From the NCBI GenBank assembly GCA_038087875.1, contig CM075996.1:436001-500000 (forward strand): a stretch of 64,000 nucleotides of DNA, read 5' to 3'. The notes under the pieces were generated by a model. It was not told the origin of the DNA. It was given only the letters and a program-made list of their open reading frames with translations, and ran no database searches. Source of the stretch: Malacoraja senta. Taxonomy: Eukaryota. Made by a program: the position numbers and the translations under genes. Of the stretch, positions 1 to 64,000 are shown piece after piece. Within the stretch, counting starts at the first letter, position 1, and each line of letters begins with the position of its first letter.

Positions 1-1303
1 GTGGCGGGGGATCGCTAATAGATTATATCTTCATTAAGGGAATTGTAAAACCCGCTCGTGTTACACAGACGCATCCCACAGCCTTTAAACACTTGGTTCG
101 TCATAATCCTCAACCTAATTACTCAGCCTGCTCTAACATGAAACACGCCATTATCTCCGAATTGGTTAACTTTCAATTTTCGCGGAAGCTAATTTAGTTT
201 CTTAATTACTGTTTTCGATGAGTCGTAAGCATCCCTCTTCTTACCCAACCCTGACTCCTGACGTACATGTTTTACCGACCTGCGGTTTGGTGGCAGCTCA
301 GCGGAGGATGGAGGGAGATGGGGGAGATGGGGGCGGGGCGGAGGTGGTAGGTGACAGAGAAATTGTGTTTCTTATTTTCTTTTGGTGCTCTTGAAATTGA
401 ATTCTGTCCTTGATTTGTGTACTGTGGTGTTTTTATATTTAATTTATTCCGATTATGTGTTTTGTATTTTATTTTTTATTTTTGTATTTTTGTGATTCTA
501 TGCATTGTAAGGTGTCCTTGGGTTTTAGAAAGGCGCCAGTAAATAAAATGATGATTATTATTATTATTAGAGAGGGGACGCGGGTCAGGGAGGAAAGGAG
601 GGTGGCAGAGAGGGCAATGGAGCTAGGGGAGACTAGAAGGTAGAGAGGAGAGAGGAAAGTCGGACCAGGGGTCAGAGTTTTAGTTTGCGTAGTTCTTATT
701 GTCCCATGTACCGAGGTACAGTGAAAAGCTTTTGTGTTGCCTGCTATCCAGCCAGCGGAAAGACAACAAATGTCAAGTCAAGTCAATTTTATTTCTATAG
801 CTCATTTAAAAACAACTCTCGTTGACCAAAGTGCTTTACAATGGTGATTGTAATCGATCCATTTGCAGTGTGTAGAGACATGATGAGGGAATGACGTTTG
901 GTGCAAGGTAAAGCCAGCAAAGTCCGATCAAGGATAGTCCGAGGGTCACCAATGAGGTAGATAGTGGTTCAGCGCTGCTCTCTGGTTGTGGTGGGATGGT
1001 TCAGTTGCCTGACGACAGCTGGAGAGAAGTAGCTGGGTACAGGGTGAGGGGAGGGGGAGGTGGGGTTGTTGAAGGGGGACAGGGATGGGAGGGAAGGAAG
1101 GAAGGAGTGAGGTGGGACTCGGGTTGGGGGAAGTGACGGGGGAGTGGCAGCACGGGTGGCGCAGCGGTAGAGTTGCTGCCTCACGGCGCCAGAGGCCCGG
1201 GTTCCATCCTGACTGCGGGCGCTGCCTGTACGGAGTTTGTACGTTCTCCCCGTGACCACGTGGGTTTTCTCCGGGTGCTCCGGTTTCCCCCCACACTCCA
1301 CAG

Positions 1304-2530
1304 ACGGGAGGGGTCAGTAGGGGTGGGGTGGGCGGGTGAGGGGGAGGGTCTGATGGGGGTTGGGAGGGAGGGTTCTATGGGGGGGGTGTGGGAGGGAGGG
1401 GGGCAGGGGAGATGGGGCGTGGAGGAGAGATTTATGGGGTGTGGGCCGGGGATTCGATGGGAGGTGGGTGGGGGGAACGGGAGGGAATGGTGGGGTTTGG
1501 GTGGGAGGGTTCCATAGGTGGGTGGGGGAAGAGGTGGGAGTGGGAAATGGGGGGTGGGGGAGAGATTTACGGGGTGTGGGCACAGGATTCGATGGGTCCC
1601 TAGGGCGGGTGGGAAGGGGAGATGGGGGGGGCTGGGCATGGGGTTTCGGTAAGGGGTCGGGTGAGTGGGGGGGGTTTGATGGGGGGTGGGAGGGGGGGTT
1701 CGGTGGGGGGGTATGTGGGAAGGGGGGTGGGGGAGGGGGGGCTGGGCACGGGGTTTCGGTTGGGGGGGAGGAGGGAGGATTCTATGGGGGAGGCATGTGG
1801 GAAGGGGTGTGGGAGGGGGGCGGGGGGGAGGATTTGATGGGGGGTGGGAGGGATGGTTCGGAGGGGGGGGTGGGAGGGGGGACTGGGCACCGGTTTTCGG
1901 TGGGGGTCGGCGGGTGAGGGAGGGGGAGGGGGAAGGTGGGTGCGAGGGGGAGGGGGTGGTGGGGGGTGGGAGGGGTGATGGTTTGATGGGTGGTGGGGGG
2001 GTGGGAGGGGGAGGGTTTGATGGGGGGTTCGGTGGGGGATGTGGGGAAGGGGTGGGAGGGAGGGCTGGGCACGGGGTTTCGGTGGGGGGGCGGGTGAGGG
2101 GGTGGTTTGATGGGGGGTGGGAGGGGGAGGGGGGCTGGGCACGGGGTTACGGTGGGGGTCGGGTAGGTGAGGGAGGGGGATGGGGGGGGTGGGAGGGGGG
2201 AGGGGGAGATGGTGGGGTGGGAGGGGGAGGGGAGGTGGGGTGGGAGGGGGTGGGGGAGATGGGGAGGGGGAGGGGAGGGGGGGCTGGGCACGAGGTTTCG
2301 GTGTGGGGGGCAGGAGGGGGGCTGGGCAGTGTAGGGGGTGGGAGGGGGAGGGGGGCTGGGCAGTGGGGGGGGGGTGGGGGAGGGGGGCTGGGCAGGGTGG
2401 GAGGGGGAGGGGGGCTGGGCAGGGTGGGGGAGGGGACTGGGCAGTGTGGGGGGTGGGTGGGGGAGGGGGGCTGGGCAGTGTGGGGAGAGGGAGGGGGCGG
2501 GGGGCTGGGCAGTGTGTGTGGGGGGGGGGA
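1304..2530 (+). repeat. G-rich degenerate tandem repeat, G-quadruplex prone
   Basis: Continuous G3-G9 runs with recurring units GGGGGCTGGGCACGGGGTTTCGGTGGGGG, GATTTGATGGGGGGTGGGAGG and, near the 3' end, GGGGGCTGGGCAGTGTGGGG. Confidence 0.9.
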
Positions 2531-2612
2531 GGTTGTATGGCTGGTGTTTCGGAGCTGGGGGCTGCAGCCCCCCTGTGGTGACGGAGTCTCTCTCTCTCCC
2601 TGCCGTGCCCAG

Positions 2613-2772
2613 GTATGCGGATCCTGGTCAACCTGCTGCTCGACACACTCCCCATGCTGGGCAACGTCCTCCTGCTCTGCTTCTTTGTCTTCTTCATCTT
2701 CGGCATCATCGGTGTGCAGCTGTGGGCCGGACTCCTGCGCAACCGCTGCTACCTGGAGGAGAACCTCACCCT
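2613..2772 (+). CDS. CACNA1I: Internal exon of T-type voltage-gated Ca2+ channel alpha-1I (Cav3.3), domain I S4-S5 linker and S5
   Basis: Acceptor ctctccctgccgtgcccag at 2612 and donor gtgagt at 2773. 160 bp, phase 1 to phase 2. Translates [59 protein letters not shown] and FGIIGVQ match Cav3.3 better than Cav3.1/3.2 as I recall them. Confidence 0.95.
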
Positions 2773-2974
2773 GTGAGTCTTCCCCCCCCCCCAGCCCAGC
2801 CCAGCTCAACTCACCCCCCTCCCTCCACACCTCACTCTGTGAATGTTCAACCCCCCTACCCACACCTCACCCCCCCCCCCCCGCCACTACCCTTCTATCC
2901 ACTCCCATCAAGTGACAATGCTTATGCGGTCACTAGCAATGAGGTTCTCCCCCATCCTCGATGGGAAGAGAAGA

Positions 2975-3420
2975 ATCTTCTGAACCTTCTGAATTTGTAG
3001 TGGGCAGGGCAGTACTCTGCATATCGCCAACTTGGATGTGTTGTGCACACTAACGTGGTGTTAGTGCCCCTTTAAACCTGTCTAGTGAAGATGATTTGAC
3101 TATATTGTTGTCTAGTTTATTCCATTCCCTTAAAGTTCTTACAAAGAATGAGTTCTTGTAAATATCTGTCCTGGCGAATGCGGTTTCTATTTGCATTTTC
3201 ATTTCTCTTTCTTGTTCTCCTTTCTGTTGAGTACGTTATGTATCTATCTGCAGTTATGCCCACCATCCCCTTGTGAATCGTGTACAACACGGCTAGTCTG
3301 TTCCTTGCCCTTCTTGTTTCCAGCGATTCCCACTCCAGGTCGGACAGCATCTGGGTGACATTGCTACCTCTATTGTAGTTCCCGATGCAAACGCGGGCTG
3401 CTTTCCTCTGCACCCCATTG
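2975..3420 (-). mobile_element. Atypical CR1-group LINE 3' fragment
   Basis: VQRKAARVCIGNYNRGSNVTQMLSDLEWESLETRRARNRLAVLYTIHKGMV, then after a frameshift ARTDIYKNSFFVRTLKEWNKL. Confidence 0.75.
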
Positions 3421-5634
3421 TAGTTTGTTGATATGACCAGTCTTGTACGGGTCCCAGGCGCATGTAAGGGTCTAACCAATGCTGCGGTTTTCACTTCCAT
3501 TGGGCAGAATGTTCCATTAAAGAATGGGAGCTTTGAAAGTCATCAACGTCGTGAATAATTCATCAGATTGTGTGGCATCCCGAGTTGTGGAGTTAAATTA
3601 TTCAAACTTGTGTCAAATAATGACAAGCATCTTCACCGCCGTGGTGTTTGATGAAGGACGATCTCCTCCCCAGGGATCCGCCGGGCCAGCTCACACACTT
3701 GGACCCCGTATCCTCACTTTGAGAGACACAGCGCGGAAACAGGCCCATTCGGCCAAGCGAGTCCGTGCTGACCAGCGATCCCCGCACATTAACATTATCC
3801 TACACACACGAGGGACAATTTCTACGCTGGCCAAGCCAATTTACCTGCACACCTGTACGTCTTTGGAGTACCCTTCTACTCATATTGAGATTCATTATCT
3901 ACCCCCCTCCCCCCCCCCAGTCTCCAACTTCACACAGCACAGAAACCGGCCCTTCGGCCCAACTTGCCCATACCGGCCAAGGTGCCCCATCCACACATTA
4001 GTCGCACCAGCCCGGCGTTTGGCCCACATCCCTCTAAATCTTTCCTAGCCATCATGTACCTGTCCAAATGTCTTTTAAACTGTAGAAGCAAAGAACTGCA
4101 GATGCTAATTTATACCAAAGATAGACACATAAAGTGCTGGAGTAACTCAGCGGGTTCTGTCAGCATCCTTGGAGAAAATGGATGGATGATTGGGTCTGAA
4201 GAAGGGTCCCAAACCAAAATGTCACTTATCCTTTTTCAGCCAGGGATGCTGCCTGACCTGCTGAGTTATTCCAGCACTTTGTGTCTATCAAGTATCTTTT
4301 AAATTGTGTTACAGTACCTGTCCCAACTGCAGCTCGTTCCATATACCCACCACCACTGTATGAAGAAACTGCCCCTCAAGTTCCTGTTAAATCTTCTCCA
4401 TCTAACCTTAAACCTACATCCTCTGGTTCTTGAACCCCCAACTCTGGGTTAAAGACTCTCTGCATCTCCCCTATCTATTCCCCTCATGACCTTTTTATAC
4501 ACCTCTATAAGATCACAATAGACAATAGACAATAGGTGCAGGAGTAGGCCATTCGGCCCTTCGAGCCAGCACCGCTATTCAATATGATCATGGCTGATCA
4601 TCCCCAATCAGTACCCCGTTCCTGCCTTCTCCCCATATCCCCTGACTCCGCTATCTTTAAGAGCCCTATCTAGCTCTCTCTTGAAAGTATCCAGAGGACC
4701 TGCCTCCACCGCCCTCTGAGGCAGAGAATTCCACAGACTCCCTGGACTAGAGGGTGTGAGCTATAGGCAGAGGTTGAGTAGGCTGGGACTCGATTTCTTG
4801 AGCGCAGAAGGTTGAGGGGAGATCTTATAGAGGTGTATAAGATTATGAGAGGAATAGATCGGGTAGATGCACAGAGTCTCTTGCCAAGAGTAGGTGAATC
4901 GAGGACCAGAGGACATAGGTTTAAGATGAAGGGGAAAAGAATGGAAAGGAAAATGAGGGGTAACTTTTTCACACAAAGGGTGGTGGGTGTATGGCACAAG
5001 CTGCCAGAGGAGGTAGTTGAGGCTGGGACTATCCCAATGTTTAAGAAGCAGTTAGACATGTACATGGATATGACAGGTTTGTAGGGATATGGACCAAACG
5101 CGGGCAGGTGGGACTAGTGTAGCTGGGACATGTTGGCCGGTGTGGGCAAGCTGGGCTGAAGGGCCTGTTTCCACGCTGTATCGCTCTATGACTCTATGAT
5201 CTTGCGTTCCAAGGAATAGAGTCCGAGCCTGCCCGACCTCAGGCCCTCAAGTCCCGGCATCTCTCTCATTCCTTCCACACCTCGCCACATCCCTCAGTCC
5301 CGCAGCCTGGTTCAATGGATCAACAGGGTGACAGAGTGGGAGCGTTGCTGCCTTACTATGCCAGAGTACCGGGTTCAATCCTGACCTTGGGTGCTGTCTG
5401 TGTGGAGTTTGTACAATCTCCCCGTGACTGCGTGGGTTTTCCCCGGGTGCTCTGGTTTCTATCGACATTGCAAAGATTTGTAGGTTAATTGGCTTCCATA
5501 AATTGTCCCTAGTGCTTCCGATGGAACTAGTGTAAGGGGTGATCAATGGTCAGTGCGGGCTGAAGGGCCTGTTTCCACACCGTATCTCTGAAACTCCTCT
5601 CACTCACCAATAGGGCCGATTGTGTAGGCCAAGC

Positions 5635-6610
5635 TCTCAGCCCAGCCTCACTACTACACAGGCCCAGCCTCACTACTACGCAGGCCCCAGCTTCACAACC
5701 ATACAGGCCCCAGCTTCACAACTATACAGGCCGCAGCCTCACTATTACGCAGGCCCCAGCCTCACTACTACGCAGGCCCCAGCTTCACAACCATAGAGGC
5801 CCCAGCTTCACAACCATACAGGCCCCAGCTTCACAACTATACAGGCCGCAGCCTCACTATTACGCAGGCCCCAGCCTCACTATTACGCAGGCCCCAGCCT
5901 CACAACTGCGCAGGCCCCAGCCTCACAACTACACAGGCCCAGCCTCACTACCACACAGGCCCCAGCTTCACAACTATACAGGCCCCAGCCTCACTATTAC
6001 GCAGGCCCCAGCCTCACTACTACGCAGGCCCCAGCTTCACAACCATAGAGGCCCCAGCTTCACAACCATACAGGCCCCAGCTTCACAACTATACAGGCCG
6101 CAGCCTCACTATTACGCAGGCCCCAGCCTCACTATTACGCAGGCCCCAGCCTCACAACTGCGCAGGCCCCAGCCTCACAACTACACAGGCCCAGCCTCAC
6201 TACCACACAGGCCCCAGCTTCACAACTATACAGGCCCCAGCCTCACTATTACGCAGGCCCCAGCCTCACAACTACGCAGGCCCCAGTCTCACAACTACAC
6301 AGGCCCAGCCTCACTACCACACAGGCCCCAGCCTCACAACTACGCAGGCCCCAGCCTCACAACTACACAGGCCCAGCCTCACTACCACACAGGCCCCAGC
6401 TTCACAACTATACAGGCCGCAGCCTCACTATTACGCAGGCGCCAGCCTCTCTACTACAGAGGCCCAGCCTCATAACTACATAGACCCACCCTCACGACTA
6501 TAGGCCCCAGCATCACCACTACACAGGCCCAGCCTCACCACTACACAGGCCCAGCCTCACCACTACACAGGCCCAGCCTCACTACTGCACAGGCCCCACT
6601 CTCACCACTT
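5635..6610 (+). repeat. Minisatellite, 22-23 bp unit CAGGCCCCAGCCTCACTACTACG
   Basis: About 40 tandem copies of CAGGCC(C)CAGC(C/T)TCAC(T/A)A(C/T)(T/C)A(C/T)(A/G). Confidence 0.95.
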
Positions 6611-6764
6611 CATGGGCCGCAGCATCTCTGTACAAGTCCCAACCCCTGCTATGAACACAACCAAGCCTGTGACACCTCTCCACCGGGCCCCCCTCCGACC
6701 CCCCCCCCCCCACTCCACAGGTGGACAACCCAGGCCTCCTCAGCCTGCTTCTGCTTGCCCACAG

Positions 6765-7080
6765 GTACAACGGCCTCGCCCTGCCTCAGTACTACCACCC
6801 CGGGAAGGACGACGAGACGCCCTTCATCTGCTCCCTGTCCGGAGACAACGGGATCATGGGGTGCCACGAGATCCCGGCGCTGAGGGACAACGGGCACGAC
6901 TGCTGCCTGGACAAGGACGATTATTACTACTACGCCGCGCTGGGCCAGGAGCTCAACGTCACGGGGGGCTGTGTCAACTGGAACCGCTACTACACTGCGT
7001 GCCAGACTGGAGACAAGAACCCCCACAAGGGAGCCATTAACTTCGACAACATTGGCTACGCCTGGATTGTGATCTTTCAG
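6765..7080 (+). CDS. CACNA1I: Next internal exon of Cav3.3, domain I extracellular S5-P loop
   Basis: Acceptor ctgcttgcccacag at 6764 and donor gtactc at 7081. 316 bp; the phase-2 start completes CT+G (Leu) from the previous exon. Translates YNGLALPQYYHPGKDDETPFICSLSGDNGIMGCHEIP...CVNWNRYY...NPHKGAINFDNIGYAWIVIFQ. Confidence 0.95.
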
Positions 7081-8189
7081 GTACTCCTGACCGATTGATC
7101 TGGCGAACTCATTGCATGAGTTTCATAGAAACATAGAAAATAGGTGCAGGAGGAGGCCATTCGGCCCTTCGAGCCAGCACCGCCATTCATTGTGATCATG
7201 GCTAATCATCCCCAATCAATAACCCGTGCCTGCCTTCTCCCCATATCCCTTGATCCCACTAGCCCCTAGAGCTCTATCTAATTCTCTCTTAAATCCATCC
7301 AGTGAAATCCATCTGGGTGAAAAACGTTTTTTCTCACCTCAGTCTTAAATGACCTCCCTTTATTCTAAGACTGTGGCACCTGGTCCTGGACTCGCCCAAC
7401 ATTGGGAACATTTTTCCTGCATCTAGCTTGTCCAGTGCTTTTATAATTTTATAAGTTTCTATAAGATTCCCCCTCATCCTTCTAAAGTCCAGTGAATACA
7501 AGCCTAGTCTTTTCAATCTTTCCTCATATGACAGTCTCATCACAGCAGGGCCCACATGTGGTATGTGTCAACAGCAGTCGGCTGCCCTGCACTGTGCCAC
7601 CTTCTCTGTTGTGAAACTTAGAAACATAGAAACATAGAAAATAGGTGCAGGAGTAGGCCCTTCGGCCCTGAGCCAGTAGGCCGAAGCCTTGCATGTTCTC
7701 CCTATGACCGCGTAGGTTTTCTCCAAGGGATCCGGTTTCCTCCCGCAAGCCAAAGACGTTCGGGTTTGTACAGCAGTCAATGGTCTTCTGTAGAAAGTGC
7801 TTCTAATGTTCAGGGAGTGGATGAGAGAGTGGGATAACATATCATTAATGTGAATGGATGATCGATGGTTGGTGTGGACTCGGTGGGGTAAAGGGCCTCT
7901 TTCCATGTTGTATCTCTAAACTAAACTAAACACGAATAGAGCGGGTGTGGAGAGGATGTTTCCACTAGTGGGAGAGTCTAGGACCAGAGGTCACAGCCTC
8001 AGAATTAAAGGACGTTCTTTTAGAAGGAGATGAGGAAGAATTTCTTTAGTCAGTGGGTGGTGAATCTGTGGAATTCGTTGCCACAGAAGGCTGTGGAGGC
8101 CAAGTCGATGGATATTTTTAAGGCAGAGACAGATAGATTCTTGATTAGTACGGATGTCAGGGGTTATGGGGGGAGAAGGCAGGAGGATA

Positions 8190-9130
8190 GAATAGAATGC
8201 TATTTATTGTCATTCAAACCTAGGCTTGAACGAAATATCATTACTACAGTTTTTTACATTACAAAAAAACCCAAGACCCACACTTAACACAGTTTACATA
8301 AACATCCATCACAGTGAGTCTACAACACCTCCTCACTGTGATGGAAGGCAAAGTCTTATCTCTTCCCTTTGTTCTTTACCCGCGGTCCAGCAGTCCAACT
8401 GCAGCGTCTAGGCGAACTTGGGCTCCGATGTTAAAGCCCCTGGCGGGCGATGGTAAGTCCTGTGGCCATTTAGCCACGTCGGGTGATGTTAGGCCCCGGC
8501 TCCGTGTCCGTTCAAGCAGTCCAACCCGCAGTCCAACTGCAGCGTCTAGGCGAACTGGGGCTCCGATGTTAGAGCCCCCGGCAGACGATGGTAAGTCCCG
8601 TGGCCGCTAACCCGCGCCGGGCGATGTTAGGCCTTGTTCCGTGTCCTTCAAACCTCGCGATTCCAGCGGGAGAAGTTGCCGTTGTGGGAGCTCCGAAAAG
8701 CCGTCTCCCACCAGGGACCTGGAGCTCCCGATGTTCCTGTCCACCGGGCCCGCAGCCGGAGCTTCCGAAACTCCAAAGTCGGGTCGCAGCCGAGCGCCAC
8801 CGCAGCTCTCCCCGCTCCAAAGCCGGGCAGCTCCGCGATGTCAGGTCCGCAGGCTCCGCGACTGGAGCCGTCAGGTTGGTCCCGGCCGGAGGCCGCCGCC
8901 AGCTCCACAATGTTAGGCCCAACGACATCGGAAACCCGACAGGGAAAAGGTCGGGTCCCCGTACAGGGAAGAGATTAACGGTTTCCCCAACATCCCCCCC
9001 TCCACCCCCCACATATACACAGCTAAAAAATAATAAAAACTAAGCTCAAGACATACATTTAACAAGACAAAAATTTTAAAAAAAGATGGACGACTGTAGT
9101 TGAGCCGCTGCCGTTAGGCACCGCCACTCC
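8190..9130 (-). mobile_element. Unclassified GC-rich non-autonomous retroelement
   Basis: Minus-strand 3' end GAATGACAATAAATAGCATTCTATTCTA. CpG-rich body with an internal direct repeat (8391-8490 vs 8529-8635). Interrupts a CR1 fragment that resumes at ~9134. Confidence 0.6.
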
Positions 9131-9789
9131 CACCATGGGGTTAGGAGGAAGAGATAGATCAGCCATGATTGAATGGCGGAGTAGACTAGATGGGGCCGAA
9201 TGGTCTAATTCTGTTCCTATCACTTATGAACATGAACGAGACTAAACTGCTGGAGGGAAATAAGTTGTGGGCAGTGGGATAGTTCTGCTGGGACCCACAT
9301 GGGCTGAATGGCCATTTTCTCAATGAATTAATGAATGTCGGAGCCCCTAAGGCAGTTTGTCGTTGTCTACAACCTCGCTCTGGCAGCTCCTGCGTCGGCA
9401 CTGGTGCTAAACTGTAACGGCCCTGCTGTTCCTTTGGATCGATCAACGACGTGGAGAGGGGGGGCGTGCTGCATGGGCAACAGCCTGTCCTCCATATGAC
9501 ATCGCCCCAGCCTTGCATCTGACCCACACATCACCTGCAAACTAGGATGCATCACCCATGGTCAGTCTTGACCGAAGGGGAGGGGGCCTACTATGAATGA
9601 ACGAATGTTTTATTGTGAATCACAGTGACAAATCACAGTGAACTTCTTTGGTTGTTCACCCAAGGTATACAAATAGTCGCCACGTAAAGAGTGCCGACGA
9701 AGTCACAAAATATCCCGTGCCAGGTTCCCCTTTGTTTACCCCCACCCCCTCACGGCGGTCCGCCCACGCCGGCTCCCCCTTCCTTCTTG

Positions 9790-9989
9790 NNNNNNNNNNN
9801 NNNNNNNNNNNNNNNNNNNNNNNNNNNNNNNNNNNNNNNNNNNNNNNNNNNNNNNNNNNNNNNNNNNNNNNNNNNNNNNNNNNNNNNNNNNNNNNNNNNN
9901 NNNNNNNNNNNNNNNNNNNNNNNNNNNNNNNNNNNNNNNNNNNNNNNNNNNNNNNNNNNNNNNNNNNNNNNNNNNNNNNNNNNNNNNNN
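9790..9989. other. Assembly gap (200 N)
   Basis: Run of exactly 200 N; the flanks belong to different repeat elements. Confidence 1.
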
Positions 9990-10609
9990 TATTCATGTCT
10001 TCCAGAGGTGCTGCTGGCCCTTCAGCCCACCGAGTCCGTGCCGACCCAGCGATCACCTCGTACACTCGCACTATCCTACACACTAGGGACAATGTACAAT
10101 TTCACCAAATCCAATTGACCTACAAACCTATATTTCTTTGGAACTACTAGAGAGACAGTTGACGGCACGGAGAGACGGCACCCGGGACAGGCTGGGTTAG
10201 CACCCCAGTCTGTGTCTTTCGTGAGAAAGTCACCCGACAAAGCTACGGAAAGGCCTAATGAACCACCGTGGCCTAAAAATCCATCAGGCGAGAATGAAAT
10301 GCTCGGAGAAGGAGAAAGAGGCGCAGCGCAGCGCACAGGCCTTGAACCTGTGAGGCAGCATCTGTGGAGAGAAGGAAATAGGTGAAGAAGGGTTTCGGCC
10401 CGAAATGTTGCCTATTTCCTTCGCTCCATAGATGCTGCCGCATCAGCTGAGTTTCTCCAGCATTTTGTCTACCTTCGATTTTCCAGCATCTGCAGTTCCT
10501 TCTTCGACATTTTGTCTACTCCTCTGCAAAATCTCCTCGACGATGACTAAAATGGCTTCTGAATGATTGCTTTCCCGACTATGTGAACTGTGATATTACA
10601 CCGGAGAGT

Positions 10610-10815
10610 TATGTTTAAGAAAGAACTGCAGATGCTAGAAAAATTAAAGGTAGACAAAAATGCTGGAGAAACTCAGCGGGTGAGGCAGCATCTGTGGAAG
10701 GAATAGGTGACATTTCTGTCTGAAGAAGGGTTTCGGCCCGAAACGTTGCCTATTTCCTTCGCTCCATAGATGCTGCCTCACCCGCTGAGTTTCTCCAGCA
10801 TTTTTGTCTTCCTTA
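10610..10815. mobile_element. Penelope-derived fold-back element, second subfamily (GGGTTTCGGCCC stem II, GUU triplet)
   Basis: Inverted arms around CTGAAGAAGGGTTTCGGCCCGAAACGTT at 10720-10747. Confidence 0.8.
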
Positions 10816-12405
10816 GTCATCCTCATCTCAGTTTATTTGGATGATCTATAAAGCTTCAGACGAGAAGTAGATGCAGACAGATACTTGGAGCGGTGGACGT
10901 TTGGAGTGGTTTAACCTTTCGAGTTAGTTTCACGGAGACTGTTTTCCAGACACCGGATCGTCTTTCCGATTTTTCCTCCATGGTGACCTTTCTTCAGTCC
11001 TTGTTTCCCTTCATCAGTGTCGTTGCCCCGTCCCTGCTCAATTAATTTGTGACCTCTGACAAGCGCAAGGTGAAGCATCTAGGCAGGCAGGCAGGCCGTC
11101 GAGTCGCCAAGCCGGAGCAGGCCATGGACAATGCAGGTAATTGAGATCAGTGTGCAACGTTTGGTGCAGATGTGGTGGGCTGAAGGGTCTGTGTTGGTGC
11201 CCTGCAACTTTCTGATTCTATGAGTCTCTCTGCCATTATTAATATTCTCTCACAAAGGGGGTGCCCAAAATTGCACGCAGAATTCAAAAGGCATCCTTCC
11301 GGGATCATTCTCAATATATTCTCTTTATCCTGTATCTGTACACCGTGGACGGCTTGATTTGAATCCGCTGACTGATTTGAATCCGCTGACTGACTAGCAC
11401 GCAACAAGAAAGCTTTTCACTGTACCTCAGTACATGTGACAATAAACTAAACTAAATTAAACTAAATATTGTACACTGAGGCCATTAGAAATCCCCAATT
11501 TTATATTTTCTGGGAATTCTGCCTCGCACTGTCAACGCTTTCCATTATCTTTGCATTGAAGTTATTCACTCCTTCGTTGCTTATTCTTACAAAATGTCCT
11601 CCTCATTCTTTTGCGGATTAAATTAGATCTATTATCTGTGCGCCCATTGGAACAACTCTCCTGAAATACTTCACAACTCTCAATCGTGTTTAGTTTTAGT
11701 TTAGTTTGGAGACACAGCACGGAAACAGGCCCTTCGGCCCACCGTGTCCGCGCCGACCAGCGATGCCCGCACATTAACGCTACCTTATCGTGTTCGGTGC
11801 TCTTTATTATCCGTGTAGCTGTATGGCGACCACACATTTCACTGTACCAATTGGTACACGTGACAAATAAATGTATCTTGTATCTTGTATCTTGTATCGT
11901 GTACCTGACGCACACTAGGGATCATTGTACAAATATACCGAGCCAATTAACGTACAGACGTCTTTGGAGTGTGGGAGGAAACCGGAGATCTCGGAGAAAA
12001 CCCACGCAGGTCACGGGGAAAAACATACAAACTCCGCACAGAAAGCACCCGCAGTCAGGATCGAACCCGGGTCTCTGGCGCTGTCAGGAAGTCGCTCTAC
12101 CACTGCGCTACCGTGGCTCCCGTATTCGCCAAACCCTCTTGCGTTTTAAGATTCTTTTATGATTATGATCATAGTTTGGCCCTTCTGTATCGACCAAGGA
12201 ACCAGCTCTGTTGAACCAAGGTGTATCCCTTTGAATCACATCCAATCCAACCCTTTGTTCAAACTTGAAAAAACTTAGAGATACACACAGCGCTGGAGTA
12301 ACTCAGCAAGTCAGACAGCATCTCTGGAGAAAAAGAATGGATGACGCTTCTGGGTTGGGACCCTTCTTCAAACTCCTTCTCCCTAGTTTAACTTTGAAAA
12401 ACCAC

Positions 12406-12838
12406 TCACATTTCAAGATCCTCCTCTATGTCTACAAAGCCCTCAATGGGCTTTCCCCCACCTACATTAAAAGTCTTCTCACCCACCACTCCACCTCCAG
12501 GTCCCTCAGATCGGCCGACTTGGGGTTGCTGAATATCCCACGGTCTAGGCATAAGCTCAGGGGCGACCGCGCCATTGCGGTTGCAGCCCCTAGACTGTGG
12601 AACAGCATCCCCCTTTCCCATCAGAACTGCCCCCTCCATCGACTCCTTTAAGTTAAGACTAAAAACTTATCTATACTCCCAAGCCTTTCTTGACGTCCTC
12701 TGAGTGAGGGCTACATGTATATATGTATGGAGTTTGTTTGTTCATACTATTCTTATAACAAATGTAAAGCACTTTGGTCAACGAGAGTTGTTTTTTAAAT
12801 GTGCTATATAAATAAATGTGACTTGACTTGACTTGACT
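12406..12838 (+). mobile_element. L2-clade LINE 3' fragment
   Basis: FKILLYVYKALNGLSPTYIKSLL...RSLRS...GDRAIAVAAPRLWNSIP; tail TGTAAAGCACTTTG...AATAAA...(GACTT)n. Confidence 0.88.
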
Positions 12839-12917
12839 CACGCTTGAAATCCGAAACAAAAACAGAAAATGGTGGAGGCATTTAATGTTTCACCTTCCAC
12901 AGATGCTGCCCGACATG

Positions 12918-13395
12918 TCAAGTCAAGTCAAGTCAAGAGAGTTTATTGTCATGTGTCCCAGATAGGACAATGAAATTCTTGCTTGCTGCAGCACAACAGA
13001 ATATTGTAAGCATAAATACAGAACAGATGAGTGGGTCTATATACCATAGACCATATATATACACATAAATAAACAGATAAAGTGCAATAGGCTGTTGTAG
13101 TTCAGAGTTTGTTTGAAGTTGTGTTTAATGGTCTGATGGCTGTGGGGAAGCAGCTATTCCTGAACCTGGACGTTGCAGATTTCAGGCTCCTGTACCTTCT
13201 ACCTGATGGCAGCGGAGAGATGAGTGTGTGGCCAGGATGGTGTGGGTCCTTGATGATGCTGCCAGCCTTTTTGAGGCAGCGCCTGCGATAGATCCCCTCG
13301 ATGGTGGGGAGGTCAGAGCCGGTGATGGCCCGGGCAGTGTTTACAACTTTTTGCAGCCTTTTCCGCTCCTGGACGCTCAGGTTGCCGAACCAAGC
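12918..13395 (-). mobile_element. Rex1/Babar-like LINE 3' fragment
   Basis: AWFGNLSVQERKRLQKVVNTARAITGSDLPTIEGIY...LPSGRRYRSLK; tail (CTTGA)n. Related copies at about 23780-24205, 34210-34720, 46250-46765 and 61820-62270. Confidence 0.85.
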
Positions 13396-14959
13396 CAATT
13401 GGGTTTCCAACAATTTCTGTCTTTGTTTGAACTCCTCAGTCTTCGATTGCTGAGCAAATAAAACAGAAGGCTAGAGATACTCAAGGGGCCAGGCAGCTTA
13501 TGCAGAGGCGGAAACAAAGTTACAATAGAGGAGGATTTGAGCCTGAAGAAAGGTGCCAACCCGAAATGACATCCATCCTTTTTCTCCAGAGATGTTGTCT
13601 GACCCACTGAGTTACTCCAGCACTGTGTGTCTATCACCCTCGAACTGTAGTATTCCCCATTTGTAACTATAGTATTTACATCAAATTGAGTTGATGATCA
13701 ATAGCAGTCCTAGGATGTTGATGGTGGTGGGGTCAGTAATAGCTATGGCAATGAATGTCCTTCAATAGAGAGAAGTGGTTGAGGTTCTCTCTGACAGGAC
13801 CGGCATTGTCTGGCAGTGAAAGGCACCTGGATTGGCACTGATCTCCAGTACTATCTGTGTGGAGTCTGCATGCTCTCCCAGTGACCGTGTCAACTTCCTC
13901 CGTGATTCCTCCCAGTTGCTAGATTAATTGGCTGCTGTAAATAGTCCCTGGTGGTAGATTTGCGAGTCATACAGTGTGGAAACAGGCCCCTTCACTCCAT
14001 CCTACCCACACCAACCAACATGTCCCATCGACACTAGTCCCACCTACCTGCATTCGGCCCATATCCCTCCAAACCTGTCCTATCCATGTACCTGCTTAAA
14101 TGTTTCTTAAGCATTGTGATAGTACCTGCCTCAACTACCTCCTCCGGCAGTTCGCTCCATACGCCCACCCACCCTTTGTGTAAAAAAGTTACCCTCAAGT
14201 TCCTATTAAATCTTGCCCTTGCCCACTCACCGTAAACCTATGTGCTCTGGTTCTCGACGATAGACACTGGAGTCACTCAGCGGGACAGGCAGCATCTCTG
14301 GAGAGAAGGAATGAGTGACGTTTGGGTTCGAGACCTCTGGTTCTCGATTCCCCTACTCTGGGCAAGAGACTCTGTGCGTTCACCCTGTCTATTTCGCTCA
14401 TGAATCTGGGGAAAGTTACATAGACACATAGACAATAGGTGGAGGAGGAGGCCATTCGGCCCTTCGAGCCAGCACCGCAATTCATTGTGATCATGGCTGA
14501 TCGTCTCCAATCAATAACCCGTGCCTGCCTTCTCCCCTTATCCCTTGATTCCACTAGCCCCTAGAGCTCTATCTAACTCATGGTTGATGGGGGTGTGGGG
14601 AGGTTTAGTGTCGGGTTAGAGGAGCTGGGCGATTGATGGTCTGTGCAGTCTTTGCGAGATAAAGGGACCGTTTCCTGTTGTTTACTCTCCGAATCCTTGG
14701 GCCAAATCAAATGAACTTCCTCTCAGTGTTGCTTAACCTTCCGCTTTCGTTTATTGCAAGAGGAAGAAGGTTTTACACCTTAAATGCTGTTTATTAACAA
14801 CAACAATAATAACCATCTCTGTAACAATCTTTATGTGGCGACATGACCCAAGGCATTTCAAGGCAGCATTATCAAATACAAATTGATACCAAGCTTTACA
14901 AGGCTTGGAATGGCATGGGTATAGATTGTTCACAGAGGTAGGCTTCATGGAGCTTAGCA

Positions 14960-16390
14960 GCTGATGACTATATCATGAAATGAAGTCGCTGTTATAATGT
15001 AGGGTACATGAGTGTGGGTAACAAGATCTCCCAAACAGCAAAAACACAAACAACCAGATAGAAAAAAAGGATCTGCAGATGCTGGTTTACAAAGCAAGAC
15101 GCAAAGTGCTGGATTGACTCAGCAGGTCAGGCAGCATCTCTGGAGAACATGGAGAGGTGATGTTTCGAGTCCTGGTTAAACCTCAGAGATGCTGATTGAG
15201 GAACCGGGACTGACAATAGAGGACTGGGGAGAACTTTTTGGGGGGGGGCTTTAGAGTTTAGAAATACAACGCGGAAACAGGCCCTTCGGTCCACCGAGTC
15301 CGTGCCAGCCAGCGATCACCCTGCCTACACTGACCTACACACACACACTAGGGGCAATTTTACAACTTACCAAAGCTGATTAACCTACAAAATCTGTGGA
15401 GTGTGGGAGGAAATGGGAGCACCCGGAGAAAACCCACACCGTCACAGGGAGAACGTACAAACTCCACGCAGACAGCAACCGTAAAGAAAGCACATCAGCG
15501 CCTCTACTGCCTGAGAAGATTACGGAGAGTCGGTTTGTCAAGGAGGACTCTCTCTATCCTACAGGTGCACAGTAGAGAGCATGCTGACCGGTTGCATCGT
15601 GGCTTGGTTCGGCAACTTGAGCGCCCTGGAGCAGAAAAGACTACAAAAAGTGGTAAACACTGCCCAGTCCATCATCGGCTCTGACCTCCCTTCCATCGAG
15701 GGGATCTACCACAGTCGCTGCCTCAAAAAGGCTGGCAGTATCATCAAGGACCCACACCATCCTGGCCACACACTCATCTCCCTACTACCTTCAGGTAGAA
15801 GGTACAGTAGCCTGAAGGCTGCAAAGCCCAGGTTCAGGAATAGCTACTTCCCCACAGCCATCAGGCTATTAAACTCGGCTCGGACAAAACTCTGAACATT
15901 AATAGCCAACAATCTGTTTATTTGCACTTTATCAGTTTAATTATTCATGTGTGTATATATTTATACAATGGTATATGGACACACTGATCTGTTCTGTATT
16001 CATGCCTACTATGTTCTGTTGTGCTGAAGCAAAGCAAGAATTTCATTGTCCTATCAGGGACACATGACAATAAACTCTCTTGGCTCTTGACTCTTGAACC
16101 GTAGTCAGGATGGAACCTGGGCCTCTGGCGCTGTACGGCAGCAACTCTACCACTGAACGCCTCTGCCACCACTGTCTCACCTTGTGAGGCCCCTAAACTC
16201 CTCTGGTCTTTTAAAGGTGGATACCAGGGAGCTTTTACGTCCAGATTGAGAGTTTAATGTTTCATCTCAATCGCTGTTCCACTGTACCACAGCGGGGGGT
16301 GCAGGCCAGTGTCGTTTTCACATCTCTGGAGGCAGGAGATTGAACTCACAAGCTTTAGATTCAGATGTGAGACACATCATTGTACAACTG
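14960..16390 (-). mobile_element. Old DeuSINE (SacSINE-like) remnant fragmented by nested insertions
   Basis: Pieces at ~16200-16390 (head), ~15185-15240 and ~14960-15060 resemble the shark Deu-domain SINE as I recall it. A similar tail lies at ~47710-47820. Confidence 0.5.
15484..16096 (+). mobile_element. Rex1/Babar-like LINE 3' fragment nested in a SINE
   Basis: LTGCIVAWFGN...KRLQKVVNTAQSIIG..LPSIEGIY..RCLKKA..IIKDPHHPGH..LLPSGRRY. Flanked by AACCGTA duplications at 15477 and 16097. Confidence 0.88.
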
Positions 16391-17000
16391 ACAACCTTAT
16401 AATGGTGCAACCTCATGCTCCCGCGGTTTGGACTCACCTGGGTCCAGTGCATGGAAAATCTATGACTGGACAGGTCTGAGTAGCTGATGGGGTCACCTGT
16501 TATTCAGGTCTCTCCTCCCTACATCCACCTGCAGGGACAGTGCAATTGAGACAGGGTGGCACAGAGGCGCTGCCGTAGACTTGCTGCCTCACTGCGCCAC
16601 AGACTCGGCATCGATCCTGACCTCGGCTGCTGTCTGTGTGGAGTTTGTACGTTCTCCCCGTGAACACACGGTTATCCGCCGGGTGCTTCCTTTGGATTCC
16701 CCAGAGACGTGCAGGTTTGCAGGTTGATTGGTCGCTGTAAGTTACCTCGAGTGTGTAGTGAGTGGACGCAAAAGTGGGATGATATAGAAGGTGGACAAAA
16801 GTGCTGGAGAAACTCAGCGGGTGCAGGCAGCATCTATGGAGCGAAGGAAATAGGCAACGTTTCGGGCCGAAACCCATAGAACTAGTCTGATGGTCGATGT
16901 GGACTCGGTGGGCCGAAGGGCTTGTTTCCATGCTGTTTCTCTAAATTCAACTTAACAGAACAATTAGCGGCAATTGATTTGTTCCTTTTTTACACCTGGC

Positions 17001-17419
17001 CAGTGCCGGATTAGTTAGATGAAGAGAGGCCCAAGGCTGTTCCACGTGAGGCCCCTCCTAATCCCCCACCCCACAACTAGAGGAAGATGGTCCACCAGAT
17101 TGACACCGATGTGCAGCTGAGCGTGGCCAATGAGATAAGGGGGCTGGAAAGCTGCGCTGTTTATTTATTTATTTATTTTATTTATTAATTTATTGCCAGT
17201 GCTAGTGTCGAGTTATCGGCTTAAAACACTATTATTCTGAAATGGAGGGCAAGGAAAATTACTGAAGGGTTGTTTGGAGACTACAGTGCGTTGTGACAGC
17301 ATAAGTAAGAAAGGCCTAGGACAGTGTCAAAAAATATTATACACCTTCTTGGCCGGAGGCCCCCTGGATTTCGAGGCCCTAGCCTTCAGCCCATGAAGCC
17401 TAATGGTAAATCCGCCCGG
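17001..17419. mobile_element. Degenerate hAT-like non-autonomous element
   Basis: Ends CAGTGCCGGATT...AATCCGCCCGG; imperfect 8-bp TSD CACCTGGC/AACCTGGT; subterminal GAGGCCC motifs. Confidence 0.55.
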
Positions 17420-17678
17420 AACCTGGTTTAACATATTCCCCCTCAGAACAGTATCCTGGTGGCCACCAGTACATGTGAACATCATTCACAGTGTGTCTCT
17501 CACATGTTAATTGACAGTGACGTGGGGAAACTTGTTATTTTCTTGGGCTGAATCCTTGGAACGGAGCCAGGAAGGTTTTTTTTTTTCTCTTTCAATTGAT
17601 TTCAATAAGAAAAAAAACATGTTAGGCTTTTTGTGGAGGGGGGGAGGAATTTTCCTACAGATACCCTGAGCCAGATTA

Positions 17679-17970
17679 GGGCGGCCCGGTGGCGCAGCGG
17701 TAGAGTTGCTGCCTCACAGCCCCAGAGACGAGGGTTCGATCCTGACTGCGGGTGCTGTCTGTACGGAGTTTGCATGTTCTCTCTGTGACCACATGGGTTT
17801 TCTCCGGGTGCTCTGGTTTCCTCCCATACTCCAAAGACGTACGGGTTTGGCTTCAGTAAATTGTCCCTAGTTTGTAGGATAGTGTTAGCGTACAGGGGTG
17901 ATCGCTGGTCAGCGCGAACTCGGTGGTCCAAAGGTTCTGTTTTCGCACTGTATCTATAAAGTCTAAAGTC
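17679..17970 (+). mobile_element. tRNA-derived V-SINE (HE1-like), full-length representative
   Basis: A box GTGGCGCAGCGG, B box GGTTCGATCC, V-domain GGAGTTTGCATGTTCTC...GGTGCTCTGGTTTCCTCCCA and a CR1-like tail. More than 25 full or partial copies in the window. Confidence 0.9.
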
Positions 17971-18787
17971 CAGATCTATCTTTTTGGCAGTGAGGTTGCT
18001 CAGGATGTTCTGGCTAAAGTGGGTTAACTTTCACAGGCAGACCTTTGGCTTATTTAGTCAACTGAGATACAGCATGGAAACAGGCCCTTCGGCCCACCAA
18101 GCCCGCACCCACCTCCAATCACCCGTTCACCCTAATTCTATGATATCCCACTTTCCCATTCACTCCCTAACACTCACGGAAATTTAGAGCCACCAATTAA
18201 CGGACAAACCCACGTGTCTTTGGGATGTGGGAGGAAACCGGAGCACCTGGAGGAAACCCACACAATCACAGGGAAAACATGCAAACTCCACACAGACAGC
18301 ACCGGAGGTCAGGATTGAACCCGGGTCTCCGGCAACGTAAGGTAATGGATCTACATGCTGCGTCTCTGTGCCGCCTCAGAACGTTATAAAAGATGATGGG
18401 AGATATTGCTAAATTTTTAAATATTGAACCCTGCCTTGGGACAACAGAGTCAGGTGTGGAAGATGGAATTTTTAATTCAAATTGCAAATCTGGTGTCTCG
18501 GGAACATCTATTCGGGAATACTGAGCTACCTGGATGTAAACCTCCAGCCTTTACTTTTGATAAACAGACGTGGGATTTTGGTGGGACAAGGAACTGCAGA
18601 TGCTGGTTTATAAAACAAAAGCACAAAGTGTTGCAGTAACTCAGCATGTCAGGCCTCATCTCTGGAGAACATGGATAGGCGATGTTTCGTATCAGGACCC
18701 TCCTGAGTAACTCGAGCATTTCATGTTTTCAGTACAGAATTTTAGATCGGTGTGACACGGTGGCGCAGCGGTAGAGTTGCTGCCTTA

Positions 18788-19026
18788 AGGGCCTGTCCCA
18801 CTTTCACGACCTAATTCACCACCTTTTTTACTCGTGGACATTTTCCATCATGTTAGAAAAAAACGTCCCGACCTACTTGGTGCCACGAGTACCTACGACT
18901 AGCATCACGACCTGCTACGACCTACCTACGACCTCCTACAACCTCGTGACGACCATGCTGCGAGTATGAGTCAAGGGCAAACTCGGCAGAGGTCGTGAAT
19001 TAGGTCGTGAAAGTGGGACAGGCCCT
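18788..19026. mobile_element. PIF/Harbinger-like MITE, family A (short)
   Basis: TIR AGGGCCTGTCCCACTTTCACGACCTAATTCAC...GTGAATTAGGTCGTGAAAGTGGGACAGGCCCT; TSD TTA/TTA. Removing it restores the SINE head gttgctgccTTAcagcgcc. Confidence 0.9.
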
Positions 19027-20624
19027 TTACAGCGCCAGAGATCCGGGTTCGATCACCTACCACGGGTGCCGTCTGTACAGAGATTGTACGTTCTCCCCGT
19101 GACCGCGCGGGTTTTCTCCGGGCGATCCGCTTTCCTCCCACACTCCAAAGACGTACAGGCTTTGTAGGTTAATTGGCTTTGGTAAAATTGTAAAATCGGC
19201 CCTCGTGTGTGTTGGATGGTGCTAGTGCACGGGGTGGTCGCTAGTCAACGCGGACTTAGTGGGCCGAACTTGCTATACCAGCACGATAACATCCCGTGAT
19301 TCCCGTCTGACTCCCAAATTCCTCAAAACATCGACATTCCCCAATCTTCCACCTTTGGAAAAATATTCTGCTCTCCTAATCTTTCCTGCGAAATTGGATG
19401 AACAGGTTTCTCCAACTTCTGCTCCACTTGACGTGTTTCCATTCTCATTGACCTTTGCCCCTAGTTCACTTTCCGACCTAGATTTGCGTGGACAATAAAT
19501 CTGCACAAGTTACATTCATTCCCTTAAGTGACACCTTCTGGGTCACAAAAAGACAAATTCAAGTCCCAGTTTGGATCCCAGTAGGAACAAGAACATGCTA
19601 AACCCAAAATAGAGCATAGAACGTTAAGCAGTATAGCACAGAAGCAGGCCCTTCGGCCCACATGATCTGTGCCGACCATTTCAACCAAATTAAGACAACC
19701 CTATGTGCCTGCATATGATCCATATCCCACCATTCCCTGCATAAAACAACATTATTTTGCCTGCTTCCACCACCATCCCTGGAGTGTAGAAGGTTGAGGG
19801 GGGACCTCATTGAAAGTTACCAAATAATGATAGGCATAGATAGAGTGGATGTGGAGAGGATGTTTCCACTGGTGGGAGAGTCTAGGACCAGAGGTCATGG
19901 CCTCAGAATTAAAGGGCGCTCTTTTAGAAAGGAGGCGAGGAGGAACCTCTTTAGTCAGAGGGTAGTTAATCTGTGGAACTCATTGAGGGCTGTGGAGGCC
20001 AAGTCAGTGGATATTTGTAAGGCAGAGATAGACAAATTCTTGATTAAGAATTATGGGGAGAAGGCAGGGAAATGGGATTGGGAGGCAGAGATCAGCCAGG
20101 GTTGAATGGCAGAGTAGACTCAATGGGCCGAATGGACTAATTCTACTCCTATAGCTTGTGAAGTTGTGAACCATCCGAGACAGTGTGTTCCAGGCACCGA
20201 CCACTCTCTGTAACAAAAACTTTCCCCTCACATCTCCTTCAGACTTTCCTATTCTCATCCTAAACCTACGCCCTCTAGTATTTGATATTCCCACCCTGGG
20301 AAAAGGATTCTGACTGTCCACCCTATCTTTGCCACTTGTAATTTTATAAACTCTTGACAGTTCTCCCCTCAGCCTTCTATCCTCCAGAAAAGACAATCCA
20401 CGTTTTTTCCAACCTCTGCCTTATCATGATAAATGACCTTTTTATTCCTATTCTCTATTTTCAGTTCAATATTTCTTGGTGATAAATTACTGCAAGCCCA
20501 ATACTGTGTGATGGCCTGTGTGAAACATTATCGGATAATTTTTAATAGCAACTCAACATCCTTCTACCCACCCCTCCTCAATCTACACTGCAACCTCATC
20601 GCTTAATGGAATTGACAAGCATAA

Positions 20625-21070
20625 TTCCCCTTCCCATTCCCACACTGACTATTCTGTCCGAGGCCTCCTCCATTGTCAGAGTGAGGCCAATCGCAAATTG
20701 GAGGAACCGCACCTGGTTCTGGAACAGCATCATATTTCGCTTGGGCAGCTTACCACCCAGTGGTATGAATATTGATTTAACTTCAAGTAACCACTGCACT
20801 TCCTATCTCTCCATCCCTCCCCCACCCAAGTCGCACCAGGTTCCCGTTCTCACCCAGCAAACCGCTAACAATGGCCTGTTTCCTTTATCATCGTTACTTC
20901 TATTTGCATATCTTTCATTCTTCTGTTCTATATCTCTCTACATCACTGTCTATATCTCTCGTTTCCCATTCCCCTGACTCGTCTGAAGAAGGGTCTCGAC
21001 CTGAAACGTCACCCATTCCTTCTCTCCACAGATGCTGCCTGTCCCGCTGAGTTACTCCAGCTTTTTTTTG
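20625..21070 (+). mobile_element. Penelope-like element 3' end (GIY-YIG C-terminus plus hammerhead-bearing tail)
   Basis: Remnant of SHSHTD..GLLHCQSEANRKLEE..IFRLGSLPPSGMNID, followed by CTGAAGAAGGGTCTCGACCTGAAACGTC at 20983. Confidence 0.8.
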
Positions 21071-23144
21071 TCATTTTTATCCTTTACCTTTCCATCCATT
21101 TTTGAACTGTAGAATCATGTTTGCCCTTTCTCAATCTCTAAGAACCATTCTACCGAACATTTTTTTCAACAATACATTACCTATCCTTGGGGCATTGAAT
21201 CTTAATTTTGCACAAGATCGTGAGTACAGGGCCTTATCTTTGCAATTCACAAAATCAGGTAAATCAGGCTCAAACAAGGAATGACCGCATAAATAGTGAA
21301 AGAAAATAAGTAAATAATAGCAATTGGTAATGAGGATCTATCTGAAATGTTTAGTTTAATTTTAATTTAGAGATACAACGTGGGAACAGGCACATTGGCC
21401 CAGCAAGTCGGCGCAGACCAGCGATCACCTATACACTGGTTCTATCCGACACACTAGGGCCAATTTACAGAAGCCAATTAACCTACAAACCGGCACGTCT
21501 TTGGAGTGTGGGAGGAAACCAGAGCACCATGAGAAAACCCACGTGGTCACAGGGAGAGCGTATAAACTCCGCACAGACAGCACCCATAGTCAGGATTGAA
21601 CCCGGGTCACTGGCGCGGTAAGGCAGCTGCACCACTGTGCTGCACATATCAGAAAAAAAAGCAAAGTTAGGAGATTATTTGGAAAGATGAGATACAAGCA
21701 TGGTCAATTACAGATGTTTTAAAGTCACATCTGTATTACGAGTCGTAGAACCAAACAAATCCACAGTCCTGTTGGAATGTTGACTGATCACCGTTAGACT
21801 ATTGGAGATGAGGCAGAAGATTGATCAAGCCCCCATTGAATATCAGAACAGGCTTGATCGCTACTCCTTCTCCTATTTTGTACATTTTTATGTCTTACAA
21901 CCTGAGGCTACAGATCAGATTTTGCGTGAAAATGGCATCCGAGACATCTTAACTTTGACCAGTTTTTCCTGCTCCCGGTTAAAGAATTGGTCTGGCCACA
22001 AAATGGCTGCTTCTAGGTCACCCCTGGCCCAGCTGTTCAACGAAACAAAATGTGGGATTGGGTGGAAGAGCTGCAACGTTGATATATAGCACCCTTCATA
22101 ACAGAGTGTGGAAATCCAGCCAAATCTTCTTGGAATGTAGGTTGCCAGAGGCTACAGTTTATCTCTTGAGAGAGTTTGTGTGTGTATGTGTGCTCGCCTG
22201 TGGCACTCAGCAATATCTCACCTTCCTGCAAGTGTTAAGGAAACAGATGGAGAGCGTTGAGCTCGATTTTCTTCAGTATTACAGCCAAAATTCAGGGATG
22301 GTTTCTCAGACTAATATCCGATAATGCGAATAATAATAACACTTGGGAGTTTTGGATATCCAGGAACATTAGATAGCCGGGAACAATAGATATGAGGAAA
22401 AATTGACCGGAGGGATTTAAAATAAAGAATGATAGTAACCTGGTCATAATGGATATCTGAGAATAGCAGAATGAATGATTTAAAATAATGGGAATGCAGG
22501 AATGTTATCTGGGAAACAAAAAATGCTGGAGAAACTCAGCGGGCGAGGCAGCATCTATGGAGAAGAAGGGATTGTCGAAGTTTCGGGTCGAGACCCTTCT
22601 TCAGACTCTTCGTTCTTCTGACGTTTCTCGACCCGAAACGTCGCCTATTCCTTCTCTCCATAGATGCTGCCTCACCCGCCGAGTTTCTCCAGCATTTTGT
22701 GTCCACCTTCAACTGTTCCAGCATCTGCAGTTTTTTCTTAAACATGTTATCTGGTAATAATAGATAGCCAATAGTGATTTGAAATATAGAATAATAGATA
22801 TTTGGGAGTAGATAATATTCACGATAAACAATAGACCAAGCAATGGATAATCTATTGTTTACATGGTGAATGAGAGTTAGTCAGGAGTTATCGAATCTGG
22901 GCTAATGTGTACCTAGGAGTTATTTCACAGAGAATAATTGATATCTATAAATGATTGTATAAGTCAAGTGGATAAATGGTGGTATTTGTACAGAATAATG
23001 AGCAGTCAAATATAATTGCATAAAGATGATAGATTGACACCTGGGATTGATAATGTGGTGAAAAATGGATCTTTGGATGTGAATAATCGGGGAGTTAAAG
23101 CTGGGAAATGGGACTGAAAGTGAAAACCGATTGAAGAAACTGAC

Positions 23145-23550
23145 TGTAGACAAAAATGCTGGAGAAACTCAGCGGGTGAGGGAGCATCTATGGAGCGAAG
23201 GAAATAGGCAACGTTTCGGGCCGAAACCTTTCTTCAGACTGATGTAGGGTGGGGGGGGGGGGGGGGGGGGCGGGATGAAGAAAGGAAGAGGAGGAGCCAG
23301 AGGGCTGAGGGAGAGCTGGGAAGGGGAGGAGACAGCAAGGGCTACCGGAAATTGGAGAATTCAATATTTATGCTGCTAGGGTGCAGACTGCCCAAGCGGA
23401 ATATGAGGTGCTGCTCCTCCAATTTCCGGTGGTGCTCACTCTGGCCATGGAGGAGGCCCAGGACAGAAAGGTCGGATTCGGAATGGGAGGAGGAGTTGAA
23501 GTGCTGAGCCACCGGGAGATCAGGTTGGTTAATGCGGACCGAGCGGAACT
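23145..23550 (-). mobile_element. Penelope-like element 3' end
   Basis: QPDLPVAQHFNSSSHSESDLSVLGLLHGQSEHHRKLEEQHLIFRLGSLHPSSINIEFSNFR (GIY-YIG C-terminus), followed by a hammerhead-type tail. Confidence 0.85.
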
Positions 23551-24439
23551 GACATTTACTTACATCGTCCCAGCCTGAAGTGTTGCCTCTCCATTTCCCT
23601 CCCCAGATAGTGTCTGATGGGCTGAGTTCCTCACGAATTTTCTTCAATTTTCTTTTGCATCTGCAGTTTCTTTTGTCTGCAACATTTAGCAGCTACTTAC
23701 GTATTTTAGAAGCAATGTAGGAAAGTACCCTGAAAATGTGTCACTTTGTTTTGGGATGATATACTGTACATAGAACAAGAGTCAAGAGTTTTTTATTGTC
23801 ATGTGTCCCAGTTAGAACAATGAAATTCTTGCTTGCTGCAGCACAACAGAATATGCAAACATAGTACATAACGGGAGATAAAGAGTTCAGTGTGTATATA
23901 TATACACATGCACACATAATCAATACGTAAAACTAATATAGTGCAATAATAATAAGTCTGTTGTAGTTCAGAGCTTATTGTTGTAGTGTTTAATAGCCTG
24001 ATGGCTGTCGGGAAGAAACTGTTCCTGAACCTGGACATCACAGTTTTCAGGCTCCTGTACCTTCTTCCCGATGGCAGGGGTGAAATGAGTGCGTGGCCAG
24101 GATGGTGTGGGTCTCTGATGATGTTGGCCGCCTTTTTGAGGCAGCGACTTCGATAGTCCCTTCGACAGTGGGGAGGTCAGAGCCGATGATGGACTGGGCA
24201 GTGAACATAGAAACAGAAACACAGAACTGTACAGCACAGGAAAAGGCCCTTTGATGTCCAAGCATGATGCCAAGTAAAACTGATCTCACGTAGAAACAAG
24301 GAACTGCTGCAATTGCTGGTTTATCCCAAAGATAGACGCAAACTGCTGAAGTAACTTAGTGGGTAAGGCCGCATCTATGGAGAAAAAAAATGGGTGCTGT
24401 TTTGAGTCGGGACCCTTCAACTGATCTCATCATTCCTAG

Positions 24440-25252
24440 AAACATAGAAACATAGAAAATAGGTGCAGGAGTAGGCCATTCGGCCCTTCGAGCCTGCACC
24501 GCCATTCAATATGATCATGGCTGATCATCCAACTCAGTATCCCGTACCTGCCTTCTCTCCATACCCCCTGATCCCTTTAGATACAAGGGCCACATCTAAC
24601 TCCCTCTTAAATATAGCCAATGAACTGGCCTCAACTACCCTCTGTGGCAGAGAGTTCCAGAGATTCACCACTCTCTGAAAACGTTTTTTCTCATCTCGGT
24701 CTTAAAGGATTTCCCCCTTATCCTTAAGCTGTGACCCCTTGTCCTGGACTTCTCCAACATCGGGAACAATCTTCCTGCATCTAGCCTGACCAACCCCATA
24801 AGAATTTTGTACGTTTCTATAAGATCCCCTCTCAATCTCCTAGATTCTAGCGAGTATTAGCCAAGTCTATCCAGTCTTTCTTCATATGAAAGTCCTGACA
24901 TTCCAGGAATCAGTCTGGTGAACCTTCTCTGTACTCCCTCTATGGCTACAATGTCCTTCCTCAGATTTGGAGACCAAAACTGTACGCAATACTCCAGGTG
25001 TGGTCTCACCAAGACCCTGTACAACTGCAGTAGAACCTCCCTGCTCCTATACTCAAATCCTTTTGCTATGAAAGCTAACATACCATTCGCTTTCTTCACT
25101 GCCTGCTGCACCTGCATGCCTACTTTCAATGACTGGTGTACCATGACACCCAGGTCTCGCTGCATCTCCCCTTTTCCTAATCGGCCACCATTTGGATAAT
25201 AGTCTGCTTTCCTGTTTTTGCCACCAAAGTGGATAACCTCACATTTATTCCT
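24440..25252 (-). mobile_element. CR1-clade (HER1-like) LINE, 5'-truncated; longest copy in the window
   Basis: KCEVIHFG...RDLGV...[15 protein letters not shown]...VQRRFTRLIPGM..LSYEERL; tail (TTTCTATG)n. Confidence 0.92.
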
Positions 25253-26476
25253 GTCCATTATGATCCATATCTACCTATTCCCCACACTTTCATATGCCTG
25301 TCTAAAAGCCTCTAAAACACCACTATAGCATCTGCACCACCACCACCCCTGGCAGTGCGTTCCAGGCACCTACCACTCTCTGTGTAAAAAACACAGCCTT
25401 GCACATCTCCATTAAATTTTCCACCTCCACCAGCAGTCCACAGATGCCTCGTTTTCACACCTGACTCTCTCTTATCTCTGTGTCTCCCTCTCCCCTGACT
25501 CTCAGTCTGAAGAAGGGTCTCGAACCAAAACGTCATTCTCAGCCTCAGAGGGCGGTGGAGGCCGGTTCTCTGGATACTTTCAAGAGAGAGTTAAATAGGG
25601 CTCTTAAAGATAGCGGAGTCAGGGGATATGGGGAGAAGGCAGGAACGGGGTACTGATTGGGGATGATCAGCCGTGATCACATTGAATGGCGGTGCTGGCT
25701 CGAAGGGCCGAATAGCCTACTCCTGCACCGATTGTCTATTGTCTATTGTCACCCATTCCTTCTATCTCATGTTTCAGAGGTTATGGGGAGAAGGCAGGAG
25801 AATGGGGTTAGGAGGGAGAGATAGATCAGCCATGATTGAATGGTGGAGTAGACCTGTATGGGCCGAATGGCCTAATTCGGCTGCTATCACTTATGACCTT
25901 ATGTTAGACTAATGGGATTACATCCCAGGGGATTTTTAACTTTCCCAATTTTAACTGGGATTGCTTCAGTGTGAAAGGCCGAGAGGAAAGTGGAATTTTT
26001 TAAATGCATCCCGGAGCGTATTTTGACCCACTACAAGAAAGGGTAGATAGACACAAAACGCTGGAGTAACTTATGATCCAGAGATGCTGCCTGTCCCACT
26101 GAGTTACTCCAGCATTTTGTGTCTACCTACCTTTAATACGTTGAGTTCTCCCTTTCCACAGTGCTGAGAGTTAAAGAGTGTGTCATCATCAGGCACTTAA
26201 GTGGCGGTTCTGACGGGGTGTAACTCTATGTGGTTCCACCTACCGAGACTGGGCTCCCTCTGGTAGCTGCTTCCTTCAGCAGTGAGTGATGAATCATCCC
26301 CCAGGCATCAACAATCTGTCACCGAGCACCGCAAAGTGTAGCCGTTACTTGCCGCTGATTCATAGCCGGCTTTCTGACTGGTTTTTTTTTTTGCCACCTC
26401 AGCGGTCGGCAGACTCGTAGAGAATCACACAGGAGGCCGTTCAGCCCATCCTGGCTGTGTTAGGTTCACTTTATGT

Positions 26477-26697
26477 AAGAAGGAACCGCAGATGCTGGTT
26501 TACACCGAAGGTGGACACAAAATGCTGGAGTGACTCAGCGGGGCGGACAGCATCTCTGGAGGGAAGGAATAGGTGACGTTTCGGGTCGAGACCCAGTCTG
26601 AAGAAGGATCTCGACCCGAAACGTCACCTATTCCTTTTCTCCAGAGATGCTGCCTGACCCACTGAATTAATCCAGCATTTTGTATCTATCTTTGGTT
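26477..26697. mobile_element. Penelope-derived fold-back element with a hammerhead core (26598-26625)
   Basis: Left arm ...GACACAAAATGCTGGAGTGACTCAGCGG...GGAATAGGTGACGTTTCGGGTCGAGA is the reverse complement of right arm TCTCGACCCGAAACGTCACCTATTCC...CCAGCATTTTGTATC. Confidence 0.85.
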
Positions 26698-29594
26698 TGG
26701 TTTGATTTGGTTTGATTTAGAAACATAGAAACATAGAAACATAGAAAATAGGTGCAGGAGTAGGCCATTCGGCCCTTCGAGCCTGCACCGCCATTTGATA
26801 TGATCATGGCTGATCATCCAACTCAGTATCCCATCCCTGCCTTCTCTCCATACCCCCTGATCCCTTTAGCCACAAGAGCCACATCTAACTCCCTCTTAAA
26901 TATAGCCAATGAACTGTTTAGTTTCATTTAGTTTAGACATACAGCATGGAAACAGGCCCTTCGGCCCACCGAGTCCGTGCCAACCAGCAATCACCCACAC
27001 ACTATTTCTGTCCTACACACTAGGGGCAATTTCCCGACCCTACAAAACCTGCACGTCTTTGGAGTGTGGGAGGAAACCAGAGATCCCAGAGAAACCCCAC
27101 GGGATCACAGGGAGAACATACAAACTCTGCACAGACAGCACCCGTAGTCAGGATCGAACCCAGATCTCTGGTGCTGTGAGGCAGCAACTCTACCGCTGCG
27201 CCACCGTGATCTTCAAAAGACCCTCCCAGTTACTCGTGCTACATCTAGCTCAATGGCCTGGTTTTTTTTCCCCCTTTCCCAAGCATTTATATCAATTTCT
27301 TTTAGATGTTATATTCCATACCTCCAGATAGCTATATAACAACAGATAAAACAATAGCTTCTCACCGTGACAATAAACCAAACTAACTATTGCATAGGAA
27401 GGAACTGCAGATGCTGATTTAAACCGAAGATAGGCACAAAACGCTGGAGTAACTCAGCGGGACAGCACGCAGCATCTCTGGAGAGAAGGAATGGGTGACG
27501 TTTCGGGTCAAGTCCCTTCTTCAGACTTCAAACTAACTATTGAATCTGCTTCCACCACCTTTTCAGACGCATGATTCAGATCACAGCAACAGGCTGTGTG
27601 AAAAAATTCTCTCTCTCTCTCTTTCTTCTGCCAGTGATCTCGATTCTGCCAATCTGGTTACCAGCTTTCCTTGCCAGTGAAAACAGCTTCTGCTTATTTT
27701 ATTCTTTCAAACCCCTTCACGATTTTGAACGCTGAACATCCCTCTCTCCAATCCTCCCTACACTTCCAATGTCTCGCAGTTCCAGAGAGCTGGATTTAAT
27801 CCCGACCAATGTTGTCTGTGTGGAGTTTGCACCTTCTCCCCGTGGCCGCACTAATTTCCTCGGGGTGCTCCGATTTCCTCCCACATCCCAGGACATGTTT
27901 GAGTTTGTAGATGGATTGGCCTCTGTAAATTTCCCCTGGTGAAGGCAAGGGGCAGAAAAAACAATCAGAAGGGACATTGATAGATGGGCGCTTGAGAGAG
28001 CAAATTGCTGCAGGTGCTACAGGGAAACAAGAAGAGGTGTGAATGATGGATCCAATGGGCTGAATGGCCTGTTTTGTATGTCATAATAAGTAGATAAACC
28101 TCTCCATATTTATAAATTCAAAGTTCATAAGTCATAGGGGCAGAATTAGGCCATTCGGCCCATCAAATCTATTCTACCATTCAATCATGACTGATCTATC
28201 TTTCCCCTCCACCCCTGCCTTCTCCTCATAGCCCTTACTAAACAAAAAATTGTCAATCTCTCCTTTAAAAATACCCAGCGACTTGGCCTCCACTGCCTTT
28301 TGTGGCAATTAATTCTACAAATTCACCTCCCTCTGGCTAAAGAAATTTCTCCTCATCTCCATTTTAAAAGTACGTCCTTTTATTCCGAGGGTGTGCCCTC
28401 TGATCCTAGACTCTCCCACTAGCAGAAACATCCTCTCCACGTAGACTCTATTCAGGCTTTTCATGATTCGAAAGCTATTTGAAAGCTTTTGGAAGCTTTC
28501 GAACCCAAAGTTATGGAATATTGTGAGGTGGTTTTTCCTAGCTGCAATAAAATGGGCCCGATGGCCTTCGTCACCTGTTGAGGAGACCTGTTGGTAACAT
28601 GGAATCCTTGCGATTGCTCTAGAGAGCTCTACCAAGTTTGAGGGGAGGCACAGTGACGCGGAGGTAGAGCTGGTACCTTACAGCGCCAGAGACCCGGGTT
28701 CAATCCCGACTACGGGCGCTGTCTGTACGGGGTTTTCATATTCTCCCCGTGACTGCACGGGTTTCCTCCGGGTGCTCCGGTTTCCCCCCCACATTCCACC
28801 CACGTGCGGGTGCTGCAGGTTAATTGGCCCTCTGCAAACTTTCTCCTGAGGTGCAGGGAGCAGATGACAATAGACAATAGACAATAGGTGCAGGAGTAGG
28901 CCATTCGGCCCTTCAAGCCAGCACCGCCATTCAATGTGATCATGGCTGATCATCCCCAATCAGTACCCCATTCCTGCCTTCTCCCCATATCCCCTGACTC
29001 CGCTATCTTTAAGAGCCCTATCTAGCTCTCTCTTGAAAGTATCCAGAGGACCGGCCTCCACCGCCCTCTGAGGCAGAGAATTCCACAGACTCACAACTCT
29101 CTGTGTGAAAAAGTGTTTCCTCATCTCCGTTCCAAATGGCTTACCCCTTATTCATAAACAGTGGCCGTTTAAACCGATGAGAACAGATCTTAAACAGATG
29201 AGAAAGTGGAATAACATAGAACGTGGGTGTTCGAAAGGGCGGCATGGGCCGAAGGACCTTTATTTCATACTGTACGTCTAAACTAAACAATTGCTCAGAT
29301 CCAGGGTTGTAAAAAGGTCATCTCCTAAAATAATTTAGTCTCATTTGCAATGCAATAATTCCACATTGCCGGCGCTCCAGGGAATATGTTGCAAAGAATC
29401 TCCACCCCTGTGGGTTTCCACAAATTAGTCAGGAATTTTCTTCTGTGTCGAGGTGTAGTCACAGGCTCCATTGTTCCCAGCAGCATGCTACCTCGTCTCT
29501 GTGGGATGCTGAAAGAGGTGTTAGGGACTCCACATCCGCGAGTCATTTTCACCCTTAATCACGTCCAGGGTAACAAGCTACAGACAGGGTAGAC

Positions 29595-30045
29595 CAGGGG
29601 TGGGGAACCTGCGGCCTTAAGGCTGCATGCGGCCTTCTAGGCCATTAAGTGCGGCCTTTTGCATGAATCCAAATTTTGTAGAACAAATCCTTTTATTTTT
29701 ATTAATATGTTTTTGTTCATCTTTTATTATTTTTATTTTAATCTTAAAATGAACGTATTTAAAATACCAAAGAGTAAAAGAAGATTCAATGAAATAATCC
29801 TATATCTAATTGAAGTTTCTTGGATGCGGCCTTATTAGATTACAGCTAACTTAATGTGTGTATATATTTATATTATGGTATATGGACACACTGATCTGTT
29901 TTGTTGTAAATGCCTACTATGTTCTGTTGTGCTGAAGCAAAGCAAGAATTTCATTGTCCTATCAGGGACACATGACAATAAACTCACTTGAACTTGAATT
30001 TGAACTTAATGCGGCCTTCCAACATGAAAAGGTTCCCCACCCCTG
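29595..30045. mobile_element. hAT (Charlie-like) non-autonomous element with a nested LINE tail (~29855-30007)
   Basis: TIR CAGGGGTGGGGAACCT...AGGTTCCCCACCCCTG; 8-bp TSD GGGTAGAC/GGATAGAC; subterminal GCGGCC motifs. The nested Rex1-type tail is flanked by AACTTAATG on both sides. Confidence 0.85.
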
Positions 30046-30164
30046 GGATAGACACATGGTGCTGGAGTAACTCAGCGGGCCAGGCAGCAGCTCTGGAGAA
30101 AAGGAATGGGTGACGTTTCGAGTCGAGACCCTTCTTCAGACTGAGAGTCAAGGTTGAGGTTTCC

Positions 30165-30970
30165 CCAGCCCCACAAGGCCCGGTTCTACCTTCTCCCCAA
30201 AATCCATAAACAGAACTACCCTGGCAGACCATTTGTTTCTGCCTGCTCCTACCCCACTGAAAATTGCCATGTACCTCGACTCCATCATAAGATCATAAGA
30301 TTGGAGTAAGATTAGGCCATTCAGCCCATCATGTCTACTCCGCCCATCAATCATGGCTGATCTATCTCTCCATCCTAACCCCATTCACCTGCCTTCTCCC
30401 CATAGCCTCTGACACCCGTACTAATCAAGAATCTATCTATCTCTGCCTTAAAATATATTCACTGACTTTGCCTCCACAGCCTTCTGTGGCAAAGAATTCC
30501 ACAGATTCACCATCCTCGGACTAAAGAAATTCTTCCTCATCTCCTTCCTAAAAGAACGTCCTTTAATTCTAAGGCTATGACTCATCCTACACTCTCCCAC
30601 AAGTGGAAACATCCTCTCCGCATCCACTCACTCAAAGCCTTTTACTATTCTGTACGTTTCAATGAGGTGCCCCTTCATTCTTCTAAATTCCAGCGAGTAC
30701 AGGCCCAGTGTCGTCAAACGCTCCTATCCCCCATGGTCTAATCCCTCCCAAACTATGTCCAAGACACCTCACACGCCCTTCATATCTTTAATGACTTCCA
30801 TTTTCCTGGTCCCCATTCCCTCATCTTTACCAGCTTTTGCCCTGACTCTCAGTCTGAAGAACTCAACAGGAAACGTCCCCTATATCTTCTCTCCAAAGAT
30901 GCTGCCTAACCCGCTGAGTTATTCCAGCATTTTGTCTCTATCTTCGGTATAAACTAGCATCTGCAGTTAG
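30165..30970 (+). mobile_element. Penelope RT N-terminal remnant joined to the tail, split by a CR1 fragment (~30288-30721)
   Basis: 30170-30287 reads [31 protein letters not shown], the Penelope RT FYxLPKIHK..PGRP motif. It resumes at 30722 (LSPMV*SLPNYVQDTSHAL). Inverted tail copy at 30048-30150. Confidence 0.75.
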
Positions 30971-33106
30971 AAACATGGAAACATGGAAACATAGAAAATA
31001 GGTGCAGGAGGAGGCCATTTGGCCCTTCGAGCCAGCACTGCCATTCATTGTGATCATGGCTGATCGTCCCCAATCAATAACCCGTGCCTGCCTTCTCCCC
31101 ATATCCCCCGATTCCACTAGCCCCTAGAGCTCTATCTAACTCTCTCTTAAATCCATCCAGTGATTTGGCCTCCACTGCCCTCTGTGGCAGGGAATTCCAC
31201 AAATTCATAACTCTCTGGGTGAAAACGTTTTTTCTCACCTCAGTCTTAAATGGCCTCCCCTTTATTCTAAGACTGTGACCCCTGGTTCTGGATTCTGGAG
31301 TTCCTTCCTACACAAGCCACAAATAGGGTCTTCTCTGCAGACAAATATACCTCTCCCTTCATATTAGATACTGAGGAGATAGCTGTGAGGAGGTTGTTTC
31401 CATTTTGGGGATGATCTTCAAGGGTAGTCATTTAAAATACGTGTCTGCCATTTAAAACAAGGGAATTTTTTTTCTCTCAAGGAGTCATAAATGTTCGGAC
31501 CTCTCGTCCTTAAAGAATATTGTTAAAGCAAGAGGTTGATGGGTGAGCGAGGGGGTGAAAGGTTAGCTGCGGACCAGGAATGGGACAGTGAAGTCACAAT
31601 CAGATCAGCCATGATTTTGCACGGCAGCTCTTAACACAGCTGTATTAATGTGTAGGAAGGAACTGCAGATGCTGGTTTACACCGAAGATAGACACAAAAT
31701 GCTGGAGTAACTCAGTGGGACAGGCAGCATCTCTGGAGAAAAGAATGGGTGACGTTTCCGGTCGAGACCCTTCTCGATCTGAAAAAGAGTCTTGACCCGA
31801 AACGTCACCCATTCCGTCTTGCCACATCCATATCAATTATTCGGATGAGAACATACAAGGCATGATGAGCAAGTGAGTAGATGCATCTCTGGTGAAAAAG
31901 GACGGGTGACATATCGGGTCGGGACCCTTCTTCAGACTCGGAAGAGTCTGGGAGGATAAATGGCCATCCGGGGGATTCCAAGAGAAGGAGGAATGTTGAA
32001 GGTTATTTAGTAGATAAAGAAGGTTGGAAATTGAGAGATAAAAAGATCCAGAGAGGGTAGATGGCCGTCCTGGTGTTTTAGAGTCGATAAGGGGAGTATA
32101 AAAGCCCATGCAGGTTCTGTTTTTTAAAATAAAGACTCAAATTGCTGGAGTAACTCAGAGGGACAGGCAGCATCTCTGGAGAACACAGTTAGGTGATGTT
32201 TCTGGGTCAGGACCCTTCTTCAGACTGATTGATTTAGCCATGATGTTGTTGGACGGCATCATTGGCTCGATGGGCCGAGTGGCCGAGCTCTGCTCATCGT
32301 GAACACATGAGAGCGTCTGATGTTATTCCACTGGACCTGAGAGAAGTGTCAATACCCTATCCAGACTGGTGAAACCTCGGTGTTTGATGTTCCCCCGAGC
32401 CATGCTCAGCATGACCTGGCTAACCAATAATATTTCGCTGCCAACCGCTCAGCTTATTGATCTTCTTAATATCTCCAATTGTCAGTGTTGAGTGCATTAT
32501 CGTGGATCACGGGCAGAAATCAATGGGTTCCCCCCCTGTGGACGTCCTGCCCGATTGTTTGCTGACTATGTGTCTTTCCCATCTCCTCTTGATATCAACA
32601 CAGCAAAGCTTATAGAGTCATACAGCACAGAAACGCAGCAAAGGCCCTTCAGCCCATCTTGCCCATGCTGATCAAGTGATGCCCACATTTGGCCCATTTC
32701 TCTCTAAACCTTTCCTCTCCATTTACCCCTCCAAATGTCTTTTAAATGTTGTGATAGTCCCTGTCTCAACTACCTCCTCTGGCAGCTCGTTCCATACACC
32801 CACCACCCTCTGGGTGAAAAGGTTACCCCTTAGGTTCCTATTAAATCTTCCCCCTCTCAACTTAACCCAATGCTCTCTGGTTCTTGATTCACCTATTCTG
32901 GTTCAAAGACTGTGTGCATCTACCCTATCTATTCCCCTCATGATCTTATATACCTCTAAAAGACCCCCCCTCCGTGTCCTGCGCTCCAAGGAATGAAGTC
33001 CTAGGCTGCCCAACCTCTCCCTGTAGCTCAGTCCCTCATGTTTCGGCAACATAAATCTTCTCTGCACTCTTTCCAGCTTCCTCACAGCTTTCCTTGCATT
33101 CTCCAA

Positions 33107-33291
33107 AACACACACAAGCACACACGTACGCACGCACGCACGCATGCACACGCACACACACACACACACACAAACGCACAGACATGCGGGCATACACATG
33201 CGCACACACCCACGTACACCCACGCACGCGTACACACACACATATACTGTACAAACACACACACATGCACACACACACACACACACACATA

Positions 33292-33331
<40 letters not shown>

Positions 33332-33497
33332 CACACATACACACACACATACACTCATACACATACACACACGCACGCACACATACACACGCGCGCGCAC
33401 ACGCACATACACACGCACGCACACACCCACACACATACACTCATACACACGCACGCACACATGCACACACATACACACACACACGCACACATGCACA

Positions 33498-33561
<64 letters not shown>

Positions 33562-33583
33562 CACACATGCACACACACACACA

Positions 33584-33657
<74 letters not shown>

Positions 33658-33675
33658 TACACACACACACACAAG
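33107..33675 (+). repeat. Compound (CA)n microsatellite
   Basis: Imperfect CA/CG/TA dinucleotide array. Confidence 0.98.
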
Positions 33676-34925
33676 CACAAGCCTCATTCCACTGCCTTTA
33701 AACAATCTATATTTATTGGCAAGCACGGGTAATGCTGCAGGTGACAGAGTCTGCTTCATTCAATCTTTGAGGCCAGCCCAGTGTGGGAGCCGGTAAAATC
33801 CTTGCACCCTGTGGCTGTCATTTGTACCACAGCAGGGTCCGTCTCTTCAGTCTCTGTGCTGCAGGCTCACTGTATCTCATTACAGGACATCTGAGGAAGT
33901 AATGAGATTCTAACCCTCTCTCATCATTGGTCTCAGCTTCGAGAGTACTCTATATTCTGCGGCCCCCTGATTCCATTAAACAAGAATAGACATCCATGTC
34001 TCTGATAGACACAGAATGCCAGAGTTACTCAACGGGACAGGCAGCATCTCTGGAGAGAAGGAATGGGTGACGTTTCGGGTCCAGACCCTTCTTCAGACTG
34101 CAACGCAGCCAACTTGGACACCGCAAGCTCCCACAAACAGCAACATTACAACCATTTTTATTGTAGGGTTTGAGAGATTCCTCAGAGTTTGGGGATAATT
34201 GCGGAGATCGGGGATGCATTGGTTTGGGGACAGCTCCATCCAAGGCCGCAATAAATCGCAGAGAGTTGTGGACGCAGCCCAGACCATCGCGCAAACCAAC
34301 CTCCCTTCCATTGACTCCATCTACACCTCACGCTGCCTCGGCAAGGCCAGCAGCATAATCAAGGACCAATCTCACCCTGGACATTCCCTCTTCTCCCCTC
34401 TCCCATCTGGCAAGAGGTACAGAAGTGTGAAAACGCACGCCTCCACATTCAGGCACAGCTTCTTCTCAGCTGTTATCAGGCAACTGAACCATCCTATAAC
34501 CAACTGGAGAGCTCTCCTGAACTACCATCTACCTCATCGGAGACCCTCGGACTATCTTTAATCAGACTTTACTGGACTTTATCTTGCACTAAACATGATG
34601 CCCTTTATTCTGTTTCTGTACACTGTTGACTGTAATCGTGTATAGTCTTTCCGCTGACTGGATGGCACGCAACAAAAAAGCCTTTCACTGTACCTCGATA
34701 CACGTGACAATAAACTAAACTAATTCCAAATGGTGATGGGACTCTGAACATTCACCTGGTTTAACATCATAGAAACATAGAAAATAGGTGCAGGAGTGGG
34801 CCATTGGGCCCATCGAGCCAGCACCGCCATTCAATATGATCATGGCTGATCATCCAAAGTTAGTACCCCGTTCCTGCTTTCTCCCCATATCCTTTGATTC
34901 CGTTAGCCCTAAGAGCTCTATCTAA

Positions 34926-35564
34926 AGGGCCTGTCCCACCAGCATGCGACTGCATGCGGCTAGCGCGACCTAAGGTGGTCGCTTGAGCCGTACGGCCTCG
35001 CGGGGCCGGTCCCACTTCGATCGCCGGAGCCGTATGGAGTTGTGCGGAGCTGGTCCCGACATCGCGTGGGGCTCCGAAAAATTGACACTGTCCAAAAATT
35101 CCGCGCGGCAACAGCCTGTCGGCCCGCAGCCGCATTGAGGCCGTACGCAGCGTCCCGACGACGTACGCACCGCCTCGACGCCGCACGCACCGCCTCGACG
35201 GGCGTACACAGCGTCTCGACGCCGCACGCACCGCCTCGACGGGCGTACACAGCGTCTCGACGCCGCATGCAGCGTCTCGACGCCCTACGCAGCGTCTTGA
35301 CGGCGTACGCCTAGCGTGTGGCGTTGCGCGATGACGTCACCGCCCGGCGTGCCGTTGCGTGATGACGTAACCGCCCAACGCCGTGCGACGTCCAAATTCA
35401 GTCGGCCCGCCTCCTGCCCAGCTGATTGGTGAGTATGATGCCCCGCACAACTCCAGACGGCTCCGTGGTTGGAAGTGGGACCGGCCCCGCGAGGCCGTAC
35501 GCCTCAAGCCACCACGTTTGGTTGTGCTCGCCGCATGCAGTCGCATGCTGGTGGGACAGGCCCT
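34926..35564. mobile_element. PIF/Harbinger-like MITE, family B
   Basis: TIR AGGGCCTGTCCCACCAGCATGCGACTGCATGCGGC...GCCGCATGCAGTCGCATGCTGGTGGGACAGGCCCT; TSD TAA/TAA. Internal 40-bp duplication. Inserted in a CR1 3' fragment. Confidence 0.9.
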
Positions 35565-38500
35565 TAACTCTCTCTTGATAGCATCCAGTGAATTGGCCTC
35601 CACTGCCTTCTGTGGCAGAGAATTCCACAGATTCACAACTCTCTGGGTGAAAAGGTTTTTCCTCATCTCAGTCCTAAATGGCCTCCCCCTTATTCTTGTA
35701 TCAAAGGCTTGACTGGAAATAGATCCTTAGGCCCACTGAGTCGGTGCCGACCTTCAAGCACCAATTAACACTAATCCGACATTCAGCCCATGTTATTCAC
35801 CTCCCCTTTCTATTTAGCTACCTCCCCCCAACCCATATTCTACCACTCTACACACTACAGGCAATTTACAACATCTAATTAACTCCTGAAGAAGGGTCCC
35901 AATCCAACACGTCACCTATCCATGTTCTCCAGAGATGTTGACTGACCCGCTGAGTTACTCCAGCACCTTGTGTCTTATATCGTAAACCAGCATCTGCCGG
36001 TCTTTGTTTCCACATCCAGTTAACTTTCCTGCCTGCAAATCATTGGGATGTGGGAGGAAACTGGAGCACCCGGAGGAAACCTGCTTGGTTACAGGGAGAA
36101 TGTGCAAACTCCACACAAACAGCACCGGAGGTCAGGATTGAACCTGGGATGCTGCAGATGTGAGGCAGGAGTTCTGCCATTCCACCACTGTGTCACCACC
36201 CCCCCTTTAGTGCCTGGAGTTAACCATTAAGCGCTTGGATAGCGGGAATCGTTCACAGGGGACGTCATGCTTCAATCCACATTCCCTTTTACCCATTTAA
36301 TAACTCTCTAACCCGGTGATCACAGTGACTGACAAAGATACAGGGAGGGGATGAGAGATACTAGCATGGAAGCAGGCCATTCAGCCTACCAAATCCATAT
36401 TGACCATCAACCAATCATTCATTCCATTAATATGACATCAATACTAAATCTAGTGCAGCACAATGGTGCGTTGATAGAATTGTTGCCTTATAGGGCCAAA
36501 GATCCATCCTGACTACAGGTGCTGTCTATGCAGAGTTTGTCCGTTCTCCCTCTGACTGCGTGGGTTTTCTCAAGGTGCTCCGCTTTCCACCCACATTCCA
36601 AAGGCGTGCAGGTTTGTAGGTTAATTGCCTTCTGTAAATTGTCCCCAGTGCGCAGGATAGAACTGGTGTGCGGGTGGTCGCTGGTTGGCACGGACTTGGT
36701 GGCCCGAAGGGCCTCTTTCCACGCTGTATCTCTAAGCTAAGGTATGATAAGCTAAATTATAAATAGTAAGTCTATGTTGTACAGAGAGTGATGATAATCT
36801 GAAAACCCATTGCCTTTAGGAGTTTGTGTTTGGAAAGAGAATTACCTGCAAAGCAAATGTTGAAAGGCCAGAGAAGAGATGCTTTTGGATGTTCTGCAGT
36901 TATTCTCCAATGTGGCGTTGTCAAGCATTCAATGCATTCAATGCTTCAACCCAGTCTGAAGAAGGGTTTCGGCCCGAAACGTTACCTATTTGCTTCGCTC
37001 CATAGATGCTGCTGCACCCGCTGAGTTTCTCCAGCATTTTTGTGTACCTTCGATTTTCCAGCATCTGCAGTTCCTTCTTTAACACATTCAATGCTTCTTG
37101 CCATCCTGAGAAGTCTCTGGGATTTCTGGGACCAGAGTCTTGCTTCAGGCTTGGAAAAATGCATCACCCATTCCTTCCATCCAGAGATGCTGCCTCACCC
37201 GCTGAGGAAAGATTATTAAAGCTTTGGACACGCTAGAGGCAGGAAACATGTTCCTGATGTTGGGGGAGTCCAGAACCAGGGGCCACAGTTTAAGAATAAG
37301 GGGTAAGCCATTTAGAACGGAGACGAGGAAACACTTCTTCACGTAGAGAGTTGTGAGTCTGTGGAATTCTCTGCCTCAGAGTCCGGTGGAGGCCGGTTCT
37401 CTGGATACTTTCAAGAGAGAGCTCGATAGGGCTCTTAAGGATAGCGGAGTCAGGGGATATGGGGAGAAGGCAGGAACGGGGTACTGATTGGGGATGATCA
37501 GCCACAATCACATTGAATGGCGGTGCTGGCTCGAAGGGCTCCTGCACCTATTGTCTATTGTCTATCGAATTTGCGGAATTCTCTGCCACAGAAGGCAGTT
37601 GAGGCCAATTCACTGGATGTATTCAAGAGAGAGTTGGATATAGCTCTTAGGGCTAACGGAATCAAGGGATATGGGGAGAAAGCAGGGACGGGGTACTGAT
37701 TCTGGATGATCAGCAATGATCATATTGGCTCGATGGGGTACTCCTGCACCTATTTTCTATGTTACTCCAGCATCTGCAGTTATTTCCTACACATTTTGGC
37801 TGTTTGCTCTGTGGTACATTTCAGAGAGTCTAGATCTTGGTGCATGGTCAACACAAGGGGGCGATACACTTCGGAGTGAGGTCACTACATCTGTTCTCAG
37901 AGGGTTGTGAATCTGTGGAAGTTATTCCCAGATGCAGTCAATGCTGAATGACTGGGAATATTTGCGACTGAGATTATAAATCTCTGATACTTTGTGAGCT
38001 GATGGTTGACCAAGAAACAGGAATGGAAAAAAAAAACAGGAGATGATCTTACTGAGTAAACAGCAGGTTTGAGGGGATGAATTACCTTTATTTGAGAAGA
38101 ACCATTAAGAGAATGAGCAAATAAAAGAGGTGACTGTGGTGAACAATTCACATGAACATATGAAAGTATTGGGCACCTCCTGGAGACTTTAGATTTTAGA
38201 GTTACAGCATTGAAAGAGGCCCTTCAGTCCACCGAATCAGCGCCAACCAACGATCACCGCAGACCACTAGCACGACACACCAGGGACAATTTACAGCTTT
38301 TGTTGTCCAAAGGCAATTAATCTACAAACCTTGGGAGTGTGGTAGGAAACCAAAGCACCCAGAGAAAGTCCATGGGGAGAACGTACAGACTCCACACAGA
38401 CAGTCAGGATCGAATCTGTGTTCTGGCACTGTAAGGCAGCAACTCTACCACTGCGCCACCGTGCCACCCCATTAGTTTTAAAGATACAGCATGGAAACAG

Positions 38501-39079
38501 GCCCTTCGGTCCACTGAGTCCATGCCGCCCTCTCATCACCTGTTCACACTATTTCTATGTTCTTCCACTTTCTCATTCACGCCCCACACTCTTGGGCCAA
38601 TTTACAGAGGGTCAATTAACCTACAATCCTGCACGTATGTGCGACAAAACACACACATGGTCACCGGGAGAACATGCAAACTCCACACAGACCGTGCCTG
38701 AGGTCAGGGTCGAACCTCGGGATCTCTGGCTCTGGGAGGCAACAGTTCCAACAATTGACATGTGTTTATCTCAGGGGGCCATTGTGAAGGTGGTTTGAGA
38801 GATGCACTGCTAAGTGAGTGAGTGATTTATGGATCATTTAAGGATCCATATACACTTAGGATTTGAGTAGGAAAGAACTGCAGATGCTGGTTTAAATCGG
38901 AGATAGACACAAAGTGCTGGAGTAACTCAGCGGTACAGGCAGCGTCTCTGGAGAGAAGGAATGGGTGACGTTTCGGGTTGCGTCTGAAGAAGGGTCTCAA
39001 CCCAAAACGTCACCCATGCCTTCTCTTCAGAGATGCTGCCTGTTCTGCTGAGTTACTCCAGCATTTTGTGTCTATCTTA

Positions 39080-39409
39080 TGGCCCTGTCCCACGGTACGA
39101 GTTCATTCCAAGAGCTCTCCCGAGTTTAAAAAAAATCAAACTCGTGATAAACACGGAGAATGAACGTAGCGGGTACGTCGGAGCTCGGGGACGTCTCTTA
39201 GCGGCTCGTAACGCTAACGGCAGGTACTCGGGAAGACTCGCTAACGGCAGGTAAGCACGGGAAGACTCGTGAAGATTTTTCAACATGTTGAAAAATATCC
39301 ACGAGATCCCCGAGTACCGACGTGCGGCCATTACCGTAAATCTCCGAGTTCGAATCAGGGCAAACTCTGGAGAGCTCTTGGAATGAACTTGTACCGTGGG
39401 ACAGGGCCA
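39080..39409. mobile_element. PIF/Harbinger-like MITE, family C
   Basis: TIR TGGCCCTGTCCCACGGTACGAGTTCATTCCAAGAGCTCTCC...GGAGAGCTCTTGGAATGAACTTGTACCGTGGGACAGGGCCA; flanks TTA/TAA. Confidence 0.85.
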
Positions 39410-39849
39410 TAATACTTTGGATTTGTTGGGTTGTTGGTAAGATATTGTTGCCGTGTTCCTGCCATGTCACTGGAACCTCACTGGGTTAATGCAGCAAGTG
39501 ATAACTGGCGTATCATTTGGATATAGTTGTGGTGTCACTGGTACCATCAATGATGTTTCCACCATATCCTCCATACTCACTGCAGGGACAAGCAAGGCAA
39601 TGTAGTGTCCCCTCCCAGCTCAACGGCCCCAGTAGTGTGTCCCTAGTCCTGTTGGATGGCTCATGTTGTTCGCCCAGTAACGGATCACAAAGCAGACATG
39701 CTTGTGAGGTCTCTCGAGAGAAGAGATCGCCAGGTGATCGCCAAGGAGAAGATTTAATCATGTGCTGTAAGCCCTCTCAAAGAAGAGCCACTTCTCCACT
39801 GACAACATAACCCCCATCACCCTGCGGACTCCAAGTGTAGGCAGAGCAA

Positions 39850-40168
39850 CTTTAGACTTTACTTTAGAGATACAGTGTGGAAGCAGACCCTTCGACCCAC
39901 CGTGTCTGCGCCAACCGGCAGTCATCCCGTGCGCTCGCACTATCCTACACACTAGGGTACAATTTACAATGTTTTGTTACCAAAGCCAATTAACCTACAA
40001 ACCTGTACGTCTTTGGAGTGCGGGAGGAAACCGGAGTGCCCGGAGAAAACCCACGCGGTCACATGGAGAACGTACAAACTCTATACAGGCAGCACCCGTA
40101 GTCAGGATGGAACCCGGGTCTCTGGCGCTGCAAGGCAGCAACTCTACCGCTGCGCCACCGTGCCGCCC
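39850..40168 (-). mobile_element. V-SINE (HE1-like), full length
   Basis: Same architecture on the minus strand. Other copies at about 11690-12115, 18060-18375, 21350-21645, 26925-27208, 50935-51250, 59865-60158 and 61345-61655. Confidence 0.9.
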
Positions 40169-41739
40169 ATCTTGGTCCTTCTTGTGATGGTACTCTTAGA
40201 GAGGGGGTTCCAGGACTTTTAGCCAGCGTTGATGAAAGATCGGTAATATATTTCAGGTCCGGATATTGTATAACGTGAGGGGGTGGATCCTCATTGTACT
40301 GGTGTTCCCTTGCACCTGCTGCCTTTACCCAACTATATGGTAAATATCATGGGCTTTGGATGTGTTGGCAACTACCTGCATGGCATCTTGTAGATTATAT
40401 GTACTGCACCCACCTTGTTCTACGTATCCATTGATAGAAGGAAGGTTACCAAAGATTCCCGTATTCAACATAATTGCGATAGGAAGGGAGGAGCTCGGAA
40501 GAATACGGTTTACGCAGCAACCGTCCGTGATCTAGAGTGGCCAGCCTAAGAGGTCATAGAGTCTTTGAGTCGTACAGTGTAGAAACAGGCCATTGGGCCC
40601 AACTTTCCCCTGCCGGCCAACATGCTCCATCTATACTAGTCCCACCTGCCTGCTTTTGGCCCGTATCCTTCTCTAGGCTGGTGAAGACAGATTCAATAGA
40701 AACTTTTCATAGAGTCATAGAGTGATACAGTGTGGAAACAGGCCCTAGGCCATAACTTGCCCACACCGGCCAACAATGTCCCAGCTACACTAGTCCCACC
40801 TGCCTGCGCTTGGTCCATATCCCTCCAAACCTGTCTAGCTGTTTCTTAAACGTTGGGATAGTCCCAGCCTCAACTACCTCCTCCGGCAGCTCGTTCCATG
40901 CACCCACCACCCGTTTTGTGTGAAAAAAAGTTACCCCTCAGATTCCTATTGAATCTTTCCCCCTTCACCTTGAACCTACTCTGGGCAAGAGATTCCGTGC
41001 ATCTTCTCAAAGAGAATCAGATAAATACCTGAAAAGGAAAAACAAAATGACAAGGCTACGAGGAGAAGAGTGGAGCGGTGGGCCGTACTTTCAAAGTGTC
41101 GGCACCGCACAATGGGCCTCCACGTGTTGCTGCGGATGGCACATAAGCTCTGGTTATGCGAGCGCTCTGTGTCACGACGCACACCTATTGTAACTCATCA
41201 GCTCACCGCTGAATGTCAAACCCATTGCTGGTTTGTAACTTTGCTTTGTGAAAGAATTGGGTGTAATTATTGTGAGAAAGTGAATCACGGAGACAAACCA
41301 ACGCTTCCTTCCGCCTTTCATCCCATTCTTAAAGCATGTCACAGCGGGCTTCCTTTCATTTATTCGCTTCTCAGGGTGTGGGCGTCGCTGCCATTCATTG
41401 CCCGTCCCATTGTTCCTTGAGACATATTTTTCATCGATATATCTCTCCAGTCCTCCAAGACCCCAGAACAATCGTCATGTGGGTATCTTGCAGCAAATAA
41501 GACATCCTTTGACAAGCTGCAGCCTCTGCACCGCCTCACAGGCTTATCCAGAACTCGGTGGAACGCACTCCACATATTGTAATAAGAAGGAGCCGCAGAT
41601 AGAAACATGGAAAGATAGAAAATAGGTGCAGGTGTAGGCCTTTCGGCCCTTCGAGCCTGCACTGCCATTCAATATAATCACGGCTGATCATCCAAAATAC
41701 CTCGTTCCTGCTTTCTCCCCATATCTCGCTAGAATTTAG

Positions 41740-42135
41740 GAGATTGAGAGGGGATCTTATAGAAACGTACAAAATTCTTATGGGGTTGGACAGGCTAGAT
41801 GCAGGAAGATTGTTCCCGATGTTGGGGAAGTCCAGGACAAGGGGTCACAGCTTAAGGATAAGGGGGAAATCCTTTAAGACCGAGATGCCGAAAAACCTTT
41901 TCACACAGAGAGTGGTGAATCTCTGGAACTCTCTGCCACAGAGGGTAGTTGACGCCAGTTCATTGGCTATATTTAAGAGGGAGTTAGATGTGGCCCTTGT
42001 GGCTAAAGGGATCAGGGGGTATGGAGAGAAGGCAGGTACGGGATACTGAGTTGGATGATCAGCCATGATCATATTGAATGGCGGTGCAGGCTCGAAGGGC
42101 CGAATGGCCTACTCCTGCACCTATTTTCTATGTAT
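41740..42135 (+). mobile_element. CR1/HER1-like LINE 3' fragment
   Basis: RGDLIETYKIL...RTRGHSLRI...FTQRVVNLWNSLP plus the gggccgaatggcctactcctgcacc tail. Similar fragments at about 4760-5200, 7127-7545, 7935-8185, 19785-20160, 37205-37565, 49371-49712, 58458-58760 and 63320-63920. Confidence 0.9.
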
Positions 42136-42184
42136 TTCTATGTATCTATCCCTTGATTCCATTAGCCCTAAGAGCTAAATCTAA

Positions 42185-42409
42185 AGGTCCTGAGCCACTT
42201 TCACGACTTTTTTAACTCGTGGACATTTTTCATCAGGCTAGAAAAAAGCCCCGACCTACTTGATGCCACGGAGACCTACGATTAGCATCACGGCCTGCTA
42301 CGACCTACCTACGACCTCCTACGACCTCGTGACGACCATGCTGCGAGTATGAGTCAAGGGCAAACTCGGCAGAGGTCGTGAATTAGGTCGTGAAAGTGGG
42401 ACCGGCCCT
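42185..42409. mobile_element. PIF/Harbinger-like MITE, family A (short, degenerate left TIR)
   Basis: Near-identical to 18788-19026; flanks TAA/TTA. Inserted in a CR1 3' fragment. Confidence 0.85.
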
Positions 42410-42744
42410 TTACTCTCTCCTGAAAACATCCAGTGAATTGGCCTCCACTGCCTTCTGTGCCAGAGAATTCCACAGACTCACAACTCTCTGGATGAAAAGG
42501 TTTTTCCTCATCTCAGTCCGAATTGGCCTACCCCTATTCTTAAGTTGGGACTCCTGATTCCGGACTCCCCCAACATCAGGAACATTTTTCCTGCATCTAG
42601 CCTGTCCAATCCCTTAAGAATTGTAGATGTTTCTATAAGATCCTCTCTCATCCTTCTAAATTCCCAGCCGATCCAATCTTTCATCATATGTCAGTCCCGC
42701 CATCCTGGAATTAACCTGGTGAACCTACGCTGCACTCCCTCAAT

Positions 42745-43062
42745 AGCGGCCATGTTGGCGCAGCGGTAGAGTTGCTGCCTTACAGCGCTTGCTGCGCCGG
42801 AGACCCGGGTTCAATCCCGACTACTGGTGCTGTCTGTACGGAGTTTGTTCGTTCTCCCCGTGACCTGCGTGGGTTACCTCTGAGATCTTCGGTTTCCTCC
42901 CACACCCCAAAGACGTACAGGTATGTAGGTTAATTGGCTTGTTGTACGTGTAAATTGTCTCGTGTGTGCGTGTAGGATCGTGTTAATATGCGGGGATCGC
43001 TGGTCGGCGCGGACTCGGTGGGCCGAAGGGCCTGTTTCCGCGCGGTATCTCTAAAACTAAAA
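42745..43062 (+). mobile_element. V-SINE (HE1-like), full length
   Basis: A/B boxes, V-domain and tail GGGCCGAAGGGCCTGTTTCCGCGCGGTATCTCTAAAACTAAAAC. Others at about 5325-5592, 49800-50110 and 51350-51645. Confidence 0.9.
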
Positions 43063-43649
43063 CAACAAAAAACGAAAGCAAGAATGTCCTTCCTCAAATC
43101 AGGAGTCCAAAATTGCACACAATACTCCAGGTGCGGTCTCACCAGGGCCCTGTACAACTGCGGTAGGATCACTTCGCTCCTGTACTCAAACGCTCTCGCA
43201 CTGGCGCAGTAAGGCTGGGTGTTGCCAGTTGGAGTCCGTGAAGGGACAAGAGGAGGCGGATGAGCTGTCCCTGAAGTGAAGCCATCCTGACACAGCAGCA
43301 CCGTGAGATACGTGGGGGGGGGGGGGGGCGAGATCAGAATCGGCAATGAGTCATACGGGAATAATGTAACTACAGAATCCGCGCGCTGACTCTCTCCCTC
43401 TAGGGACTGAAGATGGGGGTGGAGAATATGCAAAGTACACTCCAAAGTCCCACTGTACAAGCTTCAGGACACGTAAAGGCAGGTTCCAGCCTAGGTAGAG
43501 ATGTCCACAGTGTTATACCACACCCACCTATCCTCCTTTGCAAGCCGCATGCCATGACCTCTGCAGTGTTTTCACAAGAAACTACATAGTGTAAAGTGTG
43601 AAACGTAACTGGATGGCTTTTTTAATTTCATGTTAACAATGGGAGATAC

Positions 43650-43880
43650 AGTGGACACAAAACGCTGGAGTAACTCAGCGGGACAGGCGGCATCTCTGGA
43701 GAGAAGGAATGGGTGACGTTTCGGGTCGACACCCTCCTTCAGACTGAAGGCCCCTGACTCTCGGCCTCATGAAGGGTCTCGACCCATTCCTTCCCTCCAG
43801 AGATGCTCTCCTGTCCCGCTGAGTTACTCCAGCATTTTGTGTCTATCTTTGGTTTAAACCAGCATCTGCAGTTCCTTCCC
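43650..43880. mobile_element. Penelope-derived fold-back element
   Basis: Inverted arms GACACAAAACGCTGGAGTAACTCAGCGGGACAGG...CCTGTCCCGCTGAGTTACTCCAGCATTTTGTGTC. Confidence 0.8.
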
Positions 43881-45634
43881 ATTTAGTGGGAGATGCATGG
43901 AGGTTCTTTAGTTTTGTTGGGTACCACTTCCACTCTCTGCTCGAGACCGTTTCCCATGGCACCCAGCAGGCAGTGATTAATGGGCTCCCTCGAAGAGGAT
44001 GTGGGGGTGATCTTATAGAGGTGTACAAAACCATGAGAAGAATAGATCTGTTCAATGGACAGAGGCTTTGACACGGAGTAGGGGAATCAGGAGGCAGTAG
44101 ACATAGGTTTAAGGTGAGAGGGGAAGATTTAATAGGAACCTGAGGGGAAACGTTTTTACACAAAGTGGTGGTGGGTGTATGGAACAATCTGCTGGAGGAG
44201 GTAGTTGAGGCAGGGACTATCATAACACTTTAGAGACATTTGGACAGGTACATGGATTGGACAGGTTTAGATGGATACAGGCCAAACGCATGCAGGTGGG
44301 ACTAGTGTAGATGGGGCATGGTAGACAGCAATGGTAAGTTGGGCTGAAGGGTCTGTTTCCATGCTGTGTGATTCTATGTATACTTGCTTACACATGTGCA
44401 CAACATTTTGTGATCGAAACATTTCTATGAGACTTTATGAAATTAATGAAATAAGAAATTAAAAAACAAAATGGTTCAAACTGCTGTTATTTTAGATAAA
44501 TTATCATATTTAGAGAGGCAGCCATTTTGTAACAATCTGTCAGTGTAATAATCACATTGGATGTCTTTTTCTTGGCTATTTGTTGTAATATTCCCGAGAA
44601 TGAGGAGAGAGATGCATAAACTGCCCTCATACCTTGTTGATACCACTATGCTGGTATCCTTGTACACTAAAATCACAAGGGTGGCGCACAGCGGCGCAGA
44701 GGTGGAGTCGCTGCCTCACAGCACGAGAGGCCCAGGTTGAATCCTGATTACGAATGCTGTCTTTACGGAGCTTGTATGTTCCCCCCTGGGACCGCGTGGG
44801 TTTTCTCTGGGTGCTCCGGTTTCCTCCCACATTGCAAAGACGTGCAGGTTTGTAGGTTAATTGGCTTCGGTAAAAGTGTAAATTGTCCCTAGTTTAGTTT
44901 AGTTGAGTTTAGAGATGCAGCGCGGAAACAGGCCCTTCGGCCCCACCGAGCGATCACCCCGTACACTTACACTATCCTACACACACTTAGGGACAATTTA
45001 CACATCCACCAAGCCAATTAGCCTACAGACCTGTACGTCTTTGGAATGTGTGTAGGATAGTGGTAGTGTAGGGGTTGGCTCAGACGTGGTGTATCTCTAA
45101 AGTCTAAAGTCTGAAGTCCAGTGAAACTAGCCACTGCTGATTGTTCTCTCTCTTGTGGGAATGGTTCAGTCTCTTGTGAGACTGGCCTCTGACACCTGGG
45201 CAAGCTGAGACTGGGTCCTGCCCCTCTATACAAGGGTGTAACAAGGTACATCTTCTTCTTAGGCCCCCCCCCCCCCTCCTCGGTCACGGCTGACCATGGG
45301 TGTCTCCAGGGTTGGAGGACGCCTGTGCGTGACTTTGTTTAACGTGGGGAGACTGGTGCACAGACAGTCCTTGACAGATCTGGCTCAGGATCCAGTGGCA
45401 TGGAGTCCCAGCCGTTGTGACGCTCCACTGAGGTCAGCCTTCGTCCTCCACCTGTTGAGGTCTTGGTTGGATTGCTCTTTGTCAGAGTCCTCCCCCTCGA
45501 CCTTACCGCCACGGGGGGCCCTACCAGGAGCATAGCTCCAGACGGCATCGCTCTCAGGATCTCAGGACCACACAAGCTTCTCCACCACGACAAGGTGACA
45601 ATCCACGGAGAAATACATAGATCTATACAATCTA

Positions 45635-46110
45635 TACAACCTGATCTCCCGGTTGCTAAACACTTTAATTCTCCTTCCTATTCCCACACTGACGTTTCTG
45701 TCCTAGTTCTCCTCCATTGTCAGAGTGAGGCTAAATGCAAATTGGAGGAACAGCATCTCATATTTCGCTTGGGCAGCTTACAGCCCAGTGGTATGAATAT
45801 TGATTTCTCTCACTTCAAGTAACCCCGGCATCCCCTCTCTCTCTATCCCTCCCCACCCAAGTTGCACCAGCTTCTTGTTCTCACCCAACACACAGCTAAC
45901 AATGGCCTGTTTCCTGTGTCATCGTTACTTTTTTGTAGATCTTTCATTCATTGTTCTTCATCTCTCCACATCACCGTCTGTATCTCTCCTTTCCCTTTCC
46001 CGCGACTTTCAGTCTGAAGAAGGGTCTCGACCCAAAACGTCACCCATTCCTTCTCTCCAGAGATGCTGCCTGTCCCACTAAGTTACTCCAGCGTTTTGTG
46101 TCAATCTTCC
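45635..46110 (+). mobile_element. Penelope-like element 3' end
   Basis: QPDLPVAKHFNSPSYSHTDVSVLVLLHCQSEAKCKLEEQHLIFRLGSLQPSGMNIDFSHFK plus tail. Confidence 0.85.
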
Positions 46111-46904
46111 ATCGATACAGGGAACCTTGCCCAATACACGCATCTGCCAGTTGATCCTGATGTTCAATGTGTGTGTTTCCAACTGAGCTTGCAGAGATAG
46201 CTGTCAGTTCACCACATCCCCCTCATCTTGGCTCCTTCATCTTTCATTCATGTATCACAGCATGGTTTGGGAAAAGCTCCATCCAAAACCGCAAGAAATT
46301 GCAGAGAATTGCAGCCCAGATCACCGCGCAAACCGACCTCCCTTCCATCGACTCCATCTACACCTCACGCTGCCTCGGCAAGGCCAGCAGCATCATCAAG
46401 GACCAGTCTCACCCCGGCCACTCCTCTCCCCTCACCCATCGGGCAAGAGGTACAGAAGTGTGAAAACGTACACCTCCAGATTCAGGAACAGTTTCTCCCA
46501 GCTGTTATCAGGCAACTGAACCATCCTAGCACCAACTAGAGAGTGGTGTTGAGCTACTATCTCAGGCCCTTGGACTATCTTTAATCGGGACTGGACTTTA
46601 CCTTGCACTGAACATTATCCCCTTTATCCTGTATCTGTACACTGTGGACGGGCTTGATTGTAATCATGTGTAGTCTTTCCACTGACTGGATAGCACGCAA
46701 CAAAAAACGCTTTTCACCGTACCTCGGTACACGTGACACTAATAAACCAAACTAAAATAAACTAAACTCTCTACTGAGCCAGTGTATGTTGTGTAGGAAG
46801 AAGGGTCTCAACCCGAAACGTCACCCAGTCCTTCTCTCCAGAGATGCTGCCTGTCCCGCTGAGTCACTCCAGCTTTTTGTGTCTGCAATCGAACATATCC
46901 GTCT

Positions 46905-47463
46905 CCTGCCATATATGCCTTGCCCGGGTCGCCGTGTTGAGCTCCGGAGGGCTGCTGACCGCCGACTGGAGCATCGCGGAGCTGCGGCTGCGGAGCGTCC
47001 AGCCGCGGGCGGCGCTGATTTCAAACACCGCTGGGGCCTGGGATCTCTGGCCGAGATCGCCAGTTTTCAGAGCTCCGTGGATTTCGGGAGCCGCGGTCTC
47101 CGGGGAGGAAGCGGCCGTTCCAGACACTCCCAGCCGCTGAAGAGTGTTCTCCCGACGCCGGAGCTCCATCATCCGGCGAGAGGGCCTGAAACATCGGGCC
47201 TCCGCTGCGGCGACTGCGGAGGCCTCAAATAGGCCCCGACCTCGGGTGAACTAAGAGGAAGAGGACTGAATTTTTTAGTGCCTTCCCTCACAGTGGAAAA
47301 TGTTGATTCTGCTGTGGGGGGACGTTCATGTTAAATTCTATAGTGTGTTGTGTCTTTTTTAATTTATTTTTCTTTTCTATGGATGTATGGTAATCTGATT
47401 TCTTCTCTGTAAAGCACTTCAATGTGATTTGATTTAAAAGTGCTATATAAATAAAAATGACTT
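46905..47463 (+). mobile_element. GC-rich non-autonomous element with an L2-type tail
   Basis: CpG-rich body followed by TGTAAAGCACTT...GTGCTATATAAATAAAATGACTT. The same tail occurs on the minus strand at 57305-57385. Confidence 0.6.
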
Positions 47464-48689
47464 CTGAATCCCCTCTGCATTTTTCGGGGGGGGGGGAGAG
47501 GTTAAGGTCGGGGGTTTGCGTGACACTCTCTGTTCCCTCCCCACTCCACGACTGCTTCACGGCTGTTACCTTTCACTGAAGGACGCCCAAAATGGTTGAT
47601 AAACACGACAGCGGCTGTGATTTTAATTGCGGGAATTGTAGCATGTCGTCTCGGTCCTAATTAGGAATGATCTGCAGGGCCTAGGAAAGAAAAAAAACAA
47701 ACCAACAGTTCACACCCTCAGGACCTCTCAGGACGCTTGGTAGTCAGTGAAGTGTAGTCGCCCCGTAATGTAGGAACTGATGCAGAAAAGATATGCATGG
47801 TGTGATCCCACAGACAGCCACTTGGTCCATCGCTGAAGAAGGGTCTCGACCCGAAACCTCACCCATTCCTTCTCTCCAGAGATGCTGCCTGTCCCGCTGA
47901 GTTACTCCAGCATTTTGTGTCTATCTTCAGTTTAATCCAGCATCTGCGGTTCCTTCTTACACATACTCCATCGCGGTTAGTTTGGATTGATTGATTGAAT
48001 TGAACTGATTTGATTTTTTTTCAAGTGAGAGTTTGGAAACAGGCCCTTCAGCCACCAGTTGTACTGAGGTGTCTCGATACTGCACTCAGTAAAATGCTGC
48101 CGTGGGGAAGGTTTAGAGGGATTTGGGCCAAATGCAGGCAGAGTGACGGTGGCAAGTGGCGCAGCGGTAACATTGCTCCCATACTGCGCCAGAGACCTAG
48201 GTTCGATCCTGACTATGGATGCTGTCTGTATAGAGCTTGTATGTTCTCAGTGTGAACCTGTGGTCTCCCACACTACAAAGATGTGCAGGTTTAGAGGTTA
48301 ATTGGCTTTGGTTAAAACAAATTGTAAATTGTCTCTGGGGTGCAGGACAGTACTAGTGTTCGGGCTGATCGTTGGACGGCATGGACTTGGTAAGCCAAAG
48401 GGTCAGTTTCCTCGCTGTACTGTAAAGTCTAAAAGTCTCAAATAGGACTAGTGTAGATCGGTCATCTTGATCGGCATGGGCGAGTTGGGCCGAAGGGCTT
48501 GTTTCCGTGCAGTATGACTCTAAGACTATATTCAAGGGCATTTATTTTCACCTACTACAGGGAGTTAGCTCTTTGGTCCAACCTGGAGATTTGGAGTAGG
48601 TTCTGGAAAAACCCAAAGTGGGCATTGGTGAGTGGGTCAAGGCTACGTCAAGTTCATAGTGTGTGGATCATTAGTGAGTACGTGTCACT

Positions 48690-49122
48690 AGACGGCACTG
48701 AAAACAACATCCTCGTCCCTACTCTTAAGATGTGGATTAGAAACATGTCCGAGACGCTACATCTTGAAAATATTAGACTTGTCTTGGCAGAAAAAAACAA
48801 ATCATTTTTCGAAGACTTGGACACCATTCATTGATTTATTACAAGGATAACATGGCACAACACAACTTTGGATGTAATTTTAATTACGGGTTGGGTGAGG
48901 TGGGTGGGGAGGGATGTGGGGCAGGTATATCATCACTCTTTTCTCTCGTTTTTCTTTTTGTCCTTTTCTTTTTTTTCTATTCCTTTCTTCTTTCTTTCAT
49001 TTATTCACTCTTTTGCTACACTACTTTGGTAGTCTAGGGGTTCTATCTTTGCACATCTCACTTTTTCTCTTTCTTGCTTAAATAAAAAAAATTAAAAAAT
49101 TAAAAATTAAAATAAAATTAAA
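48690..49122 (+). mobile_element. L1-clade LINE 3' remnant
   Basis: PTLKMWIRNMSETLHLENIR resembles a fish L1 ORF2 C-terminus; followed by G-rich then T-rich UTR and a degenerate poly(A) tail at 49080-49122. Confidence 0.55.
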
Positions 49123-52100
49123 ATGAAAACAATATCCACCATCGCATCACTGATGATTGAAGTAGTCTGGTTGGGCCGCAAGTGGTCAGAATGGATTTAC
49201 CCTGGTTGGATTTGGCACAGGGCCATACCCTGAAGACCCACATTCTAGAACGAGCTGCACTTTCATGTCAGGTTGTCCAGTAACGGACTCCGACGGCATG
49301 TACCCGTGGAAGTCCGTCACCGATCAACTTGGCACAAAGTGGAGCTCGTTCCAGAGGGTACGTCTTCGAGGAGGCAGGAAACATGTTCCTCGAGGTTGGG
49401 GGAGTCCAGAACCAGGGTCCACACAGTTTAAGAATAAGGAGTAAGCCATTTAGAACGGAGATGAGGAAGAACTTTTTCACACAGAGGGTTGTGAATCTGT
49501 GGAATTCTCTGCCTCAGACGGTGGTGGAGGCCGGTTCTCTGGATGCTTTCAAGAGAGAGTTAGATAGGGCTCTTAAAGATAGCGGAGGTCAGGGGATATG
49601 GGGAGAAGGCAGGAACGGGATACGGATTATGGATGATCGGCCATGATCACAGTGAATGGCGGTGCTGGCTCGAAGGGCCTACTCCTGCACCTATTGTCTA
49701 TTGTCTATTGTCTTAGTTTGAATACATTGTTTGAAGCAGTTTATTGTAACAGCCAAATTAACGCAGAGGTAACCCCCACAACCAGCAAGGTGACAACTGC
49801 TCAGGTACGGTGGTGCAGCGGTAAAGTTGCTGCCTTACAGCGCCAGTGACCCGGGTTCGATCCTGACCTCAGGTGCTGTCTCTGTGGACTTTGTACTTTC
49901 ACCCTGTGACCGCGTGGGTTTTCTCCAGGTGCTCCGGTTTCCTCCCACACTCCAAAGACATACAGGTTTGTAGGTCAATTGGCTGTGGTAATGTTGTGAA
50001 TTTATTCCTAGTGTGCAGGAGAGAGTTAGTGTACGGGGTGATCACAGTTCGGCACGGACTCGGTGGGCTGAAGGGCCTGTTTCCACGTTGTATCTCTAAA
50101 GTCTAAAGTCACTCCACAGTTCATGGGTCTTTTCAACCTCGCTGAAGAAGGGTTCCAACCCGAAACATCACCCATTCGAAACAACCCAGTCTGAAGAAGG
50201 GTTTCGGCCCGAAACATCGCCTAATTCCTTCGCTCCATAGATGCTGCCGCACCCGCTGAGTTTCTCCAGCACTTTTGTCTACCTTCGATTTTCCGCATCT
50301 GCAGTTCCTTCTTGAACACCCATTCGTTTTCTCCGGGGATGCTGCCTGACTTACTGCGTCACTCCAGCTGAGTCTATCTCCCTCCCAATACACACATTGC
50401 CTACTCGTTGAAGGTATGAGAGAGGGAGATGAAATCGATGGCCAATCGGTGAACGAAAGTGTTTCTGAATAATCCCCACACCAACACAAAAATGCATCCA
50501 TCGTTCAAATACAAATACTCTGAAGGTCTTGCTCTCGTGTTCCGATGTTTACGCTGTAGATGCTCTTCTCCCATTAGGAGCCGTTTTCGCATATTTACAA
50601 ATTGGCAGATATATCCCAGCTTTGATTAGTCGCAAAACAACACTACACAGAGAGAAAGACCTTTTTTACTTCAGGGAGGATGGTGATTTGCTTAATCAGT
50701 GCTAGGAGCTAATTAGTGTTAGATCGCTTGTTGGTGCAAATAACTCCTGATCCTGCTGCCGAGTTTTAGATATTAGTTCAGCCATGAAGTGAACAGCTCT
50801 GACATCTATGCCATGTTCGGTCCTCTGCGGCCATTTGGAATTGTGCTAAAGAAGGGTCTCGACCCAAAACATCACCCATTCCCTCTTCTCCAGAGATGCT
50901 GCCCGACCCACTGAGTTACTCCAGCTTTTTTGATTAGTTTAGTTTAGAGATACAGTGCAAAAACAGGCCCATCGGCCCACCGAGTCCGCACCGACCAGCG
51001 ATCCCCACACATTAACACTATCCTACACACACTAGGGACAATTTACACAGACACCAAGCCAATTTACCTGCATACCTGTACGTCTTTGGAGTGCGGGAGG
51101 AAACCGAAGATCTCGGAGAAACCCCACGCAGGGCATGGGGAGAACGTACAAACTCCGTACAGACAGCACCCGTAGTTGGGATCGAACCCGGGTCTCCGGC
51201 CCTGCGAGCAATGTAAGGAGGCAACTCTACCGCTGCACCAACATGGCCACCCTTTGTGTCTATCTTCTTGTGCTTATGAAAATGGATAGACCCATTGGGA
51301 TTCTTTAGACCCGATAAGAAGGTGGTTTAGCCTATTAGCTACTATGAAGGGCGGCACAGTGGTGCAGTGGTAGAGTTGCTGCCTTCCAGCGCCAAAGACA
51401 CGAGTTCAATCCTGACAGCGGGTGCTGTCTGTGTGGAGTTTGTACGTTCTCCCTGTGACCAAGTGGGTTTTCTCCAGGTACTCCGGTTTCCTCCCACACT
51501 CCAAAGACGTGCAGGCTTGCAGCTTAATTGGCTTCAGTAAAATTGTCAATTGTGTAGGATTGTGCTGGTGTATGGGGTGATCGCTGGTCAGCGTGGACTC
51601 GGTGGGCCGAAGGGCCTGTTTCCGTGCTGTATCTCTAATCTCTGAAGTCTCAAGAAATGTGCCGGATTTTGGGACTCTGTCCTGCAGGATTGAATGATAG
51701 AACATAACATATGGTATGAGGGCAGAGACAGGTCAAACACCCCTTTGACCTATACCTTGTACCTTCCGAAGAGTCACCAAGGAAGTTGGACAATTTTATA
51801 CCGGACAATGTTCACATTTTTATCAAGCCAATTAATCTAGTCAATTAACCTACAAACCTGTACATCTTTGGAATGTGGGAGGAAACCGAAAATCTCGGAG
51901 AAAACCCACGCAGGTCACGGGGAGAACGTACAAACTCTGTACAGACAGCGCCCGTGGTCAGGATCGAACCCGGGTCTCTGGCGCTGCATTTTTTGCTGTA
52001 AGGCAGCAACTCTACCGCTGCGCCGTCGTGATTTCAACCAAGTCACTTCCCTTGGTTCTTCAGCATTACTCATTCAGAATTCATCAGAAACACAACTAAC

Positions 52101-52387
52101 TGGCAGAGCCGCTGCCTCAGAGTGCCAGCGACCAGGGTTCGGAGAACGGAGCACCTGGAGAAAACCCACGCGGTCACAGGGAGAATGTGTACACTCCATA
52201 CAGATAGCACCGGCGGTCAGGATCGAACCCGGGTCTCCGGCGCCACTGTGCCTCCCACTGGTCTTGGTTTTCTTGCAAAGTTTGATTCTTTTTCACTGTC
52301 TTGTAGTGTCATTTATGTTTTTGTGTGTGTATTTCAACCTATGCTTTAATGATGCTGCTGCAGGCAAGATTTGCATTGTAACTGTAA

Positions 52388-52971
52388 AGGGCCTGTCCCA
52401 CTTGGACGACCTAATCCATGAGTTTAGAAGACCCTAGACGAGTTGGAAAAAATGTCAGGGTCGTGTTGACGCGCCAAGTAAATGACCTCCTACGGCCTCC
52501 TATGACCATGTCTACAACCTCCTACGACTATGTCTACGACCTCCTACGACTATGTCTACGACCTCCTACGACCCCCCTCAACCTCAGTCTTCCACACCTA
52601 AGACCAACTACGACTAGCTACGAGTGGAAAATGATCACATGTCATGTTTGCTTTTTTTTTCTCGGGCCAGTTACGGACCTACGACTACCTACGACTACCT
52701 ACGACTACCATCACGACCTACTACGACCTACCTACGAGTAAAAAGTATCCATTTTTTCCACGTCGACCTTTTTTTAACTTGTGGACATTTTTTATCAGGC
52801 TGGAAAAAACGCCGCGACCCACTTGAGGCCACGAGTACGCGGAGACCACTCACGAGCATGAGGGAGAGTTACGAATACCTCCTACGACCTCGTGGCGACC
52901 ATGCTGCGAGTATGAGTCGAGGGCAAACTCGGCCGAGGTCGCCAATTAGGTCGTGAAAGTGGGACAGGGCT
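52388..52971. mobile_element. PIF/Harbinger-like MITE, family A (long)
   Basis: AGGGCCTGTCCCACTT...AAGTGGGACAGGGCT; TSD TAA/TAA. Internal CCTACGAC/CTACGACTA arrays; the right ~250 bp resemble family A short. Confidence 0.85.
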
Positions 52972-53503
52972 TAACCTTACCAGTGCATGACGTAAACTCA
53001 ATTTGACTTCAACCTGACTTCCCTGTTAATAAGGCCTGTTCTGATGACAAGTCATAATTCTATGGCATTAAATGGCATTCTCCCCTCTTCCTAGATGCCT
53101 CCTGACCCGCTGAGTATTCTAAACATTTTCTGTTTTGATTTCAGATTTCCTGCCACCGTAAGGTTTGTATCTCACATTGACGATGTTGTTTTCTCTCTAT
53201 TTCTGTTCTCCTTCTTCTCCTCATTTACACTTCCAGCAGACAGATCAGTCGCGATTAACGAGCCTTCACCACCCTCTCTCAGCCAACATCAACACCGCCC
53301 GCGTCATCGAAGATAGACACAAAATGCTGGAGTCACTCCACAGGTCAGGCAGCATCTCTGGAGAAAAGGAATCAGTGATGTTTCTGGTCGAGACCCCTTC
53401 CTCAGACTGGCAGACTTCAGACTTCAGCACTCTGAGGAAGGGTCTCGACCCAAAACGTCACCTATTCCTTTTCTCCAGAGATGCTGCCCGAAATGCTGAG
53501 TTA

Positions 53504-53824
53504 AACCCCTGGTCCACGGTACAAGTTCATTCCAAGAGCTCTCCCGAGTTTGCCCTGATTCGAACTCGGAGATTTACGTTAATGGCCACTCGTCGGTACT
53601 CGGGGCTCTCGTGGACATTTTTCATCATGTTGAAAAATCTTCACGAGTCTTCCCGTGCTTACCTGCCGTTAGCGAGTCTTCCCGAGTACCTGCCGTTAGC
53701 GCTAAGATACGTCCCCGAGCTCCGACGTACCCGCTACGTTCATTCTCCGTGCTTACCACAAGCTTGATTTTTTTTTAAACTCGGGAGAGCTCTTGGAATG
53801 AACTCGCACCGTGGGACAGGGCTA
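53504..53824. mobile_element. PIF/Harbinger-like MITE, family C (opposite orientation to 39080)
   Basis: Reverse complement of 39080-39409 with a degenerate left TIR; flanks TTA/TAA. Splits gctgagTTActccagc of a Penelope-derived unit. Confidence 0.85.
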
Positions 53825-54190
53825 TAACTCCAGCATTTTGTTTCCATCTTCAGTGTAAACCAGCATCTACAGTCCCTTCTAACACACCACTTGTGCCATT
53901 CTGTTTCTCTTGGTCTCCACTCCATCATCGACACCCCCCTCACCCTCTCCAACCCACACCCCACCCTAACAACCTTCTCCGCAACTTGCAAACTGTTTGC
54001 TATTTAACTCTCCTCAGTTTGGATGAAGGCGTATTGACCTAAGTTTTGACCTCTCTGTGCTTTCTCTCTCCACAGACGCTGCCTGTCCTGCCGAGCGCTT
54101 GCAGCATTTTCATGTTGGTTCACGTTCCCTGCCACTCACTCGCTCACACGGGAAAAGCTCACTTACTTCTCTCTGTTTCTCCTTCAACAG

Positions 54191-54272
54191 GTAATTTTAA
54201 AGGCATGTGTAACAGATTGACCACTCCCGGAAGATGCGGATTATGAGGCCGATGCAGCCGAATACTTCTTAC
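54191..54272 (+). CDS. CACNG2: Exon 2 of stargazin/TARP gamma-2, frameshifted as assembled (two 1-bp deletions)
   Basis: Strong acceptor cttctctctgtttctccttcaacag and donor gtaagt at 54273. Reads GT AAT TTT AAA GGC ATG TGT AA- CAG ATT GAC CAC T-C CCG GAA GAT GCG GAT TAT GAG GCC GAT GCA GCC GAA TAC TTC TTA C = (G)NFKGMC[K]QIDH[F][15 protein letters not shown](R). Mammalian CACNG2 reads [29 protein letters not shown]. Confidence 0.9.
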
Positions 54273-54534
54273 GTAAGTTTACCTCCTTATCACCTCTCTG
54301 GTTTAATTCAGGGATGTCCTGCCTGCGAGCTAATCCGAGGTTGCCGCTTACTAGGACAAATAATAGAGCTAAAACTTGTTGCAGAATATCCCTTCCTTAA
54401 AGCAGTCATCTCTCAGCTGTGGTGCAGTAATGTATAAAAGGTGGCAGCGCTGCTGCCTTACAGCGCCAGAGAGCCAGGCTCAATCCTGACTACGGGTGCT
54501 GTCACCATCTACGTTCCCCAGACCTGCTGAGTTA

Positions 54535-54730
54535 AGGGCCTGTCCCACTTGGCCGTCATTTGCGCGTCGTTTATGCGACATCATTTACCCGTCACGACGC
54601 GCACGCGATGCGCGCATTACGCGCGTGTGGCGTGTATTACGCGGGCGTGGTGCGTGGTGACGTAGGCAGTCGCGCGCGCCGCCCCAGGATTTTGGGATTC
54701 ACGAAATGACACCCAAGTGGGACAGGCCTT
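54535..54730. mobile_element. PIF/Harbinger-like MITE, family D
   Basis: AGGGCCTGTCCCACTTGGCCGTCATTT...AAATGACACCCAAGTGGGACAGGCCTT; flanks TTA/TCA; CpG-rich ACGCGC repeats. Confidence 0.8.
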
Positions 54731-55178
54731 TCACTCCAGCATTTCGTGTCCTTTTTGTGTCTTTCCATTGTAAACCAGTGAGAGGCCTGGGTAGAGTGGA
54801 TGTGAAGAGGGTGTTTCCACGAGTGGGAGAGTCCAGGACCAGAGGGCCACAGCCTCCAAATAAAAGCATGTACCTTTACACAGGAGACTGAGGAGGAATT
54901 TCTTTAGTCAAGGATGGCGAATCAGTGGAATTCACTGCCGCAGTCAGATGTGGAGGCCAAGTCATGGGGTATCAGGGGTTTTGGGGAGAAGGCAGGAGAA
55001 TGGGGTGAGAGGGAAAGATGGATCAGCCATCATTGAATGCCACCATAGATTCGATGGGCCGAATGGCCTTATTCTGCTCCTATGACATGAACATGAACCA
55101 GCATCTGCAGTGTATTTGTTTATGGTCTGAAGGTGTTCATTGGCAAGTTATAAAGCAAAGGTGTGTAAAGAGAACTTC

Positions 55179-55220
55179 AATGAGTCTGAAGAAGGGTCCC
55201 GACCCGAAACGTCACCTATT
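55179..55220 (+). ncRNA. Candidate minimal type I hammerhead ribozyme in a Penelope-derived unit
   Basis: AAUGAGU-CUGAAGA-A-GGGUC(CC)GACCC-GAAAC-GUC-ACCUAUU. Intact core, stem II, palindromic ACGU helix III, GUC triplet at 55211-55213. Helix I pairs 6/7 including one GU. Confidence 0.55.
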
Positions 55221-55625
55221 CCTTCTCTCCAGAGATGCTGCCTGACCCGCCGAGCTACTCCAACATTTTGCGTCTATCGTAGGTAAACAGAGCTTAGCTG
55301 TAGATCACTTGTGACCCAACATAACAGTATAGCAGGCTAAATGTGTAGGTAGGAACTGCAGGTGCTGGTTTACACCGAAGATAGACACAAAATACTGGAG
55401 TAACTCAGCGGGACAGGCAGCATCTCTGGAGAGAAGGAATGGGTGTCATTTGGGGTCGAGACCCTTCTTCAGTCCGAAGAAGGGTCTCGACCCGAATCGT
55501 CATCCATTATGTGTAGGAAGGAACTGCAGATGCTGGTTTAAAGCGAAGGAAGACACAAAATGCTGGAGGAACTCAGCGGGACAGGCAGCATCTCTGGAGA
55601 GAAGGAATGGGCGACGTTTTGGGTC

Positions 55626-55663
55626 GAGGTCTGAAGAAGGGTCCCAACCCGAAACGTCACCCA
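55626..55663 (+). ncRNA. Candidate minimal hammerhead ribozyme at a fold-back centre
   Basis: GGU-CUGAAGA-A-GGGU(CCCA)ACCC-GAAAC-GUC-ACC; 3-bp helix I. Confidence 0.5.
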
Positions 55664-57545
55664 TTCCTTCTTTCCAGAGATGCTGCCTGTCCCGCTGGGT
55701 TACTCCAGCATTTTGAGTCTCTCTTCGTCGTCCAGTATAGCAGGCTTGCGGGCTGAGTGGTCTCCCCCTGGTCCGTTAGCACACAAGCTGGTGCCAGCGC
55801 AGGCTGGGAACGCATGGTCGCTTTGATGTGTCGCCGCTGTGGCGATCCAGCGGAGGTTGTCCCACTGTCGAGAGGAGGCGTGAAGATGCGGCGCGGGTCC
55901 TGCCAGCCAACAACACTCGATTGATTAATAAATGTCCGCGATCGAGTTGCAAGACGGGTCACACAATCGAGGAGGTTTGGTTACCTCGCATACCACAAGG
56001 AATCGGCTCACCCGACTGCTGCTAATGAGAGTGCTTGTCTCGAGGCCAGCCAGTGCTGTTTGTTCTGGACTATCTTACAACAAAAGACTCATTGTGTCCC
56101 AAACACTTGGCACGCGGCCCCTGCCCACATGGCATCAAGCTGCAATGTTACAACCAAAGCAGAACTGAGTTGGCTTTCCAGCCCAGCCAAACTTAATGCC
56201 CAAGCTGTCGTCTGAATGCGGAGCTGCTTAAACAGGCAGCTCGGATGGAGGCCGTTCGGCCCACTGTGGTGGTCATGATAACTTACAATAGACAATAGGT
56301 GCAGGAGTAGGCCATTCGGCCCTTCGAGCCAGCACCGCCATTCAATGTGATCATGGCTGATCATCCCCAATCAGTACCCCGTTCCTGCCTTCTCCCCATA
56401 TCCCCTGACTCCGCTATCTTTAACTTGAATAATTAGTGCCCCCCCCCCCCCCCCCCCCTTCCTCCTCTCCACACTCCTGCCTGTCTTTTCACACTGTGCT
56501 GCAAAGGGCGTCTTCTCATAAGGTCATAAGGAATAGCATAAGGAATGGCGGAGTACACTTGATGGCCGAATGGCCTAATTCCTCACGAATTAAGCCATTC
56601 GGCCCATCAAGACTACTCCGCCATTCAATCACGGGTGATCTATCTCTCCCTCCTAACCCCATTCTCCTGCCTTCTCCCCATAACCTCTGGTCACCTGTAC
56701 TATCATTCTGTAATCAAGAATCTATCTATCTCTGCCTAAAAATACCCACCGACGGCCTCCACAGCCTTCTGTGGCAAAGAATTCCACAGATTCACCACTT
56801 CTGACTGAAGACATTTCTCCTCATCTCCTTCCTAAAAGAACGTCCTTTAATTCTGAGTTCTCGAAACGACTGAATAATCAAAGGTCGAGATACAGTGGAT
56901 GTGGAGAGGACATCCCCGCTAGTGGGAGAGCCGATGGCCAGAGGGCACAGCTTTACAATAAATGAGCATACCTTTAGGAAGGAGGAATTTCTTTAGCCAG
57001 AGAGTGTTGAATCTGTGGAATTCTTTGCCACAGACGGCTGTGGAGGCCAAGTCATTGGGTATTTTTAAAGTGGAGGTTGACGGTTTCGTGATTAGTACGG
57101 AGGTCGAAGGTTATGGGAGAAGGCAGGAGAATGGGGTTGAGAGGGAAAGATAGATCAGCCATGATAAGCTCATGTCAAAGGAGCAGAATTAGGCCATTTG
57201 GCCCATCGAATCCACTCCGCCATTCAATCATGGCTGTTTTGTATCATGGTGAGGACTACGAGGTCAGTGGGTTTAAAGAATCACTTTGTAAGAGCGAGTT
57301 TACTTAAGTAAGTAAGTAAGTAAGTAATTTTTATTTATATAACACTTTAAAATCAAATCACGTTGAGGCCAAAGTGCTTTACAGAAAAGAAATTAAGAAA
57401 TTAAGAAATTAAGTCGCCTATTACTTAAGACGGGTATATGTTTCTTTCTGCTATTTTCCATATCGTCATCCCTTTCCCATTGTTCTAACCGTGTATTGCG
57501 TCCTTCCTGATCTTCTGCCCAGACCTCACTCCCGGCCTGAAGCCG

Positions 57546-57745
57546 NNNNNNNNNNNNNNNNNNNNNNNNNNNNNNNNNNNNNNNNNNNNNNNNNNNNNNN
57601 NNNNNNNNNNNNNNNNNNNNNNNNNNNNNNNNNNNNNNNNNNNNNNNNNNNNNNNNNNNNNNNNNNNNNNNNNNNNNNNNNNNNNNNNNNNNNNNNNNNN
57701 NNNNNNNNNNNNNNNNNNNNNNNNNNNNNNNNNNNNNNNNNNNNN
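57546..57745. other. Assembly gap (200 N)
   Basis: Run of exactly 200 N; the left flank is an L2-tailed element and the right flank is the end of a MITE. Confidence 1.
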
Positions 57746-57854
57746 AACAACGCCGCACGGCCCCGGAATTGTGCGTTCTCACGAGTGCGCGGTCTATGGC
57801 GGCAGATTCTTCCCGTTTCGCCGCCAATGACCGCTGACTCGTGAGACAGGCCTT
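57746..57854. mobile_element. Right end of a further Harbinger-like MITE, truncated by the gap
   Basis: Ends GTGAGACAGGCCTT followed by TTA; CpG-rich interior unlike families A-E. Confidence 0.55.
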
Positions 57855-58049
57855 TTAATATCACGCTGTATCTCTAAAGCGATCAGTGTTTGCAAACGTT
57901 TCCTTAGTGTCCAGTTATCTGGAGTGCAGGGAGTTTTGCATGGAATATGTCAAAATTAACATGGGCAATGCCAAGTGACTGCGTTTAATACATAAAGTGT
58001 GTCTAGTTATAGGGAATGTATCGGTGGTTATGGGGGATAGATATTAAAA

Positions 58050-58440
58050 GCTGGTGAGAGATAGGTGATGTTTCGGGTTGAGACCTTTCTCCAGACTGAG
58101 AGTGAGGGGAGAGGAAAATGAGAAGTATGAAAATGTACATAGAAGAAATGAATGAATGAAAAGAAATGCGATAGGAGAAATCGAAGCCAGCAACGGAGCT
58201 CAAGGAATGGTGGAGCCCACAATGCTCCATTGTTGGCTGTGGGGAAGGTGCTAACGCGTAAAACTCAGCAGGAGGACAGTGGAACTCGTACGACGACTAG
58301 GGTGGGGGGAGGGATGGAGAGAGAGGGGGGGGGGGGTGTGCAAGGGTTACTTGAAGTTAGAGAAGTCAATCTTCACACCGCTGGGCTGTAAGCTGCCCAG
58401 GGAAAATATGAGGTGCTGTTCCTCCAATTGGCGTTTGGTC
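58050..58440 (-). mobile_element. Penelope-like element 3' end
   Basis: KRQLEEQHLIFSLGSLQPSGVKIDFSNFK plus a degenerate tail. Confidence 0.75.
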
Positions 58441-58799
58441 TCATTCTGTGGAGTCTGTTGGGGGAGTCCAGAACCAGGGGCCACACAGTTTAAGAATAAG
58501 GAGTAAGCCATTTCGAACGGAGACGAGGAAACACTTTTTCTCACAGAGAGTGGTGAGTCTGTGGAATTCTCTGCCTCAGAGGGTGGTGGAGGCAGGTTCT
58601 CTGGATGCTTTCAAGAGAGAGCTGGATAGGGCTCTTAAAGATAGTGGAGTCAGGGGATATGGGGGAGAAGGCAGGAACGGGGCACTGATTGGGGATGATC
58701 AGCCATGATCACATTGAATGGCTCCAAGGGCCGAATGGCCTACTCCTGCACCTATTGTCTAGCGTCTTGTGGGAGCTCTTGAGGAAGGTTTATTTACTT

Positions 58800-61700
58800 G
58801 CAGCATGTCTTTGGAGGATTGTGTCACCATTCTCACTGGGTCTCGGTCAGAATGTAATGAGCGTTCCCCGCGGGGAAGGTGCCTGTATTTAAAGATGTTC
58901 CTCATCACAGTGTCTCGGCATTTCAATGCTCAGCAAGGTGTGTGTGTGTTTAAAGAGTCCCCCGGAGGTGTTATGCTCTGTACCGGGGGGATGCAAGAGA
59001 GCGTGTCAGCATTTGTAGTATCCGCTGCGAGTGTGTCACTGCTTACAGGGGTCCCTGAGGTGACTCATTCAGACGTTTGACAATATATTCCGGGTGCCTA
59101 CTAAATATTTACAGGGGTGGCGGGGAGCGTGTGTCAGTGTTTTCACAGGGGTCCCTGAGGGGAGTGTGTCAGTGTGTCAATGTTCATTAGAGGATAACTT
59201 TGAGCGTGCAGGGGCCACTGGGAAGGTGTTAGTGTTGACGTGAGTCAGTCTTCCCAAGATTTCTGTCACAGTGTGGCAGAGTTTGCAGGTGACCCAGGAG
59301 AGTTTCCAGGGGAGCTTTTACAAGAGTCTATTACAAGAGTCTCAGAGTGTGTCAGTATTCGCGGGATGTCTCGGGGAATATGTTGCCCTTTGCAGTCGAT
59401 CTTTAGGACTGTATTTACAGCCTGGGAGCGTGTCAGTACTACAGGGTATGTCTGGTATGTATCAGAAGGTCATAAGGGATAGGAGTCGAAATTGGCCATT
59501 CGGCCCATCTATTCTGCCATTCAATTATGGCTGATCTAACTCTTCCTCCTAAACCCATTCTCCTGCCTTCTCCCCATAACCCCTGACACCTGCACTAATC
59601 AAAAATCTATCTCTGTCTTAAAAATAACCACTGATGACCTCTACAGCCTTCTGTGGCAAAGAATTCCACAGATTCACCACCCTCCGACTAAAGAAATTCC
59701 TCCTCATCTCCTTCCTAAAAGAACGTCCTTTAAGTTTGAGGCTGTGACCTCTAGTCTTAGACTCTCCACCAGTGGAAACATCCTCTCCACATCCACTCTA
59801 TCCAAGCCTTTTACTATTCTGTATTGCAGGGGGATACCTGGGATGTCTCGGGCAGGGGGTATCTCTAGAGGTACAGCATGGAAACAGGCCCTTCAATCCA
59901 TTGAGTCCACGTCGACCAGCGATCACCCCGTACGCTCGCACTATCCTACACACTGGGGACTATTTTCCATTTTTACCAAAGCCAATTGACCTACAAACCT
60001 GCACGTCTTTGGAGTGTGGGAGAAAACCGGAGCACCTGGAGAAAACCCACACGGTCACGGGGAGAAGGTACAAGCTCCATAGTGCCCATAGTCAGGATCG
60101 AACCCGGGTCTCTGGCGCTGTGAGGCAGCAACTCTACCGCTGCACCACCGTGCCGCCCCATACTGCTCTGGGTGTGTCAGTATGACAGGGGGTATCTGGA
60201 AGTGGGTCAGTATGACAGGGGGGTATCGGCGAGTGTGTCAGTACCTATATGGGCATCTGGGCCTGTGTCAGTACTGCTGGGCTTTTCTCAGAATGGTCAG
60301 TATTACAGGGAGTTTGTGTTAGTATTCACAGGGGCCATCTTGGAGTGTGTGTCGATATTGACAGAGGATACTTGAGATTGTGTCTGTGCTTCGATGGAGT
60401 TTCTGAGAACGTGTCAGCCCTTACAAAGTGTGTCCGCATTTCCAGGGGATCTTGAAAGTGTCCGTGTTCACAGGGTGCCCTGGGACTGCATTAAGCGCCT
60501 GTCCCACTTTCCCGAGTTATTCACGAATTCTCCCGAGTTTTCCCCTTGACTCAATAGACAATAGACAATAGGTGCAGGCGTAGGTCATTTGGCCCTTCGA
60601 GCCAGCACCGCCATTCAATGTGATCATGGCTGATCATCCCCAATCAGTACCCCGTTCCTGCCTTCTCCCCATATCCCCTGACTCCGCTATTTTTAAGAGC
60701 CCTATCTAGCTCTCTCTTGAAAGCATCCAGAGAACCTGCCTCCACCGGCCTCTGAGGCAGAGAATTCCACAGACTCACAACTCTCTCTGTGAGAAAAAGT
60801 GTTTCCTCGTCTCCGTTCTAAATGGCTTACTCCTTATTCTTAAAATTCAAGCTCGCAGAATGTTCGTAACGAGTCCGTGGATATATCGTAGCGGCTCGTT
60901 ATGCCAGCCGTAGGTAATCAAGGGGAAAACTCGGGAGAATTCGTGAATAACTCGGGAAAATTTGTGAATAACTCGGGAAAGTGGGACAGGCCCTTTAGTA
61001 TTTACTGTGGATTGGGGGGCGGGGGGGGGGGTGTGTAGGTATTTGTCTGGGAGCTCCAGAGGTGTGCCAGTACTTACAGCAGCCAGTACTTACCAGTCCG
61101 TCAGTAATGACAAAGGTCCTTGGGAGACTGTCATTGTTTACAGAGGAATTTGGATATTGTCAGTTAGCACAAGGATCTACAGGTGTTTATCAGTGCTGGG
61201 TCTCCCCAGGAACATATTATCATCTACAGGGAGCCCCTGGAGTCATTGTTACAGAAAGATGCAGTCCAGGGTAGTGTGTCAATATCTACAAGGTTTCCCA
61301 AGAGTGTCACTGCTTTCATCGGGATGTGGGGTGTGTGGGTCAGAGATTAGTTCAGTTCAGTTCAGTTTGGAGATACAGCGCGGAAACAGGCCCTTCAGCC
61401 CACCGAGCCCGCTCTGACCAGCGATCCCCCACACACTAACACTACCCACACTGGGGACAATTTTACGATCATACCGAAGCCAATTAACCCACAAACCTGC
61501 ACGTCTTTTGAGTGTGGGAGGAAACCGGAGCGCCCGGAGGAAACCCACGCAGTCACAGGAAGAGCGTGTAAACTCCGTACAGACAGCACCTGTGGTCAGG
61601 ATCAAGCCCGGGTCTCTGGAGCTGTAAGGCAGCGACTCTACCGCTGCGCCACCGTTTAGTTTAGTTAACTTGAATTAAGTTTAGTTCCGTTTAATTTTGC

Positions 61701-62390
61701 TAAGTTTAGTTTAGTTCAGATACAAAATGCTGCAGTAACTCAGCGGGTCACACAGCATCTCTGGAGAAAAGGAATTGGTGACATTTCGGGTCGAAACCCT
61801 TTCTTCAGACTGAGGATTTAATTTAGTTTAATTTAAATTATTGTCACATGCATCAAGACACAGTGAAAAGCTTTTGCTGCATGCTATCCCGTCAGCAGAA
61901 AGACGATTACAATCGAATCATGCACAGTGTACAGATAGATAAATGATAAAGGGAATAACATTTAGTGCAAGATAAAGCCCAGTAAAATCCAATTAAAGAT
62001 AGTCCAAGGGTCTCCAATGAGAAGGTAGACGGTAGCTCAGGATTGCTATCAGTTGGTAATAGGATGGTTCAGTTGCCTGATAACAGCAGGGAAGAAACTG
62101 TCCCTGAATCTTGAGGTGTGCGATTTCACACTTCTGTACCTCTTGCCCGATGGGAGAGGGGAGAAGAGGGAGTGGCCGGGGTGCGACTGGTCCTTGATTA
62201 TGCTGCTGGCCTTGCCGAGGCAGCGTGAATTGTAGATCGATTCAATGGAAGGGAGGTTGGTTTGTGTGATGAAGTGTGCGTCAGTGTTTATTGGGGCCCG
62301 TTGGTACTGTACTGTGTTACCTGTTACAGTGGAAATACATGGGTCTCTGAAAGTGTCACTGTCTACAGAGAAGGGACTGCAGAGTGTGTT
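58800..62390 (+). repeat. Highly diverged ~30-bp minisatellite interrupted by younger transposons
   Basis: Recurrent GTGTGTCAGTAT(T)(T)ACAGGGGGT(C/A)(C/T)CTGG motif, clearest at 59030-59175, 60170-60310 and 61040-61210. Confidence 0.7.
60494..60994. mobile_element. PIF/Harbinger-like MITE, family E, with a nested CR1 3' fragment (~60553-60845)
   Basis: AGCGCCTGTCCCACTTTCCCGAGTTATTCAC...GTGAATAACTCGGGAAAGTGGGACAGGCCCT; TSD TTA/TTA. Confidence 0.85.
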
Positions 62391-62419
62391 TGTGTGTATG
62401 TGTGTGTGTGTGGGTGTGT

Positions 62420-62479
<60 letters not shown>

Positions 62480-62531
62480 ACGTGCGCGTGTGTGTGTGTG
62501 TGTACGCGTGTGCGTGTGTGTGCGCATGTGC

Positions 62532-62562
<31 letters not shown>

Positions 62563-62751
62563 TGTGCGCACATGTGTGTGTATGTGTGTGTGCACGTGTG
62601 GCCGTGTGTGGGCGTGTGTGTGTGTGCGTGTGTGTGGGCGTGTGTGTGTTTGCGTGTGTGTGTGTGTGCGTGCGTGCGTGCGTCCGTGCGTGCGTGAGTG
62701 CGTGCGTGTGTGTGTGTGTGTGTGTGTGCGTATGTGTGTGTGTGTGTGTGC

Positions 62752-62825
<74 letters not shown>

Positions 62826-62895
62826 ATGTGCGTGTTCATATGTGTCTATGTGTATGTCTGTGTGTGTATGTGTCTGGGTCTGTGTGTATGTGTGG
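62385..62895 (+). repeat. Compound (TG)n microsatellite
   Basis: Imperfect TG/CG dinucleotide array. Confidence 0.98.
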
Positions 62896-64000
62896 ACCGA
62901 AGGGGCTTTTCCCACACTGTCTCTCTCAACTAAACTAAGGGCAGTCCATAGTTAGTGCCGGTTAGTGTTGTTAGTGTTGTGTAATATTCAAGAGCCTGAT
63001 GGTTGTTTGGGAAGAAGCTATTGTTGAACATGGCAGTCACGGTTTTTAGACTCCTATACCTTCTTCCCGATGTTAGGCGTGAAATGAGTGTGGCCAGGGT
63101 GGTGATCTGTGATGATACTGGCTGCCTTTTTGAGACAGTGCTTCTGATAGATCCCCTTCGATGGAGGGGAGGTCAGTACCTGTGATAGACCAGGCAGTGG
63201 CCATCACTCTCTGGAATCTCTTGTGTAACCATCAGAGCGGGATAGGATTGGCTATGTGAGCAAAAAGGAGGCCATTCAGCCCATCTTGGGAAGAACTTTC
63301 CATCCGACTTGGGTTGGGCTGCATTTGGAGTATTGCATTCATTTCTGGTCACCCCATTACAGAAAGGATATGGAGGCTTTGGAGAGGATGTAGGGGAGGC
63401 TCACCAGAATGCTACCCAGATTAGAGGGTTTCACCTAACAGGTTAGATAATTTTGTCTGGAACATTGGAGGTTGAGGGAGGCTTGAGAGAAGTGTATAAA
63501 ATTATAAGCGACGTACTGTAGATAGGGTAGACAGTCAGAACCTTTCTCCCAAGGTGGAAACGTCCAACATTGAAGGGCAGAGCAACAGGGTGAGAGGGGG
63601 GAAGTTTAATAGAGGTGTGTGGAGCAGGTTTTTCTACACAGTGAGTGGTGGGGGCCTGGAAGGTATTGCCAGGGCTATTGGTGGTGGCAGATACGATAGT
63701 GGTGTTGAAGAGGCTTTTAGAGAGGCACATGGAAGTACAGGAAATAGAGAGACATGGATCATGTACAGGCAGCTGAGATCAGTTTATTAATCTATGTTTG
63801 GCACAAACATCGTAGACTGAGGGCTCACTCCAATGTTGTACCAATCTATATTCTACGATGGTCTGGCATCATGTCCAGCACAGACATTGTGGGCCGAAGG
63901 GCCTGTTCCTGCCATGTACTTTTTTTCACACAGAGAGTGGTGAATCTGTGGAACTCTCCGCCACAGGGGGTAGTTGAGGCCAGTTCATTGGCTAGATTTA

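Follow-up and report, generated by a model that had tools for sequence, protein, structure and literature searches.

The window analyzed here is a stretch of 64,000 nucleotides from the skate Malacoraja senta. Its host gene is a plus-strand CACNA1I-like gene, of which the exon at 6772..7086 (+) encodes T-type calcium channel sequence with alpha-1I as its best match (E = 1.5e-51). By profile search, the window contains 59 arms of one repeat, 32 on the plus strand and 27 on the minus strand, which occupy 5,391 bases (8% of the window) at a density of about 1 arm per kb. Arms are either ~100 or ~130 bases long, and about 50 of 57 have no body attached. Twenty-six of the 59 arms form 13 head-to-head pairs; all seven inverted pairs named in the initial annotation are real hairpins, and its placement of long hairpins within ion-channel introns is correct. 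The repeat bears a hammerhead core. A strict pattern of core plus NNTH occurs 20 times in the window, compared with a mean of 0.87 and a maximum of 5.0 in 200 shuffles, and CTGANGA..GAAA matches 26 times, with 19 of these matches being family members as judged from their flanks. Cores were found where they had been reported, on the plus strand at 10720, 20983, 26598, 36956, 55186, and 55631 and on the minus strand at 30116-30139 and 34073-34096. The viral and metagenome contigs searched contain no match to the core pattern. The arms fall into two subfamilies, A and B, as had been proposed, and their alignment in the window has several recurring variant columns. The open-access literature searched yielded no skate description of the family or of the mechanism proposed below.

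At four loci the repeat lies 3' of the end of an endonuclease open reading frame (ORF), in agreement with the Penelope origin assigned earlier. Positions within the repeat are given relative to an inferred +1 at 46011, in the 5'-truncated subfamily A copy at 45619..46109 (+), which comprises an endonuclease C terminus (45619-45819), a 3' untranslated region (UTR), a core (46014-46041), and a short end and is the reference for the comparison with public runs. The 5'-truncated copies at 20623..21071 (+; subfamily A) and 23137..23548 (-; subfamily B) also have an endonuclease remnant, a UTR, a core (at 20983 and 23237, respectively), and a short end, and each subfamily is found attached to endonuclease remnants. 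A decayed inverted long arm (23567-23671, +) adjoins the 5' side of the latter copy, and a decayed copy at 58057..58448 (-) has an endonuclease remnant and a core and has lost its tail. The repeat had been said to follow GIY-YIG remnants; four copies do follow the C-terminal part of a Penelope-type endonuclease, but the GIY-YIG motif itself is absent from the window, and Pfam gave no hit on any of the three remnants scanned. All four loci match the endonuclease C terminus of relatives that are represented by partial proteins only (234 to 624 amino acids) and whose own Pfam GIY-YIG hits are weak, below the curated cutoff (E = 0.004 to 0.05). One relative, P0005, is 59% identical to a window remnant over 58 amino acids and carries, in a part of the protein that is absent from the window, a Cys linker (Cx4Cx2C) between reverse transcriptase and endonuclease; this linker is a feature of the Neptune clade, to which the skate element may belong. 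No full-length element was found. We conclude that each arm represents the terminal repeat (pLTR) of a Penelope-like retrotransposon of the skate, with most insertions lacking the coding body.

The core is a minimal type I hammerhead motif (CUGANGA, GAAA, NUH, helix II, and a palindromic helix III, here ACGU or AACGUU), as had been recognized. Its core letters are kept in 17 of the 32 arms that span it, and the whole motif is present in 8 of the 32. Five of these eight complete cores are on the sense strand of the host gene, so that there is, in these small numbers, no sign of purging. Helix I has 2 bp in 12 of the 17 cores, 3 to 4 bp in two, and 0 to 1 bp in three, which is short of the 4 to 5 bp looked for, and its inclusion makes the model energy less favorable (-3.9 instead of -4.8 kcal/mol). 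The initial annotation had cautioned that helix I is short and that the fold-back could sequester the core, and both cautions are justified; the probability of helix II is ≤0.05 in all four hairpins folded. Helix II is also weak in three of four nonhairpin copies, however, so folding does not single out the hairpins. Two 38-nt copies folded as a dimer gave, in a crude model, an alternative duplex rather than a hammerhead dimer. Stem II had been described as differing between the subfamilies while keeping its pairing. Pairing is indeed maintained, by wobble, but the changes are one-sided (U-A to U.G and C-G to U.G); because no pair is altered on both sides, this is not covariation, and no two-sided covariation between the subfamilies was found in stem II. 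An Rfam scan of the window, a check that had been suggested, returned 13 hits at E ≤ 1, none of them a hammerhead.

The core appears to be preserved somewhat better than the remainder of the repeat. In a paired test of 27 arms with 8 columns dropped, divergence is 3.0% in the core and 5.2% elsewhere (P = 0.16); with the polymorphic columns kept, the values are 3.0% and 8.2% (P = 0.002). An unpaired test with 10 columns dropped gave P = 0.03, but it is biased by differing copy sets, and the paired test was therefore used. Copies run unbroken across the GUC cleavage site. The earlier proposal that potential self-cleavage sites lie on both strands is overstated, since in six of eight clean pairs one arm starts at or beyond +12 and has no CUGA.

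The 5' edge of the repeat is sharp and lies 3 nt before CUGA. Of 57 arms, 27 start at -3 to +5, 16 start at +6 to +27, and only 1 by script (up to 3 by eye) starts at +28 to +35, the region of the cleavage site. Five arms begin at -1. Six begin at +1, five of them with a preceding G; one such G is target DNA, and the arm beginning at +1 whose duplication is clearest is preceded by an extra A, so that the window is a weak test of the G. In contigs from four public runs, the listing of which covers 24 of 2,858 loose-end rows and 15 of 789 joints and gives counts that are lower bounds in three runs, the top 5' loose ends listed all fall within 46009-46013. G is the letter that precedes 46011 and 46012 in 8 of 8 listed consensus rows, in contrast with the A/T-rich flanks, although a consensus agreement of 0.31 to 0.34 makes this G only a plurality; no consensus emerges for loose ends at 46013 (agreement, 0.32 to 0.36). 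One tandem joint among those listed has a single G before 46011. Summed contig depth rises 36- to 116-fold from the bin at 45981-45999 to the arm peak in the four runs, whereas the endonuclease peak is only 6- to 12-fold below the arm peak, contig depth being no measure of copy number. At the 5' edge, TCA(+1)GTC is a perfect match to the initiator consensus, and the G that often precedes the edge would presumably be a copied cap; the literature searched contains no paper on a cap-derived G of this kind. We also considered, and rejected, a splice acceptor at the edge, for which the loose ends listed show no shared upstream exon, and a different hammerhead fold that cuts at the NUH just before +1 (CUC in A and AUC in B), in which by inspection neither helix III nor helix I pairs.

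The 3' ends of the arms fall at two points ~35 nt apart, at +92 to +102 for short arms and at about +128 to +135 for long arms. None of 21 long arms runs on into shared body sequence; the sole downstream matches are neighboring arms. A long arm is paired with a short arm in 8 of the 13 head-to-head pairs, with two of the remaining pairs being short plus short or decayed and three impossible to judge. Inverted pairs thus carry on one arm the optional 30- to 40-bp tail that, in the available text of PMC8557442 and PMC3846280, accompanies the inverted pLTRs of EN+ Penelope-like elements. Four pairs have a long minus-strand arm on the left and a short plus-strand arm on the right: 4088..4290 (short arm from +2; 13-nt target duplication with 1 mismatch), 10617..10819 (long arm from +22 and short arm from +2; core at 10720), 26477..26697 (+12 and -1; core at 26598), and 38869..39080 (+18 and +2). 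The order is reversed at 22510..22739, where a short arm (-) from +1 with G before it faces a long arm (+) from +15 (14-nt target duplication, 1 mismatch), and at 43648..43878, where an 11-nt target duplication (1 mismatch) encloses a short arm (-) from -2 and a long arm (+) with ~13 nt of decayed UTR. Two pairs are nested at 55348..55735; the inner one (55515-55735), which has a core at 55631, a 10-nt duplication with 1 mismatch, and long and short arms that start at +16 and +2, respectively, lies inside the right arm of the outer one (55348-55508). Arms are shortened at 10350..10503 (left arm; the right arm is long) and at 31654..31824 (right arm, from +3; the long arm [-] starts at +8). The pair at 53305..53879 has its long arm interrupted by a terminal-inverted-repeat element (53498-53830), and the old pair at 13461..13642 has a decayed left arm and a short right arm from +1 with G before it. 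A small core-less pair at 26040..26134, with arms from +71 and +46, has two short ends and is an exception to the long/short rule.

Solo arms include a short unit at 55183..55280 (+), from +1 with G before it and with an intact core at 55186; a subfamily B long unit at 36953..37082 (+) with a 13-nt exact target duplication; and a long unit at 27396..27527 (-), from +1 with an extra A rather than G before it and with a 17-nt duplication (1 mismatch). A subfamily A solo at 50141..50380 (+) is interrupted by a subfamily B long solo (50188-50312) that has a 10-nt exact duplication. The other solo arms and fragments, spanning 12271..61811, are at 12271, 14252, 15066, 16779, 18587, 24299, 25504, 30040, 30851, 31882, 32109, 33996, 35886, 37162, 37727, 46796, 47833, 50846, 53087, 54065, and 61715. 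Target duplications of 8 to 17 nt (score, ≥8) flank 9 of the 24 solos examined, and among 12 pair events there are 4 with such a duplication, compared with 9 of 120 in the null set.

All 13 central junctions in the window differ, whereas a fold-back that multiplied as a unit, as the initial annotation supposed, would repeat the same junction. In the clean long-plus-short pairs, the short arm starts at -2 to +2 in all eight and the long arm starts at or beyond +12 in six, so that each arm holds bases missing from its partner and copy-back of the partner is impossible. In 10 of 11 pairs, the two arms are more alike than the median, but they still differ by 7 to 26%. Among opposite-strand joints at the 5' edge in the four public runs, the one with the most support is present in only 11, 21, 19, and 1 contigs, respectively, and no dominant joint is found among the 15 of 789 joints listed. 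The window has no head-to-tail arrays of the unit (0 of 33 tandem-repeat rows involve it), its only two same-strand neighbors are one nested insertion, and a few tandem joints occur in relatives. The junction at 55471-55475 lies on the palindrome TCAG-T-CTGA.

Taken together, these arms and hairpins are quite likely dead by-products rather than a self-replicating RNA family, and the explanation that we favor on balance is that they are by-products of the Penelope pLTR made from run-off cDNAs. The 5' edge would then probably be the transcription start, as its sequence suggests, and the cDNAs would, with similar confidence, be copies of the 5' end of uncut mRNA of the element. An internal promoter with Inr inside the pLTR has been described (PMC2377424), and the same study found no obvious mechanism for pLTR regeneration. 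ACGT at +27 to +30 resembles its RGACGTGY in part only, and we do not rely on it as a downstream promoter element. For an anole element, PMC11167929 reported two internal reverse transcription starts, priming of both strands, a predicted dimer, uncleaved RNA as the substrate, and binding that requires ORF sequence past the reverse transcription start sites. The skate reverse transcriptase would begin synthesis at either of two internal sites, which lie ~95 and ~130 nt away from the 5' end that is predicted to be capped, and would run off this end of the uncleaved mRNA. By analogy with the anole element, the 5' pLTR may be preferred because it alone precedes the ORF sequence that the protein would bind. 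An RNA that starts at +1 leaves helix I with only 2 to 3 bp; the prediction is therefore a ribozyme that is either inactive or protein dependent, which in this model would spare the cap. In the available text of PMC8557442, the function of hammerheads in Penelope-like elements is called unclear. We infer that a hairpin would arise at a single staggered cut whose two strands each prime a cDNA, one begun at the short start site and the other at the long one, with the two cDNAs then joined head to head. The 16 of 57 arms that start at +6 to +27 count against this explanation, as they need resection or ordinary truncation; the exceptions to long-plus-short pairing, the plurality status of the G, the modest difference in depth between arm and endonuclease peaks, and the somewhat better preserved core also weigh against it. 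Should the 5' edge prove to be the cap site, the pLTR would be the interval from the start site to the reverse transcription start, run-off products would make up most insertions, each inverted repeat would reflect two separate priming events rather than self-priming, and cleavage would have no role in forming these products.

A doubtful alternative is that the 130-nt long unit is a self-renewing nonautonomous element, a Penelope-dependent SINE, with hairpins made anew at each insertion. Because the unit would have a whole internal promoter and both reverse transcription starts, solo copies could be transcribed and mobilized in trans. The fixed 5' edge and the large excess of body-less arms (~50 of 57) fit this proposal, the recurrence of several variant columns suggests that there were many source copies, and nonautonomous pLTR-forming Penelope derivatives exist in Chlamydomonas, according to the available text of PMC8557442. 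However, subfamilies A and B are both attached to endonuclease remnants, and the anole RNA requires ORF sequence past the reverse transcription starts (PMC11167929), which solos lack. A more elaborate version is a long shot: transcription would start 3 nt before the hammerhead, the core would double as an internal promoter and be silenced as a ribozyme at the cap, the 130-nt promoter-plus-primer cassette, which would extend from this start as far as the outer reverse transcription site, would be a self-renewing, Pol II-made, Penelope-dependent SINE, and each hairpin would be the trace of a cut at which a dimeric enzyme had primed two run-off cDNAs.

It is also improbable that the arms are ordinary 5' truncations from the 3' pLTR, caused by polymerase stalling or RNA processing near the hammerhead (at structure, at the palindrome TCAG-T-CTGA, or at a 3' splice-site-like tract ending in CAG at +2), with inversion by self-priming at palindromes. 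5'-truncated and inverted copies are the norm in Penelope-like elements, and self-priming at palindromic junctions has been proposed (available portions of PMC8557442 and PMC3846280, respectively); 55471-55475 is on such a palindrome, and a pyrimidine tract plus CAG does precede the core. Stalling, however, does not account for why the edge lies at A+1/G+2 and is accompanied by a foreign G, and splicing would set the edge at +3 behind a shared upstream exon, where the loose ends at 46013 lack a consensus. Self-priming of one cDNA, moreover, cannot yield two arms that each have unique bases, as in six of eight pairs.

The view in the initial annotation, of the fold-back as a retrozyme-like unit capable of self-cleavage, circularization, and amplification as a unit, is very unlikely and is already largely refuted by the diversity of the junctions. 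Tandem arrays are absent from the window, and few if any of the 5' ends there are at the cleavage site. The motif is real and far above chance, with a palindromic helix III and subfamily changes that retain pairing by wobble; vertebrates, one cartilaginous fish among them, are known to have pLTR-derived retrozymes (bioRxiv 10.64898/2026.07.22.740005); and one joint recurs in 11 to 21 contigs of three runs. Against this stand the helix I of 2 bp in most cores, the minority of complete arms, the low helix II probability in the hairpins, and the absence, in small numbers, of any sign of purging from the sense strand.

The tail, the inverted repeats, and the occurrence of minimal hammerheads in Penelope repeats were already known. 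The skate family contributes a natural record of insertion products that is very large and bears on questions named in print. With 8% of the window and 13 hairpins in one gene, it is also a putative major source of intronic double-stranded RNA in skates. The Penelope hammerheads described in print share with it a minimal type I core, an extra base before helix II, palindromic 15.2-16.2, and a C-terminal endonuclease, and they too are mostly single dispersed motifs plus close opposite-strand pairs, ascribed to truncated elements. The skate helix I of 2 bp compares with 4 to 5 bp in Schistosoma and with 2 bp noted for Drosophila virilis, and the skate helix II has 4 to 5 bp rather than 7 to 8; the skate family differs further in its density of ~1 arm per kb and in its sharp 5' edge by the core. 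Dimeric hammerhead cleavage is attributed to Lunse et al. in the available text of PMC6765202. In the accessible parts of PMC3846280, PMC8557442, and PMC11167929, EN+ elements and anole Poseidon PAc share with the skate family head-to-head arms, a tail on one arm, target duplications near 9 to 10 bp, two reverse transcription starts, and an uncleaved template. Those parts do not describe a fixed 5' edge accompanied by an additional G, and, unlike the EN+ elements in them, the skate inverted pair is the whole insert, usually with no body between the repeats. Animal non-LTR retrozymes (PMC7229834; bioRxiv 10.64898/2026.07.22.740005) are likewise noncoding, pLTR related, and dispersed as monomers with type I hammerheads, but they are head-to-tail repeats of 150 to 450 bp with at least 2 ribozymes and circular RNAs, whereas the skate units are 100 to 130 bp, solo or head to head, and not bounded by cleavage sites. 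An amplified MITE-like fold-back would repeat one central junction, which the skate pairs in the window do not. Minus-strand strong-stop DNA of LTR elements is a short run-off cDNA to the capped 5' end, and in twin priming of L1, two primers at one cut produce an inversion. The proposed skate model would work in a like manner but differs from these in that there would be no tRNA primer, both arms would come from the same region of RNA, and the products would be integrated directly.

The hammerhead-type motif reported in the initial annotation is real, with 20 matches to a stricter core pattern in the window versus 0.87 expected, and every core and hairpin listed there is present. The looser pattern CTGANGA..GAAA has 26 matches, 19 of them from the hammerhead repeat family. 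A profile search of the window found 59 arms (32 plus strand, 27 minus strand), each a copy of a ~100- or ~130-base Penelope-like terminal repeat (pLTR), covering 5391 of 64,000 bases. When the repeat is numbered from the A of AGTCTGAAGA (+1), the hammerhead core spans +4 to +31 and the cleavage site follows +31. Arm 3' ends fall into two classes, +92 to +102 or about +128 to +135, in agreement with the optional 30- to 40-bp tail described for Penelope-like elements (PMC8557442, PMC3846280), a tail that an anole study links to two internal reverse transcriptase (RT) start sites (PMC11167929). None of 21 long arms continues downstream into any shared body sequence. Upstream of +1, four copies carry a GIY-YIG endonuclease end and 3' UTR, matching the earlier description of GIY-YIG remnants followed by the repeat tail.

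Target duplications of 8 to 17 nt were found at 9 of 24 solos (lone arms) and 4 of 12 pair events, compared with 9 of 120 random pairs (score ≥8; four further matches fell inside the repeat itself, and a 7-nt match was not counted). Each solo or hairpin is therefore a single insertion event. In two places (50141-50380 and 55348-55735) the repeat has inserted into one of its own copies, with target duplications; each insertion lies shortly downstream of the core, at about +30 to +40. CCAGCAT occurs twice in the tail, 30 nt apart and ~20 to 25 nt before each 3' end. Either copy can pair with AGATGCTG, and the two are candidate signals for RT initiation; the repeat segments involved are +52 to +59, +78 to +84, and +108 to +116. 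A third variant, which is older and carries TATCCATGTTCTCC downstream of the core, lies at 13540, 15066, 18587, 32109, and 35886 and is also seen as a loose end in X1, a public run.

The 5' starts of 57 arms lie at -3 to +5 in 27, at +6 to +27 in 16, at +28 to +35 in 1 by script (up to 3 by eye), and later than +35 in 6; 7 of the 57 retain sequence upstream of +1. Contigs of public runs were placed on a reference copy (45619 to 46109, plus strand, subfamily A) in which +1 is 46011. Among the best 24 of 2858 rows, all 5' loose ends are at 46009 to 46013, with at least 737 to 1778 contigs per row in large runs, and rows at 46009 are mostly bodies of subfamily B, the second sequence class. All 8 listed rows for +1 and +2 have G as the preceding letter, with low consensus agreement (0.31 to 0.34), unlike the element's own C at -1 and the A/T-rich flanks. 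TCA(+1)GTC at this edge matches the initiator consensus; the match was noticed after the fact, against a background per position of 1.0% (loose form) or 0.12% (strict form). Drosophila Penelope is reported to have an internal promoter with an initiator inside the pLTR (PMC2377424). Our inference is that transcription starts at +1 and that the preceding G is a copied cap, the window's own evidence for the G being weak. Two independent subfamily B solos have AACCC between target flank and +1 (36948-36952 and 50183-50187); it matches neither known upstream UTR and is the reverse complement of helix II's first strand, a joint type also found at 26594.

Eighteen neighboring arm pairs lie less than 60 nt from each other. 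Thirteen are head-to-head, 3 are tail-to-tail through nesting or chance, and 2 are same-strand, both from one nested insertion. The central junctions of the head-to-head pairs differ in 13 of 13. A long arm is joined to a short one in eight of these pairs; two others are short-short or decayed (by look), and three have an arm cut later. In the long-short class the short arm starts at -2 to +2 in all eight, while the long arm starts at +12 or later in six. In these six, each arm has bases absent from the other, which rules out one arm being a copy-back of the other in these pairs; therefore, two templated syntheses are needed. Subfamily letters are common to both arms of a pair; in 10 of 11 pairs the two arms are more alike than the median, though they differ by 7 to 26%. 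Four public runs of related animals (18 to 57% of words shared) were examined for joints in their contigs. Among the best 15 of 789 joints, those between opposite strands have one side at 46008 to 46014 and the other variable, and the best of these occurs in at least 11, 21, 19, and 1 contigs in the four runs; for scale, the three large runs have at least 26,042 to 38,226 partly aligned contigs. Five noncoding, MITE-like elements with long terminal inverted repeats (34925-35565, 39077-39480, 41615-42131, 53498-53830, and 60493-60995) are also present, two of them inside or directly beside hammerhead hairpins.

Among 32 core-spanning arms, core letters are kept in 17 and the complete motif in 8. 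Twelve of the 17 cores have a helix I of 2 bp, which bears out the earlier caveat that it is short; the helix gains no length from upstream UTR sequence. The claim that stem II differs between subfamilies with its pairing kept holds by way of wobble, but every subfamily change in helix I or II affects one side of a pair only. The mutation rate is 3.0% at core positions versus 5.2% elsewhere (p=0.16), or versus 8.2% with polymorphic columns kept (p=0.002). Four hairpins fold at -126 to -161 kcal/mol with a helix II probability of ≤0.05; helix II is also weak in 3 of 4 other copies, so this is not peculiar to the folded hairpins. Copies run continuously across the cleavage site, and the templates were therefore uncut, in agreement with the anole element, whose template was uncut in vitro and whose ribozyme required protein (PMC11167929). 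Metazoan minimal hammerheads are reported to cleave poorly even when dimeric (PMC4209133), and 8 of 9 Xenopus dimers are described as not cleaving (bioRxiv 10.64898/2026.07.22.740005). In arm 53305-53408, ACTG after the cleavage triplet gives a helix I of 4 bp, which may be a remnant of an ancestral ribozyme that was better formed.

The fold-backs had been read as a retrozyme-like amplified family. Non-LTR retrozymes are defined by tandem arrays and cleavage-site bounds (PMC7229834), and we reject this reading because no tandem arrays of the repeat were found in the window and cleavage sites do not bound the unit; the differing junctions also count against it. The skate repeat is instead a member of the Penelope-like class, on the basis of its endonuclease linkage, tail, and inverted structure. 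Its clade is probably Neptune; one relative has the Neptune-type Cys linker. The endonuclease remnant has protein matches in Leucoraja, Rhinoraja, and Amblyraja, which makes a skate the most likely host, and other sharks and rays also have relatives. Minimal hammerheads, both singly dispersed and close together on opposite strands, have been described before and ascribed to truncated elements (PMC4209133). A literature search gave no published account of the skate family, or of a 5' edge that is fixed and marked by G, and the interest of the family is carried by the mechanistic clue.

Arm ends, duplications, junction diversity, arm asymmetry, and the uncut core are the direct observations under the mechanism that we propose. 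The mRNA of the element would begin at +1, and RT, starting from either site in the 5' pLTR (short or long), would run off the cap, yielding solos. Hairpins could form when two run-off cDNAs, one primed on each strand of a single cut, are joined at a cost of a few bases, and occasional starts at the 3' pLTR may yield truncated copies with body. The anole protein is reported to prime both strands, is a predicted dimer, and requires ORF sequence beyond the RT start sites (PMC11167929); because of this last requirement, by analogy, the 5' pLTR copy would be favored and solos would be dead ends.

The repeats' host gene, on the plus strand, encodes a T-type calcium channel (top match, alpha-1I). 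A 23-bp minisatellite of 43 copies (5641-6623) directly precedes the exon at 6.7 kb, and the window also holds two long CA/GT tracts (33108-33673 and 62384-62894) and a G-rich tandem region (1342-2532). Pieces of the element's endonuclease lie inside three public skate/ray gene models, P0002, P0006, and P0010 (neuromedin-U receptor 1, DCC, and a kinase-domain protein), as either annotation artifacts or exonization.
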